Notes under the pieces: model-generated | What the model was told of the DNA's origin: nothing | Seen by the model: only the letters and a program-made list of their open reading frames with translations | The model's database searches: none | In this document: piece by piece, positions 1-63,672 of the stretch | Position numbering within the stretch: position 1 is the first letter of the stretch | Layout of the letters: each line of letters begins with the position of its first letter | Program-made: the position numbers and the translations under genes | NCBI RefSeq assembly: GCF_001194135.2 | Contig: NC_069009.1 | Span: forward strand, 10,881,412-10,945,083 | DNA from: Octopus bimaculoides | Lineage: Eukaryota | Length of the DNA stretch: 63,672 nucleotides | Direction: 5' to 3'

Positions 1-1058
1 AATTTGATGGCAGGGTGAAGTGCGTTTAGTATATTGTTAAATACATTAAGATCTTCAGTCGATTTTTCCCCAAAAATGAAACAATCATCCAGGAAGCGTT
101 TCCATTTTTTAATGATATGTGTCTTGTATTGTTGGTCAAAAGTTTTTCCCACTTCCTCATAGAGTTTTTCTTCTAAGTATCCCATAACTAAGTTTGCATA
201 TGAGGGCGCAAATCGCGTACCTATAGCCGTGCCCTTTATCTGCCGATATGATTTGTTGTCGAATTTAAAGGTATTTTCCTCTAGCACTAGACATGTGACC
301 TTGGTGATGAAGTCAGTCTTGAAGCGATCACTTATCCCTTCTCTATGTTTTTCAACCCAGTGTTTGATTGCTTCTAGGCCTAAGCTGTGGGGTATATTGG
401 TAACATCAAAACTTGCTAGTATAGTACCTTCTGCAACAGTGGGGGAATGTGTTGGATGAAATCTATGCCATCCTGTACACAGCTAGGTATTAATGGGCAC
501 AAAGGTTGTAAGACTATATCAAGAAAGTGACTTAGCTGTTGTATTGGAGCTTGAGGTCTAGCAACTATTGGCCTTAGTTTGAGGTCAGCAGGTCTTAGTA
601 ATCTTATGTATTCGTTCTTCTGCTTATTTATGGCATTTTGTATTTCGGAGATTTTGCGGATTTTAGGCAATCCGTAAAAATTGCTCTCTTTGATAACAGA
701 GTTGCATATATATTCTTTTTCCTTGTCAGTGAAAGAATCTTGGAATTCATTTATTAGCCTTCTGATTTTAGTTATTATCGTTTTTTCTGAGTGCCTTGTT
801 TCTTCCTTGTAGTAGGTTTTGTTTGTTAACATTTCCAATGTTTTATCTTTGTAATAGTCCTTATCCATGATAACTATTGCCCCTCCCTTGTCGGCTTCTT
901 TTAGGATGATTGTGTTGTCATTTTTTAATGTTCGTAAGGCTTTCTTTTCGTTTTCACAAAGGTTTTGTTTACATCTCTGGGTATTTAGGGGAAATTTTGA
1001 GATTGTGTCTATATACGCATCCAAATATTTGTCCTTTCCCTTGTAGGGAGTGAAGTGG
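1..1058 (-). mobile_element. Penelope-like retroelement reverse transcriptase, decayed fragment
   Basis: ORF 416-1024 has NLCENEKKAL..LK, KEADKGGAIVI, FYGLPKI and LRPIV motifs. After a frameshift the reading continues to the window start as SFDV(TSLY deleted)TNIP, QIKGTAIGTRFAPSYANL and WKRFLDD, typical of PLE RT. Confidence 0.85.
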
Positions 1059-1760
1059 NNNNNNNNNNNNNNNNNNNNNNNNNNNNNNNNNNNNNNNNNN
1101 NNNNNNNNNNNNNNNNNNNNNNNNNNNNNNNNNNNNNNNNNNNNNNNNNNNNNNNNNNNNNNNNNNNNNNNNNNNNNNNNNNNNNNNNNNNNNNNNNNNN
1201 NNNNNNNNNNNNNNNNNNNNNNNNNNNNNNNNNNNNNNNNNNNNNNNNNNNNNNNNNNNNNNNNNNNNNNNNNNNNNNNNNNNNNNNNNNNNNNNNNNNN
1301 NNNNNNNNNNNNNNNNNNNNNNNNNNNNNNNNNNNNNNNNNNNNNNNNNNNNNNNNNNNNNNNNNNNNNNNNNNNNNNNNNNNNNNNNNNNNNNNNNNNN
1401 NNNNNNNNNNNNNNNNNNNNNNNNNNNNNNNNNNNNNNNNNNNNNNNNNNNNNNNNNNNNNNNNNNNNNNNNNNNNNNNNNNNNNNNNNNNNNNNNNNNN
1501 NNNNNNNNNNNNNNNNNNNNNNNNNNNNNNNNNNNNNNNNNNNNNNNNNNNNNNNNNNNNNNNNNNNNNNNNNNNNNNNNNNNNNNNNNNNNNNNNNNNN
1601 NNNNNNNNNNNNNNNNNNNNNNNNNNNNNNNNNNNNNNNNNNNNNNNNNNNNNNNNNNNNNNNNNNNNNNNNNNNNNNNNNNNNNNNNNNNNNNNNNNNN
1701 NNNNNNNNNNNNNNNNNNNNNNNNNNNNNNNNNNNNNNNNNNNNNNNNNNNNNNNNNNNN

Positions 1761-1815
<55 letters not shown>

Positions 1816-3292
1816 ACGCAGTGATTTATGCAGTTATTAATACCATCTCTTTAGGGCCTATAAGTATGAGTGAATTATATTATTTGAATTTTTGTGAAGG
1901 TTATTCATAATACTAGTGTATAATTACTAGGCAGTAAGAAGCACGTGGTTATTAAAAGAAGTAGTCAGCTGTATTTTTAATTCTTCTAACGTATTACTAT
2001 AGTTTTAAAGAGTTCTTAGATTATATAGTATATGATCTTATAAGCAGAATTCTATTTAGATATTCTTGCTTCGCGTTTTTGTTATCATAGTTATTATAGC
2101 TATGTTCAGAGAAAAAAATTATTAAATTCATATAAATTAATGCATATCATCATTCAATTTTTTAAAAAGAAAATGCTGTTTGTGTGAGCAATTAACACTT
2201 TTTTCTTGTCTGCTGTTAACTAACTCAAGGTATATATTTGGGTGCAATTCCTTCAGGCAAAAATTTCATCTTTCGTCCCTTATTTTTTATGGTTTTGCAG
2301 TACTAATAAGTTCCCATTTTAAGGAATGGTTAATATTTTCGTCCTCCAGCGACTGTATGAGGTTGCTAATGCTTGTATAAAAATTTATAGCATTATTTCT
2401 AAACGGACTTTCGTAATTTGATATTCGTAGTTGCATAAAGCATGAGCTAGTACAATATAGTGCTTTTATCTGTTGTGTCTACACATCTGTAAACGCTATT
2501 TCTAACTTTACAGTTATTTCTAAATTTGCATTTCGTTCTCCTAGTGCCATCACATTTTCCATCTATTTAGTTATCTACTGTATTATTATTAGTTCTTATA
2601 ATGCTTATATTTGTTTCATATTTTTGCTGATTGTCTTTATTATTACTATTTTAATAATAGTCGCTACACTTTCTAGCCACCATATATGCCTGTTTCTTAG
2701 TTATATATGTATTTAATTGAGAAGTTTCCCTCTGAACATTATTTAGTCTCTTAGTGGTGATTTCAATAGCATTTGGAATAATGATCTTACTATCCTTTTT
2801 AAAACTGGTTTTATTATAATCATCTTTTATTTAATTTACATTATTATTTACCTCATTAATGCTATTATCCTGTGCTTTCAAAATTTGGTGTTGTGGGCGG
2901 CTATAATTTGAACTAAACTTCTAGAGTTGCAGAATGCGATTTTGATTTTATCGGTTATTAAATGAATTATGACATTTATTAGTTACCAGAAAAAACTACC
3001 TAGTGCTTAGTAGAACATTTTAGGTATTTTTCATGTAACTTGCTCAGCGAAGGAGACTATCATCCAGGCTAAATTTTAGAAATTTCCTTAACTCATAGTT
3101 TGGATTGTAATTAGTGTATATGGTCGAAGTGAACGTTTTAACTGTGTTTCCTATTGTGTTACAAATTTTGTGTTTAATTTTATTATGATAGTATTTTTTA
3201 GTAGTTCTTACAGTCGTTATCATAGTTCTTTACATTATTGGGATCTTGTATTTTGTTATCATTCGTAAGATTATTGGACTTGTGTTTAGACA

Positions 3293-3950
3293 TCAGTCTC
3301 TCGTTATTATATTTATAGTTTTCCACCATACGCACACCATCGAATTATGTGGATGAAGATCTTGTTTCACGCGTTGTGTCGCTTGTTTACCGGGGCTAAG
3401 CCATTCCTTACGCTGCTTCATATTCAAGTATAGGCACCATTTTTCGTCGCCAGTGACGATTCGATAAAGAAATCGTTGCTTGTTTCCATGAGTTGAGCGG
3501 TGACGAACAAGCAAGACAGCGGAGATTGTAGCTCGTTAATTTTTGTTGTCACGTAAACCATGGGGACTCGTGCTCCATACTTCTGAACATTTCACATCGA
3601 GTAAAGACGCTTCTCTAAAGCAGTGTCGCAGTTTTCCATTTTTCTAACAGTTCCCTTGTCCTTTGACGAGAATTTCCGTACAAAAGTTGGTTTCATCGCT
3701 TTCCATCCAACTCAACTGGACGGCCAGAACGAGGTGCTTATTTGAGGTCAAAATTTCCATTTTTGAACATTTGCATACCAGTCATGAGCGGTTCTTTCAG
3801 CTATGGCGCCCTCTCCATACACAGTGTAAATTTTGCGAGCATCTTTTGTGGTGTTAGTACCTTGATTGAAAGCAAAATGAAGGAGGTGTCGAAAATGCTC
3901 GTTTTTCTTATATTGACATTCAATTTTAATGATATGAAATTAAACAAAAA
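3293..3950 (-). mobile_element. mariner transposase fragment
   Basis: RFLYRIVTGDEKWCLYLNMKQRKEWLSP (first catalytic D motif); decayed N-terminal HTH upstream; ends approximate. Confidence 0.8.
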
Positions 3951-4364
3951 TTAACTAAACTTAACTAGAAAAAAACAAAATAGATTCCAAAATTCANNNN
4001 NNNNNNNNNNNNNNNNNNNNNNNNNNNNNNNNNNNNNNNNNNNNNNNNNNNNNNNNNNNNNNNNNNNNNNNNNNNNNNNNNNNNNNNNNNNNNNNNNNNN
4101 NNNNNNNNNNNNNNNNNNNNNNNNNNNNNNNNNNNNNNNNNNNNNNNNNNNNNNNNNNNNNNNNNNNNNNNNNNNNNNNNNNNNNNNNNNNNNNNNNNNN
4201 NNNNNNNNNNNNNNNNNNNNNNNNNNNNNNNNNNNNNNNNNNNNNNNNNNNNNNNNNNNNNNNNNNNNNNNNNNNNNNNNNNNNNNNNNNNNNNNNNNNN
4301 NNNNNNNNNNNNNNNNNNNNNNNNNNNNNNNNTATATATATATATATATATTTGGCTCGGTTTT

Positions 4365-4530
4365 GCACCTAAAATGACATCTTCGGTACTCGCGTGGAGT
4401 TGAAGCCAGAACGCGTCTGTTGCGTCTCTTTGTATGCATATTTTGGGTTAAATTCTTCCCGTCTGTGTAAAGGATCACTCGAGTGTTTTGTTTACTTTAT
4501 TCAAGACAATCTTCGCCCTTTCCAGCCTTC
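4365..4530 (-). mobile_element. Short fragment of the same Tc1-like family as 6206-7519
   Basis: Aligns by eye with about 6770-6925 (gcacctaaaa...gaagccagaacgcgtctg...gtgttttgtttacttt.ttcaaga). Confidence 0.6.
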
Positions 4531-5685
4531 TATACTAGAGCAAGCACATAAATGCGAAAGAAGGTGGGAAAAATGGTACCCAAATACTAGAGGTAATATG
4601 CTTCATTCAAAAGCAGCAAAAATATTGCAAAAAATGTCATTAAACTTAATGTACCGAATCTACATAAGGCAGCCACGTAATTCGCAATTTTTCACTTCTG
4701 CAACTCCTAATTTCAATAATCTTTATCAAGTTTAAGTAATGATTATGCTAATATTTTTTTTAGAAAACATTAAACATAAAATATTGTATAAAGTTAAAAA
4801 ATAAAAATAAGACCGTTATCTATGTGAATTTCTATTGGTTTACACAATCAATGTATATTACTTCGTATGCATTTGTAGTATAAAATCTTATCCAATCGGC
4901 TTGGTGTGTTTATGTATGCGTGTGTAGTTTAATTTTAAAAGGATAGCCGTTAAAAGCTATATATTTTTTATAGTATATTCAAGCGTATCAATATGTGTAA
5001 TTCAGTGTCTATATCATGTACGGGTTTTCTCTCCAGGAGGACGATGTTTACCATCTCACACTTTCCCTTGTCTTTATATATTTAGAACTACATGATTGGT
5101 ATTTGAATTTTTATACAATTGATTTTTTCTTCTTCTTCTTNNNNNNNNNNTCCTCTTCTTCTTCTTCTTCTTCTTCTTCTTCTTCTTCTTCTTCTTCTTC
5201 TTCTTCTATTACTACTTCATGACTTTCCCCTTCTATTTCTTCTGTTTCTGATTCTCTTTCTCCTCCCTCTTTTCTTCTTTTGCTTCTTTCTTTTTGTCCC
5301 TTTTACTTGTCCCTTTTTGTTTTCGTCGTGTTTTTCTCCTCTTCCTTTTGTAATTCATTTATTTGTTGTTTTTCTTCTCATACTCTTTACTCTGTCTCTT
5401 TTTTCTCCGCCATCTCCTCGTCTTCCTCCCACTCTAACTTGTTTCTTTTTATTCTTGTTAATACATCTCGTCCCCACTACTCTTCCCACTCCTCCTTTTT
5501 CCTCTTCTTTTGCTGTTTGTCTGCTACCTCGTCCCCTTCCTCCCCTTCTTCTTCCTTGTCATCCCCCTTCTCATCAACATCTCCACTTACATTCCTTCCA
5601 TTATATCTATTTTTTTGTCATTAATACTATTTTATCATCAATCTTTTCTATATGTTTTTTTTATGAACTCAATAATATTTTATAG

Positions 5686-5757
5686 ATATCTGCATGACAA
5701 TAACATCACATATATTCAACGTGGTATCTTCGAAAATCTGATGAATTTAGAAAAAAT
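5686..5757 (+). CDS. LRR exon (72 bp, phase 2-2): [23 protein letters not shown](I)
   Basis: ttttatag acceptor, gtgagt donor, exactly 24 codons matching the xLxxNxIxxIxxxxFxxLxxLxxL consensus. Confidence 0.9.
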
Positions 5758-8700
5758 GTGAGTTGGGTCGCTTTTGTTCGTACTATTTAATTCACCATGT
5801 ATCTCGATTGTTAATATCTTCTCTAATTTGCTTTTCTCTATCCCTCTTTATCTCTATCTAATATTCTTGCTCTCTCTCACTCTCCCACTCTCTCTTTCTC
5901 TCTCCATAGTTTTCTATGAGTGTGTGTGAATGTGTGTTTGTGAAAGTGAAGGAGTGTGGGTATATGAATTTCCTCACTTTCTCCTCATGCTTATGTAACT
6001 ATGTTCATGTTATTGTGTTAATCGTAAGATCTCTTCTTCTTTACTTCATATTATTTGTTTTCTAAACTTTCGTCAACCAAATATTCAACTACTCATTATT
6101 CAACTACGTTTCATCTTATTTTCCTTTCTGTTTTCCTCTTTGTTCTATTTTTCTAATTTTATCTGTTAATTTTCATAAGTTTTTTTGTGTATGGATCTAC
6201 ATATACCAGGTGTATCAGTAAAAATGTGCAAGATTCAAATTAATTCAGAACTGTGTATCTCAGGAATACTTATAGATAACTTAATGGAATAATCAGAGAT
6301 TTTTCTATCACAAATAGACCCAAATTTGTGCAAGACAAAATGTTGAGAACTCTCCAAGCTCGCAATCAAGACCATGATGAAGATGATCATGACAGCTTAC
6401 CAGGCCCTACCAAAGGAATCTTTGAGGGCTTGCAGGTAAACGTGGAGCTTCTCACAAGATTTTCCGACGTCTAAAGGGATCAAAGTAGGTAATGAATAAG
6501 GTTAAGATTCATAATTCCGAAACCTATTCACAAACTCATCCCTCAGAAACTTTTGACACACTTCACTTGTGTGACATGGATCTCCATCTTGCTGGCATGT
6601 AAACTCAAAGTCTTTAGTGGTCTTGTTGGGCTTTCCCTCATCCTTTATTCAGAAAGTATCGAGGTCATTTCATCTTCCGAAACCTGAACAGAACAAAATC
6701 CTCCCAGCCTCACAGCATTCACACACATGATCACTGGCCATGTAGATGGAAATCATCCCCATGGCTCAGATTTGCACCTAAAAATATCATCAAGGGTACT
6801 CGCGAGGAGCAGAAGCCAGAACGCGTCTGTTTGTGTGCATATCTTGGTTGAATTTCTTCCTGTCTGCTTAAAAGATCACACGAGTGTTTTGTTTACTTTG
6901 TTCAAGATGATCTTCGCCCTTTCCCGCCTTTTAACCTTTTGGACTGGATTAACAAGTCTGTTGTTATCAGTTTTTGAACAACTGTCATAGCTGAAACTGC
7001 TCTCTTACATGCCAAGCTTCTAAAGCATTGATCTGGATCTCTTCTGATTGATCTTTCTTATTGATCTCTTCTGATTGATCTTTCTGATTGATCTCTTCTG
7101 GTTGATCTCTTCAGTTCCAAATTCAAATGATGATCCTTCTTGCGGTTATGACATCCGGATTTCCTCTCCACTATTACCCATTTCTCAAACTTGTTCACAA
7201 TTCTGTTGATAGTTCTTGAATGGGCTTTGAAGATAGAAGTTAGAGAATGAATGTTGGTACGATTACTGAAGGCCCGAATGATCTTAGTCCCCTCATAATT
7301 GTTCAGTTGGGAAGACATGGTGGGGCTGGCACAAAACGATTTCAGCCTGTTACCTTTCTAGCACAATATCTCAACGGGTATTTCACTGATTCTTACAGAA
7401 ACAGGTGTCAGTGTGGCGAGTCGTCTTACCTGAAAAACATGGAAAATCGCAAATTGATAAGTTTATTGGTCTTAAAATTTTGATAATTTAAAAGCGTGAC
7501 AATTTTGCTATAAACCTGGTATGTGGCTCTGTCTAAGTATATGAGTGAGTGCAATTGAGTGTATCAACTTTCAATCTATTCACCAACATCATCATCAGAA
7601 ACACCAACAGCACCAAAATAAACAATTAAAATCATCATCCTTATCATCATGATTATCCTCATCAAAATCATTATCAAAAACATCACAATCCTAATCATCA
7701 GCAACAGCAATATTATCTTCATCACCACCACCACCACCCACCTGTCTTAAGGTTTAAAATCATATTCTGTACAACGACGACGTCTAGCGCCACAACCGCC
7801 TCCACCACCATCACCATGGTAACCCACCTACTCCTCTCCTTTCCCCCTTCTTCTCTCACCTCCTCATCATTATTTTCATCGGCATGTACTTTCCTCGTAT
7901 TTCATCAACAATAATTTTAGTGATAATATTCAGTATTTTATCACAAATATTTTCAATGTATTTTCTTATCAACCGTCATGTTAAAGAGATTTGTATGTTT
8001 ATAAGGATCTCAAATTTTGCCACAGGGGCAGCTTGAGGGATGAGAGTAAGTCAATTACATCGACTCCAGTGTATAACTGGTACTTATTTCATCGACCCAA
8101 AGACGATGAACGACAAAGTCAACCTCGGCAGAATTTGAATTCAGAACGTAGCGGCAGACGAAATAGATAAGCATTTCGCCCGGCGTGCTAACGGTTTTGC
8201 TAACTCTCTGCCTTTGATTTGTATGTTACTAACATCGAGGAACTTGGAAGAAGGAACTTTTGAAAACCAGCCCAGTTTAATATATCTGGAGGGTCGATAT
8301 GTATTGTTCATGATATTTCATTGATAATACAATGGCGAACTGTCAGAATCGTTTGTACCCCGGGCGAAATACTCAGGTTCGTTTTGTCAGTCTCCACGTT
8401 CTGAGTACTTTTCAGCTGAGGTCGACTTTGCCATTTATCCTTCCAGTGACGATGAAATGAACATTAGTTGAGTCCTGGGGTCGATGTAGTTGATTTATTT
8501 CGAAACGGCTAATTTTTTTCCAAAATCGGTAATCACTATTTCTTAGTCAATGTATTACTGAATATTTAAAATCTTCCCATTCGTATTCGAGCCAGATTCT
8601 TCTCTCTCTCTCTACATTCTCTCTCTTTTTCGATAGAAGTGTGTAAATGTGTGTGTTTGTGACTGCTTCTCAATATGAATGTCTGTGTGTATGTACAGCG

Positions 8701-11700
8701 CATTGTGTATGCATGTGAATATAGATATATGTATCTTTTTGTGAATATATGTGAATATACGCATGAACATCAACGTATGTTTGTATTTCTTTCTGTAAAT
8801 TATTTACTGTGTTTACCTCTACATCAACGCTGATTACCATCCATGTCTCTCCCTTCTAATTGCATGTTTAAATATTTATTTTTTACACCTTCTAAGTTTA
8901 ATCAACTTCTTTTTTTTCTTATTATCTACGTCTTCTCCTGCTTATCCTCTTCCTCTTCTTCTTCTTCTTCTTCTTCTTCTTCTTCTTCTTCTTCTTCTTC
9001 TTCTTCTTCNNNNNNNNNNNNNNNNNNNNNNNNNNNNNNNNNNNNNNNNNNNNNNNNNNNNNNNNNNNNNNNNNNNNNNNNNNNNNNNNNNNNNNNNNNN
9101 NNNNNNNNNNNNNNNNNNNNNNNNNNNNNNNNNNNNNNNNNNNNNNNNNNNNNNNNNNNNNNNNNNNNNNNNNNNNNNNNNNNNNNNNNNNNNNNNNNNN
9201 NNNNNNNNNNNNNNNNNNNNNNNNNNNNNNNNNNNNNNNNNNNNNNNNNNNNNNNNNNNNNNNNNNNNNNNNNNNNNNNNNNNNNNNNNNNNNNNNNNNN
9301 NNNNNNNNNNNNNNNNNNNNNNNNNNNNNNNNNNNNNNNNNNNNNNNNNNNNNNNNNNNNNNNNNNNNNNNNNNNNNNNNNNNNNNNNNNNNNNNNNNNN
9401 NNNNNNNNNNNNNNNNNNNNNNNNNNNNNNNNNNNNNNNNNNNNNNNNNNNNNNNNNNNNNNNNNNNNNNNNNNNNNNNNNNNNNNNNNNNNNNNNNNNN
9501 NNNNNNNNNNNNNNNNNNNNNNNNNNNNNNNNNNNNNNNNNNNNNNNNNNNNNNNNNNNNNNNNNNNNNNNNNNNNNNNNNNNNNNNNNNNNNNNNNNNN
9601 NNNNNNNNNNNNNNNNNNNNNNNNNNNNNNNNNNNNNNNNNNNNNNNNNNNNNNNNNNNNNNNNNNNNNNNNNNNNNNNNNNNNNNNNNNNNNNNNNNNN
9701 NNNNNNNNNNNNNNNNNNNNNNNNNNNNNNNNNNNNNNNNNNNNNNNNNNNNNNNNNNNNNNNNNNNNNNNNNNNNNNNACCATAATCAACCTCATCAAT
9801 ATTATCTTCATCTCCACTACCATCATCCCTCTCTCCTTAGACTCTTATTTAGCCATACCAAGAAATTACCCTCCATCCTCTCCTTCCTACTCTAACTACT
9901 ATAGGAATTGTCTAACCACATTATTTTACATCAAACACTTCTATACATTTCCTAATCATTTCACATTTTATTTTATAGACATTTCGGTGATAATCATATT
10001 TTAAAATAATACTCCTCTCCGCGTTATTTTATTAATTTTATGTTCCAGATATTTGAATGAAAATAAGATCGAGAACATTCTAGCACGAACCTTCGCTGAC
10101 CTGCCCAGTTTAAAATATCTGTAAGTGAGATAAGGCTTGTTGATAATATCTCATTAACAATATATTACTAAATATTTAAAATCTTCCCATTTTGTTTCGC
10201 GTCCCGTCCTTCTTTCTCTTTTCATTCTCGTTCTATTTCGATAGAAGACTGTGCTTATTTGTGAATGTCTGCAAATATATTTCTCTGTGAGTGTGTGTGA
10301 ATACAAATGTGTATTGGCATGTATAACATCGTATGTNNNNNNNNNNCACCACCACCACCACCACCACCACCACCACTACTACTACCGTTCTTCCTCACCT
10401 ATTATATCTTTTACTCGTTGTTGTTCTTCTTTATCTGTTTTCCTTCTCTTGTTTCTTATCTTTCTTCTCCTTCTGCCCCACCCACCTTCCCCTTCGACCT
10501 CTCTTTCATTCTCATCCCCTTCCTCCAAAATCTTCTTCCAAATTTTAATCTTCTTTTCATTTCATCATCTTAAATTGCATTCACATCACATTTTCCAGGC
10601 TTTCTTTTCTTTTCTTTTCTATCGACAGTCTCATCGTATTCACCAACCTTACTATTACCATAATCTTCTGCACCGTCTTCAACGCCTGTAATTTTATCGT
10701 CATCAACTTATTCAGTATTATCCTCAATAGAAACAGCTTCAGCTTCAAAATTGTCATCGGAAACATCATCATCTTCACCATAATTGTCGTCATCATCATC
10801 GTTATCAAAAACACCATAATCAACCTCATCAATATTATCTTCATCTCCACTACCATCATCCCTCTCTCCTTAGACTCTTATTTAGCCATACCAAGAAATT
10901 ACCCTCCATCCTCTCCTTCCTACTCTAACTACTATAGGAATTGTCTAACCACATTATTTTACATCAAACACTTCTATACATNNNNNNNNNNNNNNNNNNN
11001 NNNNNNNNNNNNNNNNNNNNNNNNNNNNNNNNNNNNNNNNNNNNNNNNNNNNNNNNNNNNNNNNNNNNNNNNNNNNNNNNNNNNNNNNNNNNNNNNNNNN
11101 NNNNNNNNNNNNNNNNNNNNNNNNNNNNNNNNNNNNNNNNNNNNNNNNNNNNNNNNNNNNNNNNNNNNNNNNNNNNNNNNNNNNNNNNNNNNNNNNNNNN
11201 NNNNNNNNNNNNNNNNNNNNNNNNNNNNNNNNNNNNNNNNNNNNNNNNNNNNNNNNNNNNNNNNNNNNNNNNNNNNNNNNNNNNNNNNNNNNNNNNNNNN
11301 NNNNNNNNNNNNNNNNNNNNNNNNNNNNNNNNNNNNNNNNNNNNNNNNNNNNNNNNNNNNNNNNNNNNNNNNNNNNNNNNNNNNNNNNNNNNNNNNNNNN
11401 NNNNNNNNNNNNNNNNNNNNNNNNNNNNNNNNNNNNNNNNNNNNNNNNNNNNNNNNNNNNNNNNNNNNNNNNNNNNNNNNNNNNNNNNNNNNNNNNNNNN
11501 NNNNNNNNNNNNNNNNNNNNNNNNNNNNNNNNNNNNNNNNNNNNNNNNNNNNNNNNNNNNNNNNNNNNNNNNNNNNNNNNNNNNNNNNNNNNNNNNNNNN
11601 NNNNNNNNNNNNNNNNNNNNNNNNNNNNNNNNNNNNNNNNNNNNNNNNNNNNNNNNNNNNNNNNNNNNNNNNNNNNNNNNNNNNNNNNNNNNNNNNNNNN

Positions 11701-12505
11701 NNNNNNNNNNNNNNNNNNNNNNNNNNNNNNNNNNNNNNNNNNNNNNNNNNNNNNNNNNNNNNNNNNNNNNNNNNNNNNNNNNNNNNNNNNNNNNNNNNNN
11801 NNNNNNNNNNNNNNNNNNNNNNNNNNNNNNNNNNNNNNNNNNNNNNNNNNNNNNNNNNNNNNNNNNNNNNNNNNNNNNNNNNNNNNNNNNNNNNNNNNNN
11901 NNNNNNNNNNNNNNNNNNNNNNNNNNNNNNNNNNNNNNNNNATATATATATCAGTGTTTTTGTGCATAAGTCAATGTATGATGAGAGTGTAATTGACTTA
12001 TGTTTGTATTTCTATCTGTATATCTTTTACTGTGTTTATCTCTAGACCAACGCTCATTAACATCCATGACTCTCCCTTGTAATTGCATATTTAAGAGTAT
12101 ATTGTTACTATTAAATGTTTCTACACCTTACAACTTTTGTTAATGTCCTTCTTCTCCTCCTCCTTCTCTTCCTTCTCCCCTCCTCCTCCTTCTCCTTCTT
12201 CTTCTTTTTTCCTCTTCCCCTCCTCCTCCTCCTCCTGCTTCTTCTACTTATCGCCCTCTTCTTTCTTCTGATTCATTTTCTTTTTCTACTTCATCCACTT
12301 TTCTTATAAGATTTACGAATACATTTCTATATTACCTCTTTTCTCTCCCTAAATCTCTCTTTCTAAATCACATTTATTGTCTCACCATATGTGTATTTGT
12401 GAGTCTGAGTGTGTATCAATGATAATGCACGTGAATATGAGTATGTTTGATCATGTATCAGTCTGTCGTAATCTGTGCATATGATTGTGCTAACTCTTCA
12501 TCTCC

Positions 12506-12538
<33 letters not shown>

Positions 12539-12688
12539 CATTTAGAGAAAAGAACCGCAGTTCCTGAACTCATCTATGAAAATCCACAGTCGCATATAGA
12601 AAAATTTAATAAGTAAATACACTAAAAAGAACTATAATAAAATACTAAGTACTAATTATTAAAATAATATCACTAATATTATTATCAT

Positions 12689-12747
<59 letters not shown>

Positions 12748-15700
12748 GTGTGTTCTTCCTTCTGTGGATGAGACTGCATTACATTCAGTACAGAAAGATA
12801 TCCGCATATCATTTTCTCTCTCTTTCTTCCGCAACTATTTATATATCTTCCGCTTCTCTTTCTTACTTTTCTGTGGTCTTCCTTTCCTTCTTTACTTCTA
12901 ACCACTTATTTTACAACTTCCTTTATTTCATTATCACAATCATCATTAACGTTCCTATTCTCATCATCACCATATTCTTATTCGCTATTTGTTAAATATG
13001 ACTCTCACTTTTAAATATATATGCGGTATTAAAAAAAGGGAAAAGTGAAACCTGGGCAGACGAAAATGTGAAAACGAACGCTAATGACTGCTATTGATTT
13101 GAAAATATCTACCTCAGTGCGCTGCAGCTTATGGTCAGGAGGTTAACAGAAATACTCAATTAACAATCCCCGAATGCGTTTAATACCCTATTAGAAAATG
13201 GGGAAATTAACAAGCGTCATAAGTCCACATAAAGGTGTCAAAAAATCTCAATTAATTCGACGTGAAATTAGCCACAGCCCTGATCGTTTTGTTGTGATTT
13301 CTTTAAAGACATGCAAGAAAGCTCTCGCAAAACCCCTGCAAATACTTTTCCAGAGCTTCCTTACATATGGGAAACATCTCAAAGTGTTAGAAAAAGGTAT
13401 ATTGATTCAGGAGGAAGTAGACAAGATTCGAAATATTGCAGGTATTTCTCTCAGACCTCACGTGTTTAGAAAGTCATGAGATACATTGTCAGAGTGCAGT
13501 TGATTACGTTCCAAGAAGAAAGCTTGTACACTAACATACGGCATGGCTTCTGTCTACGAAGTAGTTGCCTTATATAGCAACCAGAGCAACGTGGCTGAGT
13601 ACTGAAACACCAGACATGGATGATATCTGGAATATACCATCATCAATATTCAGCCAACTTTAACTAGTCTGTAATTACAATGCTGATGTTTTTAATTGGT
13701 TGTGAATTGTTTAAAATGCGTAGATTTGTAATATAGATTTTTCTAGCTGTGAGAACCTTGTGCTGGTAATGGAATATATATTATGTCATTATTGCCGGAG
13801 TAGACGCTTCATTACTACGTTATGGGTGTTGGAAGAATACCTGATAATGAAACAATGTTGACATTAGTTAGTTCATTATGATGCATATTTTTTCATTAAG
13901 CGAATGTCACAAAAGTTTTGACATTGGCATTATTGTATATTGTAGAATTACAATTTAATTTCAGAATACTTTTTGATTATGATGGTATTCAGAATCAATA
14001 AATGTATCATGTATAACTAGTGTGCTTTACGGTACTTTATTATACTACATAGTACTTTGCTCGTTTTCTAATATTCTCGAATTTAAATAAGATAATAAAG
14101 TATTATTTCCCGTGAAGTAAAATCCAAGTGTCTATGGACTGACACTATGAAAGATATATATTTTTTCTACAAAACCGTTTCAACATGAACATTAATGTTT
14201 GCATATATTTTCAATATGGCCCTCAAAGTTATGAAGTGTTCTTCCGATAAGTGTTTTAATTATTCATGATTTATTTTTCTTCCAATGCTGTCGTTACATT
14301 GCCACTAGAGCATATATTGAAAATAATATTGGTACACAAGATGAGAATATTATGTGAAACAAACATTGTGCATACAACAGTCTCGTTGCTATTTTGTTAT
14401 TCTTATAGCTTATCTTCCATCTTTCGTTACCCGGATATCACAGAAGACTCTCTTCCCACGGGATAGCTAAGTTAGATTTATGGAATCTACTCATATCCAA
14501 ACTATAGGCAGAAAGATCATAGAGAAATAAAACAACTTGCAGTGAACATGAGCTTTATTCGGATAGTTTAGACAGCATATTAACAAGAGAAAAGAGATTT
14601 ATTGACTTTTACGTATTTTAACTAATAAAATATTTGTTTCTTTCTTCCAGGGATTTGAGTAACAACCGAATACAAAACTATGAGGATGGCGCGTTCTTAT
14701 TCCTTCCCAATATTAATTACATGTATGTACAACAAATTTTTCTTTATTGGAAAACCAAAAGTCTTTGTAATCACATAAAAAAGATGCCATCAGACTAAAC
14801 TCATAAAAAGATGTCTTCAAATTCACAGTTATTTAATATAGTTGACAATAAATAGCAATATGTTAGTTTTAATTTTAGGGGGCCAACATAATTATCTTGG
14901 AAGATTTACTTTTCTGATTGCAACGTCGGTTGTCAAATAGAATGAAGGTTGGTTTTATGTACTTAACTTTCATCCAGGCTCGGAAATACGTGGTGTGTTC
15001 AAAAGTTATGCAAAGCATTGGGCACAAAATGTATCAAACCTTTGTACATTTCACAAATTCTATTTAGTGTTATTGAAACTTCTCCTGTTGCGACAGACAC
15101 ACTTGATCCAGAGGTTCTTTCAGTGTTGGTATCAGTTCTGGAACGTCTTCCAGAAAGTGTTACGGAGCTCCGCTGTCGCTGTTTGCGTGGTTTCTTCTCG
15201 TGACTCAGATCGCTTCCCTTTCAGCGTCGTTTTCAGTTTGGGAAAGAGCGAGCAAGAAGTCATGCAGTGCCATGTTCAGAGAGTAGAGGGCCTCCCGAAA
15301 GAGTGGATTAATTGGATTACTTGCATTACGAAGTGCGTTCAAAATCTATTCAATTTTTTTTTGCCAACACGCCTGCCTCAGCGTACCTCGCTCGCGACTG
15401 AGGTTCGGCTATGTTTGAAGTAGTTGTACCACTCCTTCATCCACGTGTTGCCCATGGCATCATCGCCAAGGGCCGGTCGAATCTTCTGGGAAGTTTCAGC
15501 TTGGGTATCACTCAGCCTTTGCTAAAATTGAATGCAATCTCTCTGCTAGATGTATCCGATCATCTTGTGTAAAAACGAAAAACATACGAGTGCGGACTGC
15601 ACGTCTGTACCCTAGGCGTAACCGCTGGAGACTGGCGTAGCCTACTGACGCAGCATATCGACGGTGCGGAAATATTCGTGAATGTGCAGCAAGTGTGGTT

Positions 15701-16213
15701 TACGTCCCACCCAAAGGATTTTGCACACCTGGCATTAGTTTCAAGGAAAAAATAGTCTCATATTCTTAGGACGCACATCGTACACAGAATAAATCGGAGC
15801 TAGTTCAGTAGTGTATACACATACACATTAGGAATTTTAGAAATCTCGAAGGCCGGAGAATAGTTGTGAAATGTTTAGAAGGTCGAGTAAATATACCCTT
15901 TTAGGACGAGTAAAGGGAGCCCACAAGCTGCTACAGATACGAACTCTGTACTATTAAAATTCTGCATGAGCAGACTGTACCTCGGAGCTAAGCAATCTCT
16001 GACAACGAAAGATGTGTTTCTAAAGTTTAGATAACTTTTGGAACCGTAACCCGCTACAGGGTTACGGGTCACATTATTCCGTCTTATAATGGGAGAATTT
16101 TTACTCGATCTTCTAAGCTGTTTCTACAGCTAATCTCCTGCGTTCAGATTTCAATAATTTCTAAGCAACAAATACCAGTTTGAAGCCTCGATGCTTTTAT
16201 ATAAAAGAAATGT

Positions 16214-16248
<35 letters not shown>

Positions 16249-17748
16249 CATACAGACAGATATATACAGAGAGAGAGAGAAGCATAGAGAGGAAGAGAGA
16301 TCTCAAAAAGTAAGCAGACATCAACATGGGCGGATTTGAAATATTTATATCAGGAAAAAATTTTCCAAGCCCGATCAATAAGCATCCGGATGGTTGCCAT
16401 AGTAACGAAGCAAAAGCACGGAGAGTAAAGCCGTTTGGCACAGATTGACCTTAATCTCAGCTACGCCTGTGCTCTAAGTTTTAATACACTGCTTACAGAA
16501 GTCCATGGAATGAAGATGTGTAGCATATGATCGTGACAGTAAATGTTGTCATGGTGACACCTGCTCAGACGCATACGCAATTTGCAGAAAATGTATGGAG
16601 AAATGTGTATGAGCCGCACACAACTGTACAAATGGTTCAGACGTTTCCAGGATGGCCAAAATGTTGTCGATATTGACGAACGTTCTGGGAGACCTACAAA
16701 CAGCAGTACTGAGGAAAATATCGCAGATGTGCGTGTAGATTGATGGAGATTCGCAGCTTAACTTTCTCTGTCATGCTCAATGCAGCGACCACACGTTGCA
16801 CACTTTCCTTGCAAGCACTACATTAAACAGAGGAAGTGAGCTAAAAGTTAGTGCGCATGCACACCAGAGTGTAAGGTCATTCTGTACCAAGCGGCTTTAC
16901 ACTGCGTGCTTTGGCAAATCTCTTAACCACACAGCCTTATTTGTACACATGTATATCTGTTTCGAATTTTGAAACTGAAAGCAGACGAAAGAAATGTTAG
17001 ATTGTCTTTGATATTCACATAATTGGTTTGGTAAGGAACATTCGACTTTTTGCTGTCCAGACGATTTTTAACTTAGTATTCCAAATCTGAAGTAGGAAAC
17101 GTAGAAAGAAGTATCCAGTCAATGCTCTCATCTAAGATATTTCATACTTCAGATTTGGAATTCTCCGTTCCTTGAATAGTCCCGCCACTGTTCCTTCGAA
17201 TATCATTATGATCAGTGCCAATGTTAGGGGAAAAAACCTGTCCCGCTAAGACAGTCTTACCCGCAGCATCGATAATTTATTTCTTTTTACAAGACCAACT
17301 AACCGTGACGTATTTCCTCCTCCAGTTTCCAGAGAAGTTATGCAACTTCAGCAATTTGAATCTGATCAGTAATAAACGCTTATCGTCTGCATGTGGCCCA
17401 TAGCGGTCATACCTACGCATGCACGGCCGAACGCAGAAATATAAATATTTTATTTAAATAGACGGAGTGCAAAAAATTGAAAATACGTAAAGCAATGTTG
17501 TGGGGAAAACGTACAAATGTCGAAAATTAAAGACATTTACGCACGAGAAAATTGAAATACACCGAAGTGAGTTTTTAGTCAGATGTACGCAAAATTGAAT
17601 TGGGTGAGTAAAAATTAGAAGTATATAACTACTTCTTCAGGGAGAACGTACAAAAACCGTAAGAACAGAGATTTTTAATAATGATTAATTGAAATACACG
17701 GAAGACAATTTTCAGACACAAGTTAGTGTGTTAGGAAGTTAAAGAATT

Positions 17749-17783
<35 letters not shown>

Positions 17784-20078
17784 GACATGCAGTAAAAAGT
17801 GGAACTATTACAGAGGGTTAGAGAGAATATGTGTAAGCAAAAGAAAGAGAGAATGAGAAAAAGAGAGAGAAGACAGAGAGAGAGAGAGAGAGGGAGAGAG
17901 AGAGAATGGAGAGAGAGAGAATGGAGAGAGAGAGAGAGAGAGAGAGAGATTAGAGAGAATCGGTTCAAAATGGCAGATGTAAAGAGAGAGGCTCAGTTCA
18001 AGACTGCAGAAGTTTTTAGAGAAAATCCCAGGTAAAAATCTTTTTCCGGTTTCTCCCTTAAGGCGGGCGCTCTCGTCAAAATGTTATAGTGTATGAATAT
18101 CGTTGGTACATGAGTAATGTATGTGTAAATTGTGGTGACAATCGGTTGAAAACTGTAGAAATGCATACGTACTATACACACAGACACACACACATATTTT
18201 GTTATATATATATATATATAGATGCCTTATAAGTTCCCATCATCTAAAGAAGTTAGTCTATCAGCATTCTACATAGATTTGATTCATTTCTTGATAATTG
18301 CGAAATTGATATCCCTTCAAAATAACATGAATTCTTATTTTTGAGCAAATTTTTAATATTTCCTGCCAGTATTATTTGTATATTTATCCACGTGTTTGAA
18401 TAAGGTGAAAAACTGAGATCAAAATAGAAAGTTATATATGATTATCTTATGTTCCTGTACTTGTATGCATTTTCATAACTTCAATGATTTTTTTGTTAAA
18501 AAAAATAACTGTAACTTACTCAGTTCTTCTCTCTAATAAATACATTACGTAGGGTGGTGAGTTAGGTCTGCGTTAATAACTTTCATATCTTCCCTGATTC
18601 ATCTTCCTTCAGATCTTTCCTCTAAATGGGACAATTGGACGCAGACGTATTGGCTATCACTATCTTCTCGATGGATTATTTGGTGGTGGTGTCAAACACA
18701 CATATAGAAAATGAGACAGACCCAAAGACATGAGGAAATATGAAAACGTATTGAAGTGATGAAATAGTTATCTTTCATTACATGATATATAAGTTCTACG
18801 TAACATTATCATTATTAGCACTAAAAATTATGAGCATTTTTATATATCTCTATAAAGCATAAGCTCTGTACATTTTCAGCATTGGTTCATGTCCAACTAT
18901 AAGACCATGTGTTATGTAGGCTAAAAGCAAAAATTTCTTAGTAACAAAAAAAAACTTGTCTAAAACAGCTTTGTTAAACATCAGCGCCACCAAATGGCTA
19001 CCACCAAATGACCACCACCATATGACCACCACCAAAATTCTGGCACCAAATCGTATCTATTCCATGATATAAAGTGGTCAGTTCACATGGCTCTGAAATT
19101 TCTCCTTATTTAAAGGGATATTATTATTCAATACATAAACTATAATTCATTAGTAACTTAACAGTTTCAGTTTCCACCATAACCCATTTCACTTTATTGT
19201 AGTTACTAACACCTTTTAAAACAAAACATGATGACATTACTTCTATACTCTTGTTGCAATTATATTATCCTTCTTTCTTGTCAAATACAACAGGGGCTTC
19301 TTTATACATCTAAATCACATTCACTTAGAGTTTTGTTTATAATTGCAGTGACCTCAGAAATAATAATGATATGATGTGTGAATGTCATCTGCCAGCCTTG
19401 GTCAATTATACGAAGTCAAAGTTCGGCAGAACTGTAAATGTCCAGGGCGAGTGTGAGACAGATTCAGGCAATAACCAAAACAAATTAATACCAATAATGG
19501 AATACTCGCAATGTAAAAGTTAGTAAAACCTTCCTTGTTTTTGTTGTTATTTTATTATTATCACTAATTACATTGGCGAGTTAACACAATCGTTGGCACG
19601 CCGAATAAAACGCTTAGCGGCATTTTATCCATCGTTGCGGTCTGAGTTCAAACTCCGTCCAGGTCGACTTTGCATTTTATCCTCTTGGCGTGGATAGTAT
19701 AAGTATCAGTTGAGCACTGCGGTCGACGAAATCGAATATCCCCCTCCCCACAAATTTCAAACCTTGAGGCTTATTACCACTAAGAAAACTCCGGGATATT
19801 CTCTCCTGTTCACATTATAATGTCTTATGAAACAACACCAATAGATATAAAATAAATAAAGGCTCTATCGTCCACACTTTTCAAAAATCCCTCGCCATAC
19901 ACTTACATGAACGCATGTGCACACGCACACTAACGCATACGCACAGGCAAACACAGACTCATACGGCTTCTCTAATGCACATACACAAGGAATCTATTGT
20001 ACCACACAAACACATCGGCACACACAAACACAATCACTACAGCGCGGACACCCATGAACGCGCACTCATACACCCACA

Positions 20079-20124
<46 letters not shown>

Positions 20125-23100
20125 TTCTCGCTCTTTCTAATTTCTACACTCACACGTACATTCCCATTCGCATATCTACATAAATATATAACCAAGAATT
20201 TAAGAGACTCGAAACTGATTTGAAGTAGAGAATGGCTATAATCGAAGATGTTGCGTTGGCGACGAAAGAACCATGTTTGACTGATTCATGAACTGAATGA
20301 TAAATCAAGCAATCGATTATCTAATTAGTTAAATAGCTAATCAATTAAACGAATAAGAAGTAAGTGAAATAGAAACAGTGCATGTATTTTGGCATAATGT
20401 CCCTCCTAAAATACAACAAATTCCTCATAAATCAGTCCTAAAAATAGATGTTTGCAGAAATAAAATGTTCCCCTTCCATTTGGTTTTCGTGCTTACCCTC
20501 ACCTTTATTCATAGACGAGGGGTGATACACAAAGCTTTCTCATATTGTTGTCGGTTTCGTATGATGCTACACTAATAACTAGGTGGGAAAGCCTAAAGTG
20601 TCTTTGAACGGAACGCTAGACCGTTGCAAGCTTGCCCTTTTACAGTTGAGTAGATTCTAAGTGAACGCGTGAAGCCTATTGTTTAGGGTGTTTCACTCAC
20701 GATCGTAATATCATAGTTTCGAGTGCCAGACCAGCTTTTTGTTCTCGGTCGCAAAGCACTTGCTTCCATATTGGTCCCGTCCATTTAATTGTATATGGAT
20801 TATAGGCCGATAACTTATGTGGATAGATGTTCTACCAGCTGAAAGCTTCGCGTACCGGACTCTAGCAGGATTATGAGGTCATTAGGAGAGACAGTATGTA
20901 TATATGTATATGCATACTCACACACAGACACACACAAACATGCACATACGTACACACACACTCACACACACACAGACATATATATAAAGTCATCTAAGAA
21001 CCTGTTGTTTATATCGTTGTCCAGGTGATGAAAATATTTAAACTTCATTGTTGGCTAAACATAAACAGCATTTTCTGCTACTATTAAAGCAACACTTGCA
21101 CTTCTCTAAGTTTTTCCATTTAATGTTGTACACTGTGATACATTGTTTAACAGTCATACGTTCCTATCCAGCACTGTGATATTGCGATACGTCTGGATAC
21201 ATAAGGAGTTATAATTATTGTATCTGGTCCTGAAGAGCCTTTCATTTCGCCTCCCACGACATCGTTTCTTCTTTTTTTCACAACATCCGTAAACCTGGTG
21301 CCACATTTTCCCCTCCATAGACAGAGAGCAGTATTCTTTTCATACCTGCCTGATCTGAAAAACACATGGTGTTACTGAACCACACTGTTATCTAATATCC
21401 GATTACACTGTATAACATATTTTTTGTCCTTGGGTAGCAACTGTTATTTCCTCTTTGCTTACCCACAAAAAGTGTGAAAAATGGCTAATATATCCTTCAA
21501 AATTTGCTTTTGGTATATTTATTCAAACCCCAAACAATCATTTTCAACACATGGCTATGATGCTTCCCACTACATCTGCTCATGATCAGAGATGATCACA
21601 TTGTCAGCCAATTGTCTAAGGTTAAGCAACTGACAAGCAAATTTGTGGTATTGAGCAGAATATTTGCTACAACGATATTTCTATTTCAACAACTCAGTTC
21701 TGAATCTGTCTGAAATGTAACGGAAAATGGGTCAGTTTCAAAACATTGATATCCAAGTCGCAAAAGCAAAAAAAAAAAAAAAAAAAAAANNNNNNNNNNN
21801 NNNNNNNNNNNNNNNNNNNNNNNNNNNNNNNNNNNNNNNNNNNNNNNNNNNNNNNNNNNNNNNNNNNNNNNNNNNNNNNNNNNNNNNNNNNNNNNNNNNN
21901 NNNNNNNNNNNNNNNNNNNNNNNNNNNNNNNNNNNNNNNNNNNNNNNNNNNNNNNNNNNNNNNNNNNNNNNNNNNNNNNNNNNNNNNNNNNNNNNNNNNN
22001 NNNNNNNNNNNNNNNNNNNNNNNNNNNNNNNNNNNNNNNNNNNNNNNNNNNNNNNNNNNNNNNNNNNNNNNNNNNNNNNNNNNNNNNNNNNNNNNNNNNN
22101 NNNNNNNNNNNNNNNNNNNNNNNNNNNNNNNNNNNNNNNNNNNNNNNNNNNNNNNNNNNNNNNNNNNNNNNNNNNNNNNNNNNNNNNNNNNNNNNNNNNN
22201 NNNNNNNNNNNNNNNNNNNNNNNNNNNNNNNNNNNNNNNNNNNNNNNNNNNNNNNNNNNNNNNNNNNNNNNNNNNNNNNNNNNNNNNNNNNNNNNNNNNN
22301 NNNNNNNNNNNNNNNNNNNNNNNNNNNNNNNNNNNNNNNNNNNNNNNNNNNNNNNNNNNNNNNNNNNNNNNNNNNNNNNNNNNNNNNNNNNNNNNNNNNN
22401 NNNNNNNNNNNNNNNNNNNNNNNNNNNNNNNNNNNNNNNNNNNNNNNNNNNNNNNNNNNNNNNNNNNNNNNNNNNNNNNNNNNNNNNNNNNNNNNNNNNN
22501 NNNNNNNNNNNNNNNNNNNNNNNNNNNNNNNNNNNNNNNNNNNNNNNNNNNNNNNNNNNNNNNNNNNNNNNNNNNNNNNNNNNNNNNNNNNNNNNNNNNN
22601 NNNNNNNNNNNNNNNNNNNNNNNNNNNNNNNNNNNNNNNNNNNNNNNNNNNNNNNNNNNNNNNNNNNNNNNNNNNNNNNNNNNNNNNNNNNNNNNNNNNN
22701 NNNNNNNNNNNNNNNNNNNNNNNNNNNNNNNNNNNNNNNNNNNNNNNNNNNNNNNNNNNNNNNNNNNNNNNNNNNNNNCATATCACAGCCGTTTTATTGG
22801 TAGAGATACCAAGTTGAAGTGATGCATTTTGAGAAGATATGAATAATAACAATAAATGGAGCAAAACGCATATAAATAAAAGTTCTTTTAATTCCTACAC
22901 ATGTTTCAAAATATATGAGTGCTCTCCTTCTTTGGAGGAGAGCACTCATATATATATATATATGTTTGCATGATAGAAAACTTAAACAAGATATCCGATC
23001 CAAAAATGAAAGTATTTTAAACTAGCAAAAAATATCAACTAGATTACGGTTGGGATATGACCGTTCTCAGGTGTCACCTTGGCTTTAAAATGACTCTGGA

Positions 23101-24230
23101 ACCTGGCCGCATATGTTCCTCACTGCTTCCCAAAGTAAAGTTTCGAAAAAAAACAACATAATTCTGGCCACTAGCCCGATCTTGGTATTGCAGAGAGGGC
23201 GAATGGTATTTTTTTTCAACTGCATTCAACACAATTGGGAAAAATATGAGGCCTGATATTTGGGCTGAATATGTCGTAGAGATTCTCCGACAACCACTTC
23301 TGATTCTTTCGGAAGATATGGTAAGGAGATAAACGCTGCTGTCACACGTATGTCCTTCCAGCAGCAACCCTCTCTCACAAAGGGTTGACTAGGGTATGCA
23401 GCAGTTTCACATAACCATTTGAATTGAGCCTCAATCCTTGTTCCAAGATGTGTGGCATCATCACGTCATCCGCACAGGAGTTACACTCAACGACCATCAC
23501 AGTTTGAGGAAACAGTGATATAGTTTGTCAAGGATATGTAAATGTGTGGTGCGGAGTGGTAATATGTGAATGGAGGAAGGGAGAGTTTTATGTATATTAC
23601 TTTAGTAGGGGCATGATTAGAATTGCGGGAGAGAAAGGGAGAAAGGAAAGCAGGGGTAAAGATGCAATTTTGCAGTAGGTGCCAACGATTTGAAATGCAT
23701 ATTAGAAAATGTGAAGGTGGGAATTTATATAAAAAGGCATTTAAGTTGTGAAAGAGAATACAACCTCCTCTTCTTTCAAGAAATAAGAGGTTGGGAAATC
23801 CAGTGTTAAAGGCCAAGTCGAGGAAGGACAGATGTTGGACGAGTGGCAATGCCAAGAGACTGGCGCTCATTTGTCAAATCGGATATCTCTAAAGTGCTCT
23901 GTGAAGCTATTGGCGAGTCATCGGTCAGTTTAAGCGACGTTGATGGAGTCGCAAAGGGTTCGTAATGCAGAAGATGCCGTGAAATTGGTGGTGTTGGAGA
24001 GGAAAGGGCAGATGTGTTAATGAGACCTAGAGTAGAGAAGGGATCGAAACTCGTGGCGAGGTACTGCGGATATGTATATATGTGTGTGTGTGTGTGTGTT
24101 TGTGTGTGCGTGCATGTGTGTGAATGTATGTATATATGCATATAGATATTGCTGACAGAGACACGGGCACACACAGACACTCACACACACACACACACAC
24201 ACACTCACACACCCACACACAAACACACAT

Positions 24231-24278
<48 letters not shown>

Positions 24279-27200
24279 NNNNNNNNNNNNNNNNNNNNNN
24301 NNNNNNNNNNNNNNNNNNNNNNNNNNNNNNNNNNNNNNNNNNNNNNNNNNNNNNNNNNNNNNNNNNNNNNNNNNNNNNNNNNNNNNNNNNNNNNNNNNNN
24401 NNNNNNNNNNNNNNNNNNNNNNNNNNNNNNNNNNNNNNNNNNNNNNNNNNNNNNNNNNNNNNNNNNNNNNNNNNNNNNNNNNNNNNNNNNNNNNNNNNNN
24501 NNNNNNNNNNNNNNNNNNNNNNNNNNNNNNNNNNNNNNNNNNNNNNNNNNNNNNNNNNNNNNNNNNNNNNNNNNNNNNNNNNNNNNNNNNNNNNNNNNNN
24601 NNNNNNNNNNNNNNNNNNNNNNNNNNNNNNNNNNNNNNNNNNNNNNNNNNNNNNNNNNNNNNNNNNNNNNNNNNNNNNNNNNNNNNNNNNNNNNNNNNNN
24701 NNNNNNNNNNNNNNNNNNNNNNNNNNNNNNNNNNNNNNNNNNNNNNNNNNNNNNNNNNNNNNNNNNNNNNNNNNNNNNNNNNNNNNNNNNNNNNNNNNNN
24801 NNNNNNNNNNNNNNNNNNNNNNNNNNNNNNNNNNNNNNNNNNNNNNNNNNNNNNNNNNNNNNNNNNNNNNNNNNNNNNNNNNNNNNNNNNNNNNNNNNNN
24901 NNNNNNNNNNNNNNNNNNNNNNNNNNNNNNNNNNNNNNNNNNNNNNNNNNNNNNNNNNNNNNNNNNNNNNNNNNNNNNNNNNNNNNNNNNNNNNNNNNNN
25001 NNNNNNNNNNNNNNNNNNNNNNNNNNNNNNNNNNNNNNNNNNNNNNNNNNNNNNNNNNNNNNNNNNNNNNNNNNNNNNNNNNNNNNNNNNNNNNNNNNNN
25101 NNNNNNNNNNNNNNNNNNNNNNNAGGTCACAGAAGTGTGACGAAAGAACTCTGGCCGAAATAAGATTAAGATTAAGATTAATGTAATATAAAGCTGAAAA
25201 AAAAAAAAAAAAATTAACACCAAATATACAGTGCGTGTGTTTTTATTGGCTAAACTGGCAATATGACCATCCCCAAGTACAACAATATATATATATATAT
25301 ATCTTAGAAAGAAAATCATGAGTCACATTTGCTGGCTTGAGTGACATTGTTTTCTATTTATTCAAAAGTGTTTTACTCAGTTCATGTATCATAGCCATTC
25401 CAGCTGCGACCATCCAGTATTAAACTGTGATTTTCGAAGATTACATAATGTAGTATGGTTGTTCTGTCTTGAGAATAAAGTATGTGCTTTCGTTACTATA
25501 TGAGTAGGTCGTGTCACCACATAGAGGCTGCCTCATTAAATCAATGATTATACATTAATATATTCATAAATAATTTAAACCTTTACAGATTCTATAAAGG
25601 TGTTCATTCTACAAAAACATGACCATCTCTTTAGAATTAGTTCTCTTTATTTGAGTTATTCCACAATTCTCGCACTTTGTGTTAGAGCAGAATACAAATA
25701 GAAAATGCCATCAAGTAGCTTCCATATTATTCTTAGTTTAATTTGTGACAAAACTGAAGCAATTGCAAGTGAAAATCGTAACATGCTTTTGTAGTCTTCA
25801 TTAATAATTTTGTTTATATGCCTAACATGTATTGAATGCAACCTTAACACTTTTACATTTGCTTTAAACCACAAAGTAATGTTTTCTTCTTATACATTAC
25901 ATATTTGGTTCCTAAATATGGATATTTTATTGTATTGTATAGATTACTCGTTATTTCAACGGAATTTGCAGTGTCAAACATGTTCAAGGATGATGTGCAA
26001 TGAATCAGAAGTGACAAACTGTACAGGTGATGAGGTAAATTGAAATGTTCCTTTCTTCCTTTTTGTTATAATATACTCATAACCCTCACATAAAGCCAGT
26101 ATGGCCAAGTAGCTTGTACCATGCATTCACAATTGTTTTCGGTGCCTATGTAGTCGCAAGCAGATACAGACATCCGCTCTTTTCCCACATTTGACACAGC
26201 AGAACAACAAGGATTACACATTTAAAGGGAGAGGGGGTGACCAGCAATAAGCTGGTTACACACTTACAACTGAGTAGACGAGCAACGTGAAATGAAGTGC
26301 CTTGTTCAAGAATATAAGGTGCCACTCGGCCCAGAAACTTAAGTGTAGCATCTTCCTTTTCCTTCTTCGACAGAGTTGTAAGTGTGGAGTAATTGTCCTG
26401 GAGTCATCTTGGAAGAAAACCCCGTTACTCAATGACCTCATATAGCAAAATGAGAAATGGTAGCCACCAGCAGGATCAGGGTCTCTGAACTGCACACACT
26501 CACACCCAACTTTGATGATCTTGAAATAGTCTTATCGCGTAGGATTTTCTATTTGAGCGATTGCCTAGCAGAATTATCCGTGAAATCTCCAAATTTCAAA
26601 ATATGGGCAGGTTGGACAACACTCTTTCTGGATGCTGCACAAAGTTCATATGAAATCAAGAGATTCTTATTCTTAAGGTGGTGTCATCAGGCTAGTAGTT
26701 GTGTATGTAACAACAGGTAGAGGACTGTTCGATTTCCCCTGAAATCTGGAAGCTTTGCTATGGGACGATATTTACAAGGGACATTGGGAGCTACATTTTA
26801 GAAATGTAAATATAACGCAGCGAAGAAGTTACTATAATATTGAAAGCAAAATTAAAGAAGTGAGAAAGGTGTTAAAGAAAGCACTTTTTCTTGGTCTTCA
26901 AGGATATCTTGGACGGTGGGGGATGTACATAGATCGTTCCTAGAGGTCCTCCTATATCAGGGGGGCTACATCATTACCATATTTTGTTCTTGTTATTGGG
27001 TTATACCTTGTCTTCGACATCTAACGTGCCAAGGAAGAATCATTTCATGTTCCTTCCTTGAAGTTTATGAATTCTTATGACGTCAACAACGTACAATTCT
27101 TGCTGGTAAAGAATAAAGTTTCTAAAATAAACACAGAAACTCCAAGGAATGTTTGGTCTAATGGTAGAACGTTAATCATGCTTACAAGAAATGTGGGACC

Positions 27201-28861
27201 GAGTCCCACGGGAATCTTTCGACCCTTTCTATCCAAAGAGCTTTTAAACCCAATATTTATACGCTTATGTTTATAACTTATCTACTTCAAGATCTAACGT
27301 CCGAAGAAAGAATATTAAGAATGTTGTTGTGGTCGAGTGGTTCCTCTAAAGAAGTCTAGATCTATCTTGTTTTTCCCATGAAATTCCATGCAAGTATATT
27401 ATGTTTCCATTTTAGAGCTATAGAATATCTATGCAGAAGAGAAACATATTTTTTGTATCCAGTTATTCATTTTCTGTTCCATTTTGATTATCATATTTTA
27501 CTCTTTATTTTGATTTATCATCTTATACGACTGTTCGTACAGTTTGCACAGAAAATTACAGTGTGCGTTCCCCCGAGAACGAAGTTCTGACCGAATTATA
27601 CAGAATTATTATTGTGTGTGTGTGTTGTGTGTGTGTGTGTGTGTGTGTTCTGTGTGTGTGTGTGCGTGCGTATGTGTGTGCGCGCTTGCATGCTTATGTG
27701 CGTCTGCTGGCGTCTGGCGNNNNNNNNNNCTGGCGGATGGGGTGATGACGTCTGACGGAGCGGTATTACAGGCCGTATTTCGATGATCATATTGACACGT
27801 CATCTGAGGACGCTGCATTTATGATACCTCATTTAGATGTAGTAAATTTCAATAGATTTTACAGGAGATAATACAGGGTTTGCAATCATCTTTCAACATT
27901 TCCTTTGTTGTCAGGCGGCAATATGGCAGAGACGTTAGCATGCTCAGCGGTATTCTGTCTGTCTTTACGTTCTGAGTTCAAATTCCGCCGAGGTCGACTC
28001 TGCTTTTCATCCTTTCGGGGTCGATTAATTAAGTAGTAGTGCCAACTGGGGTCGATCTAATCGAGTGGTTCTCAACTTCATTCTGGCTGTGGCCTCTTCT
28101 AAATCAATGCGAAATCGTTATGGCCCCTATGCTAATTTAATTCTTTATCTCCATTCTGTTCCTCAACTTAACGCATCTAGAGAAGTAGAATGAAACATTC
28201 AAAGTTGTAGTTTTGCATCAAACATCCACCCCAGTTGTAAATTAAAAAAAAAAAACGTTAAATAAATATTTCATTGAAATAAATTTATTTATATTTACGA
28301 AGCAAAAAATAACAATTTCAATTTACATTTCCTGATTTCAATGGTGTCCCTGCGACTGATGCTGGGTTACCAACTTATCAATGTTTGGTTTCAGAGCCGT
28401 CAGTGTGAGACGTATATCTCCTCTTCTTTCTACGTCAAGGCGATTTCGAGACATTGACAGCAGACAAATTACCCGACTGAAACCTAACTCAACTAAATAA
28501 GATGTGGGAAAAGCGAGTAAAAGCAACTTAACGTTTTTACAGAGTAATGGGTACTTTTTAGAGATCACTTCATTCATCCACAGCTTCTGGTATCCTCCAC
28601 ACTCGGACCCTGCTAGAGCTGCTGTGTTATTTGAAGTTCAATGAAGCGTTCTTATATACTCTTTTACTTGTTCAGTCATTTGACTACGGCCATGCTGGAG
28701 CACCGCCTTTAGTCGAGAAAATCGACCCAAGGACTTATTCTTTGTAAGTCTAGTACTTATTCTATCCGTCACTTTTTGCCGAACCGCTAAGTTACGGGGA
28801 CGTAAGCGCACCAGCATCGGTTGTCAAGCGATGGTGGTCGGAAAAACACACACACACACAC

Positions 28862-28926
<65 letters not shown>

Positions 28927-31900
28927 CATATACACGACTGGCTTCTTTCAGATTCCGTCTACCAAATCCACTCACAAGACTTTGGTCAGCCCGTGGCTAT
29001 AATGGAATAGTCTTGCTCAAGTTGCCACGCAGTGGGACTGAAACCGGAACCATGTGGTTGGTAAGCAAGCTACGTACCACACAGCCACTCTTGCGCCTTT
29101 ATCAATATAGATTTCAGATGGATCAACATCGAAGGGATCCACAAACCACTGCGGCACCATTATTTGCAGTAGATCAGAGAAGCGAATTTCCATATCATTA
29201 TGTAACTGCTTCAAATGATCAACAGAAAATGCCAAGTCATCATCAGGCAGCTCGATGGATATGCTTGCTCAGGAAGAAACCTGCAAATTCCCATCTTTCA
29301 AGATTCAACCGGAATAACTTAGTTTCCCGTTGACGGTTTTAATTTTCTCTGTGTAAGAAAACAGATTTTCTCTGTGTAAGAAAACAGATTCATTGCTAAG
29401 GACATTTATCTTTTCAAGTATGTCACACAAGTAAAAAAAATTCCCTTTGCATCAGGTTTCTCTCCAAGTTCTGTATCACTCGAAAAAGTGCAACAAAATG
29501 ATGCAGGCAATTGCCCTTCGGTATCCATCTGACTTCAGTATTCAACACAAGTCGTTGAAATTCCTCGTCGTTATTTTCAGATAATTGATTAAAGAGGTGA
29601 TCTTGCAGTGCATTGTTTTTCATCAAGTTCACAGCTTTGATAACATTCATAAGTGCATCACACAATATCCTGCTGTATGTTTGGCAACCAGATGCTGTGG
29701 ATGAAGAACACAGTCCACGAAAAGCACTTTACATTCGGAACAATTTTTTAAGTGAGCACGGTATCTCCGATATCTTGCGATCATAGCAGCAGTGCCATCT
29801 GTTGCACAAGCCACAATGTTCTTCAGTGGAATGTTGTTCTCTTCAAACTAGGCCTCGAGCTTTTTGAAGATGGATTCCCATTTCGTACCGGTCATTAATT
29901 CTTGACATATATCATTATGAAACCTAACAAATGCTGTTAAAATCGCAGAATTATCAGGTGGGAGTTGAGTCATCTATTTGCAGTGAGAAGTCATTTACCT
30001 TAAGTTTTGAAATTAATTGGCTTTCAACATCAGCTGCCATTTCATCAATCCGTCATGATACTGATGAGTCACTCAGAGGAATAACACTAGCAACATTTTG
30101 TGGACTCTGATCCATGACTGTTGGGAGTACTACAGCCACTGCAGGTATGATCAAAGATTCACCAATAGTGTGAGGCTTACCAGTTTTTGCAACTGAATTT
30201 GCTATCTTGTAAGACGCCCACATTCCTCTGTCTACTCTTGCTGCTTTTTAGTGAACATGTGATCCACTGTCATCCTTCCTTGAAACTCATCACGTAACCT
30301 TTTGAGGAAATCTAGTGGCTTGTCTCTCTTATCTCTATGTGCAATCTCCAGATATTTTTTTTTCAGTTTGCCGGAACGCATACTTTCATTTAAGAACGAA
30401 ATCTTACATAGCAGACGCATAGGCGTGGTAGAATTTTGTGGAATTTTAATGAATCCATAAGCACGTATTCGTCAGAATACTGTCTACACTCTTTTGAGAT
30501 GCACTTGCCAGGTTTATCTGAAATAAATGTTTTCAAAAAAGTTGAATAAACAAGAGAATAGTTTTAAGTGTTTTCGTCAGAATTGAATACAGAGTAATGT
30601 AAATCAATATGCTTTTTTTATCCGAGAATACAATTGGATCTAAAACCAAGTTTATACAGTTAATACATTACGCAGTTAACTAAATCAAAGGCTTTTAATA
30701 ATCAGAAACAACAGAGAAGATTTATGCTTATAAAAAGATAAAAAATATCAAGACAAAGGTTCATCGTTCCCTTTTCAGTTGACAATCCAGAAAGAAAATT
30801 AATTTGGTGAAAAGAAACTAAATTATAAAGGTGATAGCTAAAGCAAGCGAGATGGAGAAAATAGGACTGGCCTATTGTTGAATCAAACTCGAATGGCGAA
30901 AAGGAGTTAGCGAAGTATATTGAAAATGTATTTTCACTTTTAAAGAAAAATGATTTTATAATATATTTTGTTATATTCTTTTAAACATAGTTCAATATTA
31001 AATTTTACTCTAATTAAATTAAGTATATAATACTATTCAGTGACCAATTATTGTATTATTAAATTGATTAATAATTTAATAGTTGTATAAAAGTGCATAT
31101 AAGAGTGATGTTATCTAATTTTCTAATGAATTGTTCGTTTGTTTGCAGGGTACCCTCGGCCTCTTACCTCCCTCTTGATTGCCCATCTTAGTTTGAATTC
31201 TTCTCAAAGCCCTTTTTAATTATAGTTATTTTTTAAAAATAAATCATATACTCGTATGTGAAGAAACAGTTTTCCTGAGCGCTTGGGTCCAATTTGAATG
31301 ATTGATCAATGATTTAACTTGGCGGATCGACCTTTTCTCCCTCGCCTGTGACGCTATGGACTTAGATGGAATATTTATGATATTTGAAGTAACGTAACAA
31401 CTTAGGTAAAATGAAGTAAAAACAAGTAAACACTTGCACACTAACAGCGCATAAAAATATAATTTAACAAGCAGATAAAGAATCAAGAGCAGAAGTAGGA
31501 TGAAATAAGCAGAGAAAGAGAGAAAGAAGTGGTATAATTTCACAAGGCAAAAAGAAAAATGAATCGTAAAGTGACTTGTGCGGATGTTCACCAGTTAGCA
31601 TGGACATTGTTGATTGGATGGATTTTCTATGTCATCAATAATCTTGAAGTGGAGGTTTTTATTAATACTGGTCACTTAGCTTTCCGCGATGTCCATTATG
31701 TATGTATGCCTTGTAGCATTAAAATTTTGGAGCAATTTGGTATGATGCAATGATATGTAGCTGATCATCATACGAACCAGACACACAGCACTCATAATCT
31801 AATATTTTAACATCTGTCCTTTAGGTACATATATGAGTGTAATAGAAAATTACCTCATAATGATGACCTGTTGGCACTCCGTACGCTTACGACGTCGAGG

Positions 31901-33924
31901 GTTCCAGTTGATCCGATCAACGGAACAGCCTGCTCGTGAAATTAACGTGCAAGTGGCTGAGCACTCCACAGATACGTGTACCCTTAACGTAGTTCTCGGG
32001 GAGATTCAGCGTGACACAGTGTGACAAGGCTGACCCTTTGAATTACAGGCACAACAGAAACATGTAGTAAGAGTGAGAGAAAGTTGTGGTGAAAGAGTAC
32101 AGCAGGGTTCGCCACCATCCCCATGCCGGAGCCTCGTGGAGCTTTAGGTGTTTTCGCTCAATAAACACTCACAGCGCCCGGTCTTGGAATCGAACCCGCG
32201 ATCCTATGACCGCGAGTCCACTGCCCTAACCACTGGGCCATTGCGCCTCCACTAAGGATGACCAATTATAATTATAAGCGCATATAAACGTGTGTCTTAT
32301 CTGTATATATGTAATGTGCATTTTACAAATAAAATACGTACCTACATGTTAATATTTTATGATTCCCAAATTTTCTCTGCCGTAGTATCCTGTTGCTCCC
32401 TATTTTTCAAACTCAGCTTTGTGACCCCAAAGAATGTTTCATGCCATCCTAGGGGGGGGGGGCATATGGCTCCAATAGAGAAAGCTTGATCTAATCGACC
32501 GGACCCCTCTTTGTGCCTAGAGTAGAAAAGAACATTTCCTTAGTTGTCTTTTGATAATTTTAAGAGCAATGACTAACCGTTTATCTCCTATGTTGTTGTC
32601 GTTGAGGTACTAGTATATGGTGTCTGTGTTTATTGTTACAGCCTGTATGCCGCATGAAAGTATCAATCGATGGTGTTACACTGAAGTTTGAAAAATCCTG
32701 CAGCACATACCGAAAATGCATTGATGCTATGACAAGCAATATCTTTACATGCAAAAAATGGAAGAGTGGATCTTCCTGTGTTGCTTGTTGCATCGGAAAC
32801 TTATGTAATAAGAACGATTTCATAGGTCAGTGTTTTTTATTTTCTGATATAATTAAACCTGCTTTATTACAGATGAAAGGTTAAACACATTTAAATAGTT
32901 ATTGTATCTTGCTTACCTTATTTACCTGTTTCAGTCATTAGACTTCGACCATGCTGGGGCACCGCCGTAAAGAATTTTAGTCGAATAAATCAACCCCAGT
33001 TCTTTTTTAAGCCTGATTTTTATTCTATCTGACTCTTTTGCTGAACCACCAAGTTAAGGCTTGCAAACAAACGAAGACCGGTTTTCAAGCGGTGATAGTG
33101 TGACAGATACAGACGCAAAGACAGACACAAACATGCATATATATATATATATATAACGAAAACATTTGAGGGATTGCAAACAACACCAAGTGCAGGTAGA
33201 AACATTGCAACTTTTAAATTTTTAAAAGTTGATGGTCAAGCCAAAATGATCACAAACTGTGTGAAATGCAGAAACAAGAGATTGAAAGTTCATTTCAAAG
33301 TGACTGGCAAGGTTGAAATGGTAAGCGTATAAAGGATCCCTAATGAGTGAAGTAAAAACATTTGTTTTGGATTTCACCCTGGACAGATTAAAAATATTCC
33401 CTGTTGTTTGATATTTTATGTAGATATTCTCATTGGAGTTTTGAAAAGCGTGTGACAGCTCCCACTCTAGGTTGCAAAAAGGGTGGGTGCATCAGGATCT
33501 GCTTGCTTTATACCATTTTCCAGGGCAAAGATATTCACAGAGCCTACCACCAAAATTAACCTTAACCTTCACATCTTAAAGCAAAGCCGTCATCATATAC
33601 ACAATTTTTGGGGGCAACTTATTTACATTAGAATTAGCCACAGAGCATTTCAATTAACAGTCTTGAATGACTTGTTTAAATCAATAAAGAAAAGGTAATC
33701 TAGACTCAGAACTACATCTACGAATTCAAAGGTCGGCACAAGAATTTGATGACTTGGAGTCACGCTTTTGGCATCAACGACATATAAATAACAACACAAA
33801 ATTGGCTCTTCACAAATCGTTTATCTTACTATTCCTGTTGTATTCTTCTGAAATATGTACGTGTTATGAACGACATTTCAAATTGTTAGAACAATTTCAC
33901 CAAAACAGCCTTCGCATGGCAAGA

Positions 33925-33955
<31 letters not shown>

Positions 33956-34886
33956 NNNNNNNNNNNNNNNNNNNNNNNNNNNNNNNNNNNNNNNNNNNNN
34001 NNNNNNNNNNNNNNNNNNNNNNNNNNNNNNNNNNNNNNNNNNNNNNNNNNNNNNNNNNNNNNNNNNNNNNNNNNNNNNNNNNNNNNNNNNNNNNNNNNNN
34101 NNNNNNNNNNNNNNNNNNNNNNNNNNNNNNNNNNNNNNNNNNNNNNNNNNNNNNNNNNNNNNNNNNNNNNNNNNNNNNNNNNNNNNNNNNNNNNNNNNNN
34201 NNNNNNNNNNNNNNNNNNNNNNNNNNNNNNNNNNNNNNNNNNNNNNNNNNNNNNNNNNNNNNNNNNNNNNNNNNNNNNNNNNNNNNNNNNNNNNNNNNNN
34301 NNNNNNNNNNNNNNNNNNNNNNNNNNNNNNNNNNNNNNNNNNNNNNNNNNNNNNNNNNNNNNNNNNNNNNNNNNNNNNNNNNNNNNNNNNNNNNNNNNNN
34401 NNNNNNNNNNNNNNNNNNNNNNNNNNNNNNNNNNNNNNNNNNNNNNNNNNNNNNNNNNNNNNNNNNNNNNNNNNNNNNNNNNNNNNNNNNNNNNNNNNNN
34501 NNNNNNNNNNNNNNNNNNNNNNNNNNNNNNNNNNNNNNNNNNNNNNNNNNNNNNNNNNNNNNNNNNNNNNNNNNNNNNNNNNNNNNNNNNNNNNNNNNNN
34601 NNNNNNNNNNNNNNNNNNNNNNNNNNNNNNNNNNNNNNNNNNNNNNNNNNNNNNNNNNNNNNNNNNNNNNNNNNNNNNNNNNNNNNNNNNNNNNNNNNNN
34701 NNNNNNNNNNNNNNNNNNNNNNNNNNNNNNNNNNNNNNNNNNNNNNNNNNNNNNNNNNNNNNNNNNNNNNNNNNNNNNNNNNNNNNNNNNNNNNNNNNNN
34801 NNNNNNNNNNNNNNNNNNNNNNNNNNNNNNNNNNNNNNNNNNNNNNNNNNNNNNNNNNNNNNNNNNNNNNNNNNNNNNNNNNNNNN

Positions 34887-34940
<54 letters not shown>

Positions 34941-36652
34941 ATATAACAAATACGGGATTATATTATCAATCACAACAATTGTTTCGCCACATCTTGCATC
35001 GACTCCTCTTGTGGGACAGACTAAAACTGGCTCAGGAGTATCTGGTGGTACAGACGTATTAATATGTTTGGGTAAGATCCAAGGATCAAAGTGGGGGAAA
35101 TTAATGAGCTTCAAGCAATCCGTAGAAGAAGTAGAAAAAGCAACTTTTGGGAACAGACATGGTTTATTGGCGCAGATGGTTGTGATGTTTTCTCGTATCC
35201 AAATACAATAAGTTGAAAAAAGTTTATCTTTTTAGATTATGGTTAGCAACAGTGGTTTTTGCAGATGCGAATAAACATCCAAAATTAAGGGAATGGTGAA
35301 GATAAAATCCAAGCTACATATGTATCATAGCTAGCAGAACCTCGAAAGTAGTAAATTAGCCAAACGAGGGGTTGACTGCAAGTTACTTTTCAGGAAAAAG
35401 ACTTTCCAGTCCTTCGAATTATATTTATACATATGTTTGCACCCACTGAACATTTCAGACCTAAATTTCAGTAGAGAGTTAGGGATCCTAGAAATGAAAA
35501 GGATTTGTGCTCTTTCAGCTAAACATAGGCTACATTTGTTTGATCCAGTAACATACCATGTAGATTTCTGAGTTTCTGTTCCACTTAAACACATGCGTTC
35601 TTTTGTTAGCTTGCAAACTCCAACATGGTTAGCCAACCTAGTAGCCTTCCTTTTATTCTTATGTCGGAAACGTTTATAAATATATTTAGAAGAATTGGAA
35701 AATTCCGCCTATCCCTTATTACCTTGCTGATATCTTTCCACCCTTGTCATTTAAGGACGAAGGGGATAACTCTTAATTTCGTTACTTTTTACTTTCTGCA
35801 TTTTAGTTTAAAAGATTTCGTTTTTCGGTTCCGTTTTCTATTTCTTTTAACCTTCCTCGTTTTTTATATGCTTCCTTCTCAGCTTTTTCACGTTTTCTCT
35901 CTTATTCAATTTTATTCATTCGTTATGATACATAGTTTGTGCCTGAAGAATATATTTGTGATCTTTTCCATTATATGAATCGATTAGTAGCACATAAAAT
36001 ATTGTGTCCTTTAAATAAATAATAAATGTGTCTGTGTGTATGAAGATGTATTTACGTGAATGTGCATTTATGTGAAATATACTGTGTGAGTAGATGCGGA
36101 TATATGGCTGTTCTCTAATCTATGCGTGTTTAGGAATGATGGTTTATATTTATGTAAGCGTGCGTGTGATTAAATTGATGTCATTTCTGTCGGATAAAAT
36201 GTTCTGGTTTCTGATTAGAACGATTATTCTTCCGTTAGAAACTTTTGCCCAACTAGCAATAGTAAAGCTGTAACCCTAATAAACTAGGTAACCTTTTACA
36301 TATTTCTCATGCTCCTTTGTCCTCTATAGTGTCTATGTGTCATGAACAAAAGAAATGTAATCGTGTGTCGTTCATGCATTTGACGGTTGTGAATCCGTTT
36401 TCAGCTTCCTCGATCTCAATAAAACTCACCTCATGTATCTCATTTATTAAAGCAAACATTCTCTTCCATTTTTATATCCTTATCTAGGCTGGAGCAACAC
36501 CTTTGTATTTCATCTGATTTTCAATTCGACATTTAAGAAGTTCAATGAAAACATATCTAGAGTTGTGAGTAGATATTTATTTTCTCCCTCTCATCCTCTC
36601 TGTCTGTCTGTCTCTCCCTCTTTCATGCGCGCAACACACACATATGTAAGTA

Positions 36653-36685
<33 letters not shown>

Positions 36686-39600
36686 NNNNNNNNNNNNNNN
36701 NNNNNNNNNNNNNNNNNNNNNNNNNNNNNNNNNNNNNNNNNNNNNNNNNNNNNNNNNNNNNNNNNNNNNNNNNNNNNNNNNNNNNNNNNNNNNNNNNNNN
36801 NNNNNNNNNNNNNNNNNNNNNNNNNNNNNNNNNNNNNNNNNNNNNNNNNNNNTGTGTGTGTGTATGTGTGGGTGTGTGTGTGTGTGTATGTATGTGTGTG
36901 TGCGTGTGTACATATGTCTGTAATTATATATAAATTCTATATAAATTCATTAGTTACTATAATTTATTAGTTTCTTTTGCATACTCTTAGTTTATGCATG
37001 TGTATGCAAATATAGTATTGGTATATCCCGTTTATGTTCATTAGTAATTAAATCAATAAAGAAGTTTGACATGTACAATTATTTATTTCCCCCCAGTGTG
37101 TATATATAAAAATTATAAAGAATAAAGAGAAAAGGGAGAGGTAATTAATAAGATTATTTATTAATTATAAAATATGATATCTCTGACAGCTGTTTCGATT
37201 CGCAAATATTTAGATAATTTATAAAGTTAAAATCATTGTAAGATGAATCTCTCCAGAGATGGTAAAGGCATACCGAGTAGAAATACAAGCTATTTCAAGT
37301 TGGGGTTTCTATTCGGTATATCTTTACAACCTCTGAAGCGATTCAACTTATAATGATATTAATTTTATAAATCCATTATCTAAAGATCTGTGAATCGAAA
37401 CAGCTGTCAGAGTTGTTGTCATATTCTATAATTAATAAATAATTTTATTAATTACCTCTCCGTTTACTACTTATTTCTAAATATATAAATATATGAACCA
37501 CGGTTTATAAGGTTGTAACTAACCAACATTTTCAATGGATCCATGATCACCTTGATGAGTTTTATTACTTTTACTTAATTAAATATAAATTATACATATT
37601 ATCAAAATGCAGTAGTATTATATTCAAAACAATAGTACTATTTTCCAGCAAAATAAAGCACCGTCAATGTAGAATTATATATAGGAAATAGTAGTACAAC
37701 AAAGTACCAATTGTTTCGGGAAATAGCAGTCAATAAACGCTCGACGCTAGCTAAAGCTTCACTGAATGTATAGATGCAAAGGTGTGTGCCGCCGGTGAGC
37801 ATAAAAATCTTTCGTCTTACCTATACGATAAACCCGAGAGAAATGGACAACCCAGTATATATACAGATGCATAGATTAGAGGTTAGGGTGTTAGACTCAT
37901 CGTAAGATTGCGATTTCGATTCTTGGACCGGTCGACAACGCACTTCATTTTACATTGCCCCAGTTTACTCAGCTGGTAAAACTGTGTAACTTTGTAACGA
38001 CAGGCACCTTGTTAGTCGGTATAATCCGCGCAGCTAAACACGGATAATTGAATGCTGAATATCAAAAATATTTCCGAATTACAGATTCCAAGTTAGGTGA
38101 ATAAAATATTTCATTTTATATATTTTATATATAGGCGCAGGCGTGGCTGTGTGGTAAGTAGGTCGCTTACCAACCACATGGTTCCGAGTTCAGTCCCACT
38201 GCGTTGCACCTTAGACAAGTGTCTTCTACTATAGCGTCGAGTCAACCAAAGCCTTGTGAGTGGATTTGGTAGACGGAAATTGAAATATGCCTGTGTTTGT
38301 CCCCTACCATCGTTTGACATCTAATATTTGTGTCTTTACGTCCCCGTAACAAAGCGGTTCGGCGAAAAGAGTCCAATAAAATAAGTACTAGGCTTACAAA
38401 GAAAATGTCCTGGGGATCCATTTCTTCGACTACAGGCGGTTCTCCAGTATGGCCGCAGACGCATGACTGAATCAAATACAAAGTATATATANNNNNNNNN
38501 NNNNNNNNNNNNNNNNNNNNNNNNNNNNNNNNNNNNNNNNNNNNNNNNNNNNNNNNNNNNNNNNNNNNNNNNNNNNNNNNNNNNNNNNNNNNNNNNNNNN
38601 NNNNNNNNNNNNNNNNNNNNNNNNNNNNNNNNNNNNNNNNNNNNNNNNNNNNNNNNNNNNNNNNNNNNNNNNNNNNNNNNNNNNNNNNNNNNNNNNNNNN
38701 NNNNNNNNNNNNNNNNNNNNNNNNNNNNNNNNNNNNNNNNNNNNNNNNNNNNNNNNNNNNNNNNNNNNNNNNNNNNNNNNNNNNNNNNNNNNNNNNNNNN
38801 NNNNNNNNNNNNNNNNNNNNNNNNNNNNNNNNNNNNNNNNNNNNNNNNNNNNNNNNNNNNNNNNNNNNNNNNNNNNNNNNNNNNNNNNNNNNNNNNNNNN
38901 NNNNNNNNNNNNNNNNNNNNNNNNNNNNNNNNNNNNNNNNNNNNNNNNNNNNNNNNNNNNNNNNNNNNNNNNNNNNNNNNNNNNNNNNNNNNNNNNNNNN
39001 NNNNNNNNNNNNNNNNNNNNNNNNNNNNNNNNNNNNNNNNNNNNNNNNNNNTATATATATATATATATATTTATATATATACAGGGATTGGACAAAACAG
39101 TGGAAACACCTTAAAATTTCAAACAAATTTTACTCTAATACGGGGTAAGCTGCCTTTGGCAGTAATTACAGCTTGAATTCTACGAGGTATGGACTCGTAC
39201 AAAGTTTGAATTGTTTCCGAATGAACTCTTGTCCATTCTTCGGCTAATATAGTCTCCATTTCTTGTTGCGATGATGGTGGAGGATGAAGGATATTGACTC
39301 CTTACTTGTTTTCCTAAAATACACCATAAGCGTTCAATAATATTGAGATCCGTGCATTGCAGTAGCCAGATAAGATGCTCATCGTGCCATTCAATAACAA
39401 ATTTAGCTGTGTGAATTGGTGCATTATCATCATAAAAGATTGCGTTTCCCTCCGTAATCAATTCCGTTACCATAGGTTGAATTTGATCAGATAAAATGCT
39501 TAAATAGTCTTCACTATTAATTCTGCCATGAAGAGAAACGATTGAGCCTGCAAATTTCCAAGATATAGCCACACAGATCATCACAGATCCTCCTCCGTGT

Positions 39601-42600
39601 TTAACAGTTGGAAGAAGGCAGTCTGTATCAAATGCTTCTTCTGTCTGTCTCCACACATATACTCGACCGGTGGTCGGAAATAAGGTAACAGATGAGTCGT
39701 CCGAGAAAATAACATTCTTCCACTGCCCTAGGTAACATTTCTGTAGGTTTTTGCTCCACTCTACACATTTTGCAACGCTTCTTTTTGAAAATAGTCGTTT
39801 TCTGATCGCAGCCCTCCCCTGAAATCCGGCTTTATGCAGCTCCCGGCAAACAGTTTTCGTGGAAACTGGGTTCTCCAGGTGGTCATTAAGCTCTGCAGTA
39901 ATTTTGGGAACTGTAATTTTGTGATCCTTTCTAACAGTTCGCGTAAGAGTCCGACCATCTCTATCCGAAAGTTTCGGTTGTCTTCCGGAGTTTTGATTTA
40001 ACGGGGAGGTTTTTCCCTCTTTCTCAAAGGCTGTCATTGCTTTCGGACAGTACTTCTTGATACACCAAATTTTCGGCTGTTTTCGTTACGCTAGCGCCTG
40101 CCAGAAGATCACCAGAAAATTTGACTTCTGTGAAAGTCCAATAGGTTTGTCATTTTAATGAATTTTAATTACCTTTTGCTGATGATATCTAAAAAGAAAC
40201 AGCAATTTTAGCAAAATATATTAATCAACACTACTAATAAATAAAAAAAAAGATAAAAACAAACAAGCTTTTGACGGTTTTACAGATATTTCAAAATTAT
40301 GATGCCATGATCCTAGTGGTTTCCATTATATTGTCCAAAACCTGTGTATATTATATGCATGTATAAAACTATTGCAGATAGAGCATGAATTATCAAACCT
40401 GACAGGAACTTTCGAAGTGCAGTATTGTGGGTAAGAAAAATGCTATTTACCACTTTTCTTCAAATACTGTTTATTCTAGGTCAAAGTATTCCCATGTTTA
40501 TTTTTACTGTATATATTAAATATTACAATAACTTGTGATCCATAATATACTGATTCATGAATTCAATCAAATGTTGAGCTGTATTAATATTATTAATATG
40601 GCAAACAGACTTACATATAGATGTATAGAATGGAGTACGAGGGATGTTCATTAAAGATTTCCTGTGACCCACTTCTGTTTATTGCAGGAAACGGAACTTG
40701 TAAAGCTACAATCATATATGCCTCCATATGTCACATTGTAAATTATAGCTTTCCACTAGTATTCGTTTGTCTTTTACGACTGCTGAAGAGGACTAGTCTG
40801 TTATAATGGAGGCAGTTCAATGCGGATCAGAAATCAGATGCTTATACTTGAAAGGACGTACAACAAAGGAGACTTTCGATGAATGGGGTTTATGGGGACG
40901 ATGCACCATCATACAACTTAGACAATCCTTGGCATCGCCTATTCAAATGTGATCAGACATCGATGGAAACTGCTCCTATTCCTGAACCACCACATCCCGT
41001 CGTCCATGGCGACAACATTTATAAAGTGGAAGTTACCGTTTTGGAGGATCGACGCATAACTATTTGGCTGCTAGCCTAAGAAGTGAAAATAAGTGTAGGG
41101 TCCACGGAAAAAAACAAAAACTCATTCACGACCATGTTCACATATGGAAGCTGTCTTCACGATGGATGCGCATACCTTTTCAGAAGCAGGAACGAGTCAA
41201 TTGTTCTCAGGCTCTTTTGCCATGAAAGCGAGGACATTTTCGGCAGACTTATCGCACAGGATGAAGAATGGATCCATCACTATGATTCTGAGACTAAAGT
41301 CCAGACGAAGCAATAGAAGCATGATAACTCATCTCCTCCAAAGAAGGTGCGTGCCCGAGCTTCATCAGGCAAGGTGATGCACACATTCTTTTGGGGCGCG
41401 CGTAGTGTAGAGATGACTGATTTTCTGATAAAGGGCACCTGAAATAGCGGGGCATATCATGCTTACACTACTCCAGAAATTGCAAAGAGATGTGACATGC
41501 TGAGCAAAGGTGTCCATCTCCTCCAAGTCAATGCTGCCGTTCACAATGCGCCTGTCGACCATCTGAAAGAGCTCTCCTGGGGCTATGAAATCCTTCATCA
41601 TCGCCCTGACTCACCCGACCTCGCACCATCTTATTTCCACACCTCGCCAAAAACGAGGTCTTTTTCAAAGGGGCAGTGTTTTCGGATGATGATGAACTCA
41701 TTTCCGAGTAAGTCTTGGCTCTAGATGCAACCTATAGACGTCTAGAGACGAGATCTTCACAGCTGCTTAAAGCAATGGGAGAAGTGTGTCACGATTGAGG
41801 GTAGCTACGTAGGGAAGGACTAATAATTATAGCAAGTTTCGTTTATCCCACTGTTTGGGAAGTAGGTCAGAAGATATCTTTAATTAACACCCCTTGTACA
41901 TATGAATATTTGTGTGTACATATACGTTGATGCACCTGTCATCATCGGCAACATCATCATAATTTCATGTCTGCTCTCTGCCATCGTTTGACGGTTTGAG
42001 AGAAATCGAGAAAAATCCGATGTCTGTCTTGGCATGAATTCTACGGCTTTACAGAGTGCGGTTTACCCAGTGTACTAGGAGCTCATCTTGTGTCCCGATC
42101 ATCAGAGAGGCCACCTTGAAAGTTGAAAGACTAAAGAGACTAAATATAATTGAGATGTATAACATTATTTGAACCTATAATACACACACAGACACATCCA
42201 AACACACAGGCAAGCACGTACAAATACACAGACACACGTGACTAAATTGACTAATTTCCTTGTTTTGGACTCTGCCTTTTGAAATGAGTTTGGTTATAAA
42301 AAGCAGAATCCAAAGTCAGCACCTCCCGTCATGGTAAAACCGAGCAGGTTAGACAATTTTATCAAATATATATAGAGAAGGATAGAGAAAATCGAGTGTG
42401 TATATATGTGTGTGTATGTGTGTGGGAGAGGAGAGAGAGAAATGAAAAGAGAGAAACAGAGAGACGAAGAGATAGGGAGAAGGTGAGAGGGAGAAAGCGA
42501 GAGATAGAGGGTTATCTAAAACACAATTTGGCATTTTCACTCTATAAACTATTATGTGTCATAAGTTTACCCACATGCCAACGCCATTCACCAAGGCTTA

Positions 42601-43258
42601 AAACTGACTGGTAAACAATACTCAGTAATGTTTCAATAAATCATAAACCCAGCTCATCTTGTTTATGACTGGTCAATTTTATATGGCATCACTATGACAT
42701 GAAGAGTGCCAAATTATATTTCCGGTCATATAAAGCACTTCGAATATTACTTTAGTAAATTTCAAGTGGGGTGTGTGCCGTAAATCATTTACCATTCCTG
42801 TCGTATCTCACTTCCCTTGAAAATCATAATCTGCCTCTCCGCATATTCTTTCATGCTCAACTGTTTTTCTTTGTCTTCTTTTCTAGATAATTACCTAACT
42901 TTTTGTTTATTTTTCTTCCACTTATTTTCCATTACCTACTTTGTAAACCCTCTTCAGAAATTGTTCTGTTTTCGATTTTCGTGTCAACTACTACACCGTT
43001 TACTCCTGTTCCCTACATCATAGACTATGATGAACACTCTGTCTATCAGGAGGTAATGAAAAAATATGTCGATTTATATCTCAAAGCTCTCTACCTTGTA
43101 AGTTCATAATGCAATTATTTATTGTAAAATTAATGAAGGTGGACATTGAAACGATCGTAGGCCTTACATAATTGACAGTTACGTAAATAAATTGATTTTG
43201 CTGTATTCAAACTCGCCATTTGTTATTATACTACTGAAATTTTATGTGTGTGTGTGTA

Positions 43259-43293
<35 letters not shown>

Positions 43294-46204
43294 ATGTATG
43301 TATGTATGTATACATGTATGTATGTATGAACGTGTGTATGTATATTTGTATGTATGTATGGATAGTCTTAAAGCCAGGAACTTTTCAGTAACCCCTCGTA
43401 ATACATTCATCCATGCATCACAAGGCAGACAAGATTTATTACAAAAGTGTCGATTCATGCGATTAAAAATTCTTGAAGGCGGTGCCCCAGCATTGCCGTA
43501 GTCTAATGATTGAAACAAGTCAAAGATAAAAGATAAATTATTGTTTGATGTGTCGGGTTAGTTTTCGTTACAAACATCAAATTATCTGAAGTTCATTACT
43601 ACATTTGAGTTTGAGTGTATATAGTATTTTCGTATGTAGAATGTGTGTAATAATAATATTCTACTAGCGGGACCCGTGAAAAATTCACAGAAAACAATAA
43701 TGTAAGCATCTGTAAATTCTGTGCTGGTGCCATTAGAAATGTTTCCATATGGTGTCTCTTACAGAATATAGAAAGAAGTGCAAAACCGATAACTATGTGT
43801 TAGAACCAAAATATCTCAGTAACGTAAATGTAAACAGAATTACTATTTAGCCTTAAAATAAACCGTACATATTCAAAGAACCTTCCTAATTTAGTGGTAC
43901 ATAACGTCCTTCTGCTATTCTTTTACTTACCACAGTCATTTGACGGTGGCCATGCTGTAGCACCGCTCCTTAGACGAAGAAATTGACACCTGGACTTATT
44001 CTCCGTAAACCTTGTGGTTATTGTTTCACTCCCTTAGGCCGAACAGCTAAGTTACGGGGACGCAAACACACCAGCGTCAGTTGTCAAGTAATGTTGGTGG
44101 GGAGACAAACACAGACACAGACACACACACGTATATATATATATATATATATATATATNNNNNNNNNNNNNNNNNNNNNNNNNNNNNNNNNNNNNNNNNN
44201 NNNNNNNNNNNNNNNNNNNNNNNNNNNNNNNNNNNNNNNNNNNNNNNNNNNNNNNNNNNNNNNNNNNNNNNNNNCTCTTCTTTAAAGTATAGAGTTCAAT
44301 TACGTGTAGCCACTTCTTGACAACTTTTCTCCCGCACCCGTTTCATAGGGGCTCTTACCCATTTTCTGGGCTCTTTTCACAGCTATACTCCTTTCGAAAT
44401 TTACATTAATTATTGTACGAAAAAGAAAAAAGAAAGGCATTCCTCAATAGCCTGAATCGTTGCTATTTCAATCTTCCTACTTGACCCCTTCAGTGTTTTA
44501 AAGATCACTGTCCTTTTGGTTACATTGCTTGTGAGTACCTCAGGCGGCGTCAATTTTAACGTGTTTCACTCCTTTTTCAATAGTTCCTCACATTCTTTCG
44601 TCTTCCTTGTCTCAGCCTTTACTTCACGAACCTCCAAAGCTTCAACCTCTATTCCTCTACCAGTTGCTGCCGCATAACTGTGGCCTCCTGATGGCACTTT
44701 CTCCATCTTTCCCACGAAAAGAAACAATTCAACAATAACATAACAGCAATTTCAACACTAACAGCACCGGGGAGACCTTCAACAAACATTTAAAAAGGTG
44801 ATTTACATCTAACAGAAATCAAATAACTCTACAAAGTTGACACCCACTCTCTAGAAATGCATATGAGGCCTTTCTCTATCTGCAACATCCATGCGTATTT
44901 ATACATTTCAGAACCGTTCATTTATCTATTTACGGGTGTGTTCGGATTCCACCACAGGACCATCAAACGAGTTAGATTCCCATGTAATTAAAAGATCTGG
45001 GGAGTGTTGTTGAAACCTATTTCATTTAAAATTTCTTTTTAAAATCCTATTTCAGCTTCGAGAAGAATAGTGAAGTATTTACTATTACTTGCACAGTACC
45101 ACGTACAATTACTAAAGACCAAATTTTTAAACAAGTTTTCGAAACTTTTAAAACATCACAGACTTTGCGTGATTTGGGATTTCAAGAACGGAAAATGGAT
45201 TTAATTGATGAAAGTAAGTAGTGTGTTTCGTGTCATTTCTATCTTCATAACAATCATCAGTGATGTTATCACCACTATCACCATCATAAAAATCATCAGT
45301 GATATTATCACCACCATCATCATCTTCGTTGTTGTCGTCGTCATCCTCAACATCATCGTAAAAAGGTGATGCTATTACACACACAAACACTAACTCGCAC
45401 ACATCTATTTTTGCACCGTTTTTGAAGTCGAAATAACTTTCGATAAATCAACAATTTATTTTGCAGTTTTCTTCGTTGGAATTTCTACCACTCGACACTC
45501 TCAGCCGTTTCTTTTCCTCATTTTACTTTTGATTACACAAATTAATTCAGGCCATAACCGTTTTCTAGTTATTCTGTTTACGTCTAAGTCTTATGGACTT
45601 ACAAAATCAACGTAATATAACACTGTGCTGATGACACCTATAAAGGCAGAAGCTCGTTCCAAAATTATTTTTGTTAAAGAAAATTAATTCAAGAATTCTA
45701 GATTTTCTTGGGAGAGAAGTATCCATCATTCTTTTACAAGACTTCCAAGAGTGGTGGACAGGACGGAGAGAGATATCAAACTGAAGATGCATTCTAAATA
45801 ATTACAAGAGATATTTCTGCTCCATTAATGGCATCCAGACTGTCAAGTAGAGGCATTTACTGGCTGATGTTTTGTTTCTATTAACCAAAGAGGTCATTCT
45901 GGAATTTGAACTCAGAGAGTATAGTGCGGGAAGAAGTAGCACAAAGTATTCTCTCCCATCAATCCAATGCCCTAAAGTGGTACATTTTTATAACCTTGGA
46001 AAGAATGAAGATCAAATGAACCTCAGCCGTGTTTGAACTCGGAGTTCAGAGAGTAGGGACAGATACCACGAGGCTAACAAGTCTGCCAATCACTGCCTTC
46101 GGACTGCTTGAGTTATGAGATATCTCCCATTTTTATTTGGAGTCAAAATCGCTGCTAGGTATTTATTTAGCTCAGTTTAAATCGACGTTTAATTCAATAA
46201 ATCA

Positions 46205-46241
<37 letters not shown>

Positions 46242-48992
46242 NNNNNNNNNNNNNNNNNNNNNNNNNNNNNNNNNNNNNNNNNNNNNNNNNNNNNNNNNNN
46301 NNNNNNNNNNNNNNNNNNNNNNNNNNNNNNNNNNNNNNNNNNNNNNNNNNNNNNNNNNNNNNNNNNNNNNNNNNNNNNNNNNNNNNNNNNNNNNNNNNNN
46401 NNNNNNNNNNNNNNNNNNNNNNNNNNNNNNNNNNNNNNNNNNNNNNNNNNNNNNNNNNNNNNNNNNNNNNNNNNNNNNNNNNNNNNNNNNNNNNNNNNNN
46501 NNNNNNNNNNNNNNNNNNNNNNNNNNNNNNNNNNNNNNNNNNNNNNNNNNATATATACGTAGAGGTATGTGCATACCGACATCCACCTGTATGTATAGGT
46601 GCATATCTGAGTACAGGACATTGCAAACAAACGTAGACGAGAACACACGAGCCACATAGAGAACATTCTCCTTCATCAGCCACCCACGTTTTAACACCGG
46701 CGTTTCGACGAGCTTGGGCGAGACGCATCGCTAAAACGGCTCATCCCATGGACCGCAGATTAAATTTGTATAAGCAAATTAAATCTAGCCATGGAGGAAT
46801 GTAGTGGCGGACAAAAAAACAAGACAGGAAGAGAGGTAATGGTGTCAATAAATCTCAAAAGTGTCAGGTAATGCTAAGTAAGTGTTATGGACAGACTATA
46901 GTTAAACTCCAGGTTCGGTGATTATTCGAATGAGGCGTCCAACGTAGGTCATATATCAACATGCGTATATATAAAACAATGAACAGAATGAGATAAAAAT
47001 ACAAATTAACAGGGTGAGATAAAATCCCAAATTCTTCACTCCACCATTTTACTACCCTACCCACCTCTCTCTGCCATTAACTAAATCTCTATCACTACAT
47101 GCCTCACACTCCTTTACACTTTACTCTCTCATCTCTTTACACCACTATATCTTTCTATCTCACTCGCACTCACCTTCCCATTCCTTCTATCAATTTATCC
47201 TGACTGACCGCTATCCAGTACACTTTCCCTCCCTCTCTTCATTTCTTTATTATCTCTCTCCCAGCTTTCCTTTTCTTCTTTCTTCTTGTTTTTGATTTAA
47301 CCTTACAGACAACATTCTCAACTTTTAAGTCACTTCAAAGAAACCCTCGAATCAATAAGACGGTTTACAAACCCTATGCCTGGAATAACCAATTTTAAAT
47401 ACTATTGGAACTTACACACAAGGTACAGGAAACGTATATGTATACAATTCTGCTTAAATAATGGAACTGCAGATACAATATCCCTGTATGCCTCATGTCT
47501 GTTTTCATTCCTCTACTTCACTCTCTATTTCATATCTTCTCTAGAATAACTATTGCCTAACCATTTTCTACCACCTTTTCCAATAAAGGGATATATAAAA
47601 CATCCCGGAAACAGCTGTAAGACTTTCTTGAATCCTATTGGTGAAGAGGTTTTCATCTTGTTGGTGAAAAAATTCTACAGTAGACCTGATATCGTCATCA
47701 CAGAGCTTCTGTTTCCCAGTTAGGTAGTTTTCCTGTTGGGGAAGCAGATGACAGTTAAAAGGGGCCAAATCAGGAGAATAGGAAGGCTGATCAACAAGTT
47801 CAAAGTCATAGTTAAGAAATTGTAAGAATGGAGGAGGTGTTAGAATCAGAGTAGAGGTGAAAAAGATAGATTAAGAGTAGAGGGAGTTAAAAGTCACTCA
47901 ATAAATATTCAAGGAATATGTTTTACCATAAAGTAAATAAACAGGGTGTGCGTTGCGCTACATGGATGTATCAAGGCTTGAACAGAAAGAACACAGCAAG
48001 GAGAAAACCCTGAGACGAAAGCAGAGAAAACGGGAAACTAGACAAAATCATATATATATATATATATATGTGTAAATATATAAAAATAAAAAGATAAAGA
48101 GAGCAAAGGTAAGGTTGAAGAATTTTATTGATAGATTCTTACAGCTGTTTCTGGGAAGATCCAGTACTTCCCTTCATCGGAGACAGAAAAAAATAAAGTA
48201 ATCTATTATTATATCCATAGGCGGATATTTTTAGTATGAAGTGGTAAATAGTGTGATGTGNNNNNNNNNNNNNNNNNNNNNNNNNNNNNNNNNNNNNNNN
48301 NNNNNNNNNNNNNNNNNCAGTGGTAAATATCCGTGTAGAAATTCGTGCAAATTAATCCTTGTGTGAATAATCCGGAAATTTATGTTGGAACGAGAGTTGA
48401 TATAGCATAGATAGCAGAGGTATATATATTCTATATTGCAATAGATTTTTGCTTGTTTACTTGAAGAATGTCCAAGTCAAGTGAAAAGTTAGCGGTAATT
48501 AGGTCAAGTCAAGAAGATAGAATGTGGAAGGTGATAGAGGAGATATAGAGGCGGAGGAAGTTAGCGATATATTTATGGTCAGTTGGTCTTAACAGGGTAG
48601 AGGGGAAGAGCATATAGAGTGAAGGAGGAATAGGGGGATGAGGTTAAAAGGTCTAGTGAGTAGGAAGGAATGCGTCTGTGTAGTATATAGGTGGTGGGGG
48701 TATGAGTGATAAACCAAGGACAGAAAAAGCTGTAAGACTCTATCCATAACATTCTTCAACCTTGCCTTTGCTCTCTTTATCCTTTTGTTTTTATATATTT
48801 ACATATACACACGCTAATACACGACTTATAATACCCAATCCTGTTCGTACAACGACTGGGGCAAACTAATCGGTATACAGCACTTACTCGGTATTACCTG
48901 TATCCTCCGGGGTTTGGTTAAATCCAATACCCTCCTCAACCTTATATATTTATATATATATTGACGATATTTTCTGCCCTTTTCAGGTATAG

Positions 48993-49027
<35 letters not shown>

Positions 49028-52000
49028 TGAACAGTGAAAGATGTTAGAGAGCTTACTGGTTAAAATCTTAGTGTAGAAAAGTTAGCTGACACTGTGGACA
49101 ACGCCATCAGACTATTGGAAAAGGTTTACATATATCACGTTGATATCCTCCCGGTATGAAAATACCAGTATCATAACTGCTGCTCTATGCTCTGTATACA
49201 CTGTAAAGATTGTAAGATCTGACATGGACTTCATGAAAACAAAGTTTCCCAAACTGTGATGGTCTTTGGGTGTGTCTCCAGTGTGAATAACATCATGCCG
49301 CCCCAAAATCTTTGAATAGAGCCATAGGCACAATAATTCGGATGACTATGCGAAGCTGCTGGAACTATGGTCAAAGCCTGCCTGGAGGAGTTGCTGGTAG
49401 AAAGCCATATGTGTGATTGCAGATTTCGTCTCCTTGCCATATCGGAAGAAACAGACATGGTTGTTAATGAATATCTGCGACTCCACGAGCCCAAATTTCT
49501 GGCATTCTAATTCTCCTGATTGTAATCCCATGATTTATTATGTTCGGGACGCGGTTGAGAAGGAACAAATTCCTCTGCTTGCTACACCAAGGCCGAGTTG
49601 GCGGCCATAGTGAAAAACACAAACGCCTGTTTCACTCTTGAAGCAGTGCTGGAAGCTGAGGGCAGCTACTTTCTCTAAACTGTTAAATCTTAATTATAGA
49701 CTTGTTGATCTTTCAGTTTTTAGAATACGTTTATATGGATAGGGTATTGTACTTTGCTTTTATGCAAACTGTCAAATGTATCCACAACACCCTGTTCCAC
49801 TAGCCACCATATATTCTCTATATTCTGTCCTTGTTTCTTTCTGTTTCTTTCTGTGGAAGAGCGTAGGCTCGAAACGTTAAAGAGTTGTTCACTTCCAGAG
49901 CGTTAAACTAATACATCTGTTTATTGTCTACACCACCTGTCTTCGTCCTTTGTTTTTTTTTTGTGTGAACTGTCCCTACGTGCATACATACATACATACA
50001 TACATGCATACATACGCACGTGCGTACGTACGTATATACATGCATACAGACATACATACATACATACATACATACATGTACACATACAGATACACACAAA
50101 CACAAAGTAGGGTTAAAATCCAAGCTGCGTCCTCTAAGAACATCTGCTTATTCCAGTATTGAAATCCAGTTTGTTCTTATTTTTACGTGAGATACATATT
50201 AGAGTAGAAAATGCTGGAAATGTTTTCAGAGTTATTTAATAACAGGGAAGCTTGAAAAATTTATTCACCATTATGCATATTCTATCTATTCAGCATTACA
50301 CGTTTTGTTTGTATGTCTGAAGAGTTCCTGATAGGAAATGTTATGTGTTTATCCAATATATGAAGGTATTTTCCAGTATATAAAACACAGCTTTGAATAC
50401 CGTAATATATATTTCATATGCATATGTTTTATTTGTTTTACAGTGGTTTGCAATGAAATCACTACAGCAACTAGCAATGGCACTTTCCATTGGCCAATGA
50501 CAAAAATCGGAAATAATGTGACGATCCCATGTCATGCAGACGTAGCGACAAGATACTGGTTCGTTTCTATTGTTTTATTTCACCTCACATTTTTGAAGTT
50601 TTCAGTGACATTCTATTGTGAGAGAATGTTTCATGGCATAATAAATAAAACACCCAGAGAGATTAAGATGATAAAATTAACGTGCGTCTGTTGAAATCAT
50701 TCAATTCAGCTATTTTACATTTTGTATCGGATACCATATATTTTTATCTTAGCCTCACCACTGAGATTTCCTTTTTTGGTGACGTTAGATGAAGGTTTAA
50801 AACATTTGTTGTTACGATTCCTGTAAGTGCCAGCATGTTACAAAATATATTCAGGGAAGAAAACACATATCTAAACTCAGCCAACATTCTTCATCAGCAA
50901 TTCTACTGATTTCGGGGTAATATTATTTTATACGATTTTTTTATTTACTGTAGAGCGTAAGTTTTGTTACTGTATAATTGGTAAGCGGAGAANNNNNNNN
51001 NNNNNNNNNNNNNNNNNNNNNNNNNNNNNNNNNNNNNNNNNNNNNNNNNNNNNNNNNNNNNNNNNNNNNNNNNNNNNNNNNNNNNNNNNNNNATGGAAAG
51101 TGCCATTGCTAGTTGCTGTAGTGATTTCATTGCAAACCACTGAAAAACAAATAAAACATGTGCATATGAAATATATATTACGGTATTCGTAGCTGTATTT
51201 TATGTACTGGAAAACACAGTCATATATTGGATAGACATGTATAAAATTTCCTATTGAAAATACTTCTGACAGAGAATCAAATAAAACAAGATGAATGAAT
51301 GATTCAAACTTCTTGTTTTGATGTATAAAATGACTCTGCACACAGCACTCCCAGTATCTTTTAGTCTAATATATATCTCACATAAAAATAACNNNNNNNN
51401 NNNNNNNNNNNNNNNNNNNNNNNNNNNNNNNNNNNNNNNNNNNNNNNNNNNNNNNNNNNNNNNNNNNNNNNNNNNNNNNNNNNNNNNNNNNNNNNNNNNN
51501 NNNNNNNNNNNNNNNNNNNNNNNNNNNNNNNNNNNTATATATATATATACATACACATATTTGAGCACGTTTGTGTGTGCGTGTCCGTGTCTGAGATGTG
51601 TATGCATGTATGTATGATTGTATGTATGAATGTATGTATGTGTGTGTACAAGGTATTTTAGATAAATANNNNNNNNNNGTATGTATGAATGTATGTATGT
51701 GTGTGTACAAGGTATTTTAGATAAATATGACAGTTTGCATAAAATGAAAGTACGATATCCCATCTAAATACAAAACTATTTTTAAAAATGCAAGAATATC
51801 AACTTGATTATAACTAGAAGTTAACAGATTAATCAAAGTATCCACCCTTAGATTCTACAATTGCCTCAGAACGGAAGCTGGCGTATGTGTTCTTCACTAT
51901 GTCCGTGAGAATATCTTCAAACATCTTGATCTTGCCGACCAATTCGGCCTTGGTGTCGCAAGCTGAGCTATTGATGACGTTCTCAACTGTGTCCTGCACA

Positions 52001-55000
52001 TAGAAAGTTCTTGGATTACAAGTGGATAATTAGAAGGCCAGGAATTTTGGGCCGGCGAAGTCGTATACATTCTCTGACTACCACTTCTTTCCGGTCAAGG
52101 AGCCTAATCATAAAGTAATGGTGACAGTTATGTTTTACAATTTACATCTGTAGTGCGGTGGCTAAAATGTGTGTCTTAAATACATTTGTACAGCCCCCAG
52201 AATGTTAAGTTTTTCAAACTTAATTCTGACCAATCAGTTTGTGACTTCACTAAATTACTTAAGACGATTGGTGTTCGGTTTAGGCGTCAGCGTTTGTTGA
52301 GCATGTCAAGAGACCTATATTTTGACTCTGCCCAAAGCAGTAATTGCTTGACTATTTTTAGAAATGTTGTAAATAACATTTCCCAGGGAGTTTTACATTT
52401 CAAATATCATCATCGGCATTATCACCACCTTTGTTAATGTTATCGTTGTTGTTGTTATTCGTGGTGGTGGTTGTGGTTGTAGGATGGGCAGCGGTAATAG
52501 ATCTTTAAACACTAAATAAGATTATATTTGCTGANNNNNNNNNNNNNNNNNNNNNNNNNNNNNNNNNNNNNNNNNNNTTTAATAGTGTTGTTGTTGTTAG
52601 TGGTAGTGGTTGCAGCAGTAAAAATAATACCTCTAAGTGTTATTATTATTATTGTTTATTTAGCTTGGGTTGGAATTTATCAATACAGTTCTTTTCTCTG
52701 ATCTTTCATATGATATGAATTTGAGTGTTTGCATAGAAAAGAAAGAGTTCTTAACGTAGTTCATCTTCAATTTATGGTGAAACGAGTGTTCATGATGCCA
52801 CTTGTTCCGGTGTATATTACGTTGTTGAGATTGTCCCCTTTTAATGTTCTTTCTCAGAGCTCTACATTCTTTACTGTAATTTCTAGCATATTTCTCGAGA
52901 AATAATTGTTTCTGTTGCCATAACTTTCTTGATCTGCTTTCCTCGTATGAGATATATGCGGTCCATAGTTTTCGCATTTTTCTACTATATTTCTCATCTT
53001 TAGTGTTGATATTTCGTCTCCCATTTCACCGTGTATAGCTTCGTATTTGGCTTTTTACTGGGATTGTTTCCACACGGTAATAGAGATTTCGGTCCTAAAT
53101 TTTTCTTAAAGTAAGCTCCCATCGAAGTTTCGTTTCCTCTTCTGCTTCTCCTACAATTTCTTTAATTAGGTACTTCCGGGAAAGTATGGGTTCCGCTAAT
53201 GAAATCTGTTTCGAATGTATTTCGTTTCGTTTTTTCGTTTTTATATGCTTCCAGTAGTTTTGTTTTATTATGTTAAGAATTTTTTCCCATGTCTGACACA
53301 TCTCTTTTATTTTTCGATGTCCTTATTTTTCCACATTTCGTTCGTTTATTTCTGACATCCAAGAGAGTTGTGGTAGGGTTAAGGTTAGGGTTAGGGTATA
53401 ATTTCAGCTAAAGTTTTAATTTCAGAAATTATATGTTCATTAACAAGTTTTCCGTCTGTAGACTGTTTTTCTATTTGTGACATAACCACACACCCAAATT
53501 GTGTAAATGTCTCAGCTAAGCCTGTTTGTACTTCTAATTGATACAGGGGCCCACAATGTATGGCATTGTTTTCCCTTTTAATTGTCGCTATATATAACTC
53601 GCTAAAGATGCAGCATTACCGGCGATTCTGGTGGAATATATTAAGAATGAACAGATATGTTATTGCTTGGATTCTCATTGATGTCTGTTTGACCGCCATC
53701 AACAGGGATCAGTGTAATTTGCTTTCTGCTTTTTATAAACAAGAACTCATCATACNNNNNNNNNNNNNNNNNNNNNNNNNNNNNNNNNNNNNNNNNNNNN
53801 NNNNNNNNNNNNNNNNNNNNNNNNNNNNNNNNNNNAAAATCACTTTCCGAAGACGAATATCAACAGTTATTAGACATTCAAGGTTGATTTTGTCAGAACA
53901 TATTAAGAATGAATACGTCATCCTTGGAAATTGTTTTAAGAGAAATCTGACAATGCCAACAACCAATAATTCAGACAGCAAAACATGAAATTTTACTGAA
54001 TACATTCTAAATATTACATATCAATTTAAAATTAGCTAAATAGACATCTAGCAGCGAGTTTGACTCCAATTAAAAATGGGAGATAACTCAAGTAACCTGA
54101 AGGCAGTGATTGGCAGAATTGTTAGCACGTGCAGCAAAATGCTTCATGGTATTTGTTACAACCGAGTGAATTTTGAGTTCAAACACGGCTGATGTCCATT
54201 TGTTCTTCATCCTTTCCAGGGTCATAAAAAAATGTACCAGTTGAGGGTAGTGGATAGGTGGGAGAGGATACTTTGCATTACGTCTTTCGGCACTATACTT
54301 TGTGAGTTCAAATACCAGCATGAGCTCCTTGGCTGGTAGAAACAAAGCATCAGCCAGTTTAATGACACCACGTGGTAGGTTGGATGCCATTAGTGGAGGA
54401 GGAAATGTTTGTTGTAAGTATTTAAAAGGCATCTTGAATTTGATGTTATCTACTTCTCTCCTGCCCACCACTCTTGAAGGCCTTGTAAAAGAATCATGGA
54501 CACTGGTCTCCCAAGAAAATCTCGAATTCTCAGAAATCAATATGTCTTTAACAAAAACAGTTATGAAACGAGCTTCTGCCTACACAGGCGTCATCAGCAC
54601 AGTGCTATATTACGTTGATACCATCAAACTTAGACGTATACAGAATAAATAGAAAACGGTTATGGCCTGAACTAATTTGTGTAGTCGAAAGTAAAGTGAG
54701 GAAAACAAACAAATCAGAGTGGCGAGTGGTAAAGATTCCAACGAAGAAAATTGCAAAATAAATTGCAGATTTAGCGAAAGTTATTTCGATTTGAAAAAAG
54801 GTACACAATTAGATGTATGCGAGTTAGTGTTTTTGCCTGTGTGCTTGGGTGTGTGTGGAATAGCATCACCTATTTATGATGATGCTGAGGATGACGACGA
54901 TGACGACAACGAAGATGATGATGAATGTCGTGCTGATAATAATGACACGAAACACACAACTTACNNNNNNNNNNNNNNNNNNNNNNNNNNNNNNNNNNNN

Positions 55001-57954
55001 NNNNNNNNNNNNNNNNNNNNNNNNNNNNNNNNNNNNNNNNNNNNNNNNNNNNNNNNNNNNNNNNNNNNNGGTCTTTAGTAATTGTAGATAGTACTGTGCA
55101 AGTAATAGTAAATACTTCACTATTCTTCTCGGAACTGAAATAGAATTGTAAAAAGAAATTGCAAAATATGAGTTTTCACCACACTCAGCGGANNNNNNNN
55201 NNNNNNNNNNNNNNNNNNNNNNNNNNNNNNNNNNNNNNNNNNNNNNNNNNNNNNNNNNNNNNNNNNNNNNNNNNNNNNNNNNNNNNNNNNNNNNNNNNNN
55301 NNNNNNNNNNNNNNNNNNNNNNNNNNNNNNNNNNNNNNNNNNNNNNNNNNNNNNNNNNNNNNNNNNNNNNNNNNNNNNNNNNNNNNNNNNNNNNNNNNNN
55401 NNNNNNNNNNNNNNNNNNNNNNNNNNNNNNNNNNNNNNNNNNNNNNNNNNNNNNNNNNNNNNNNNNNNNNNNNNNNNNNNNNNNNNNNNNNNNNNNNNNN
55501 NNNNNNNNNNNNNNNNNNNNNNNNNNNNNNNNNNNNNNNNNNNNNNNNNNNNNNNNNNNNNNNNNNNNNNNNNNNNNNNNNNNNNNNNNNNNNNNNNNNN
55601 NNNNNNNNNNNNNNNNNNNNNNNNNNNNNNNNNNNNNNNNNNNNNNNNNNNNNNNNNNNNNNNNNNNNNNNNNNNNNNNNNNNNNNNNNNNNNNNNNNNN
55701 NNNNNNNNNNNNNNNNNNNNNNNNNNNNNNNNNNNNNNNNNNNNNNNNNNNNNNNNNNNNNNNNNNNNNNNNCTGGCTAACAAAAAAAAAATGAAGCAAA
55801 GATTATGAGAATCCTTAAATACTAATTTCATAGGCCAGTCCATATAAACTGTGCATTAGAAGAGATTCACTAATCAATTGGTTGGTGGATTAGACGCAGA
55901 ATATAAGCGCAATCGTCTCTCTGCTATATACATATACGTAATGCATGTATCTATGCTTGTATGTGTGTGTTTATATATNNNNNNNNNNNNNNNNNNNNNN
56001 NNNNNNNNNNNNNNNNNNNNNNNNNNNNNNNNNNNNNNNNNNNNNNNNNNNNNNNNNNNNNNNNNNNNNNNNNNNNNNTGTGTGTGTGTGTTCATGCTTG
56101 CAAGTATGTTCTATATATTACTGGCCTACACAGGTTAACAGTTAGTGAGCCATTCTAGATACATGCAATTTATGAAACGTAAGTTACTGTCAATAAACAC
56201 ATGTTTCACAGACTGACTTCTTCCTGATGAAGAGAATAACTTGCGGGAATCAAACTGCATTTTCAGATTCCAGGAGACAGTTTTGTGAATTACACCACAG
56301 AGCAACAAACACAAAAACTTATCAAACGAGGGAGCTTAATCCATTTTCTTCTAGCTTTTAAGTAAGTTATATTACCTCGGAATGTTAATTGATCAGTCAC
56401 TTAACGCTAGTGGGATACAATACTTCACATTTGATAGCAGGTCATCTCATAAATTCTGTCCGAATTTTGAATAAAAAANNNNNNNNNNNNNNNNNNNNNN
56501 NNNNNNNNNNNNNNNNNNNNNNNNNNNNNNNNNNNNNNNNNNNNNNNNNNNNNNNNNNNNNNNNNNNNNNNNNNNNNNCACAGCAAGTATGAGACTGTCA
56601 TGTCGTTTCCTTTTGCATCACTTTAATCCTTCTTTCACTCTTAAACCATTGACTGAACATTCAAAGTCGCTTTCTTATTTGAGTTTCTATTTCTTTGTAG
56701 CTGTTGGTTGTCCAGGTCATACTTCTATGCTGCTTTCCTGGCTCCCGTGGCGATCATCCTTACCTTCAACCTTATCATGTTTTCTCTCGTTATCTGCCAT
56801 CTTATCTCAATGCAACATAACGAGAGATTTGAACACAAATCAAGAAAAATACGTGCTTTTGGTATCGCTGGTTTATTCTTTCTACTTGGGCTGTCGTGGG
56901 TCTTAGCATTCTTGGCGTTTGGTGAAGCAGCCAAAGTGTTTCAATTTCTTTTTGTTACTTTTAATACTCTGCAAGGAATGTTTATCTTCCTATTCTACTG
57001 CTTATTCAAGGAAGATGCCAGAGATGTCATCTGCTTGTTTGTATGTAAACGAAAATCATGGAAGCCTAGGCAAGTTCGAAAGAATATTAAAAGTAAGTGC
57101 AGTTTGGTCTTTCTTATTTCTGCCACTAACAAAACCAATATTGTCATGATTGATATAGACACAAACAACACCATCACTATCAACATCATTACTCTTAGGA
57201 TAGACATCATCATAATTAACAACCTCAGCTTTGTAGTCATCATCATTATCATCTCCATCTGTATATACAACGAACAAAAAGAATAGATAGCTCGCGTTTC
57301 AATAGTGTGGTCAATCACCAATACAAAATACTTTACATAATATTAGGTAAATTCTCGTTGATGCGTTACCGTCCCATTTCTTCAGGTGATATTCATCCGT
57401 CGTCTGGTGAAATACAATGAATCTATGAAGATAGAGACATTTATAAACAAACAGAATGGAATAGCAATTTTCAAAGTGGGACAGAGATATTAAAGCCTAC
57501 GACGAAGCAAAATGCGTGATTCCAAATAATTGTATTCATATACTAAAAGAGGTTTGATCAAAATGGTCATATTAGTTTCAGATGTTGAAATTTACTGGTG
57601 AGTCTCCGATGAACAGTTAATGTTTTATAGTACACAAATTAATTATAAACGCTAGTAATTTTTAGTTTAAAAAATGATATTTTATATAGTTCTAGTGGCG
57701 TGCTGGCAGAATCGTTAGGGCGCCGGGTAAAATATTAAACTGCATTTCGTGTGCTTTTACGTTCCGAGTTCAAATTCCTCTTCGGTTGACAATAACATTC
57801 ATCCTTTCGGGCTGAATACTGAGATCCATATAATCAATTCTCTCCCTCCCTGAACTTACTTGAAACCAATATTTTATACAGTTTTCTCATTATGTTTCCA
57901 GCTCCAAGTTCTGGTGATGAAACAGAAGATAAAACAACAGAAACGAACTTATAA
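5686..57954 (+). CDS. Adhesion GPCR (LRR - LRRCT - Ly6/uPAR - SEA-like - HormR - [GAIN/TM1-4 not seen] - 7TM), partial multi-exon model
   Basis: Eleven exons with AG/GT boundaries. Phases are compatible through LRR, LRRCT, Ly6 and the first SEA exon, from SEA exon 2 to HormR, and from the TM5-7 exon to the last exon. One link is unresolved (43097 to 45056). The 5' end, GAIN and TM1-4 are not visible, and the TM exons lie across 100-N joins. Confidence 0.7.
6206..7519 (-). mobile_element. Tc1/mariner-superfamily element, decayed
   Basis: TA-flanked imperfect TIRs (CCAGGTGTAT... / ...TAAACCTGG); minus-strand [16 protein letters not shown] (catalytic D region) and an HTH-like N-terminus. Confidence 0.7.
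7987..8287 (+). pseudogene. Dead LRR pseudo-exon interrupted by a SINE
   Basis: Removing the SINE and one TSD copy gives AG|A GAT TTG TAT GTT ACT AAC ATC GAG (g) AAC TTG GAA GAA GGA ACT TTT GAA AAC CAG CCC AGT TTA ATA TAT CT = [24 protein letters not shown]. It has one extra base and GG in place of the GT donor. Confidence 0.8.
8000..8215 (-). mobile_element. SINE with 12-bp target-site duplication GATTTGTATGTT
   Basis: TSD at 7988-7999 and 8216-8227; body matches the family seen at 8332, 19570, 27900 and 57690. Confidence 0.85.
8332..8490 (+). mobile_element. SINE, same family, inverted relative to 8000-8215
   Basis: gtcagaatcgtt...ccgggcgaaat...gaggtcgactttgcc...ggggtcgatgta; ends approximate. 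Confidence 0.7.
10049..10120 (+). CDS. LRR exon (72 bp, phase 2-2): [23 protein letters not shown](L)
   Basis: tgttccag acceptor, gtaagt donor, LRR consensus. Confidence 0.92.
13230..13600 (+). mobile_element. CR1/Jockey-like LINE RT fragment
   Basis: SPD....[24 protein letters not shown] and a downstream HGFCLRSSC motif (canonical QHGF...RSC). Confidence 0.65.
14651..14722 (+). CDS. LRR exon (72 bp, phase 2-2): [23 protein letters not shown](I)
   Basis: tttctttcttccag acceptor, gtatgt donor, LRR consensus. Confidence 0.92.
14989..15780 (-). mobile_element. Internally deleted mariner
   Basis: TA-flanked imperfect TIRs; the N-terminal HTH ([13 protein letters not shown]...[12 protein letters not shown]) is joined directly to the C-terminus ([13 protein letters not shown]), with the catalytic core missing. 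Confidence 0.7.
16540..16950 (+). mobile_element. mariner N-terminal fragment
   Basis: [38 protein letters not shown]. Confidence 0.75.
19349..19518 (+). CDS. LRR C-terminal cap exon (phase 2-1): [56 protein letters not shown](N)
   Basis: ttttgtttataattgcag acceptor, gttagt donor. The CxC...C...C pattern matches LRRCT, and phases match both neighbouring exons. Confidence 0.88.
19570..19790 (+). mobile_element. SINE
   Basis: tggcgagtt..cacaatcgttggcacgccg...gagttcaaactccgtccaggtcgactttgc; ends approximate. Confidence 0.7.
25943..26034 (+). CDS. Ly6/uPAR domain exon 1 (phase 1-0): [30 protein letters not shown]
   Basis: tgtattgtatag acceptor, gtaaat donor; LxCxxC start motif; in frame with 19518 (A+AT=Asn) and with 32642. 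Confidence 0.85.
27900..28062 (+). mobile_element. SINE, 5' part; its tail resumes at 32489-32530 after the hAT insertion
   Basis: ...ggggtcgATCTAATC | hAT | ATCTAATCgaccggacccct..tgtgcctagagtagaaaag. Confidence 0.75.
28659..29098 (-). mobile_element. tRNA-derived SINE with internal (CA)n, nested in the hAT
   Basis: Minus-strand head aggcgcaagagtggctgtgtggt...ggttcagtcccactgcgtggc; same family as 38133 and 61715. Confidence 0.8.
31866..32250 (-). mobile_element. tRNA-derived SINE (second family), nested in the hAT
   Basis: Minus-strand head ggaggcgcaatggcccagtggttagggcagtggactcgcggtcataggatcgcgggttcgattcc with Pol III A/B-box-like motifs. Confidence 0.8.
32642..32825 (+). CDS. Ly6/uPAR domain exon 2 (phase 0-1): [61 protein letters not shown](E)
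   Basis: ttattgttacag acceptor, gtcagt donor; terminal CCxxxxCN motif diagnostic of three-finger folds. Confidence 0.9.
33300..33930 (+). mobile_element. RTE-type LINE RT C-terminal fragment
   Basis: [13 protein letters not shown]....[31 protein letters not shown] resembles the RTE LLYG.ETWT.Y..H...L..FH...LR motif. Confidence 0.7.
35331..35640 (-). mobile_element. Penelope-like GIY-YIG endonuclease C-terminal fragment
   Basis: [16 protein letters not shown]...[14 protein letters not shown] matches the C..C..EK..I.....LN.RSE....CRH tail of PLEs. Confidence 0.6.
37179..37260 (-). ncRNA. Degenerate minimal type-I hammerhead ribozyme (PLE-type)
   Basis: Minus strand: CUGGAGA core (A6 changed to G), stem II GAUUC/GAAUC, GAAA, palindromic stem III ACAGCUGU, GUC cleavage triplet, then AGAG. 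Confidence 0.55.
37326..37416 (+). ncRNA. Degenerate minimal type-I hammerhead ribozyme (PLE-type)
   Basis: Stem I ACAAC-CU / AG-A-GUUGU, core CUGAAGC (A9 changed to C), stem II GAUUCA/UGAAUC, GAAA, palindromic ACAGCUGU, GUC triplet ending at 37408. Confidence 0.6.
38133..38485 (+). mobile_element. tRNA-derived SINE
   Basis: aggcgcaggcgtggctgtgtggtaag...gagttcagtcccactgcg...gtggatttggtagacggaaa. Confidence 0.8.
39082..40344 (-). mobile_element. Tc1-family transposon, near full length, decayed
   Basis: TIRs CAGGGATTGGACAAAACAGTGGAAAC / GTTTCCATTATATTGTCCAAAACCTG; ORF 39180-40037 with [22 protein letters not shown] and DLNIIE. Confidence 0.9.
40638..41896 (+). mobile_element. mariner transposon, full length, decayed
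   Basis: TA-flanked TIRs CGAGGGATGTTCATTAAAGAT / ATCTTTAATTAACACCCCTTG; [12 protein letters not shown] and [13 protein letters not shown] motifs split by stops and frameshifts. Confidence 0.88.
42958..43097 (+). CDS. SEA-like domain exon 1 (phase 1-0): [46 protein letters not shown]
   Basis: Long pyrimidine tract then ctcttcag acceptor, gtaagt donor; in frame with 32825 (G+AA=Glu). The SEA assignment is by pattern only. Confidence 0.7.
45056..45213 (+). CDS. SEA-like domain exon 2 (phase 2-1): [52 protein letters not shown](M)
   Basis: cctatttcag acceptor, gtaagt donor, open frame; conserved in the inverted copy at 54965-55134; in phase with 50444. Confidence 0.8.
47540..47790 (-). mobile_element. 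mariner C-terminal fragment
   Basis: [13 protein letters not shown]...[24 protein letters not shown]. Confidence 0.7.
48060..48810. repeat. Element with about 90-bp inverted termini carrying a hammerhead-like motif
   Basis: gataaagagagcaaaggtaaggttgaagaat...cttacagctgtttctg pairs with cagaaaaagctgtaag...attcttcaaccttgcctttgctctctttatc. Confidence 0.75.
48136..48186 (-). ncRNA. Degenerate minimal hammerhead ribozyme
   Basis: Minus strand: UCU-CCGAUGA-A-GGGAAG(loop)CUUCCC-A-GAAA-CAGCUGU-A-AGA; core U4 changed to C. Confidence 0.55.
49846..49883 (+). ncRNA. Degenerate minimal hammerhead ribozyme at a Penelope-type terminal repeat
   Basis: Stem I UCUUU/AAAGA, core CUGUGGA (A6 changed to U), stem II GAGC-GUAG-GCUC, GAAA, palindromic ACGU stem III. 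Confidence 0.6.
50444..50558 (+). CDS. Hormone-receptor (HormR) domain exon (phase 1-2): [37 protein letters not shown](C)
   Basis: tttgttttacag acceptor, gttcgt donor; C....G.F.W..T..G....PC....ATR.C is the GAIN-adjacent HormR pattern of adhesion/secretin GPCRs. Confidence 0.88.
51093..51139 (-). CDS. HormR exon of the inverted paralogous copy (visible 5' part; the rest is in the gap)
   Basis: 47/47 nt identical to 50444-50490; intact tttttcag acceptor. Confidence 0.75.
51720..52110 (-). mobile_element. Tc1/mariner fragment, same family as 49100-49794
   Basis: Reverse complement aligns with about 49440-49775 (cccaaatt..tggc.ttctaatt; acaccaaggccga.ttgg; ttttatgcaaactgtca). Confidence 0.6.
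52650..53330 (-). mobile_element. Probable LINE 3' fragment
   Basis: Weak resemblance to the LINE RT C-terminal RKRRL..YGH..RM....L region; heavily decayed. Confidence 0.35.
54965..55134 (-). CDS. SEA-like exon 2 of the inverted paralogous copy (3' part in the gap): [21 protein letters not shown]...
   Basis: 60/65 nt identical to 45056-45120; intact ctatttcag acceptor and gtaagt donor (54959-54964). Confidence 0.78.
56701..57092 (+). CDS. Adhesion-GPCR 7TM exon, ECL2 to TM7 and helix 8 (phase 2-1)
   Basis: tttctttgtag acceptor, gtaagt donor; CWL, TM5 [22 protein letters not shown]6 FFLLGLSW and TM7 [14 protein letters not shown] are family-B2 signature motifs. Confidence 0.93.
57902..57954 (+). 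CDS. Terminal coding exon: (T)[16 protein letters not shown]-stop
   Basis: tatgtttccag acceptor; phase 1 matches 57092 (A+CT=Thr); ends in a class-I PDZ-binding-like motif. Confidence 0.75.
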
Positions 57955-60167
57955 ATAAAAACCAAACAATGCTTCCAACAATCGTCTTTGATCATATTTT
58001 TTGTCATAAAGCTACATTTTCTTCCATCACTCTAAATTGACTTCCAAATACGGTAGCTTTATTTGTACTTATCAATACAACGCTATGCAACTAAGAGACT
58101 GACTATTGGCCGATGTTGCTTGATTTAAAATTCTAAAGATATTTTCTACTAGCTTCACAATGTAACCTTTAATGTAATGTTCAATTATACTCTTTCCTGA
58201 ATAAATTATTAAATCTTCTTTGTGACTACAGTCTGTTTTTGTTTTAGTTGAAACACTGTAATGCTGCAATTTAAGTTTAAATAATGCCAGGAGGGAGAGA
58301 GCGAGAGAGAAAGAGACAGACTGATTTTATTAGTTACTAAGCACATGCAAGATGCAAATTTCAGCTGTTTAGATTTATAAGCATTTGTTTTATTATTATT
58401 ATCAGGTCTTTCAACAGTCATTGTGATATTTAATCTGGTAATCAACTGTTCACAACAATGGTATTACATTCGAGAAGTGTATATATTTCTCTTTTCTAAC
58501 CTCTTACCTCTAGAAACATTTACGCAGACACGCACACGTGCATGCATACCTTAACATGTACGTTGAAGAACTCTCACATTTAGTATCATAAATATTGAAG
58601 AAATTATATAGTTTCAAAAATAAATTATTAGTGAAGATAAGTTGAGAGAAATAGACAAAAGTTTATCATAAATTGATCTCGTTTGCTATCAATTCTAAAG
58701 CTTATATTTGCATTAACACAAGACATGGTTTAATGTTCTTCGTGTAAAATGATAAGAGAATAATCTAAGATTAAACCAGATTTATTTAGATTTCAATTCA
58801 TTAATAATATGCAGAAAGATGGATGAGATGAGAACTCAGAACCCTGGGACTTAGCGAGAATCCTGGGATATGCTCACACATATCCAGCATATCCAGCATT
58901 GTGAATCGTTATAAAACGATCATTAATGAGATTAAGAATGATGATAATCCATAAATGGATACCATCTACATATGAATGAAAACATTAAAGTTATATGAAG
59001 TTTTTCAAATTAAAATTAACCTTAACCATGAGATTACGAAGGAATCATGATTATAATTAAAAGAAATGTGTTTTCCATTCTATTATTACAAGCTCATTAA
59101 GAGACACTATCTTTACATTAGATTTCTATACAGATAATTTAGAGATTGGTCTGCAATAATAAATATGTGGCTGATTTGCCTTGTTATTCATTAAATATCT
59201 TTAATTATTGATTTCAGACAATCAACGCAAGATTCGTTTTCTACACCTTTTTCTCACACTCGTAGCACTATTTTTTCTTATTTTTCTTTTTTTTTTCAAT
59301 TTCATTTCCGGGTAATAATGTCGACACCCATGTAAACTTTTTGGCTATTGCTTTAAATATCCAATGTCCCTTCAATAACACAAGAGACTATCTCGTATTT
59401 CATTTATATACAAACAAAAATCTGACAACGAAAGTTCGTAAAATCCGACTCGGAAACACAAATGACGAATTGCATTTAGTTTTTCTCTATATTCGTGCGT
59501 TTTGTCTGTTGGATATAAACATGTATGATGTCTAAAAAAAATATCTCAGGATAAAAATATAGACTGTTAAATGTATTCGAGTTCTGTAAATGTTGTTTTG
59601 TACAGGATATATCTGGTAGACTAAGCACAATATCAAAAGGTACGATACAAATTGGTGAACTTGCACATGCATGCTTCAGAACATGGCTCTAAATGTATTC
59701 GATGAACAAATGAAATACGTTTCTTATATATAACGTATCTCTCAAAAAGGTCTAAAAACAAAATTAAGAAGATGGGTGGGGAACCCAGATGACAACTTCC
59801 GGTTTCTTGTTCGTTTCGTTTCCTACAAGTCGGTTTTTCTAATGCTTGTTATGACATTTCAGTTGTGTTTGAATCATATGAAAGCACGAAATAATAGAAT
59901 GGACGTAGTTACAAAAATATTGGTGATCAGAAATTTATGGAGAAATACAAGTCCTTTAACCAGCTGTGGGTAATAAATGAATTACTGTTTAATTAACTAT
60001 ATAACATTACTAATACCATTTGTATTACGTATGCTCTTATATATATGGGTATATTTCTTGAATATATGTGTTGTAACTGTGTGTGCATATACACGATGAG
60101 TATATAGGATTAAATTATTTAGTGAGAACTTCCAGGTATAGTCAAGGTTCGGGTTAAGCACATCAAG

Positions 60168-61224
60168 GGTATATTCAAGAAGAGTGGTCCCCCGGTGCGC
60201 GCACTCGCACACTCGCGTATCCGCACTAGCTAGCCGTGACTAGTCGATCCTACAACGACTATGTAGCGCGAATGCTCAAAACATGTATGCGGGACTTTTT
60301 TAAATAAAGTAAAGAATTTTTTTAAACAAAGTAAATAAAATACAAAGTAAATATGTTTTTGTTGAATCTTCCCCATCTTACTCTTAAAACGTTGTTTTAC
60401 GTTCTTCGAGGGTGTATTTTGGTGTCTCATTTATTTCAGTAATCCCATTGTACGACGCACTCCAACAATCAGAATACATAGTTTTTGTATTCCTCTCGGG
60501 GGACTCGCAGCGAAAACACTGTGAGTTGTACTATTTAGTTATTACATTTATTTATTAACTATAAACAAAGAACTCACTCACCGATATTGTTAGTTATCAA
60601 GAAACAAGAATGTTGTCCTCGCCATATATATCCCAAAAACCTTCAACCTCGACAGTCAATCAAAACAACAACGAAATAGGGACCTCAGACGAACCACATG
60701 GAGATATGGGACTTCAAACGAACAACAATAGTCGTCCCTGGTTTGATAATTTTTTTTAATAAGCGGGAGAAGAGTTTCAGAAGAACGGTCAGGTACAAAC
60801 ACTAAAAACCTATTTTTATCCTCTCTATCCCATCTTCCGTTGTATTTGCACATCATAGATTCTTCTATTTCTACGATGTGCCCAAGTCCACCAATTTGGT
60901 AGGGGTTACGCAAAAGATAATTACTTGTAATGTACCTCATATACTGATACCATTGAACAACAGTAGATTTTGAAAGACCGACTTTTTAATGGACTCGTTA
61001 CCAAAAACACGTAGTGTATAATTTATTTGTTTAAAAACATTATTTAGTTTGTGTAAAAAAATGTTTTACTTTGTTTATAAAAAACCCTCATACATGATTT
61101 TCGCATGACGCGCACTCGGTTTAGGTAGTCATAGAACCGACTAGTCACGACTCGCCAGCGTGGATGCGCGAGTGTGCGAGTGTGCGAGTGCGCGCACCGG
61201 GACCACAACCTCTTGAATAGTACC
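60168..61224 (-). mobile_element. Merlin (IS1595/ISXO2-like) DNA transposon, internally deleted
   Basis: Perfect 9-bp TSD CACATCAAG (60159-60167, 61225-61233); about 170-bp imperfect TIRs starting GGTA; remnant IGGLGHIVEIEES...FLVFVPDRSSETLLPLIKK. Confidence 0.88.
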
Positions 61225-61380
61225 CACATCAAGTAAGTAATAAGAAGCACCAAGTATCGTTGACTAATTATGCTATGTAATTTACCCGTTAAATTAAAAG
61301 AAAAATTTGAAGATGGACCTGCTTCCGTATTCTTTGTAATCGTTTTGGATTCACACACCTGAAAATTCGTGTGGGTGTGG

Positions 61381-61454
<74 letters not shown>

Positions 61455-61714
61455 GTGCATACGTACATACATACATACATACATACATCCATACATACAT
61501 ACATGTGTGTGTGTATATATGGTTTTTGGTAAGCAGTATCGATTTTTTACAATTCTGTAAATAATAATCCTGGAATTTGATGGGAGGGAACTAATGGCTT
61601 ACATTGACTCTGGTGTTTCACTGGTACTTAATTTGATGACCCTGAAAGGCAAAGTTGACCTAAGCGGAATTTGAGCTCAAATTTCCCCATACTCTCCAAT
61701 GCACTTTTTTAGCT

Positions 61715-62118
61715 GCAGGTATGTCTTTATGGTAAGAAGCTTACTTCCCAACCCCATGATTCTTGGTTCAGTCCCACTTTGTGGCACCTTGGGCAAGTGT
61801 CTTTTACTAAAACCACAAGCCAACCAAAACCTCATGAGTGAATGTGGTTGACAGAAACTGAAAGAAGCCCATTGAATGTCTGTGTGTGCGTGTCTGTTTG
61901 TCTGTCTGTCTCTGTTTGTCCCTCACCACTACTTGACAACTAGTGTGTGATGGTGTCTTTATGTCCCTGTAACTTAGCGGTTTAGCAAAAGTGAATGCTA
62001 GCATAAGTACTAGACTTTAAGAAATAAGTCCCAGAGTTAATTTGTTAGACAGAAACTCTTCAAGGTAGTGCCCCAGCATGACCATAGTCAAATGACTGAA
62101 ACAAGTAAAAGATAAAAG
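61715..62118 (+). mobile_element. tRNA-derived SINE
   Basis: ggtaagaagcttacttcccaa.cc.atg.ttc..ggttcagtcccact.tgtggcaccttgggcaagtgtc...gactgaaacaagtaaaaga. Confidence 0.75.
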
Positions 62119-62620
62119 ATCTTAAATCTCTGCTGTTTAAGTATCTTCTATATCTTACCCTGTTGTTTCTATTTTATTTCAGAATATCAGATGACATTGG
62201 CATAATGATCATTTCTCCATCAGGCACATCATCAATATTGAATTGTCTTTTTAAGACTAAAGGAACATGCTATACAAACCAGATATAATGTTGTTTCTAT
62301 GAATCTATGGTGAATTATTGTGGTATATTTCATATAAACCGAGGTGAACAGCTGCATTTCTCTATTTTACTGTCTAGATTGTGTGCAAGATGAATTTTTA
62401 TATTAAATAAACTTGAATAAAATTGCAAAGGAGTTTGCTGTTCTTCAGCTATTAGTGAAGATCATAGTTGATATAAAAAATATAACTGGGAAATAATTTA
62501 AACAGATATAATATCAGAACAAAAACAAGAAAACTATGTGTATATTGTGGTGAGAGAAGAAAGATGAAGGAAAATTAATTGACGAGAAAGACTTTAAAAG
62601 GATTGATTTTAATTGAAGAG

Positions 62621-63672
<1,052 letters not shown>

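Follow-up and report, generated by a model that had tools for sequence, protein, structure and literature searches.

The locus analysed here raises the question of whether its LRR, Ly6/three-finger (LU), SEA-like and HormR exons and the TM5-TM7 exon downstream of them encode one adhesion GPCR (aGPCR), as a preliminary description had proposed. The window, i.e., the whole stretch of DNA that was analysed, comprises 63,672 nt of Octopus bimaculoides (GCF_001194135.2, contig NC_069009.1, positions 10,881,412 to 10,945,083) with a G+C content of 36%. According to the explanation that we prefer, and that we consider probable as a whole, it is a gappy stretch in which parts of two or more members, probably three, of a single aGPCR family are found, namely the front of a receptor gene (gene A), the TM5-TM7 exon of a separate member and an inverted piece of a paralog.

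Gene A and the state of the assembly

The locus is fragmentary and its assembly is poor. The window contains 24 runs of N, including three of exactly 100 N (50993-51092, 55979-56078, and 56479-56578). Assembly gaps within 9010-27729 are all intronic, and the interval 50558-56701 holds nine gaps, the three of 100 N among them. Positions 46777-63672 are 100% identical to CM046629.1 (GCA_001194135.2), and the contigs and gaps are the same in both, which indicates that the chromosome-scale release merely re-scaffolds earlier short-read contigs. The newer chromosome assembly was therefore rejected as a gap closer.

The exons named in the preliminary description, with canonical borders and in-frame joining, were all located on the plus strand (Table 1), and the SEA link exon that had earlier been left unresolved was found as well, by tblastn, its borders and an RNA contig. 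Spliced in frame, the ten front exons of gene A give a product of 354 aa in the order LRR x3, LRRCT, a 12-cysteine LU, SEA-like, and the first half of HormR. This product is identical to residues 428-781 of P0032, an existing 801-aa model of the gene A locus. As P0032 has approximately ten further LRRs upstream, gene A starts before the window; the exon at 5686-5757 is the first family exon within it. The three LRR exons are equal in length and identical in phase. Several observations bear on the joins across gaps: the exon phases match, the exon order is the same in the O. sinensis gene for P0025, which has no gaps, the homologous proteins of other octopus species are collinear, and the RNA contigs agree.

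Table 1 Features located in the window, with the evidence for each
Feature	Position	Strand	Evidence
LRR exon, 72 nt, phase 2	5686-5757	+	AG/GT borders, in frame; equals P0032 aa 428-451
LRR exon, 72 nt	10049-10120	+	AG/GT borders, in frame; P0032 match
LRR exon (LRR3), 72 nt	14651-14722	+	AG/GT borders; exact RNA contigs ending at both borders
LRRCT exon, four-cysteine cap	19349-19518	+	AG/GT borders; exact RNA contig 19351-19467; AF2 pLDDT ~85
LU-a (Ly6/three-finger exon 1)	25943-26034	+	AG/GT borders; RNA contigs respect both, many common to paralogs
LU-b (LU exon 2, ends CCIGNLCN)	32642-32825	+	AG/GT borders; exact RNA contigs 32640-32800; three-finger matches
SEA-like exon 1 (link exon)	36488-36564	+	tblastn with paralogous proteins; AG/GT borders; exact RNA contig 36504-36564
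SEA-like exon 2	40378-40430	+	AG/GT borders; RNA junctions on both sides
SEA-like exon 3	45056-45213	+	AG/GT borders; exact RNA contigs 45070-45213, depth 200-320 in X25-X27
HormR exon 1	50444-50558	+	AG/GT borders; RNA continues into HormR exon 2; weak HRM matches family-wide
Diverged copy, in reverse orientation, of 45.0-50.5 kb	51093-55192	-	self-BLAST, translation, paralog-type RNA contig
TM5-TM7 exon	56701-57092	+	matches P0001/P0002 with PF00002; RNA junctions from TM4a and TM4b
Last coding exon, ends in stop	57902-57954	+	matches P0001 C-terminus; RNA joint to TM5-TM7

RNA support was taken from Logan contigs, which are short and whose depth is a crude measure. Exact contigs (no mismatch) from runs X25-X28 cover LRR3, LRRCT, LU-b, SEA-like exon 1, and SEA-like exon 3, and the depth of the front exons is approximately 200-900x in X25-X27. 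One LRR3 contig carries 458 nt of upstream sequence. The junctions between SEA-like exons 1 and 2 and between exons 2 and 3 were both seen, the contig of exon 1 continuing into exon 2. Those from LU-a to LU-b and from SEA-like exon 3 to HormR exon 1 were seen on only 13-14 letters; in the LU-b contigs, the 14 upstream letters are the end of LU-a. The window's own LRRCT to LU-a junction was not isolated in the RNA, because LU-a is a highly conserved exon whose contigs are common to paralogs. Furthermore, the contig of HormR exon 1 has one mismatch against the window and a depth of 926-1567x, 3-5 times that of gene A's other exons, so it is common to gene A and a near-identical paralog; its other source is possibly the minus-strand copy described below.

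Gene A is thus real and its front exons are confirmed. Past position 50558, its RNA enters HormR exon 2 (CSSRRSEMPPK), which is absent from the window, and, by homology with complete family members, gene A most likely continues with the rest of HormR, a predicted GAIN domain and a 7TM domain that are absent from the assembly. In agreement with the preliminary description, in which GAIN was not visible, tblastn found no GAIN/GPS exon in the window. Searches with RNA-derived exon sequences did not locate the 3' half of gene A in the window, CM046629.1, L003, L004, or LGKD02101539.1. HormR exon 2, the end of the TM4b exon and a read-through of the gap were absent from all five sequences, and the end of the TM4a exon was found on LGKD02101539.1 only. 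P0078 and P0045, two GAIN-7TM models on the same chromosome, were rejected as the missing half because they lie 10 Mb away. A one-to-one match of gene A with an O. vulgaris or O. sinensis gene failed as well, as its parts point to different relatives.

The TM5-TM7 exon, the inverted block and the extent of gene A

The TM5-TM7 exon is 99-100% identical to O. bimaculoides proteins at NCBI, and a GT..AG RNA joint (57092 to 57902) links it to the last exon in runs X1-X3. Upstream, RNA splices it from a TM4b exon (ending in TNNYIRVEQV) and a TM4a exon (ending in FMKRSSIVAWG), both absent from the window. The TM3-4a exon was found on the unplaced scaffold LGKD02101539.1, beside a 99.5% copy of the TM5-TM7 exon. 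Between HormR exon 1 and the TM5-TM7 exon, the gap-free O. sinensis gene has 11 exons spread over 29 kb, none of which was detected by tblastn anywhere in the window. The interval 50558-56701 holds instead a minus-strand block that is collinear with the 45.0-50.5 kb segment and 67-86% identical to it, introns included. The starts of its SEA-like exon 3 (SEA3', 55130-55071) and HormR exon 1 (HormR1', 51140-51093) look intact, and both exons are cut by gaps. Given that it is just 67-86% identical, introns included, a haplotig artefact was rejected; by its sequence, the block represents part of another family member, a diverged paralog.

The preliminary description had joined the LRR/Ly6 exons to the TM5-TM7 exon across the 100-N gaps, and one could keep this reading by supposing that both parts are the same receptor, with GAIN and TM1-4 hidden in the gaps. 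The two parts do share the strand, their order is correct, a 3' end of this kind is required by the family architecture, the three 100-N gaps between 50993 and 56578 leave room of a size that the assembly does not give, and the TM4a and TM4b exons feeding the TM5-TM7 exon are likewise missing from the assembly. However, the RNA is reciprocal, with runs that hold the front exons or the TM5-TM7 exon and never both. In X26, the depth of the front exons is 276-900x, compared with 0 for the TM5-TM7 and last exons, and none of X25-X28 belongs to the runs in which words of the TM5-TM7 exon occur. Conversely, 86-95% of these words are present in X1-X3; of the LU-b words, the fraction in X1 and X2 is 0.00, and SEA-like exon 3 is at depth 0 in X1. 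The relatives are discordant too: among full-length relatives, the N-terminal part is most similar to P0023, P0027, and P0029 (72-77%), which rank near the distant end for the TM5-TM7 exon (47-54%). The missing exons, the inverted copy lying between the two parts, the reciprocal RNA and the discordant relatives together make a single transcript unlikely. The join could therefore not be upheld, and we regard the one-receptor reading as clearly unlikely. The TM5-TM7 exon probably lies in a different transcript from the LRR/LU exons. Under our preferred explanation, whose probable standing applies to it as a whole, positions 56701-57954 would form the 3' end of another family member that is expressed separately; at the very least, their link to gene A is unsupported.

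On the other hand, front exons that are very abundant in runs without any TM exon of the locus might indicate that gene A is no receptor at all and that its product is an LRR-LU-SEA-HormR protein without a 7TM domain, secreted or otherwise, like several annotated paralogs or isoforms. One such case is P0041, an O. bimaculoides protein from the same chromosome modelled as LRR-LRRCT-LU-SEA-HormR-SEA without a 7TM domain. In eight models from O. vulgaris and O. sinensis, the ectodomain is spliced straight to a short last exon (...LLDESSSTGNGTEDRTAETNF), and in the window the donor of SEA-like exon 3 and the acceptor of the last exon are both of phase 1, which would keep such a shortcut in frame. 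Nevertheless, the RNA of gene A passes from SEA-like exon 3 to HormR exons 1 and 2 and not to the terminal exon, and the window's last exon is at depth 0 in X26. Many of the short models, furthermore, are visibly truncated by the assembly or read into introns (e.g., P0032, P0051, and P0011), and twelve relatives are complete receptors. A soluble product of gene A thus appears rather improbable, and we retain gene A as the probable front of a receptor.

The Ly6/three-finger domain and its neighbouring modules

The LU stretch starts with LQCQTC, ends with CCIGNLCN and contains 12 cysteines in the framework of Ly6/three-finger domains (N-terminal LxCxxC, C-terminal CCxxxxCN); 11 of the 12 are invariant among 20 paralogs and the twelfth is nearly so. 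In a profile search of the PDB with the paralog profile, the proteins matching in this stretch were three-finger proteins only, including the ectodomain of activin receptor type-1 (ACVR1, E 0.014), LYPD1/Lynx2 (E 0.022), and LYPD6. These matches span the entire LU with the cysteines in register through CCxxxLCN. The AF2 model (pLDDT ~80 over residues 60-150, the LU) has a three-finger beta fold, for which Foldseek returned Lynx2 (6zss; TM 0.67, prob 1.0, 27% identity) and Lynx1 (2l03; TM 0.60), both ranking sixth or higher among 350,542 chains.

Pfam matches to the LU of octopus proteins, in contrast, were all below the cut-off (Activin_recp E 0.046, CD59 E 0.61), with weak matches to the three-finger clan in 2 of 14 family members. 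Sub-threshold scores of this kind explain why annotation pipelines never recorded the LU. They might also suggest that the stretch is a cysteine-rich linker mimicking the CCxxxxCN signature rather than a true three-finger domain. Such a linker would fit the modest E-values of the PDB profile search (0.014-0.026 for ACVR1 and LYPD1, 0.014-2 overall), the 12 cysteines in place of the usual 8-10, and a helix predicted at 112-125. It would not fit whole-domain alignments confined to three-finger proteins with matching cysteines, the rank of Lynx2 and Lynx1 in the structural search, or a cysteine framework invariant across 20 paralogs; nor would it fit the alignment, at 94%, of the octopus LRRCT+LU profile to a Haliotis receptor (hhalign). 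We consider a linker very unlikely. The Ly6/three-finger assignment of the preliminary description agrees with the PDB profile, the structural search and the cysteine framework, and the LU is very likely a genuine domain of this class, as judged from sequence and models.

Octopus LU resembles the LU proteins Lynx1, Lynx2/LYPD1, LYPD6, and CD59, as well as the ectodomains of activin/TGF-beta receptors, in its length (approximately 85 residues) and in the pattern LxCxxC...CCxxxLCN. It differs from them in its setting: the known ones are small and either GPI-anchored or secreted, or form the entire ectodomain of a kinase receptor, whereas the octopus LU is predicted to be an internal module of an aGPCR. 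It is also divided into two exons, has 12 cysteines with the extra pair in finger 3, and sometimes occurs in tandem.

The neighbouring modules stand on evidence of different kinds. The LRR standing is strong (LRR_8 E 3.7e-74 in P0032, Pfam), and the four cap cysteines of LRRCT are invariant or nearly so in 20 paralogs. For the SEA-like domain, two AF2 models both gave a ferredoxin-like beta-alpha-beta-beta-alpha-beta arrangement (pLDDT ~75-85). Foldseek, however, returned generic ferredoxin-like folds, none of the top 50 being a SEA entry, Pfam gave no SEA match in the octopus proteins, and no GSVVV-like autoproteolysis motif was seen in the sequence. A Haliotis homolog matched Pfam SEA (PF01390) with E 5.5e-5 and 23.7 bits, below the cut-off of 26.4, and the octopus SEA-like profile aligned to the same Haliotis stretch at 93%. 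A SEA-like assignment is thus reasonable on sequence and model evidence, though not proven. HRM matches at E ≤ 1 were present in 13 of 13 family members (best 5.7e-5), all of them below or near the cut-off, and the HormR assignment is consistent with them. The window holds the first HormR exon only, where AF2 confidence was low, and the AF2 model of HormR was discarded as too poor.

The receptor family, its distribution and possible role

A composite-query search returned 73 proteins, nearly all from O. sinensis, O. vulgaris, and O. bimaculoides, the majority of which are named 'adhesion G-protein coupled receptor G6-like'. Domains were mapped with segments of P0025. LU and 7TM occur together in 17 proteins; LU, HormR, GAIN, and 7TM are combined in 12 full-length models from three Octopus species, with a SEA-like domain detected in 11 of the 12. 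Several of these models have a signal peptide and LRRNT. All 12 carry the GPS motif CSC-x-x-L|T(S/N)FA, and 9 of them the form CSC[DN]HL|TSFA. P0025 matched GPS with E 8e-14 and 7tm_2 with E 1.8e-37, and the 7tm_2 matches of P0116 and P0119 were at approximately 1e-50. Since the full-length models add GAIN/GPS and 7tm_2, the earlier view that LRR-LRRCT-LU-SEA-like-HormR forms an aGPCR ectodomain is borne out at the level of the family. The family is variable, with tandem LU in two or three copies (P0047 and P0067), repeated SEA-HormR modules, and 7TM absent in some paralogs or isoforms (P0041 and P0062-P0068); variants splicing the ectodomain to the last exon would be soluble.

Among solved structures, the GAIN and 7TM of P0025 are closest to ADGRG2 (E 4e-73) and ADGRG6 (E 5e-66). 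Vertebrate ADGRG6 (GPR126), whose ectodomain is CUB-PTX-SEA-HormR-GAIN (PDB 6V55), shares with the octopus family the membrane-proximal order SEA-like, HormR, GAIN, 7TM. The octopus family also has a canonical HL|T GPS and the NCBI name 'ADGRG6-like', and P0025 matched the zebrafish ADGRG6 ectodomain (6v55) with E 5e-26. However, this alignment begins at residue 492 of 6v55, with no sequence match into the ADGRG6 SEA, and the octopus family has LRRNT-LRR-LRRCT-LU in place of the distal CUB and pentraxin. No family member scanned with Pfam had a CUB or PTX match, whereas the fish ADGRG6 matches carry PF00431 and PF00354. ADGRA2 and ADGRA3 (GPR124 and GPR125), organized as LRR-LRRCT-Ig-HormR-GAIN-7TM, resemble the octopus family in an N-terminal LRR block with LRRCT followed by HormR, GAIN, and 7TM, and the octopus family has weak precomputed matches to PF26588 (GAIN_ADGRA3). 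Nevertheless, LU and the SEA-like domain take the position of the ADGRA Ig, and the octopus 7TM is nearer to ADGRG receptors.

Outside Octopus, the LRRCT+LU profile was searched exhaustively with HMMER against 1.84 billion representatives, which gave 44 proteins at E ≤ 0.001. Besides octopus paralogs, these included 'ADGRG6-like' proteins of Argonauta hians (a partial model), Haliotis cracherodii and H. rufescens (1232 aa), and Ylistrum balloti (1168 aa), as well as an unnamed protein of Nucella lapillus (1322 aa); a protein of Batillaria attramentaria also matched the LRRCT+LU profile. LRR, GPS, and 7tm_2 are present in the abalone, scallop, and whelk proteins, and the sequences from Haliotis, Ylistrum, and Nucella show LU-type cysteines ending in CCLGxxC(N/K) or CCSGELCN. 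As the architecture occurs in gastropods and a bivalve, it predates cephalopods, with octopuses having expanded the family; the design is mollusc-wide and strongly expanded in octopuses. The preliminary description had supposed an exon shuffle specific to the cephalopod lineage, which is contradicted by the same LRRCT+LU block in the Haliotis, Ylistrum, and Nucella receptors and the partial Argonauta model.

An octopus-specific expansion of aGPCRs with GPS and an adhesion 7TM, termed group 3, has been described by Ritschard et al. [quoted passage not shown] The octopus LU family is very probably this group 3. Group 3 was reported without Ly6/three-finger, SEA, or HormR modules and was called octopus-specific, whereas the ectodomain design considered here is also found in gastropods and a bivalve. 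What is new is therefore the recognition of a Ly6/three-finger module in an aGPCR family and its mollusc-wide conservation, the family itself being already annotated and partly published. The preliminary description knew of no characterised aGPCR with a Ly6/uPAR domain; likewise, the literature searched made no mention of such a module in aGPCRs, and Ly6, uPAR, and three-finger went unmentioned in the part of the 2026 IUPHAR review that was available. Ectodomain modules serve to classify and study aGPCRs, and Ly6/three-finger is absent from the searched portion of this catalogue. The predicted LU, conserved from bivalves and gastropods to octopuses, would give aGPCRs a further type of ligand-binding module, which domain pipelines miss in members of this family.

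Self-cleavage of GAIN and activation by a tethered agonist are established aGPCR biology. By analogy, the LRR and LU modules may bind a partner that is located on a different cell or in the matrix, with the SEA-like and HormR domains as putative stalk or regulatory modules, and GAIN would cleave itself at HL|T. Pulling or removal of the N-terminal fragment would then expose the tethered peptide TSFALLMDV, which could activate the ADGRG-type 7TM and G-protein signalling. This Stachel-like peptide and the GPS motif are conserved in the relatives.

The chemotactile receptors of octopus suckers belong to the Cys-loop (nicotinic-type) receptors. With Lynx1 and Lynx2 as the closest fold matches and the reported expression of the octopus aGPCR expansion in suckers as well as the axial nerve cord, one might imagine that the LU is a Lynx-type 'prototoxin' built into an aGPCR, which would bind Cys-loop receptors and couple channel complexes to G-protein signalling. 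This is a long shot to which we attach hardly any credence. If it held, tandem LU duplications and secreted isoforms would diversify the recognition of Cys-loop receptors, which, according to the title of one study, are hugely expanded in molluscs (PMC6896357).

Lastly, the front halves of genes of this family are often annotated as separate LRR proteins, under names such as 'toll-like receptor 5', 'chaoptin', 'decorin-like', and 'SLIT and NTRK-like 4', and octopus counts of both LRR proteins and aGPCRs are distorted as a result.

Domain variants and annotation of the receptor family

The ADGRG6-like family, in which LRR, LRRCT, LU, SEA-like and HormR domains precede GAIN and 7TM, varies in its ectodomain. 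Among a set of variant proteins from O. sinensis, O. vulgaris and O. bimaculoides (P0047, P0067, P0024, P0041 and P0062-P0068), some have two or three LU domains in tandem, and some have two or three SEA-HormR repeats. Models labelled "isoform X2" attach the short last exon (...LLDESSSTGNGTEDRTAETNF) straight onto the ectodomain, and their products, judging from these models, would be secreted; the equivalent shortcut in the window, 45213>57902, would preserve the frame.

A second cluster of the family lies on CM046629.1, 10 Mb away from the window (0.75-0.91 Mb; sequences L003 and L004). In this O. bimaculoides region, as with proteins P0041, P0094, P0095 and P0003, the annotation treats the front half of a family member as an LRR gene of its own, and these LRR-annotated front halves alternate with models consisting of GPS/7tm_2 only. 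Front halves of the family carry misleading LRR names, namely "toll-like receptor 5", "chaoptin", "decorin-like" and "SLIT and NTRK-like 4". In L001, which covers the window from position 46777 onward, a gene record for a 1076-residue product covers the entire locus, extends past both its ends and overlaps the 122-aa model of the receptor tail.

LRRCT+LU or LU profiles also matched two echinoderm proteins at E values of 1e-4 to 3e-6. One is P0115, a 1975-aa protein of Lytechinus pictus named "mucin-2-like"; the other, P0109 from Holothuria, has four LU stretches. Because these proteins match the profiles, the LRRCT-LU pairing may be older than molluscs or may have had multiple origins.

RNA forms and assembly around the TM5-7 exon

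Two forms were found over the TM5-7 exon in RNA run X2: the normal junction, TM4b>TM5, and a TM4a>TM5 form, in which the TM4b exon is left out and the frame is shifted. In runs X1 and X3, the sole contig across this exon is unspliced and continues through 56579 into the assembly gap (window 56579-56701). The unplaced scaffold LGKD02101539.1 (2258 bp) carries, in order, the TM3-4a exon, a 987-N gap and a copy of window 56660-57054 at 99.5% identity. This scaffold probably represents the sequence that the window lacks upstream of 56579, either from the other haplotype or as a redundant assembly. P0002, the NCBI model made on this scaffold, contains intron read-through.

Inverted duplication and other elements in the window

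Between the front exons and the receptor tail lies an inverted duplication that covers the intron too, with its palindrome centre inside the gap of 100 N at 50993-51092. Over 47 nt, the beginning of the HormR1' exon does not differ from the plus-strand copy.

Features of the window and of the annotated gene spanning the locus
Feature	Position	Strand	Remarks
ORF, 202 aa	416-1024	minus	no Pfam match at E <= 0.01
Tc1-type transposase ORF, 285 aa, intact	39180-40037	minus	HTH_Tnp_Tc3_2, E 5e-11; DDE_3, E 2e-7
Mariner-like ORF remnants	~40850-41720	plus	follow the Tc1-type ORF; no match in Pfam search
Gene record, 1076-residue product	L001 1-21178 (window 46777 onward)	plus	no Pfam hit
Inverted duplication	51093-55192 vs 45002-50490	minus-strand copy	collinear, 67-86% identity
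Tandem C2H2 zinc-finger array	62579-63672	plus	zf-C2H2, E 4.5e-17

The 202-aa ORF resembles the N-terminal portion of a polyprotein from a retroelement, and the Tc1-type transposase ORF is hosted by the SEA1-SEA2 intron. The zinc-finger array, which continues past the end of the window, is a distinct gene downstream of the receptor tail.

Follow-up and report, generated by a model that had tools for sequence, protein, structure and literature searches.

A probable Lynx2-like three-finger domain carried as a two-exon cassette in an octopus adhesion GPCR gene

An Octopus bimaculoides gene on contig NC_069009.1 very probably encodes, in two exons, a Ly6/uPAR (LU) three-finger domain of the six-disulfide Lynx2/LYPD1 type that is an integral part of an adhesion GPCR (aGPCR). 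The stretch analyzed, here called the window, spans 63,672 nucleotides (positions 10,881,412 to 10,945,083 of the contig, assembly GCF_001194135.2), and the exons assigned to the gene lie on its forward (+) strand. We place the probability of this reading at about 0.9, a figure that is joint for domain identity and embedding; the best explanation overall, which blends it with the roughly even odds given to the proposed function, stands at about 0.7. What is new is the context, in which a Lynx2-like LU domain forms a frame-neutral cassette within the ectodomain of an LRR adhesion GPCR, a combination that is not listed in reviews of either family.

The Two LU Exons

The domain is encoded by exon 1 at 25943-26034, which supplies the head and loop I (acceptor ...tgtatag/AT, donor GAG/gtaaat), and by exon 2 at 32642-32825, which supplies loops II and III and the C-terminal CCxxxxCN motif (acceptor ...gttacag/CCT, donor ATAG/gtcagt); slashes mark exon borders, and the splice sites are canonical. 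Exon 1 starts with two codon-completing bases, which makes the preceding intron phase 1, and its end coincides with a codon boundary (phase 0), while exon 2 starts in phase 0 and ends with one leftover base (phase 1). The spliced peptide, (N) + 30 residues from exon 1 and 61 from exon 2 + (G), is an open frame with no stop codon and contains 12 cysteines, 4 from exon 1 and 8 from exon 2, with a phase-0 intron splitting the domain internally. Because the LRRCT exon at 19349-19518 ends in phase 1 and the exon starting at 36488 is entered in phase 1, the cassette is symmetric 1-1. Splice sites and spliced translation reproduce exactly the coordinates, cysteine count, and outer phases given in the first-pass annotation. 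The phase 1-1 two-exon unit that it drew attention to is likewise confirmed, but the layout itself is not special, since two exons between phase-1 introns constitute the textbook consensus structure of LU genes (PMC6600238).

Searched against 5.8e9 sequences, the spliced peptide matched two Octopus sinensis proteins (E 5.9e-37 and 9e-36), and the 12-cysteine pattern was found again in 31 related sequences, which together place the exon pair far beyond chance. The 6.6-kb intron within the domain (26035-32641) contains (TG)n and (AC)n microsatellites, a transposon remnant, and an N gap at 27720-27729 adjoining a (TG)35 microsatellite. This gap does not affect the reading frame, because the splice junction and not continuity over the gap sets the frame. 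A hidden exon within the gap is not expected, because '...C.G.E' runs directly into 'PVC...' in all homologous proteins, including the 1155-codon open reading frame of contig L004. At a gap-free O. sinensis locus (L001), both LU exons are present 3.1 kb apart and the intron is colinear with that of the window. Owing to the N gap, the length of the window's intron is uncertain, and its length alone.

A profile built from 20 family LU sequences retrieves human LYPD1 (6zss) as its best match (E 3.5e-5), over the whole domain and with the cysteines aligned, followed by LYPD6, muscarinic toxin-like protein, SLURP-1, and ALK2/TbRI. An AF2 model of the LU domain from the paralogue P0001 (70% identical), which is of moderate confidence (pLDDT 72, pTM 0.65), predicts two beta-hairpins, a helix after hairpin two, and a terminal strand. 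Foldseek ranks Lynx2 first for this model (prob 1.00, TM 0.63/0.68, rmsd 3.1 A), and 50 of the 50 matches listed are three-finger proteins. The profile match and the predicted structure thus support the LU fold suggested at first pass and point away from a non-LU fold. The Pfam LU, toxin, and activin-receptor models all score under their curated cutoffs on the domain. An extra cysteine pair, and with it a sixth disulfide, had also been singled out; the pattern is real but it is no oddity, as six disulfides from 12 cysteines are already known from Lynx2/LYPD1 and LYPD6/6B. In Lynx2, four disulfides lie in the head, further ones are located in loops I and III, and the chain passes from loop III to the head through a long helix (PMC7582953).

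The Surrounding Receptor Gene

Upstream of the LU exons, two candidate LRR exons of 24 residues each (5687-5758 and 10050-10121) show weak tblastn similarity to LRRs of family members, seven of them in the case of the first, and the last LRR exon (14652-14723, 24 residues) matches P0005, P0008, and P0016 at E ~1e-5. The bounds of all three are approximate (HSP coordinates for the first), and Pfam LRR_8 matches the last at E 0.0014, under its cutoff. An LRRCT-like cap exon with four cysteines, delimited by sequence and splice sites (19349-19518, phase 2 in, 1 out), is 74-76% identical to the N-termini of P0001 and P0002, and LRRCT comes after the LRRs in every full-length relative.

Downstream, exons D (36488-36564, 26 residues, phase 1 in, 0 out), E (40378-40430, 18 residues, phase 0 in, 2 out), and F (45056-45213, 52 residues, phase 2 in, 1 out) encode a ferredoxin/SEA-like module that is phase 1-1 as well. 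Exon D contributes the first strand of this module, and its motif is kept after the LU domain in most relatives. AF2 models the D-E-F module of P0005 at pLDDT 88 with a b-a-b-b-a-b topology, and a Foldseek search with the module did not single out SEA domains. The first half of a HormR/HRM domain follows at 50444-50558 (phase 1 in, 2 out; Pfam HRM E 0.033 for the half domain), and the phase chain is consistent from LRRCT to HormR (2>1, 1>0, 0>1, 1>0, 0>2, 2>1, 1>2). A 7TM exon with approximate bounds (56702-57091) carries ECL2, TM5-TM7, and the start of the tail. In tblastn it is 96.6% identical to the aligned part of P0003, and it equals P0004 up to the splice point; both proteins contain Pfam 7tm_2 (E 2.6e-21 for P0003). 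The NCBI model P0004 supplies the last coding exon (57904-57954, 16 residues and the stop). The deduced domain order is signal peptide, LRRNT, LRRs, LRRCT, LU, ferredoxin/SEA-like module, HormR, GAIN/GPS, and 7TM.

A profile search of 1.84e9 proteins returned 34 matches, of which every named one is molluscan. Among the relatives, single full-length proteins of Octopus, Argonauta, and a gastropod combine LRR-LRRCT-LU-HormR-GPS-7TM. LRR_8, the LRRCT+LU match, GPS, and 7tm_2 occur in one chain in P0019, P0021, P0024, P0025, and P0036, with a Death domain in P0021, and HRM is detected in P0009, P0015, and P0010. The transcript-like L004, an intron-free contig of 4.2 kb, holds its unbroken open reading frame from a signal-peptide-like stretch and LRRNT at the start through to the 7TM. 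Relatives also contain a canonical GPS cleavage site and tethered-agonist sequence (CSCNHL/TSFALLM), seen as a GPS motif with TSFALLM in P0019 and as CSCDHLTSFAILM in P0049. Among PDB sequences, the HormR-GAIN-7TM core matches ADGRG6 and ADGRG2 best (E 2e-68 and 2e-65), precomputed Pfam GAIN_ADGRA3 matches exist for P0019 and an O. sinensis neighbor model, and NCBI names one paralogue ADGRA3 and several family members ADGRG6 or ADGRG2. The in-frame flanking exons of the window, taken with these full-length and transcript relatives (LRR-LRRCT-LU-HRM-GPS-7tm_2), uphold the embedding in an adhesion GPCR that had been proposed. Behavior as a cassette is also borne out: the gene for P0019, on a different chromosome, has identical cassette phases, and at the P0030 locus LRRCT is joined to exon D over a gap-free 2.8-kb intron with the LU exons absent. 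Further paralogues lie on the window's own chromosome.

Completeness and Constraint

The window gene is incompletely assembled. Searches of the window for the other half of HormR, for GAIN/GPS, and for TM1-4 found none of them, and the 6 kb expected to hold them contain nine N gaps, whose length is only estimated, and copies of exons of the same gene in inverted orientation. No annotated database protein containing the window's LU exons was found, and the sole local NCBI model is a 122-aa 7TM fragment. NCBI annotates the gene at the colinear O. sinensis locus as two models, one of 151 aa (LRRCT-LU) and one of 265 aa (HormR/GAIN).

These features could mean that the window copy is a decaying or truncated paralogue, either a pseudogene or an N-terminal-only gene, in which the LU exons are real and a working 7TM receptor has been lost. 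We regard this as unlikely, although it survives better than any other alternative. The lack of HormR-2, GAIN, and TM1-4 exons across 50.6-56.7 kb, the inverted duplicated exon pieces at 51269-51093 and 55142-55071, and the 122-aa fragment as only annotation are what decay would leave. However, the missing stretch coincides with the nine estimated-length gaps, and an unplaced contig (LGKD02101539.1, L003) that is 99.5% identical to 56660-57054 has a TM3-4 exon ~1.4 kb upstream, mapping into the window's 580-N gap. RefSeq LRR-LRRCT-LU models on the same chromosome that stop soon after LU with differing tails ('decorin-like' X1-X3) would suit a truncated gene, but in the window the exons with defined bounds from LRRCT to HormR, as well as those for 7TM and tail, have open frames, canonical splice sites, and phases that match.

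Constraint bears on both sides of this question. Relative to the colinear O. sinensis locus, the overall dN/dS of 0.36 argues against decay, whereas the value for LU (0.50) and an exon 2 that diverges as fast as introns (79% DNA identity, vs. 79-82% for the neighboring introns) argue for it. Since exon 2 is no better kept than the introns and the third LU cysteine has been lost from the O. sinensis orthologue, constraint on parts of the domain is weak. Among octopus paralogues, the columns that vary most form runs that start in loops I and II of the cysteine framework; the cysteines themselves are conserved, as are the motifs STYRKC and GNLCNKN.

Proposed Origin and Function

Taking the gene as an LU-containing adhesion GPCR, we propose that exon shuffling placed a two-exon Ly6 unit of the standard kind after the LRR cap and ahead of the membrane-proximal domains. 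The LU domain and the LRRs would jointly form a protein-binding surface of the receptor's N-terminal fragment, and the paralogue-variable runs from loops I and II could tune partner specificity. Engagement of a partner would impose force or a conformational change on GAIN, the usual aGPCR route, which would expose the tethered agonist and start G-protein signaling. We infer both the binding function and the signaling route, and give about an even chance to LU serving as a protein-binding surface that feeds aGPCR signaling.

Instead of offering a trans adhesion surface, the LU domain might, as a built-in element, modulate another membrane protein in cis, be it a nicotinic-type or chemotactile receptor or the receptor's own 7TM, a prospect we judge improbable; the coupling to Cys-loop/nAChR-like receptors raised at first pass is speculation. 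Lynx2 and LYPD6, the closest solved relatives, act on nAChRs (PMC7582953, PMC8494132), the LU protein Bero is reported as a GPCR cis-ligand (bioRxiv 10.64898/2026.06.29.735401), and suckers and axial nerve cord are among the sites where the family is expressed (PMC6408891). However, the octopus LU domain would sit far from the membrane, behind the ferredoxin-like module, HormR, and GAIN, and because the partners of LU domains are very diverse, similarity to Lynx2 does not predict the target.

Other Readings of the LU Exons

A TGF-beta/activin-receptor-type ectodomain in place of a Ly6/uPAR domain is more doubtful still. Pfam Activin_recp is the top weak match of the window peptide (E 0.045) and reaches E 0.0008 in 1 of 20 family members, but by profile the best match is LYPD1 (3.5e-5 vs. 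0.17 for ALK2). Foldseek and PDB matches include the ectodomains of TbRII, TbRI, and ALK2, but the closest structure is again LYPD1 (rmsd 3.1 A vs. ~7 A for TbRII). TGF-beta/activin receptors likewise end in CCxxxxCN and carry the fold within a transmembrane receptor; against them stand the LU two-exon gene layout and the N-terminal LxCxxC, loop-I disulfide, and full 12-cysteine spacing, which are as in Lynx2 (PMC7582953). As both groups share one three-finger superfamily (PMC6600238), this is a question of subfamily only.

Least probable is that the LU exons make up, solely or in addition, a small Ly6-like gene of their own, as the 151- to 160-aa NCBI models ('ly6/PLAUR domain-containing protein 1-like') would have it; P0001, P0002, P0054, and P0055 are annotated as short proteins with LRRCT + LU alone. 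These models begin at an internal Met-Met of the LRRCT exon, with an acceptor upstream and the frame open 5', and they lack a signal peptide. P0002 runs on into intron sequence at its end (IGKRCLFSYIR), and the CN motif is not followed by a hydrophobic tail resembling a GPI signal. The LU exons contain no in-phase start codon of their own, and longer relatives and one transcript hold the same sequence inside a receptor. We rejected the 151- to 160-aa models as real short genes and read them as fragments (internal Met, no signal peptide, at least one intron read-through); the LU exons are flanked in frame by receptor exons.

Comparison With Known Systems

LYPD1 (Lynx2, 6zss), LYPD6, and LYPD6B share with the octopus domain a single LU with 12 cysteines in the same order and at similar spacing, and LYPD1 further shares the N-terminal xQCxxC, the C-terminal CCxxxLCN, and the helix after hairpin two, at ~22% identity. 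Lynx2 and LYPD6 differ in being small and GPI-anchored, each with a signal peptide of its own, whereas the octopus domain is internal to a receptor of ~1000-1300 aa and has no known nAChR or Wnt/LRP6 activity. The canonical Ly6/uPAR gene (a signal exon and two LU exons) has the same two exons per LU and phase-1 flanks (PMC6600238), but the octopus unit has no adjacent upstream signal-peptide exon or downstream GPI-signal exon and is instead neighbored by the LRRCT exon and then by the phase 1-1 ferredoxin/SEA-like module. The TGF-beta/activin/BMP receptors, which show weak profile and fold matches to the octopus LU, provide the only documented three-finger ectodomain of a signaling transmembrane receptor (PMC6600238). 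They are single-pass Ser/Thr kinases in which the three-finger domain is the sole ectodomain, whereas in octopus it is one module among several in a 7TM protein.

Among adhesion GPCRs, ADGRA2/ADGRA3 (GPR124/GPR125) and Drosophila CG15744 also have N-terminal LRRs and LRRCT, then HormR, GAIN, and 7TM. They differ in carrying an Ig domain between LRRCT and HormR (PMC2571103), where octopus has LU and the ferredoxin-like module; domain searches of the octopus family members gave no Ig match. ADGRG6 (GPR126) and ADGRG2 share the HormR-GAIN-7TM core. ADGRG6 has a SEA domain before HormR, in a position corresponding to the D-E-F module, and its N-terminus is CUB-PTX, not LRR-LRRCT-LU.

An aGPCR expansion specific to octopus was described by Ritschard et al. 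(2019) as 'group 3'; its domains include LRRs and one Death domain, and its expression is in the axial nerve cord, suckers, and skin (PMC6408891). Its co-localized paralogues and a domain mix like that of P0019, P0021, and others resemble the present family, and the window gene would belong to this clustered group by domain mix rather than by match to a listed member; a Ly6/LU domain is unreported there, with zero occurrences in the text (PMC6408891). Finally, Drosophila Bero and AstC-R2 present a case of an LU protein acting on a cell-surface GPCR (bioRxiv 10.64898/2026.06.29.735401). Bero is a separate GPI-anchored protein that acts in cis on a class A peptide receptor, whereas the octopus LU is a covalent part of a class B2 receptor.

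Exon Chain and Splice Phases of the LU Cassette

Relatives mapped onto the window, together with the splice sites read there, define one in-frame chain of exons on the + strand. The chain opens with LRR exons of 24 aa each at about 5687, 10050, and 14652, and continues with an LRRCT exon (19349-19518, phase 2 > 1) whose splice sites were read directly. The Ly6/uPAR (LU) domain is then encoded by LU exon 1 (25943-26034, phase 1 > 0), which is preceded by a pyrimidine-rich tract and AG and followed by GTAAAT, and LU exon 2 (32642-32825, phase 0 > 1), which is preceded by ...gttacag and followed by GTCAGT. Exons D (36488-36564, phase 1 > 0), E (40378-40430, phase 0 > 2), and F (45056-45213, phase 2 > 1) come next, and lead to an exon for the first half of HormR (50444-50558, phase 1 > 2), a 7TM exon covering ECL2 and TM5-7 that was placed by mapped relatives (about 56702-57091), and a tail exon (57904-57954).

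In the frame of the LQCQTC motif, LU exon 1 starts with two codon-completing bases and ends on a codon boundary, LU exon 2 starts on a codon boundary and ends with one spare base, and the intron between them is phase 0. Because the LRRCT exon ends with one spare base and exon D starts with two, the LU pair forms a symmetric phase 1-1 unit. The first-pass annotation had proposed phase-1 introns on both sides of a domain with 12 cysteines; the introns are confirmed from the splice sites of the LRRCT, LU, and D exons, and the cysteine count by translation of both LU exons. The codon split at the LRRCT/LU junction (A/AT, Asn) agrees with the Octopus sinensis LRRCT-LU protein P0002 (QN-YSLF), and a further split codon (A/TG, Met) agrees with the related protein P0005 (DEMFC). 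The window peptide matches two O. sinensis proteins (E 5.9e-37 and 9e-36), its Cys framework recurs in 31 related sequences, and, judged by sequence, the LU exons are no chance open reading frame. Exon D was for a time suspected of being spurious, since it has no counterpart at the colinear O. sinensis locus and ends in phase 0, out of frame with the HormR exon; this was ruled out, as exons E and F restore the frame and the D motif is conserved family-wide.

An N gap (27720-27729) lies within the 6.6-kb LU intron, directly 3' of a (TG)35 tract. The reading frame is set by the splice junction, and continuity across the gap is irrelevant to it. At the colinear, gap-free O. sinensis locus (L001) the same two LU exons lie 3.1 kb apart, with introns that share 79-82% DNA identity with those of the window, and all homologous proteins run uninterrupted over the LU exon junction, including one from an intron-free open reading frame (ORF) on a relative's contig (L004). 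The gap leaves only the intron length uncertain. The intron also contains microsatellites and a transposase-like remnant, with nothing else of note. Transposable-element remnants in the window, classed by eye, comprise a hAT-like fragment inside the LU intron (29423-29665, - strand), a reverse-transcriptase-like ORF at the window start (3-482, - strand), and mariner-like transposase pieces at 3296-3535 (- strand) and 41080-41721 (+ strand).

Identity of the LU Domain

The LU superfamily is marked by eight consensus Cys that make four head disulfides. The window peptide has the N-terminal LQCQTC (xxCxxC) and C-terminal CCxxxxCN features of this superfamily, and an alignment of family LU segments (A2) shows conservation of 90% or more at each of its 12 Cys columns and at the final Asn. 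When the A2 profile was searched against all PDB sequences, human LYPD1/Lynx2 ranked first (E 3.5e-5) and matched over the whole domain, Cys-for-Cys, followed by LYPD6, muscarinic toxin-like protein, SLURP-1, and ALK2/TbRI. Pfam matches fell below gathering cutoffs, both for the window peptide (Activin_recp, E 0.045, 15.2 bits vs a cutoff of 20.9; CD59, E 0.55) and for 20 family members, in which Toxin_TOLIP, Activin_recp, UPAR_LY6_2, and CD59 were all weak. An AlphaFold2 model was made from the LU segment of the O. sinensis paralogue P0001, which is 70% identical to the window peptide by BLASTP and has the same 12 Cys. The model, of moderate confidence (pLDDT 72, pTM 0.65), has a pair of beta-hairpins followed by a helix and a final strand. 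Foldseek against the PDB returned three-finger proteins in 50 of the 50 matches listed, with Lynx2 at the top (probability 1.00, TM 0.63/0.68, rmsd 3.1 Å), and TbRII, Prod1, uPAR, LYPD6B, GPIHBP1, snake toxins, PSCA, and Lynx1 next. Structure prediction and fold search on the P0001 copy thus uphold the three-finger (LU) fold that had been read from the cysteine pattern. A TGF-beta/activin receptor ectodomain was rejected as an identity, as the Activin_recp match is below cutoff and HormR, GPS, and 7tm_2 lie downstream, with no kinase.

Lynx2 has four invariant head disulfides with extra bonds in loops I and III, and a long helix that runs from loop III to the head (Paramonov et al., PMC7582953), and the octopus LU domain shows the same pattern in its predicted disulfides and helix. 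With Leu1 of LQCQTC as residue 1, its additional Cys pairs are C6/C11, which aligns with Lynx2 C6-C15, and C60/C69, which aligns with C66-C75; the predicted disulfides are 3-26, 6-11, 19-43, 49-72, 60-69, and 73-78. The sixth disulfide that had been proposed from an extra Cys pair therefore keeps its support as a predicted bond and loses its novelty, since the same extra bonds in Lynx2 make it a known subfamily trait (PMC7582953). The gene layout is likewise familiar: as a rule an LU domain is spread over two exons with phase-1 introns on either side (Leth et al., PMC6600238), the window LU has this layout (phases 1, 0, 1), and by this rule the cassette structure is inherited from the LU family.

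An LU Domain Within Adhesion GPCRs

A search of 1.84e9 representative proteins with an LRRCT+LU profile gave 34 matches, molluscan wherever the cluster carries a name. A Pfam scan covered nine long relatives out of the 34, and five of the nine (P0019, P0021, P0024, P0025, and P0036) combine LRR_8, the LRRCT+LU match, GPS, and 7tm_2 in a single chain. Among these, P0019 is XP_052827273 of O. bimaculoides, P0021 is XP_014788728, and P0036 is KAL8620952 of the gastropod Nucella lapillus. The remaining relatives scanned gave LRR, HRM, and 7tm_2 (P0009), LRR and HRM (P0015), or LRR and GPS (P0016 and P0032, Argonauta hians). P0024 begins with a signal-peptide-like segment followed by LRRNT and is read from one continuous ORF of 1155 codons on a 4.2-kb contig (L004) assembled from run SRR21372857, and supports the architecture at transcript level in a relative. 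GPS matches in the relatives that have one reach a Pfam E of 1e-13 and similar; P0019 has a canonical GPS and tethered agonist (CSCNHL/TSFALLM), and the relative P0049 has CSCDHLTSFAILM. For the 7TM exon of the window, Pfam 7tm_2 is present in P0003 (E 2.6e-21) and in the 122-aa NCBI model P0004, which come from the window locus or its haplotig. The in-frame exon chain of the window, the single-chain relatives, and the intron-free ORF bear out the proposal that the LU domain is embedded in an adhesion GPCR (aGPCR), and from them we infer continuity at the window locus.

The alternative that the two exons belong to a small independent gene is very unlikely. A signal exon and a hydrophobic, GPI-type C-terminal tail were looked for around the window LU exons and neither is present, and the LU domain lies internally between LRRCT and HormR. 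A word-indexed homology search, insensitive here, gave two matches with the window peptide and five with the family alignment, all of them short fragments. The window's own LU product is absent from the database proteins, among which the paralogue P0054 comes nearest (73-88% identity).

Many proteins listed in RefSeq prove to be N-terminal pieces of this one aGPCR family, which affects counts of cephalopod gene-family expansions. Such fragments are named 'slit homolog 1', 'decorin-like', 'chaoptin', 'LINGO-like', and 'LRRC15-like' (P0005, P0008, P0011, P0023, P0028, P0052, P0053), and one bears the automatic name 'ly6/PLAUR domain-containing protein 1-like'. The window's chromosome encodes three 'decorin-like' isoforms that stop just past the LU domain with differing tails; these represent either soluble, shortened isoforms or gene models interrupted by gaps.

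State of the Gene at the Window Locus

The window lies on chromosome CM046629.1 of assembly GCA_001194135.2 and contains 24 N gaps, with 8033 N in total; nine of the gaps fall within 6 kb at 50.6-56.7 kb. Peptides from the O. sinensis locus found no match in the window for the other half of HormR or for the first exon of GAIN, and full-length paralogues as queries found none for the rest of GAIN/GPS and TM1-4; the nine N gaps are located where these exons would be expected. Missing exons could mean that the gene has decayed or that the assembly is incomplete. An unplaced contig of the same assembly, LGKD02101539.1 (L003, 2258 bp), is 99.5% identical over positions 1864-2258 to window 56660-57054 and is probably a haplotig of the window locus. 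At 288-470 it carries a TM3-4 exon that is missing from the window, about 1.4 kb upstream of the shared stretch, a distance that would place the exon in the window's 580-N gap (55193-55772). The nine gaps and this TM3-4 exon favor incomplete assembly over gene decay as the reading of the sequence. Inverted copies of the HormR-exon region (51269-51093, - strand) and of exon F (55142-55071, - strand) lie beside N gaps, and reflect either an assembly error at this place or a genuine inverted duplication within the gene.

The locus of P0004 (L002) agrees with window 46777-63672 at 100% identity, its gaps as well. Its positions 1-21178 (+ strand; window 46777 to the end and beyond) hold a 1076-residue gene model that has no Pfam match on record and was returned by neither the LU query nor the 7TM query. 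The 3' end of the window (62579-63660, + strand) carries an array of C2H2 zinc-finger repeats with HTGEKPY linkers, distributed over several reading frames; it presumably belongs to the expanded set of octopus ZNF genes and contains frame breaks.

Receptor Subfamily and the D-E-F Module

Compared with solved structures, the HormR-GAIN-7TM core of P0019 best matches ADGRG2 and ADGRG6 (E 2e-68 and 2e-65). The architecture had first been read as ADGRA-like, and given these best matches of the core any subfamily assignment is tentative; precomputed Pfam GAIN_ADGRA3 matches are also on record. ADGRA receptors (GPR124/125) have the order LRR-LRRCT-Ig-HormR-GAIN-7TM, of which the octopus family shares LRR, LRRCT, and HormR but lacks the Ig domain, having the LU domain and the ferredoxin-like module in its place. 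That module, encoded by exons D-F, is ~95 aa long and itself phase 1-1. An AlphaFold2 model of the P0005 copy (pLDDT 88) has a beta-alpha-beta-beta-alpha-beta topology. A search for SEA identity gave no Pfam match, and Foldseek returned generic ferredoxin-like folds only. The module is called ferredoxin/SEA-like by predicted topology and by position only, the latter being where ADGRG6 has its SEA domain.

With LRR, GPS, 7TM, and one Death domain, and with octopus-specific, clustered members, the family's domain set fits 'group 3' of Ritschard et al. (2019), whose aGPCRs are expressed in the axial nerve cord, suckers, and skin and for which that study reports no Ly6 domain (PMC6408891). A Death domain, unusual for an adhesion GPCR, lies in the cytoplasmic tail, at the C-terminus, of one O. 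bimaculoides paralogue (P0021, XP_014788728, Pfam E 3e-6; P0040, XP_052821851, E 1e-6), and corresponds to the one Death-domain sequence that Ritschard et al. (2019) mention.

A Paralogue Without the Cassette, and Sequence Variation

The P0019 gene, a paralogue on another chromosome (L005), has the same phases around its LU exons as the window. At the P0030 locus (L006, O. bimaculoides CM046628.1, 2001-5109) an LRRCT exon is followed by a gap-free 2.8-kb intron and then by exon D, with no LU exons detectable in that intron, so at least one family member lacks the cassette in its genomic sequence; the P0030 gene model (105 aa) may be a pseudogene. LRRCT is joined straight to D in the P0028 and P0031 models as well, and other gene models join LU straight to HormR (P0012, P0022) or to GAIN (P0011). 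Some joins without the cassette or D-E-F are probably annotation artefacts, and such joins are what frame-neutral 1-1 modules allow. Because one paralogue is without it, the cassette is a clean natural example of 1-1 exon shuffling.

Between the window and L001, dN/dS computed over few sites was 0.27 for LRRCT, 0.70 and 0.46 for the two LU exons (0.50 combined), 0.22 for HormR, and 0.36 overall, and the 79% DNA identity of LU exon 2 is no better than that of the flanking introns. The O. sinensis orthologue (L001 14153-14242; P0002, P0022) has Gly for the third Cys (SGFTGKES vs SRMMCNES), so that 11 Cys remain and the disulfide predicted for loop I is broken. Octopus paralogues conserve the Cys residues and the STYRKC and GNLCNKN motifs, and their most variable columns form runs that start within loop I and loop II as set by the Cys framework, a pattern that fits a stable scaffold with diversifying binding loops.

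Proposed Function and Comparison With Known LU Proteins

A domain of demonstrated LU identity, embedded as a 1-1 cassette in a receptor family with GPS and tethered agonist, would provide a protein-binding surface on the N-terminal fragment of the receptor, where it may act together with the LRRs. Engagement of the LU domain could then be relayed to GAIN and on to the tethered agonist, as in other aGPCRs. Coupling to Cys-loop receptors, raised in the first-pass annotation, is possible by analogy. A more specific hypothesis is that the LU domain is a built-in 'prototoxin' that docks in cis on a sucker or nerve-cord channel or receptor (e.g., the octopus chemotactile receptors, which derive from nAChRs) or on extracellular domains of the receptor itself, and that frame-neutral gain or loss of the cassette in paralogues or isoforms toggles the coupling. 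We consider this very unlikely; if true, adhesion-GPCR mechanosensing would be physically linked to ionotropic chemosensation.

The genes themselves are already in RefSeq, and what is new is a mosaic aGPCR with an undescribed module, a combination conserved in octopods and in at least one gastropod, with multiple copies in the octopus-specific expansion of aGPCRs. The literature was searched for an aGPCR and a Ly6/uPAR/three-finger domain in one protein and no paper was found, and a large 2026 adhesion GPCR review makes no mention of Ly6, uPAR, or three-finger domains. LU/three-finger proteins were described in a 2019 review as secreted, GPI-anchored single-domain, GPI-anchored multi-domain, or TGF-beta-receptor ectodomain formats, with none in a GPCR (PMC6600238). 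Given these four formats and the silence of the 2026 review, a Lynx2-like LU domain in an LRR adhesion GPCR would be a fifth. Whereas Lynx2/LYPD6-type proteins are stand-alone, GPI-anchored neuromodulators that carry their own signal peptide and act on nicotinic receptors, or on LRP6/Wnt in the case of LYPD6, the octopus LU domain is internal, with LRRCT before it and the ferredoxin-like module and HormR after it.
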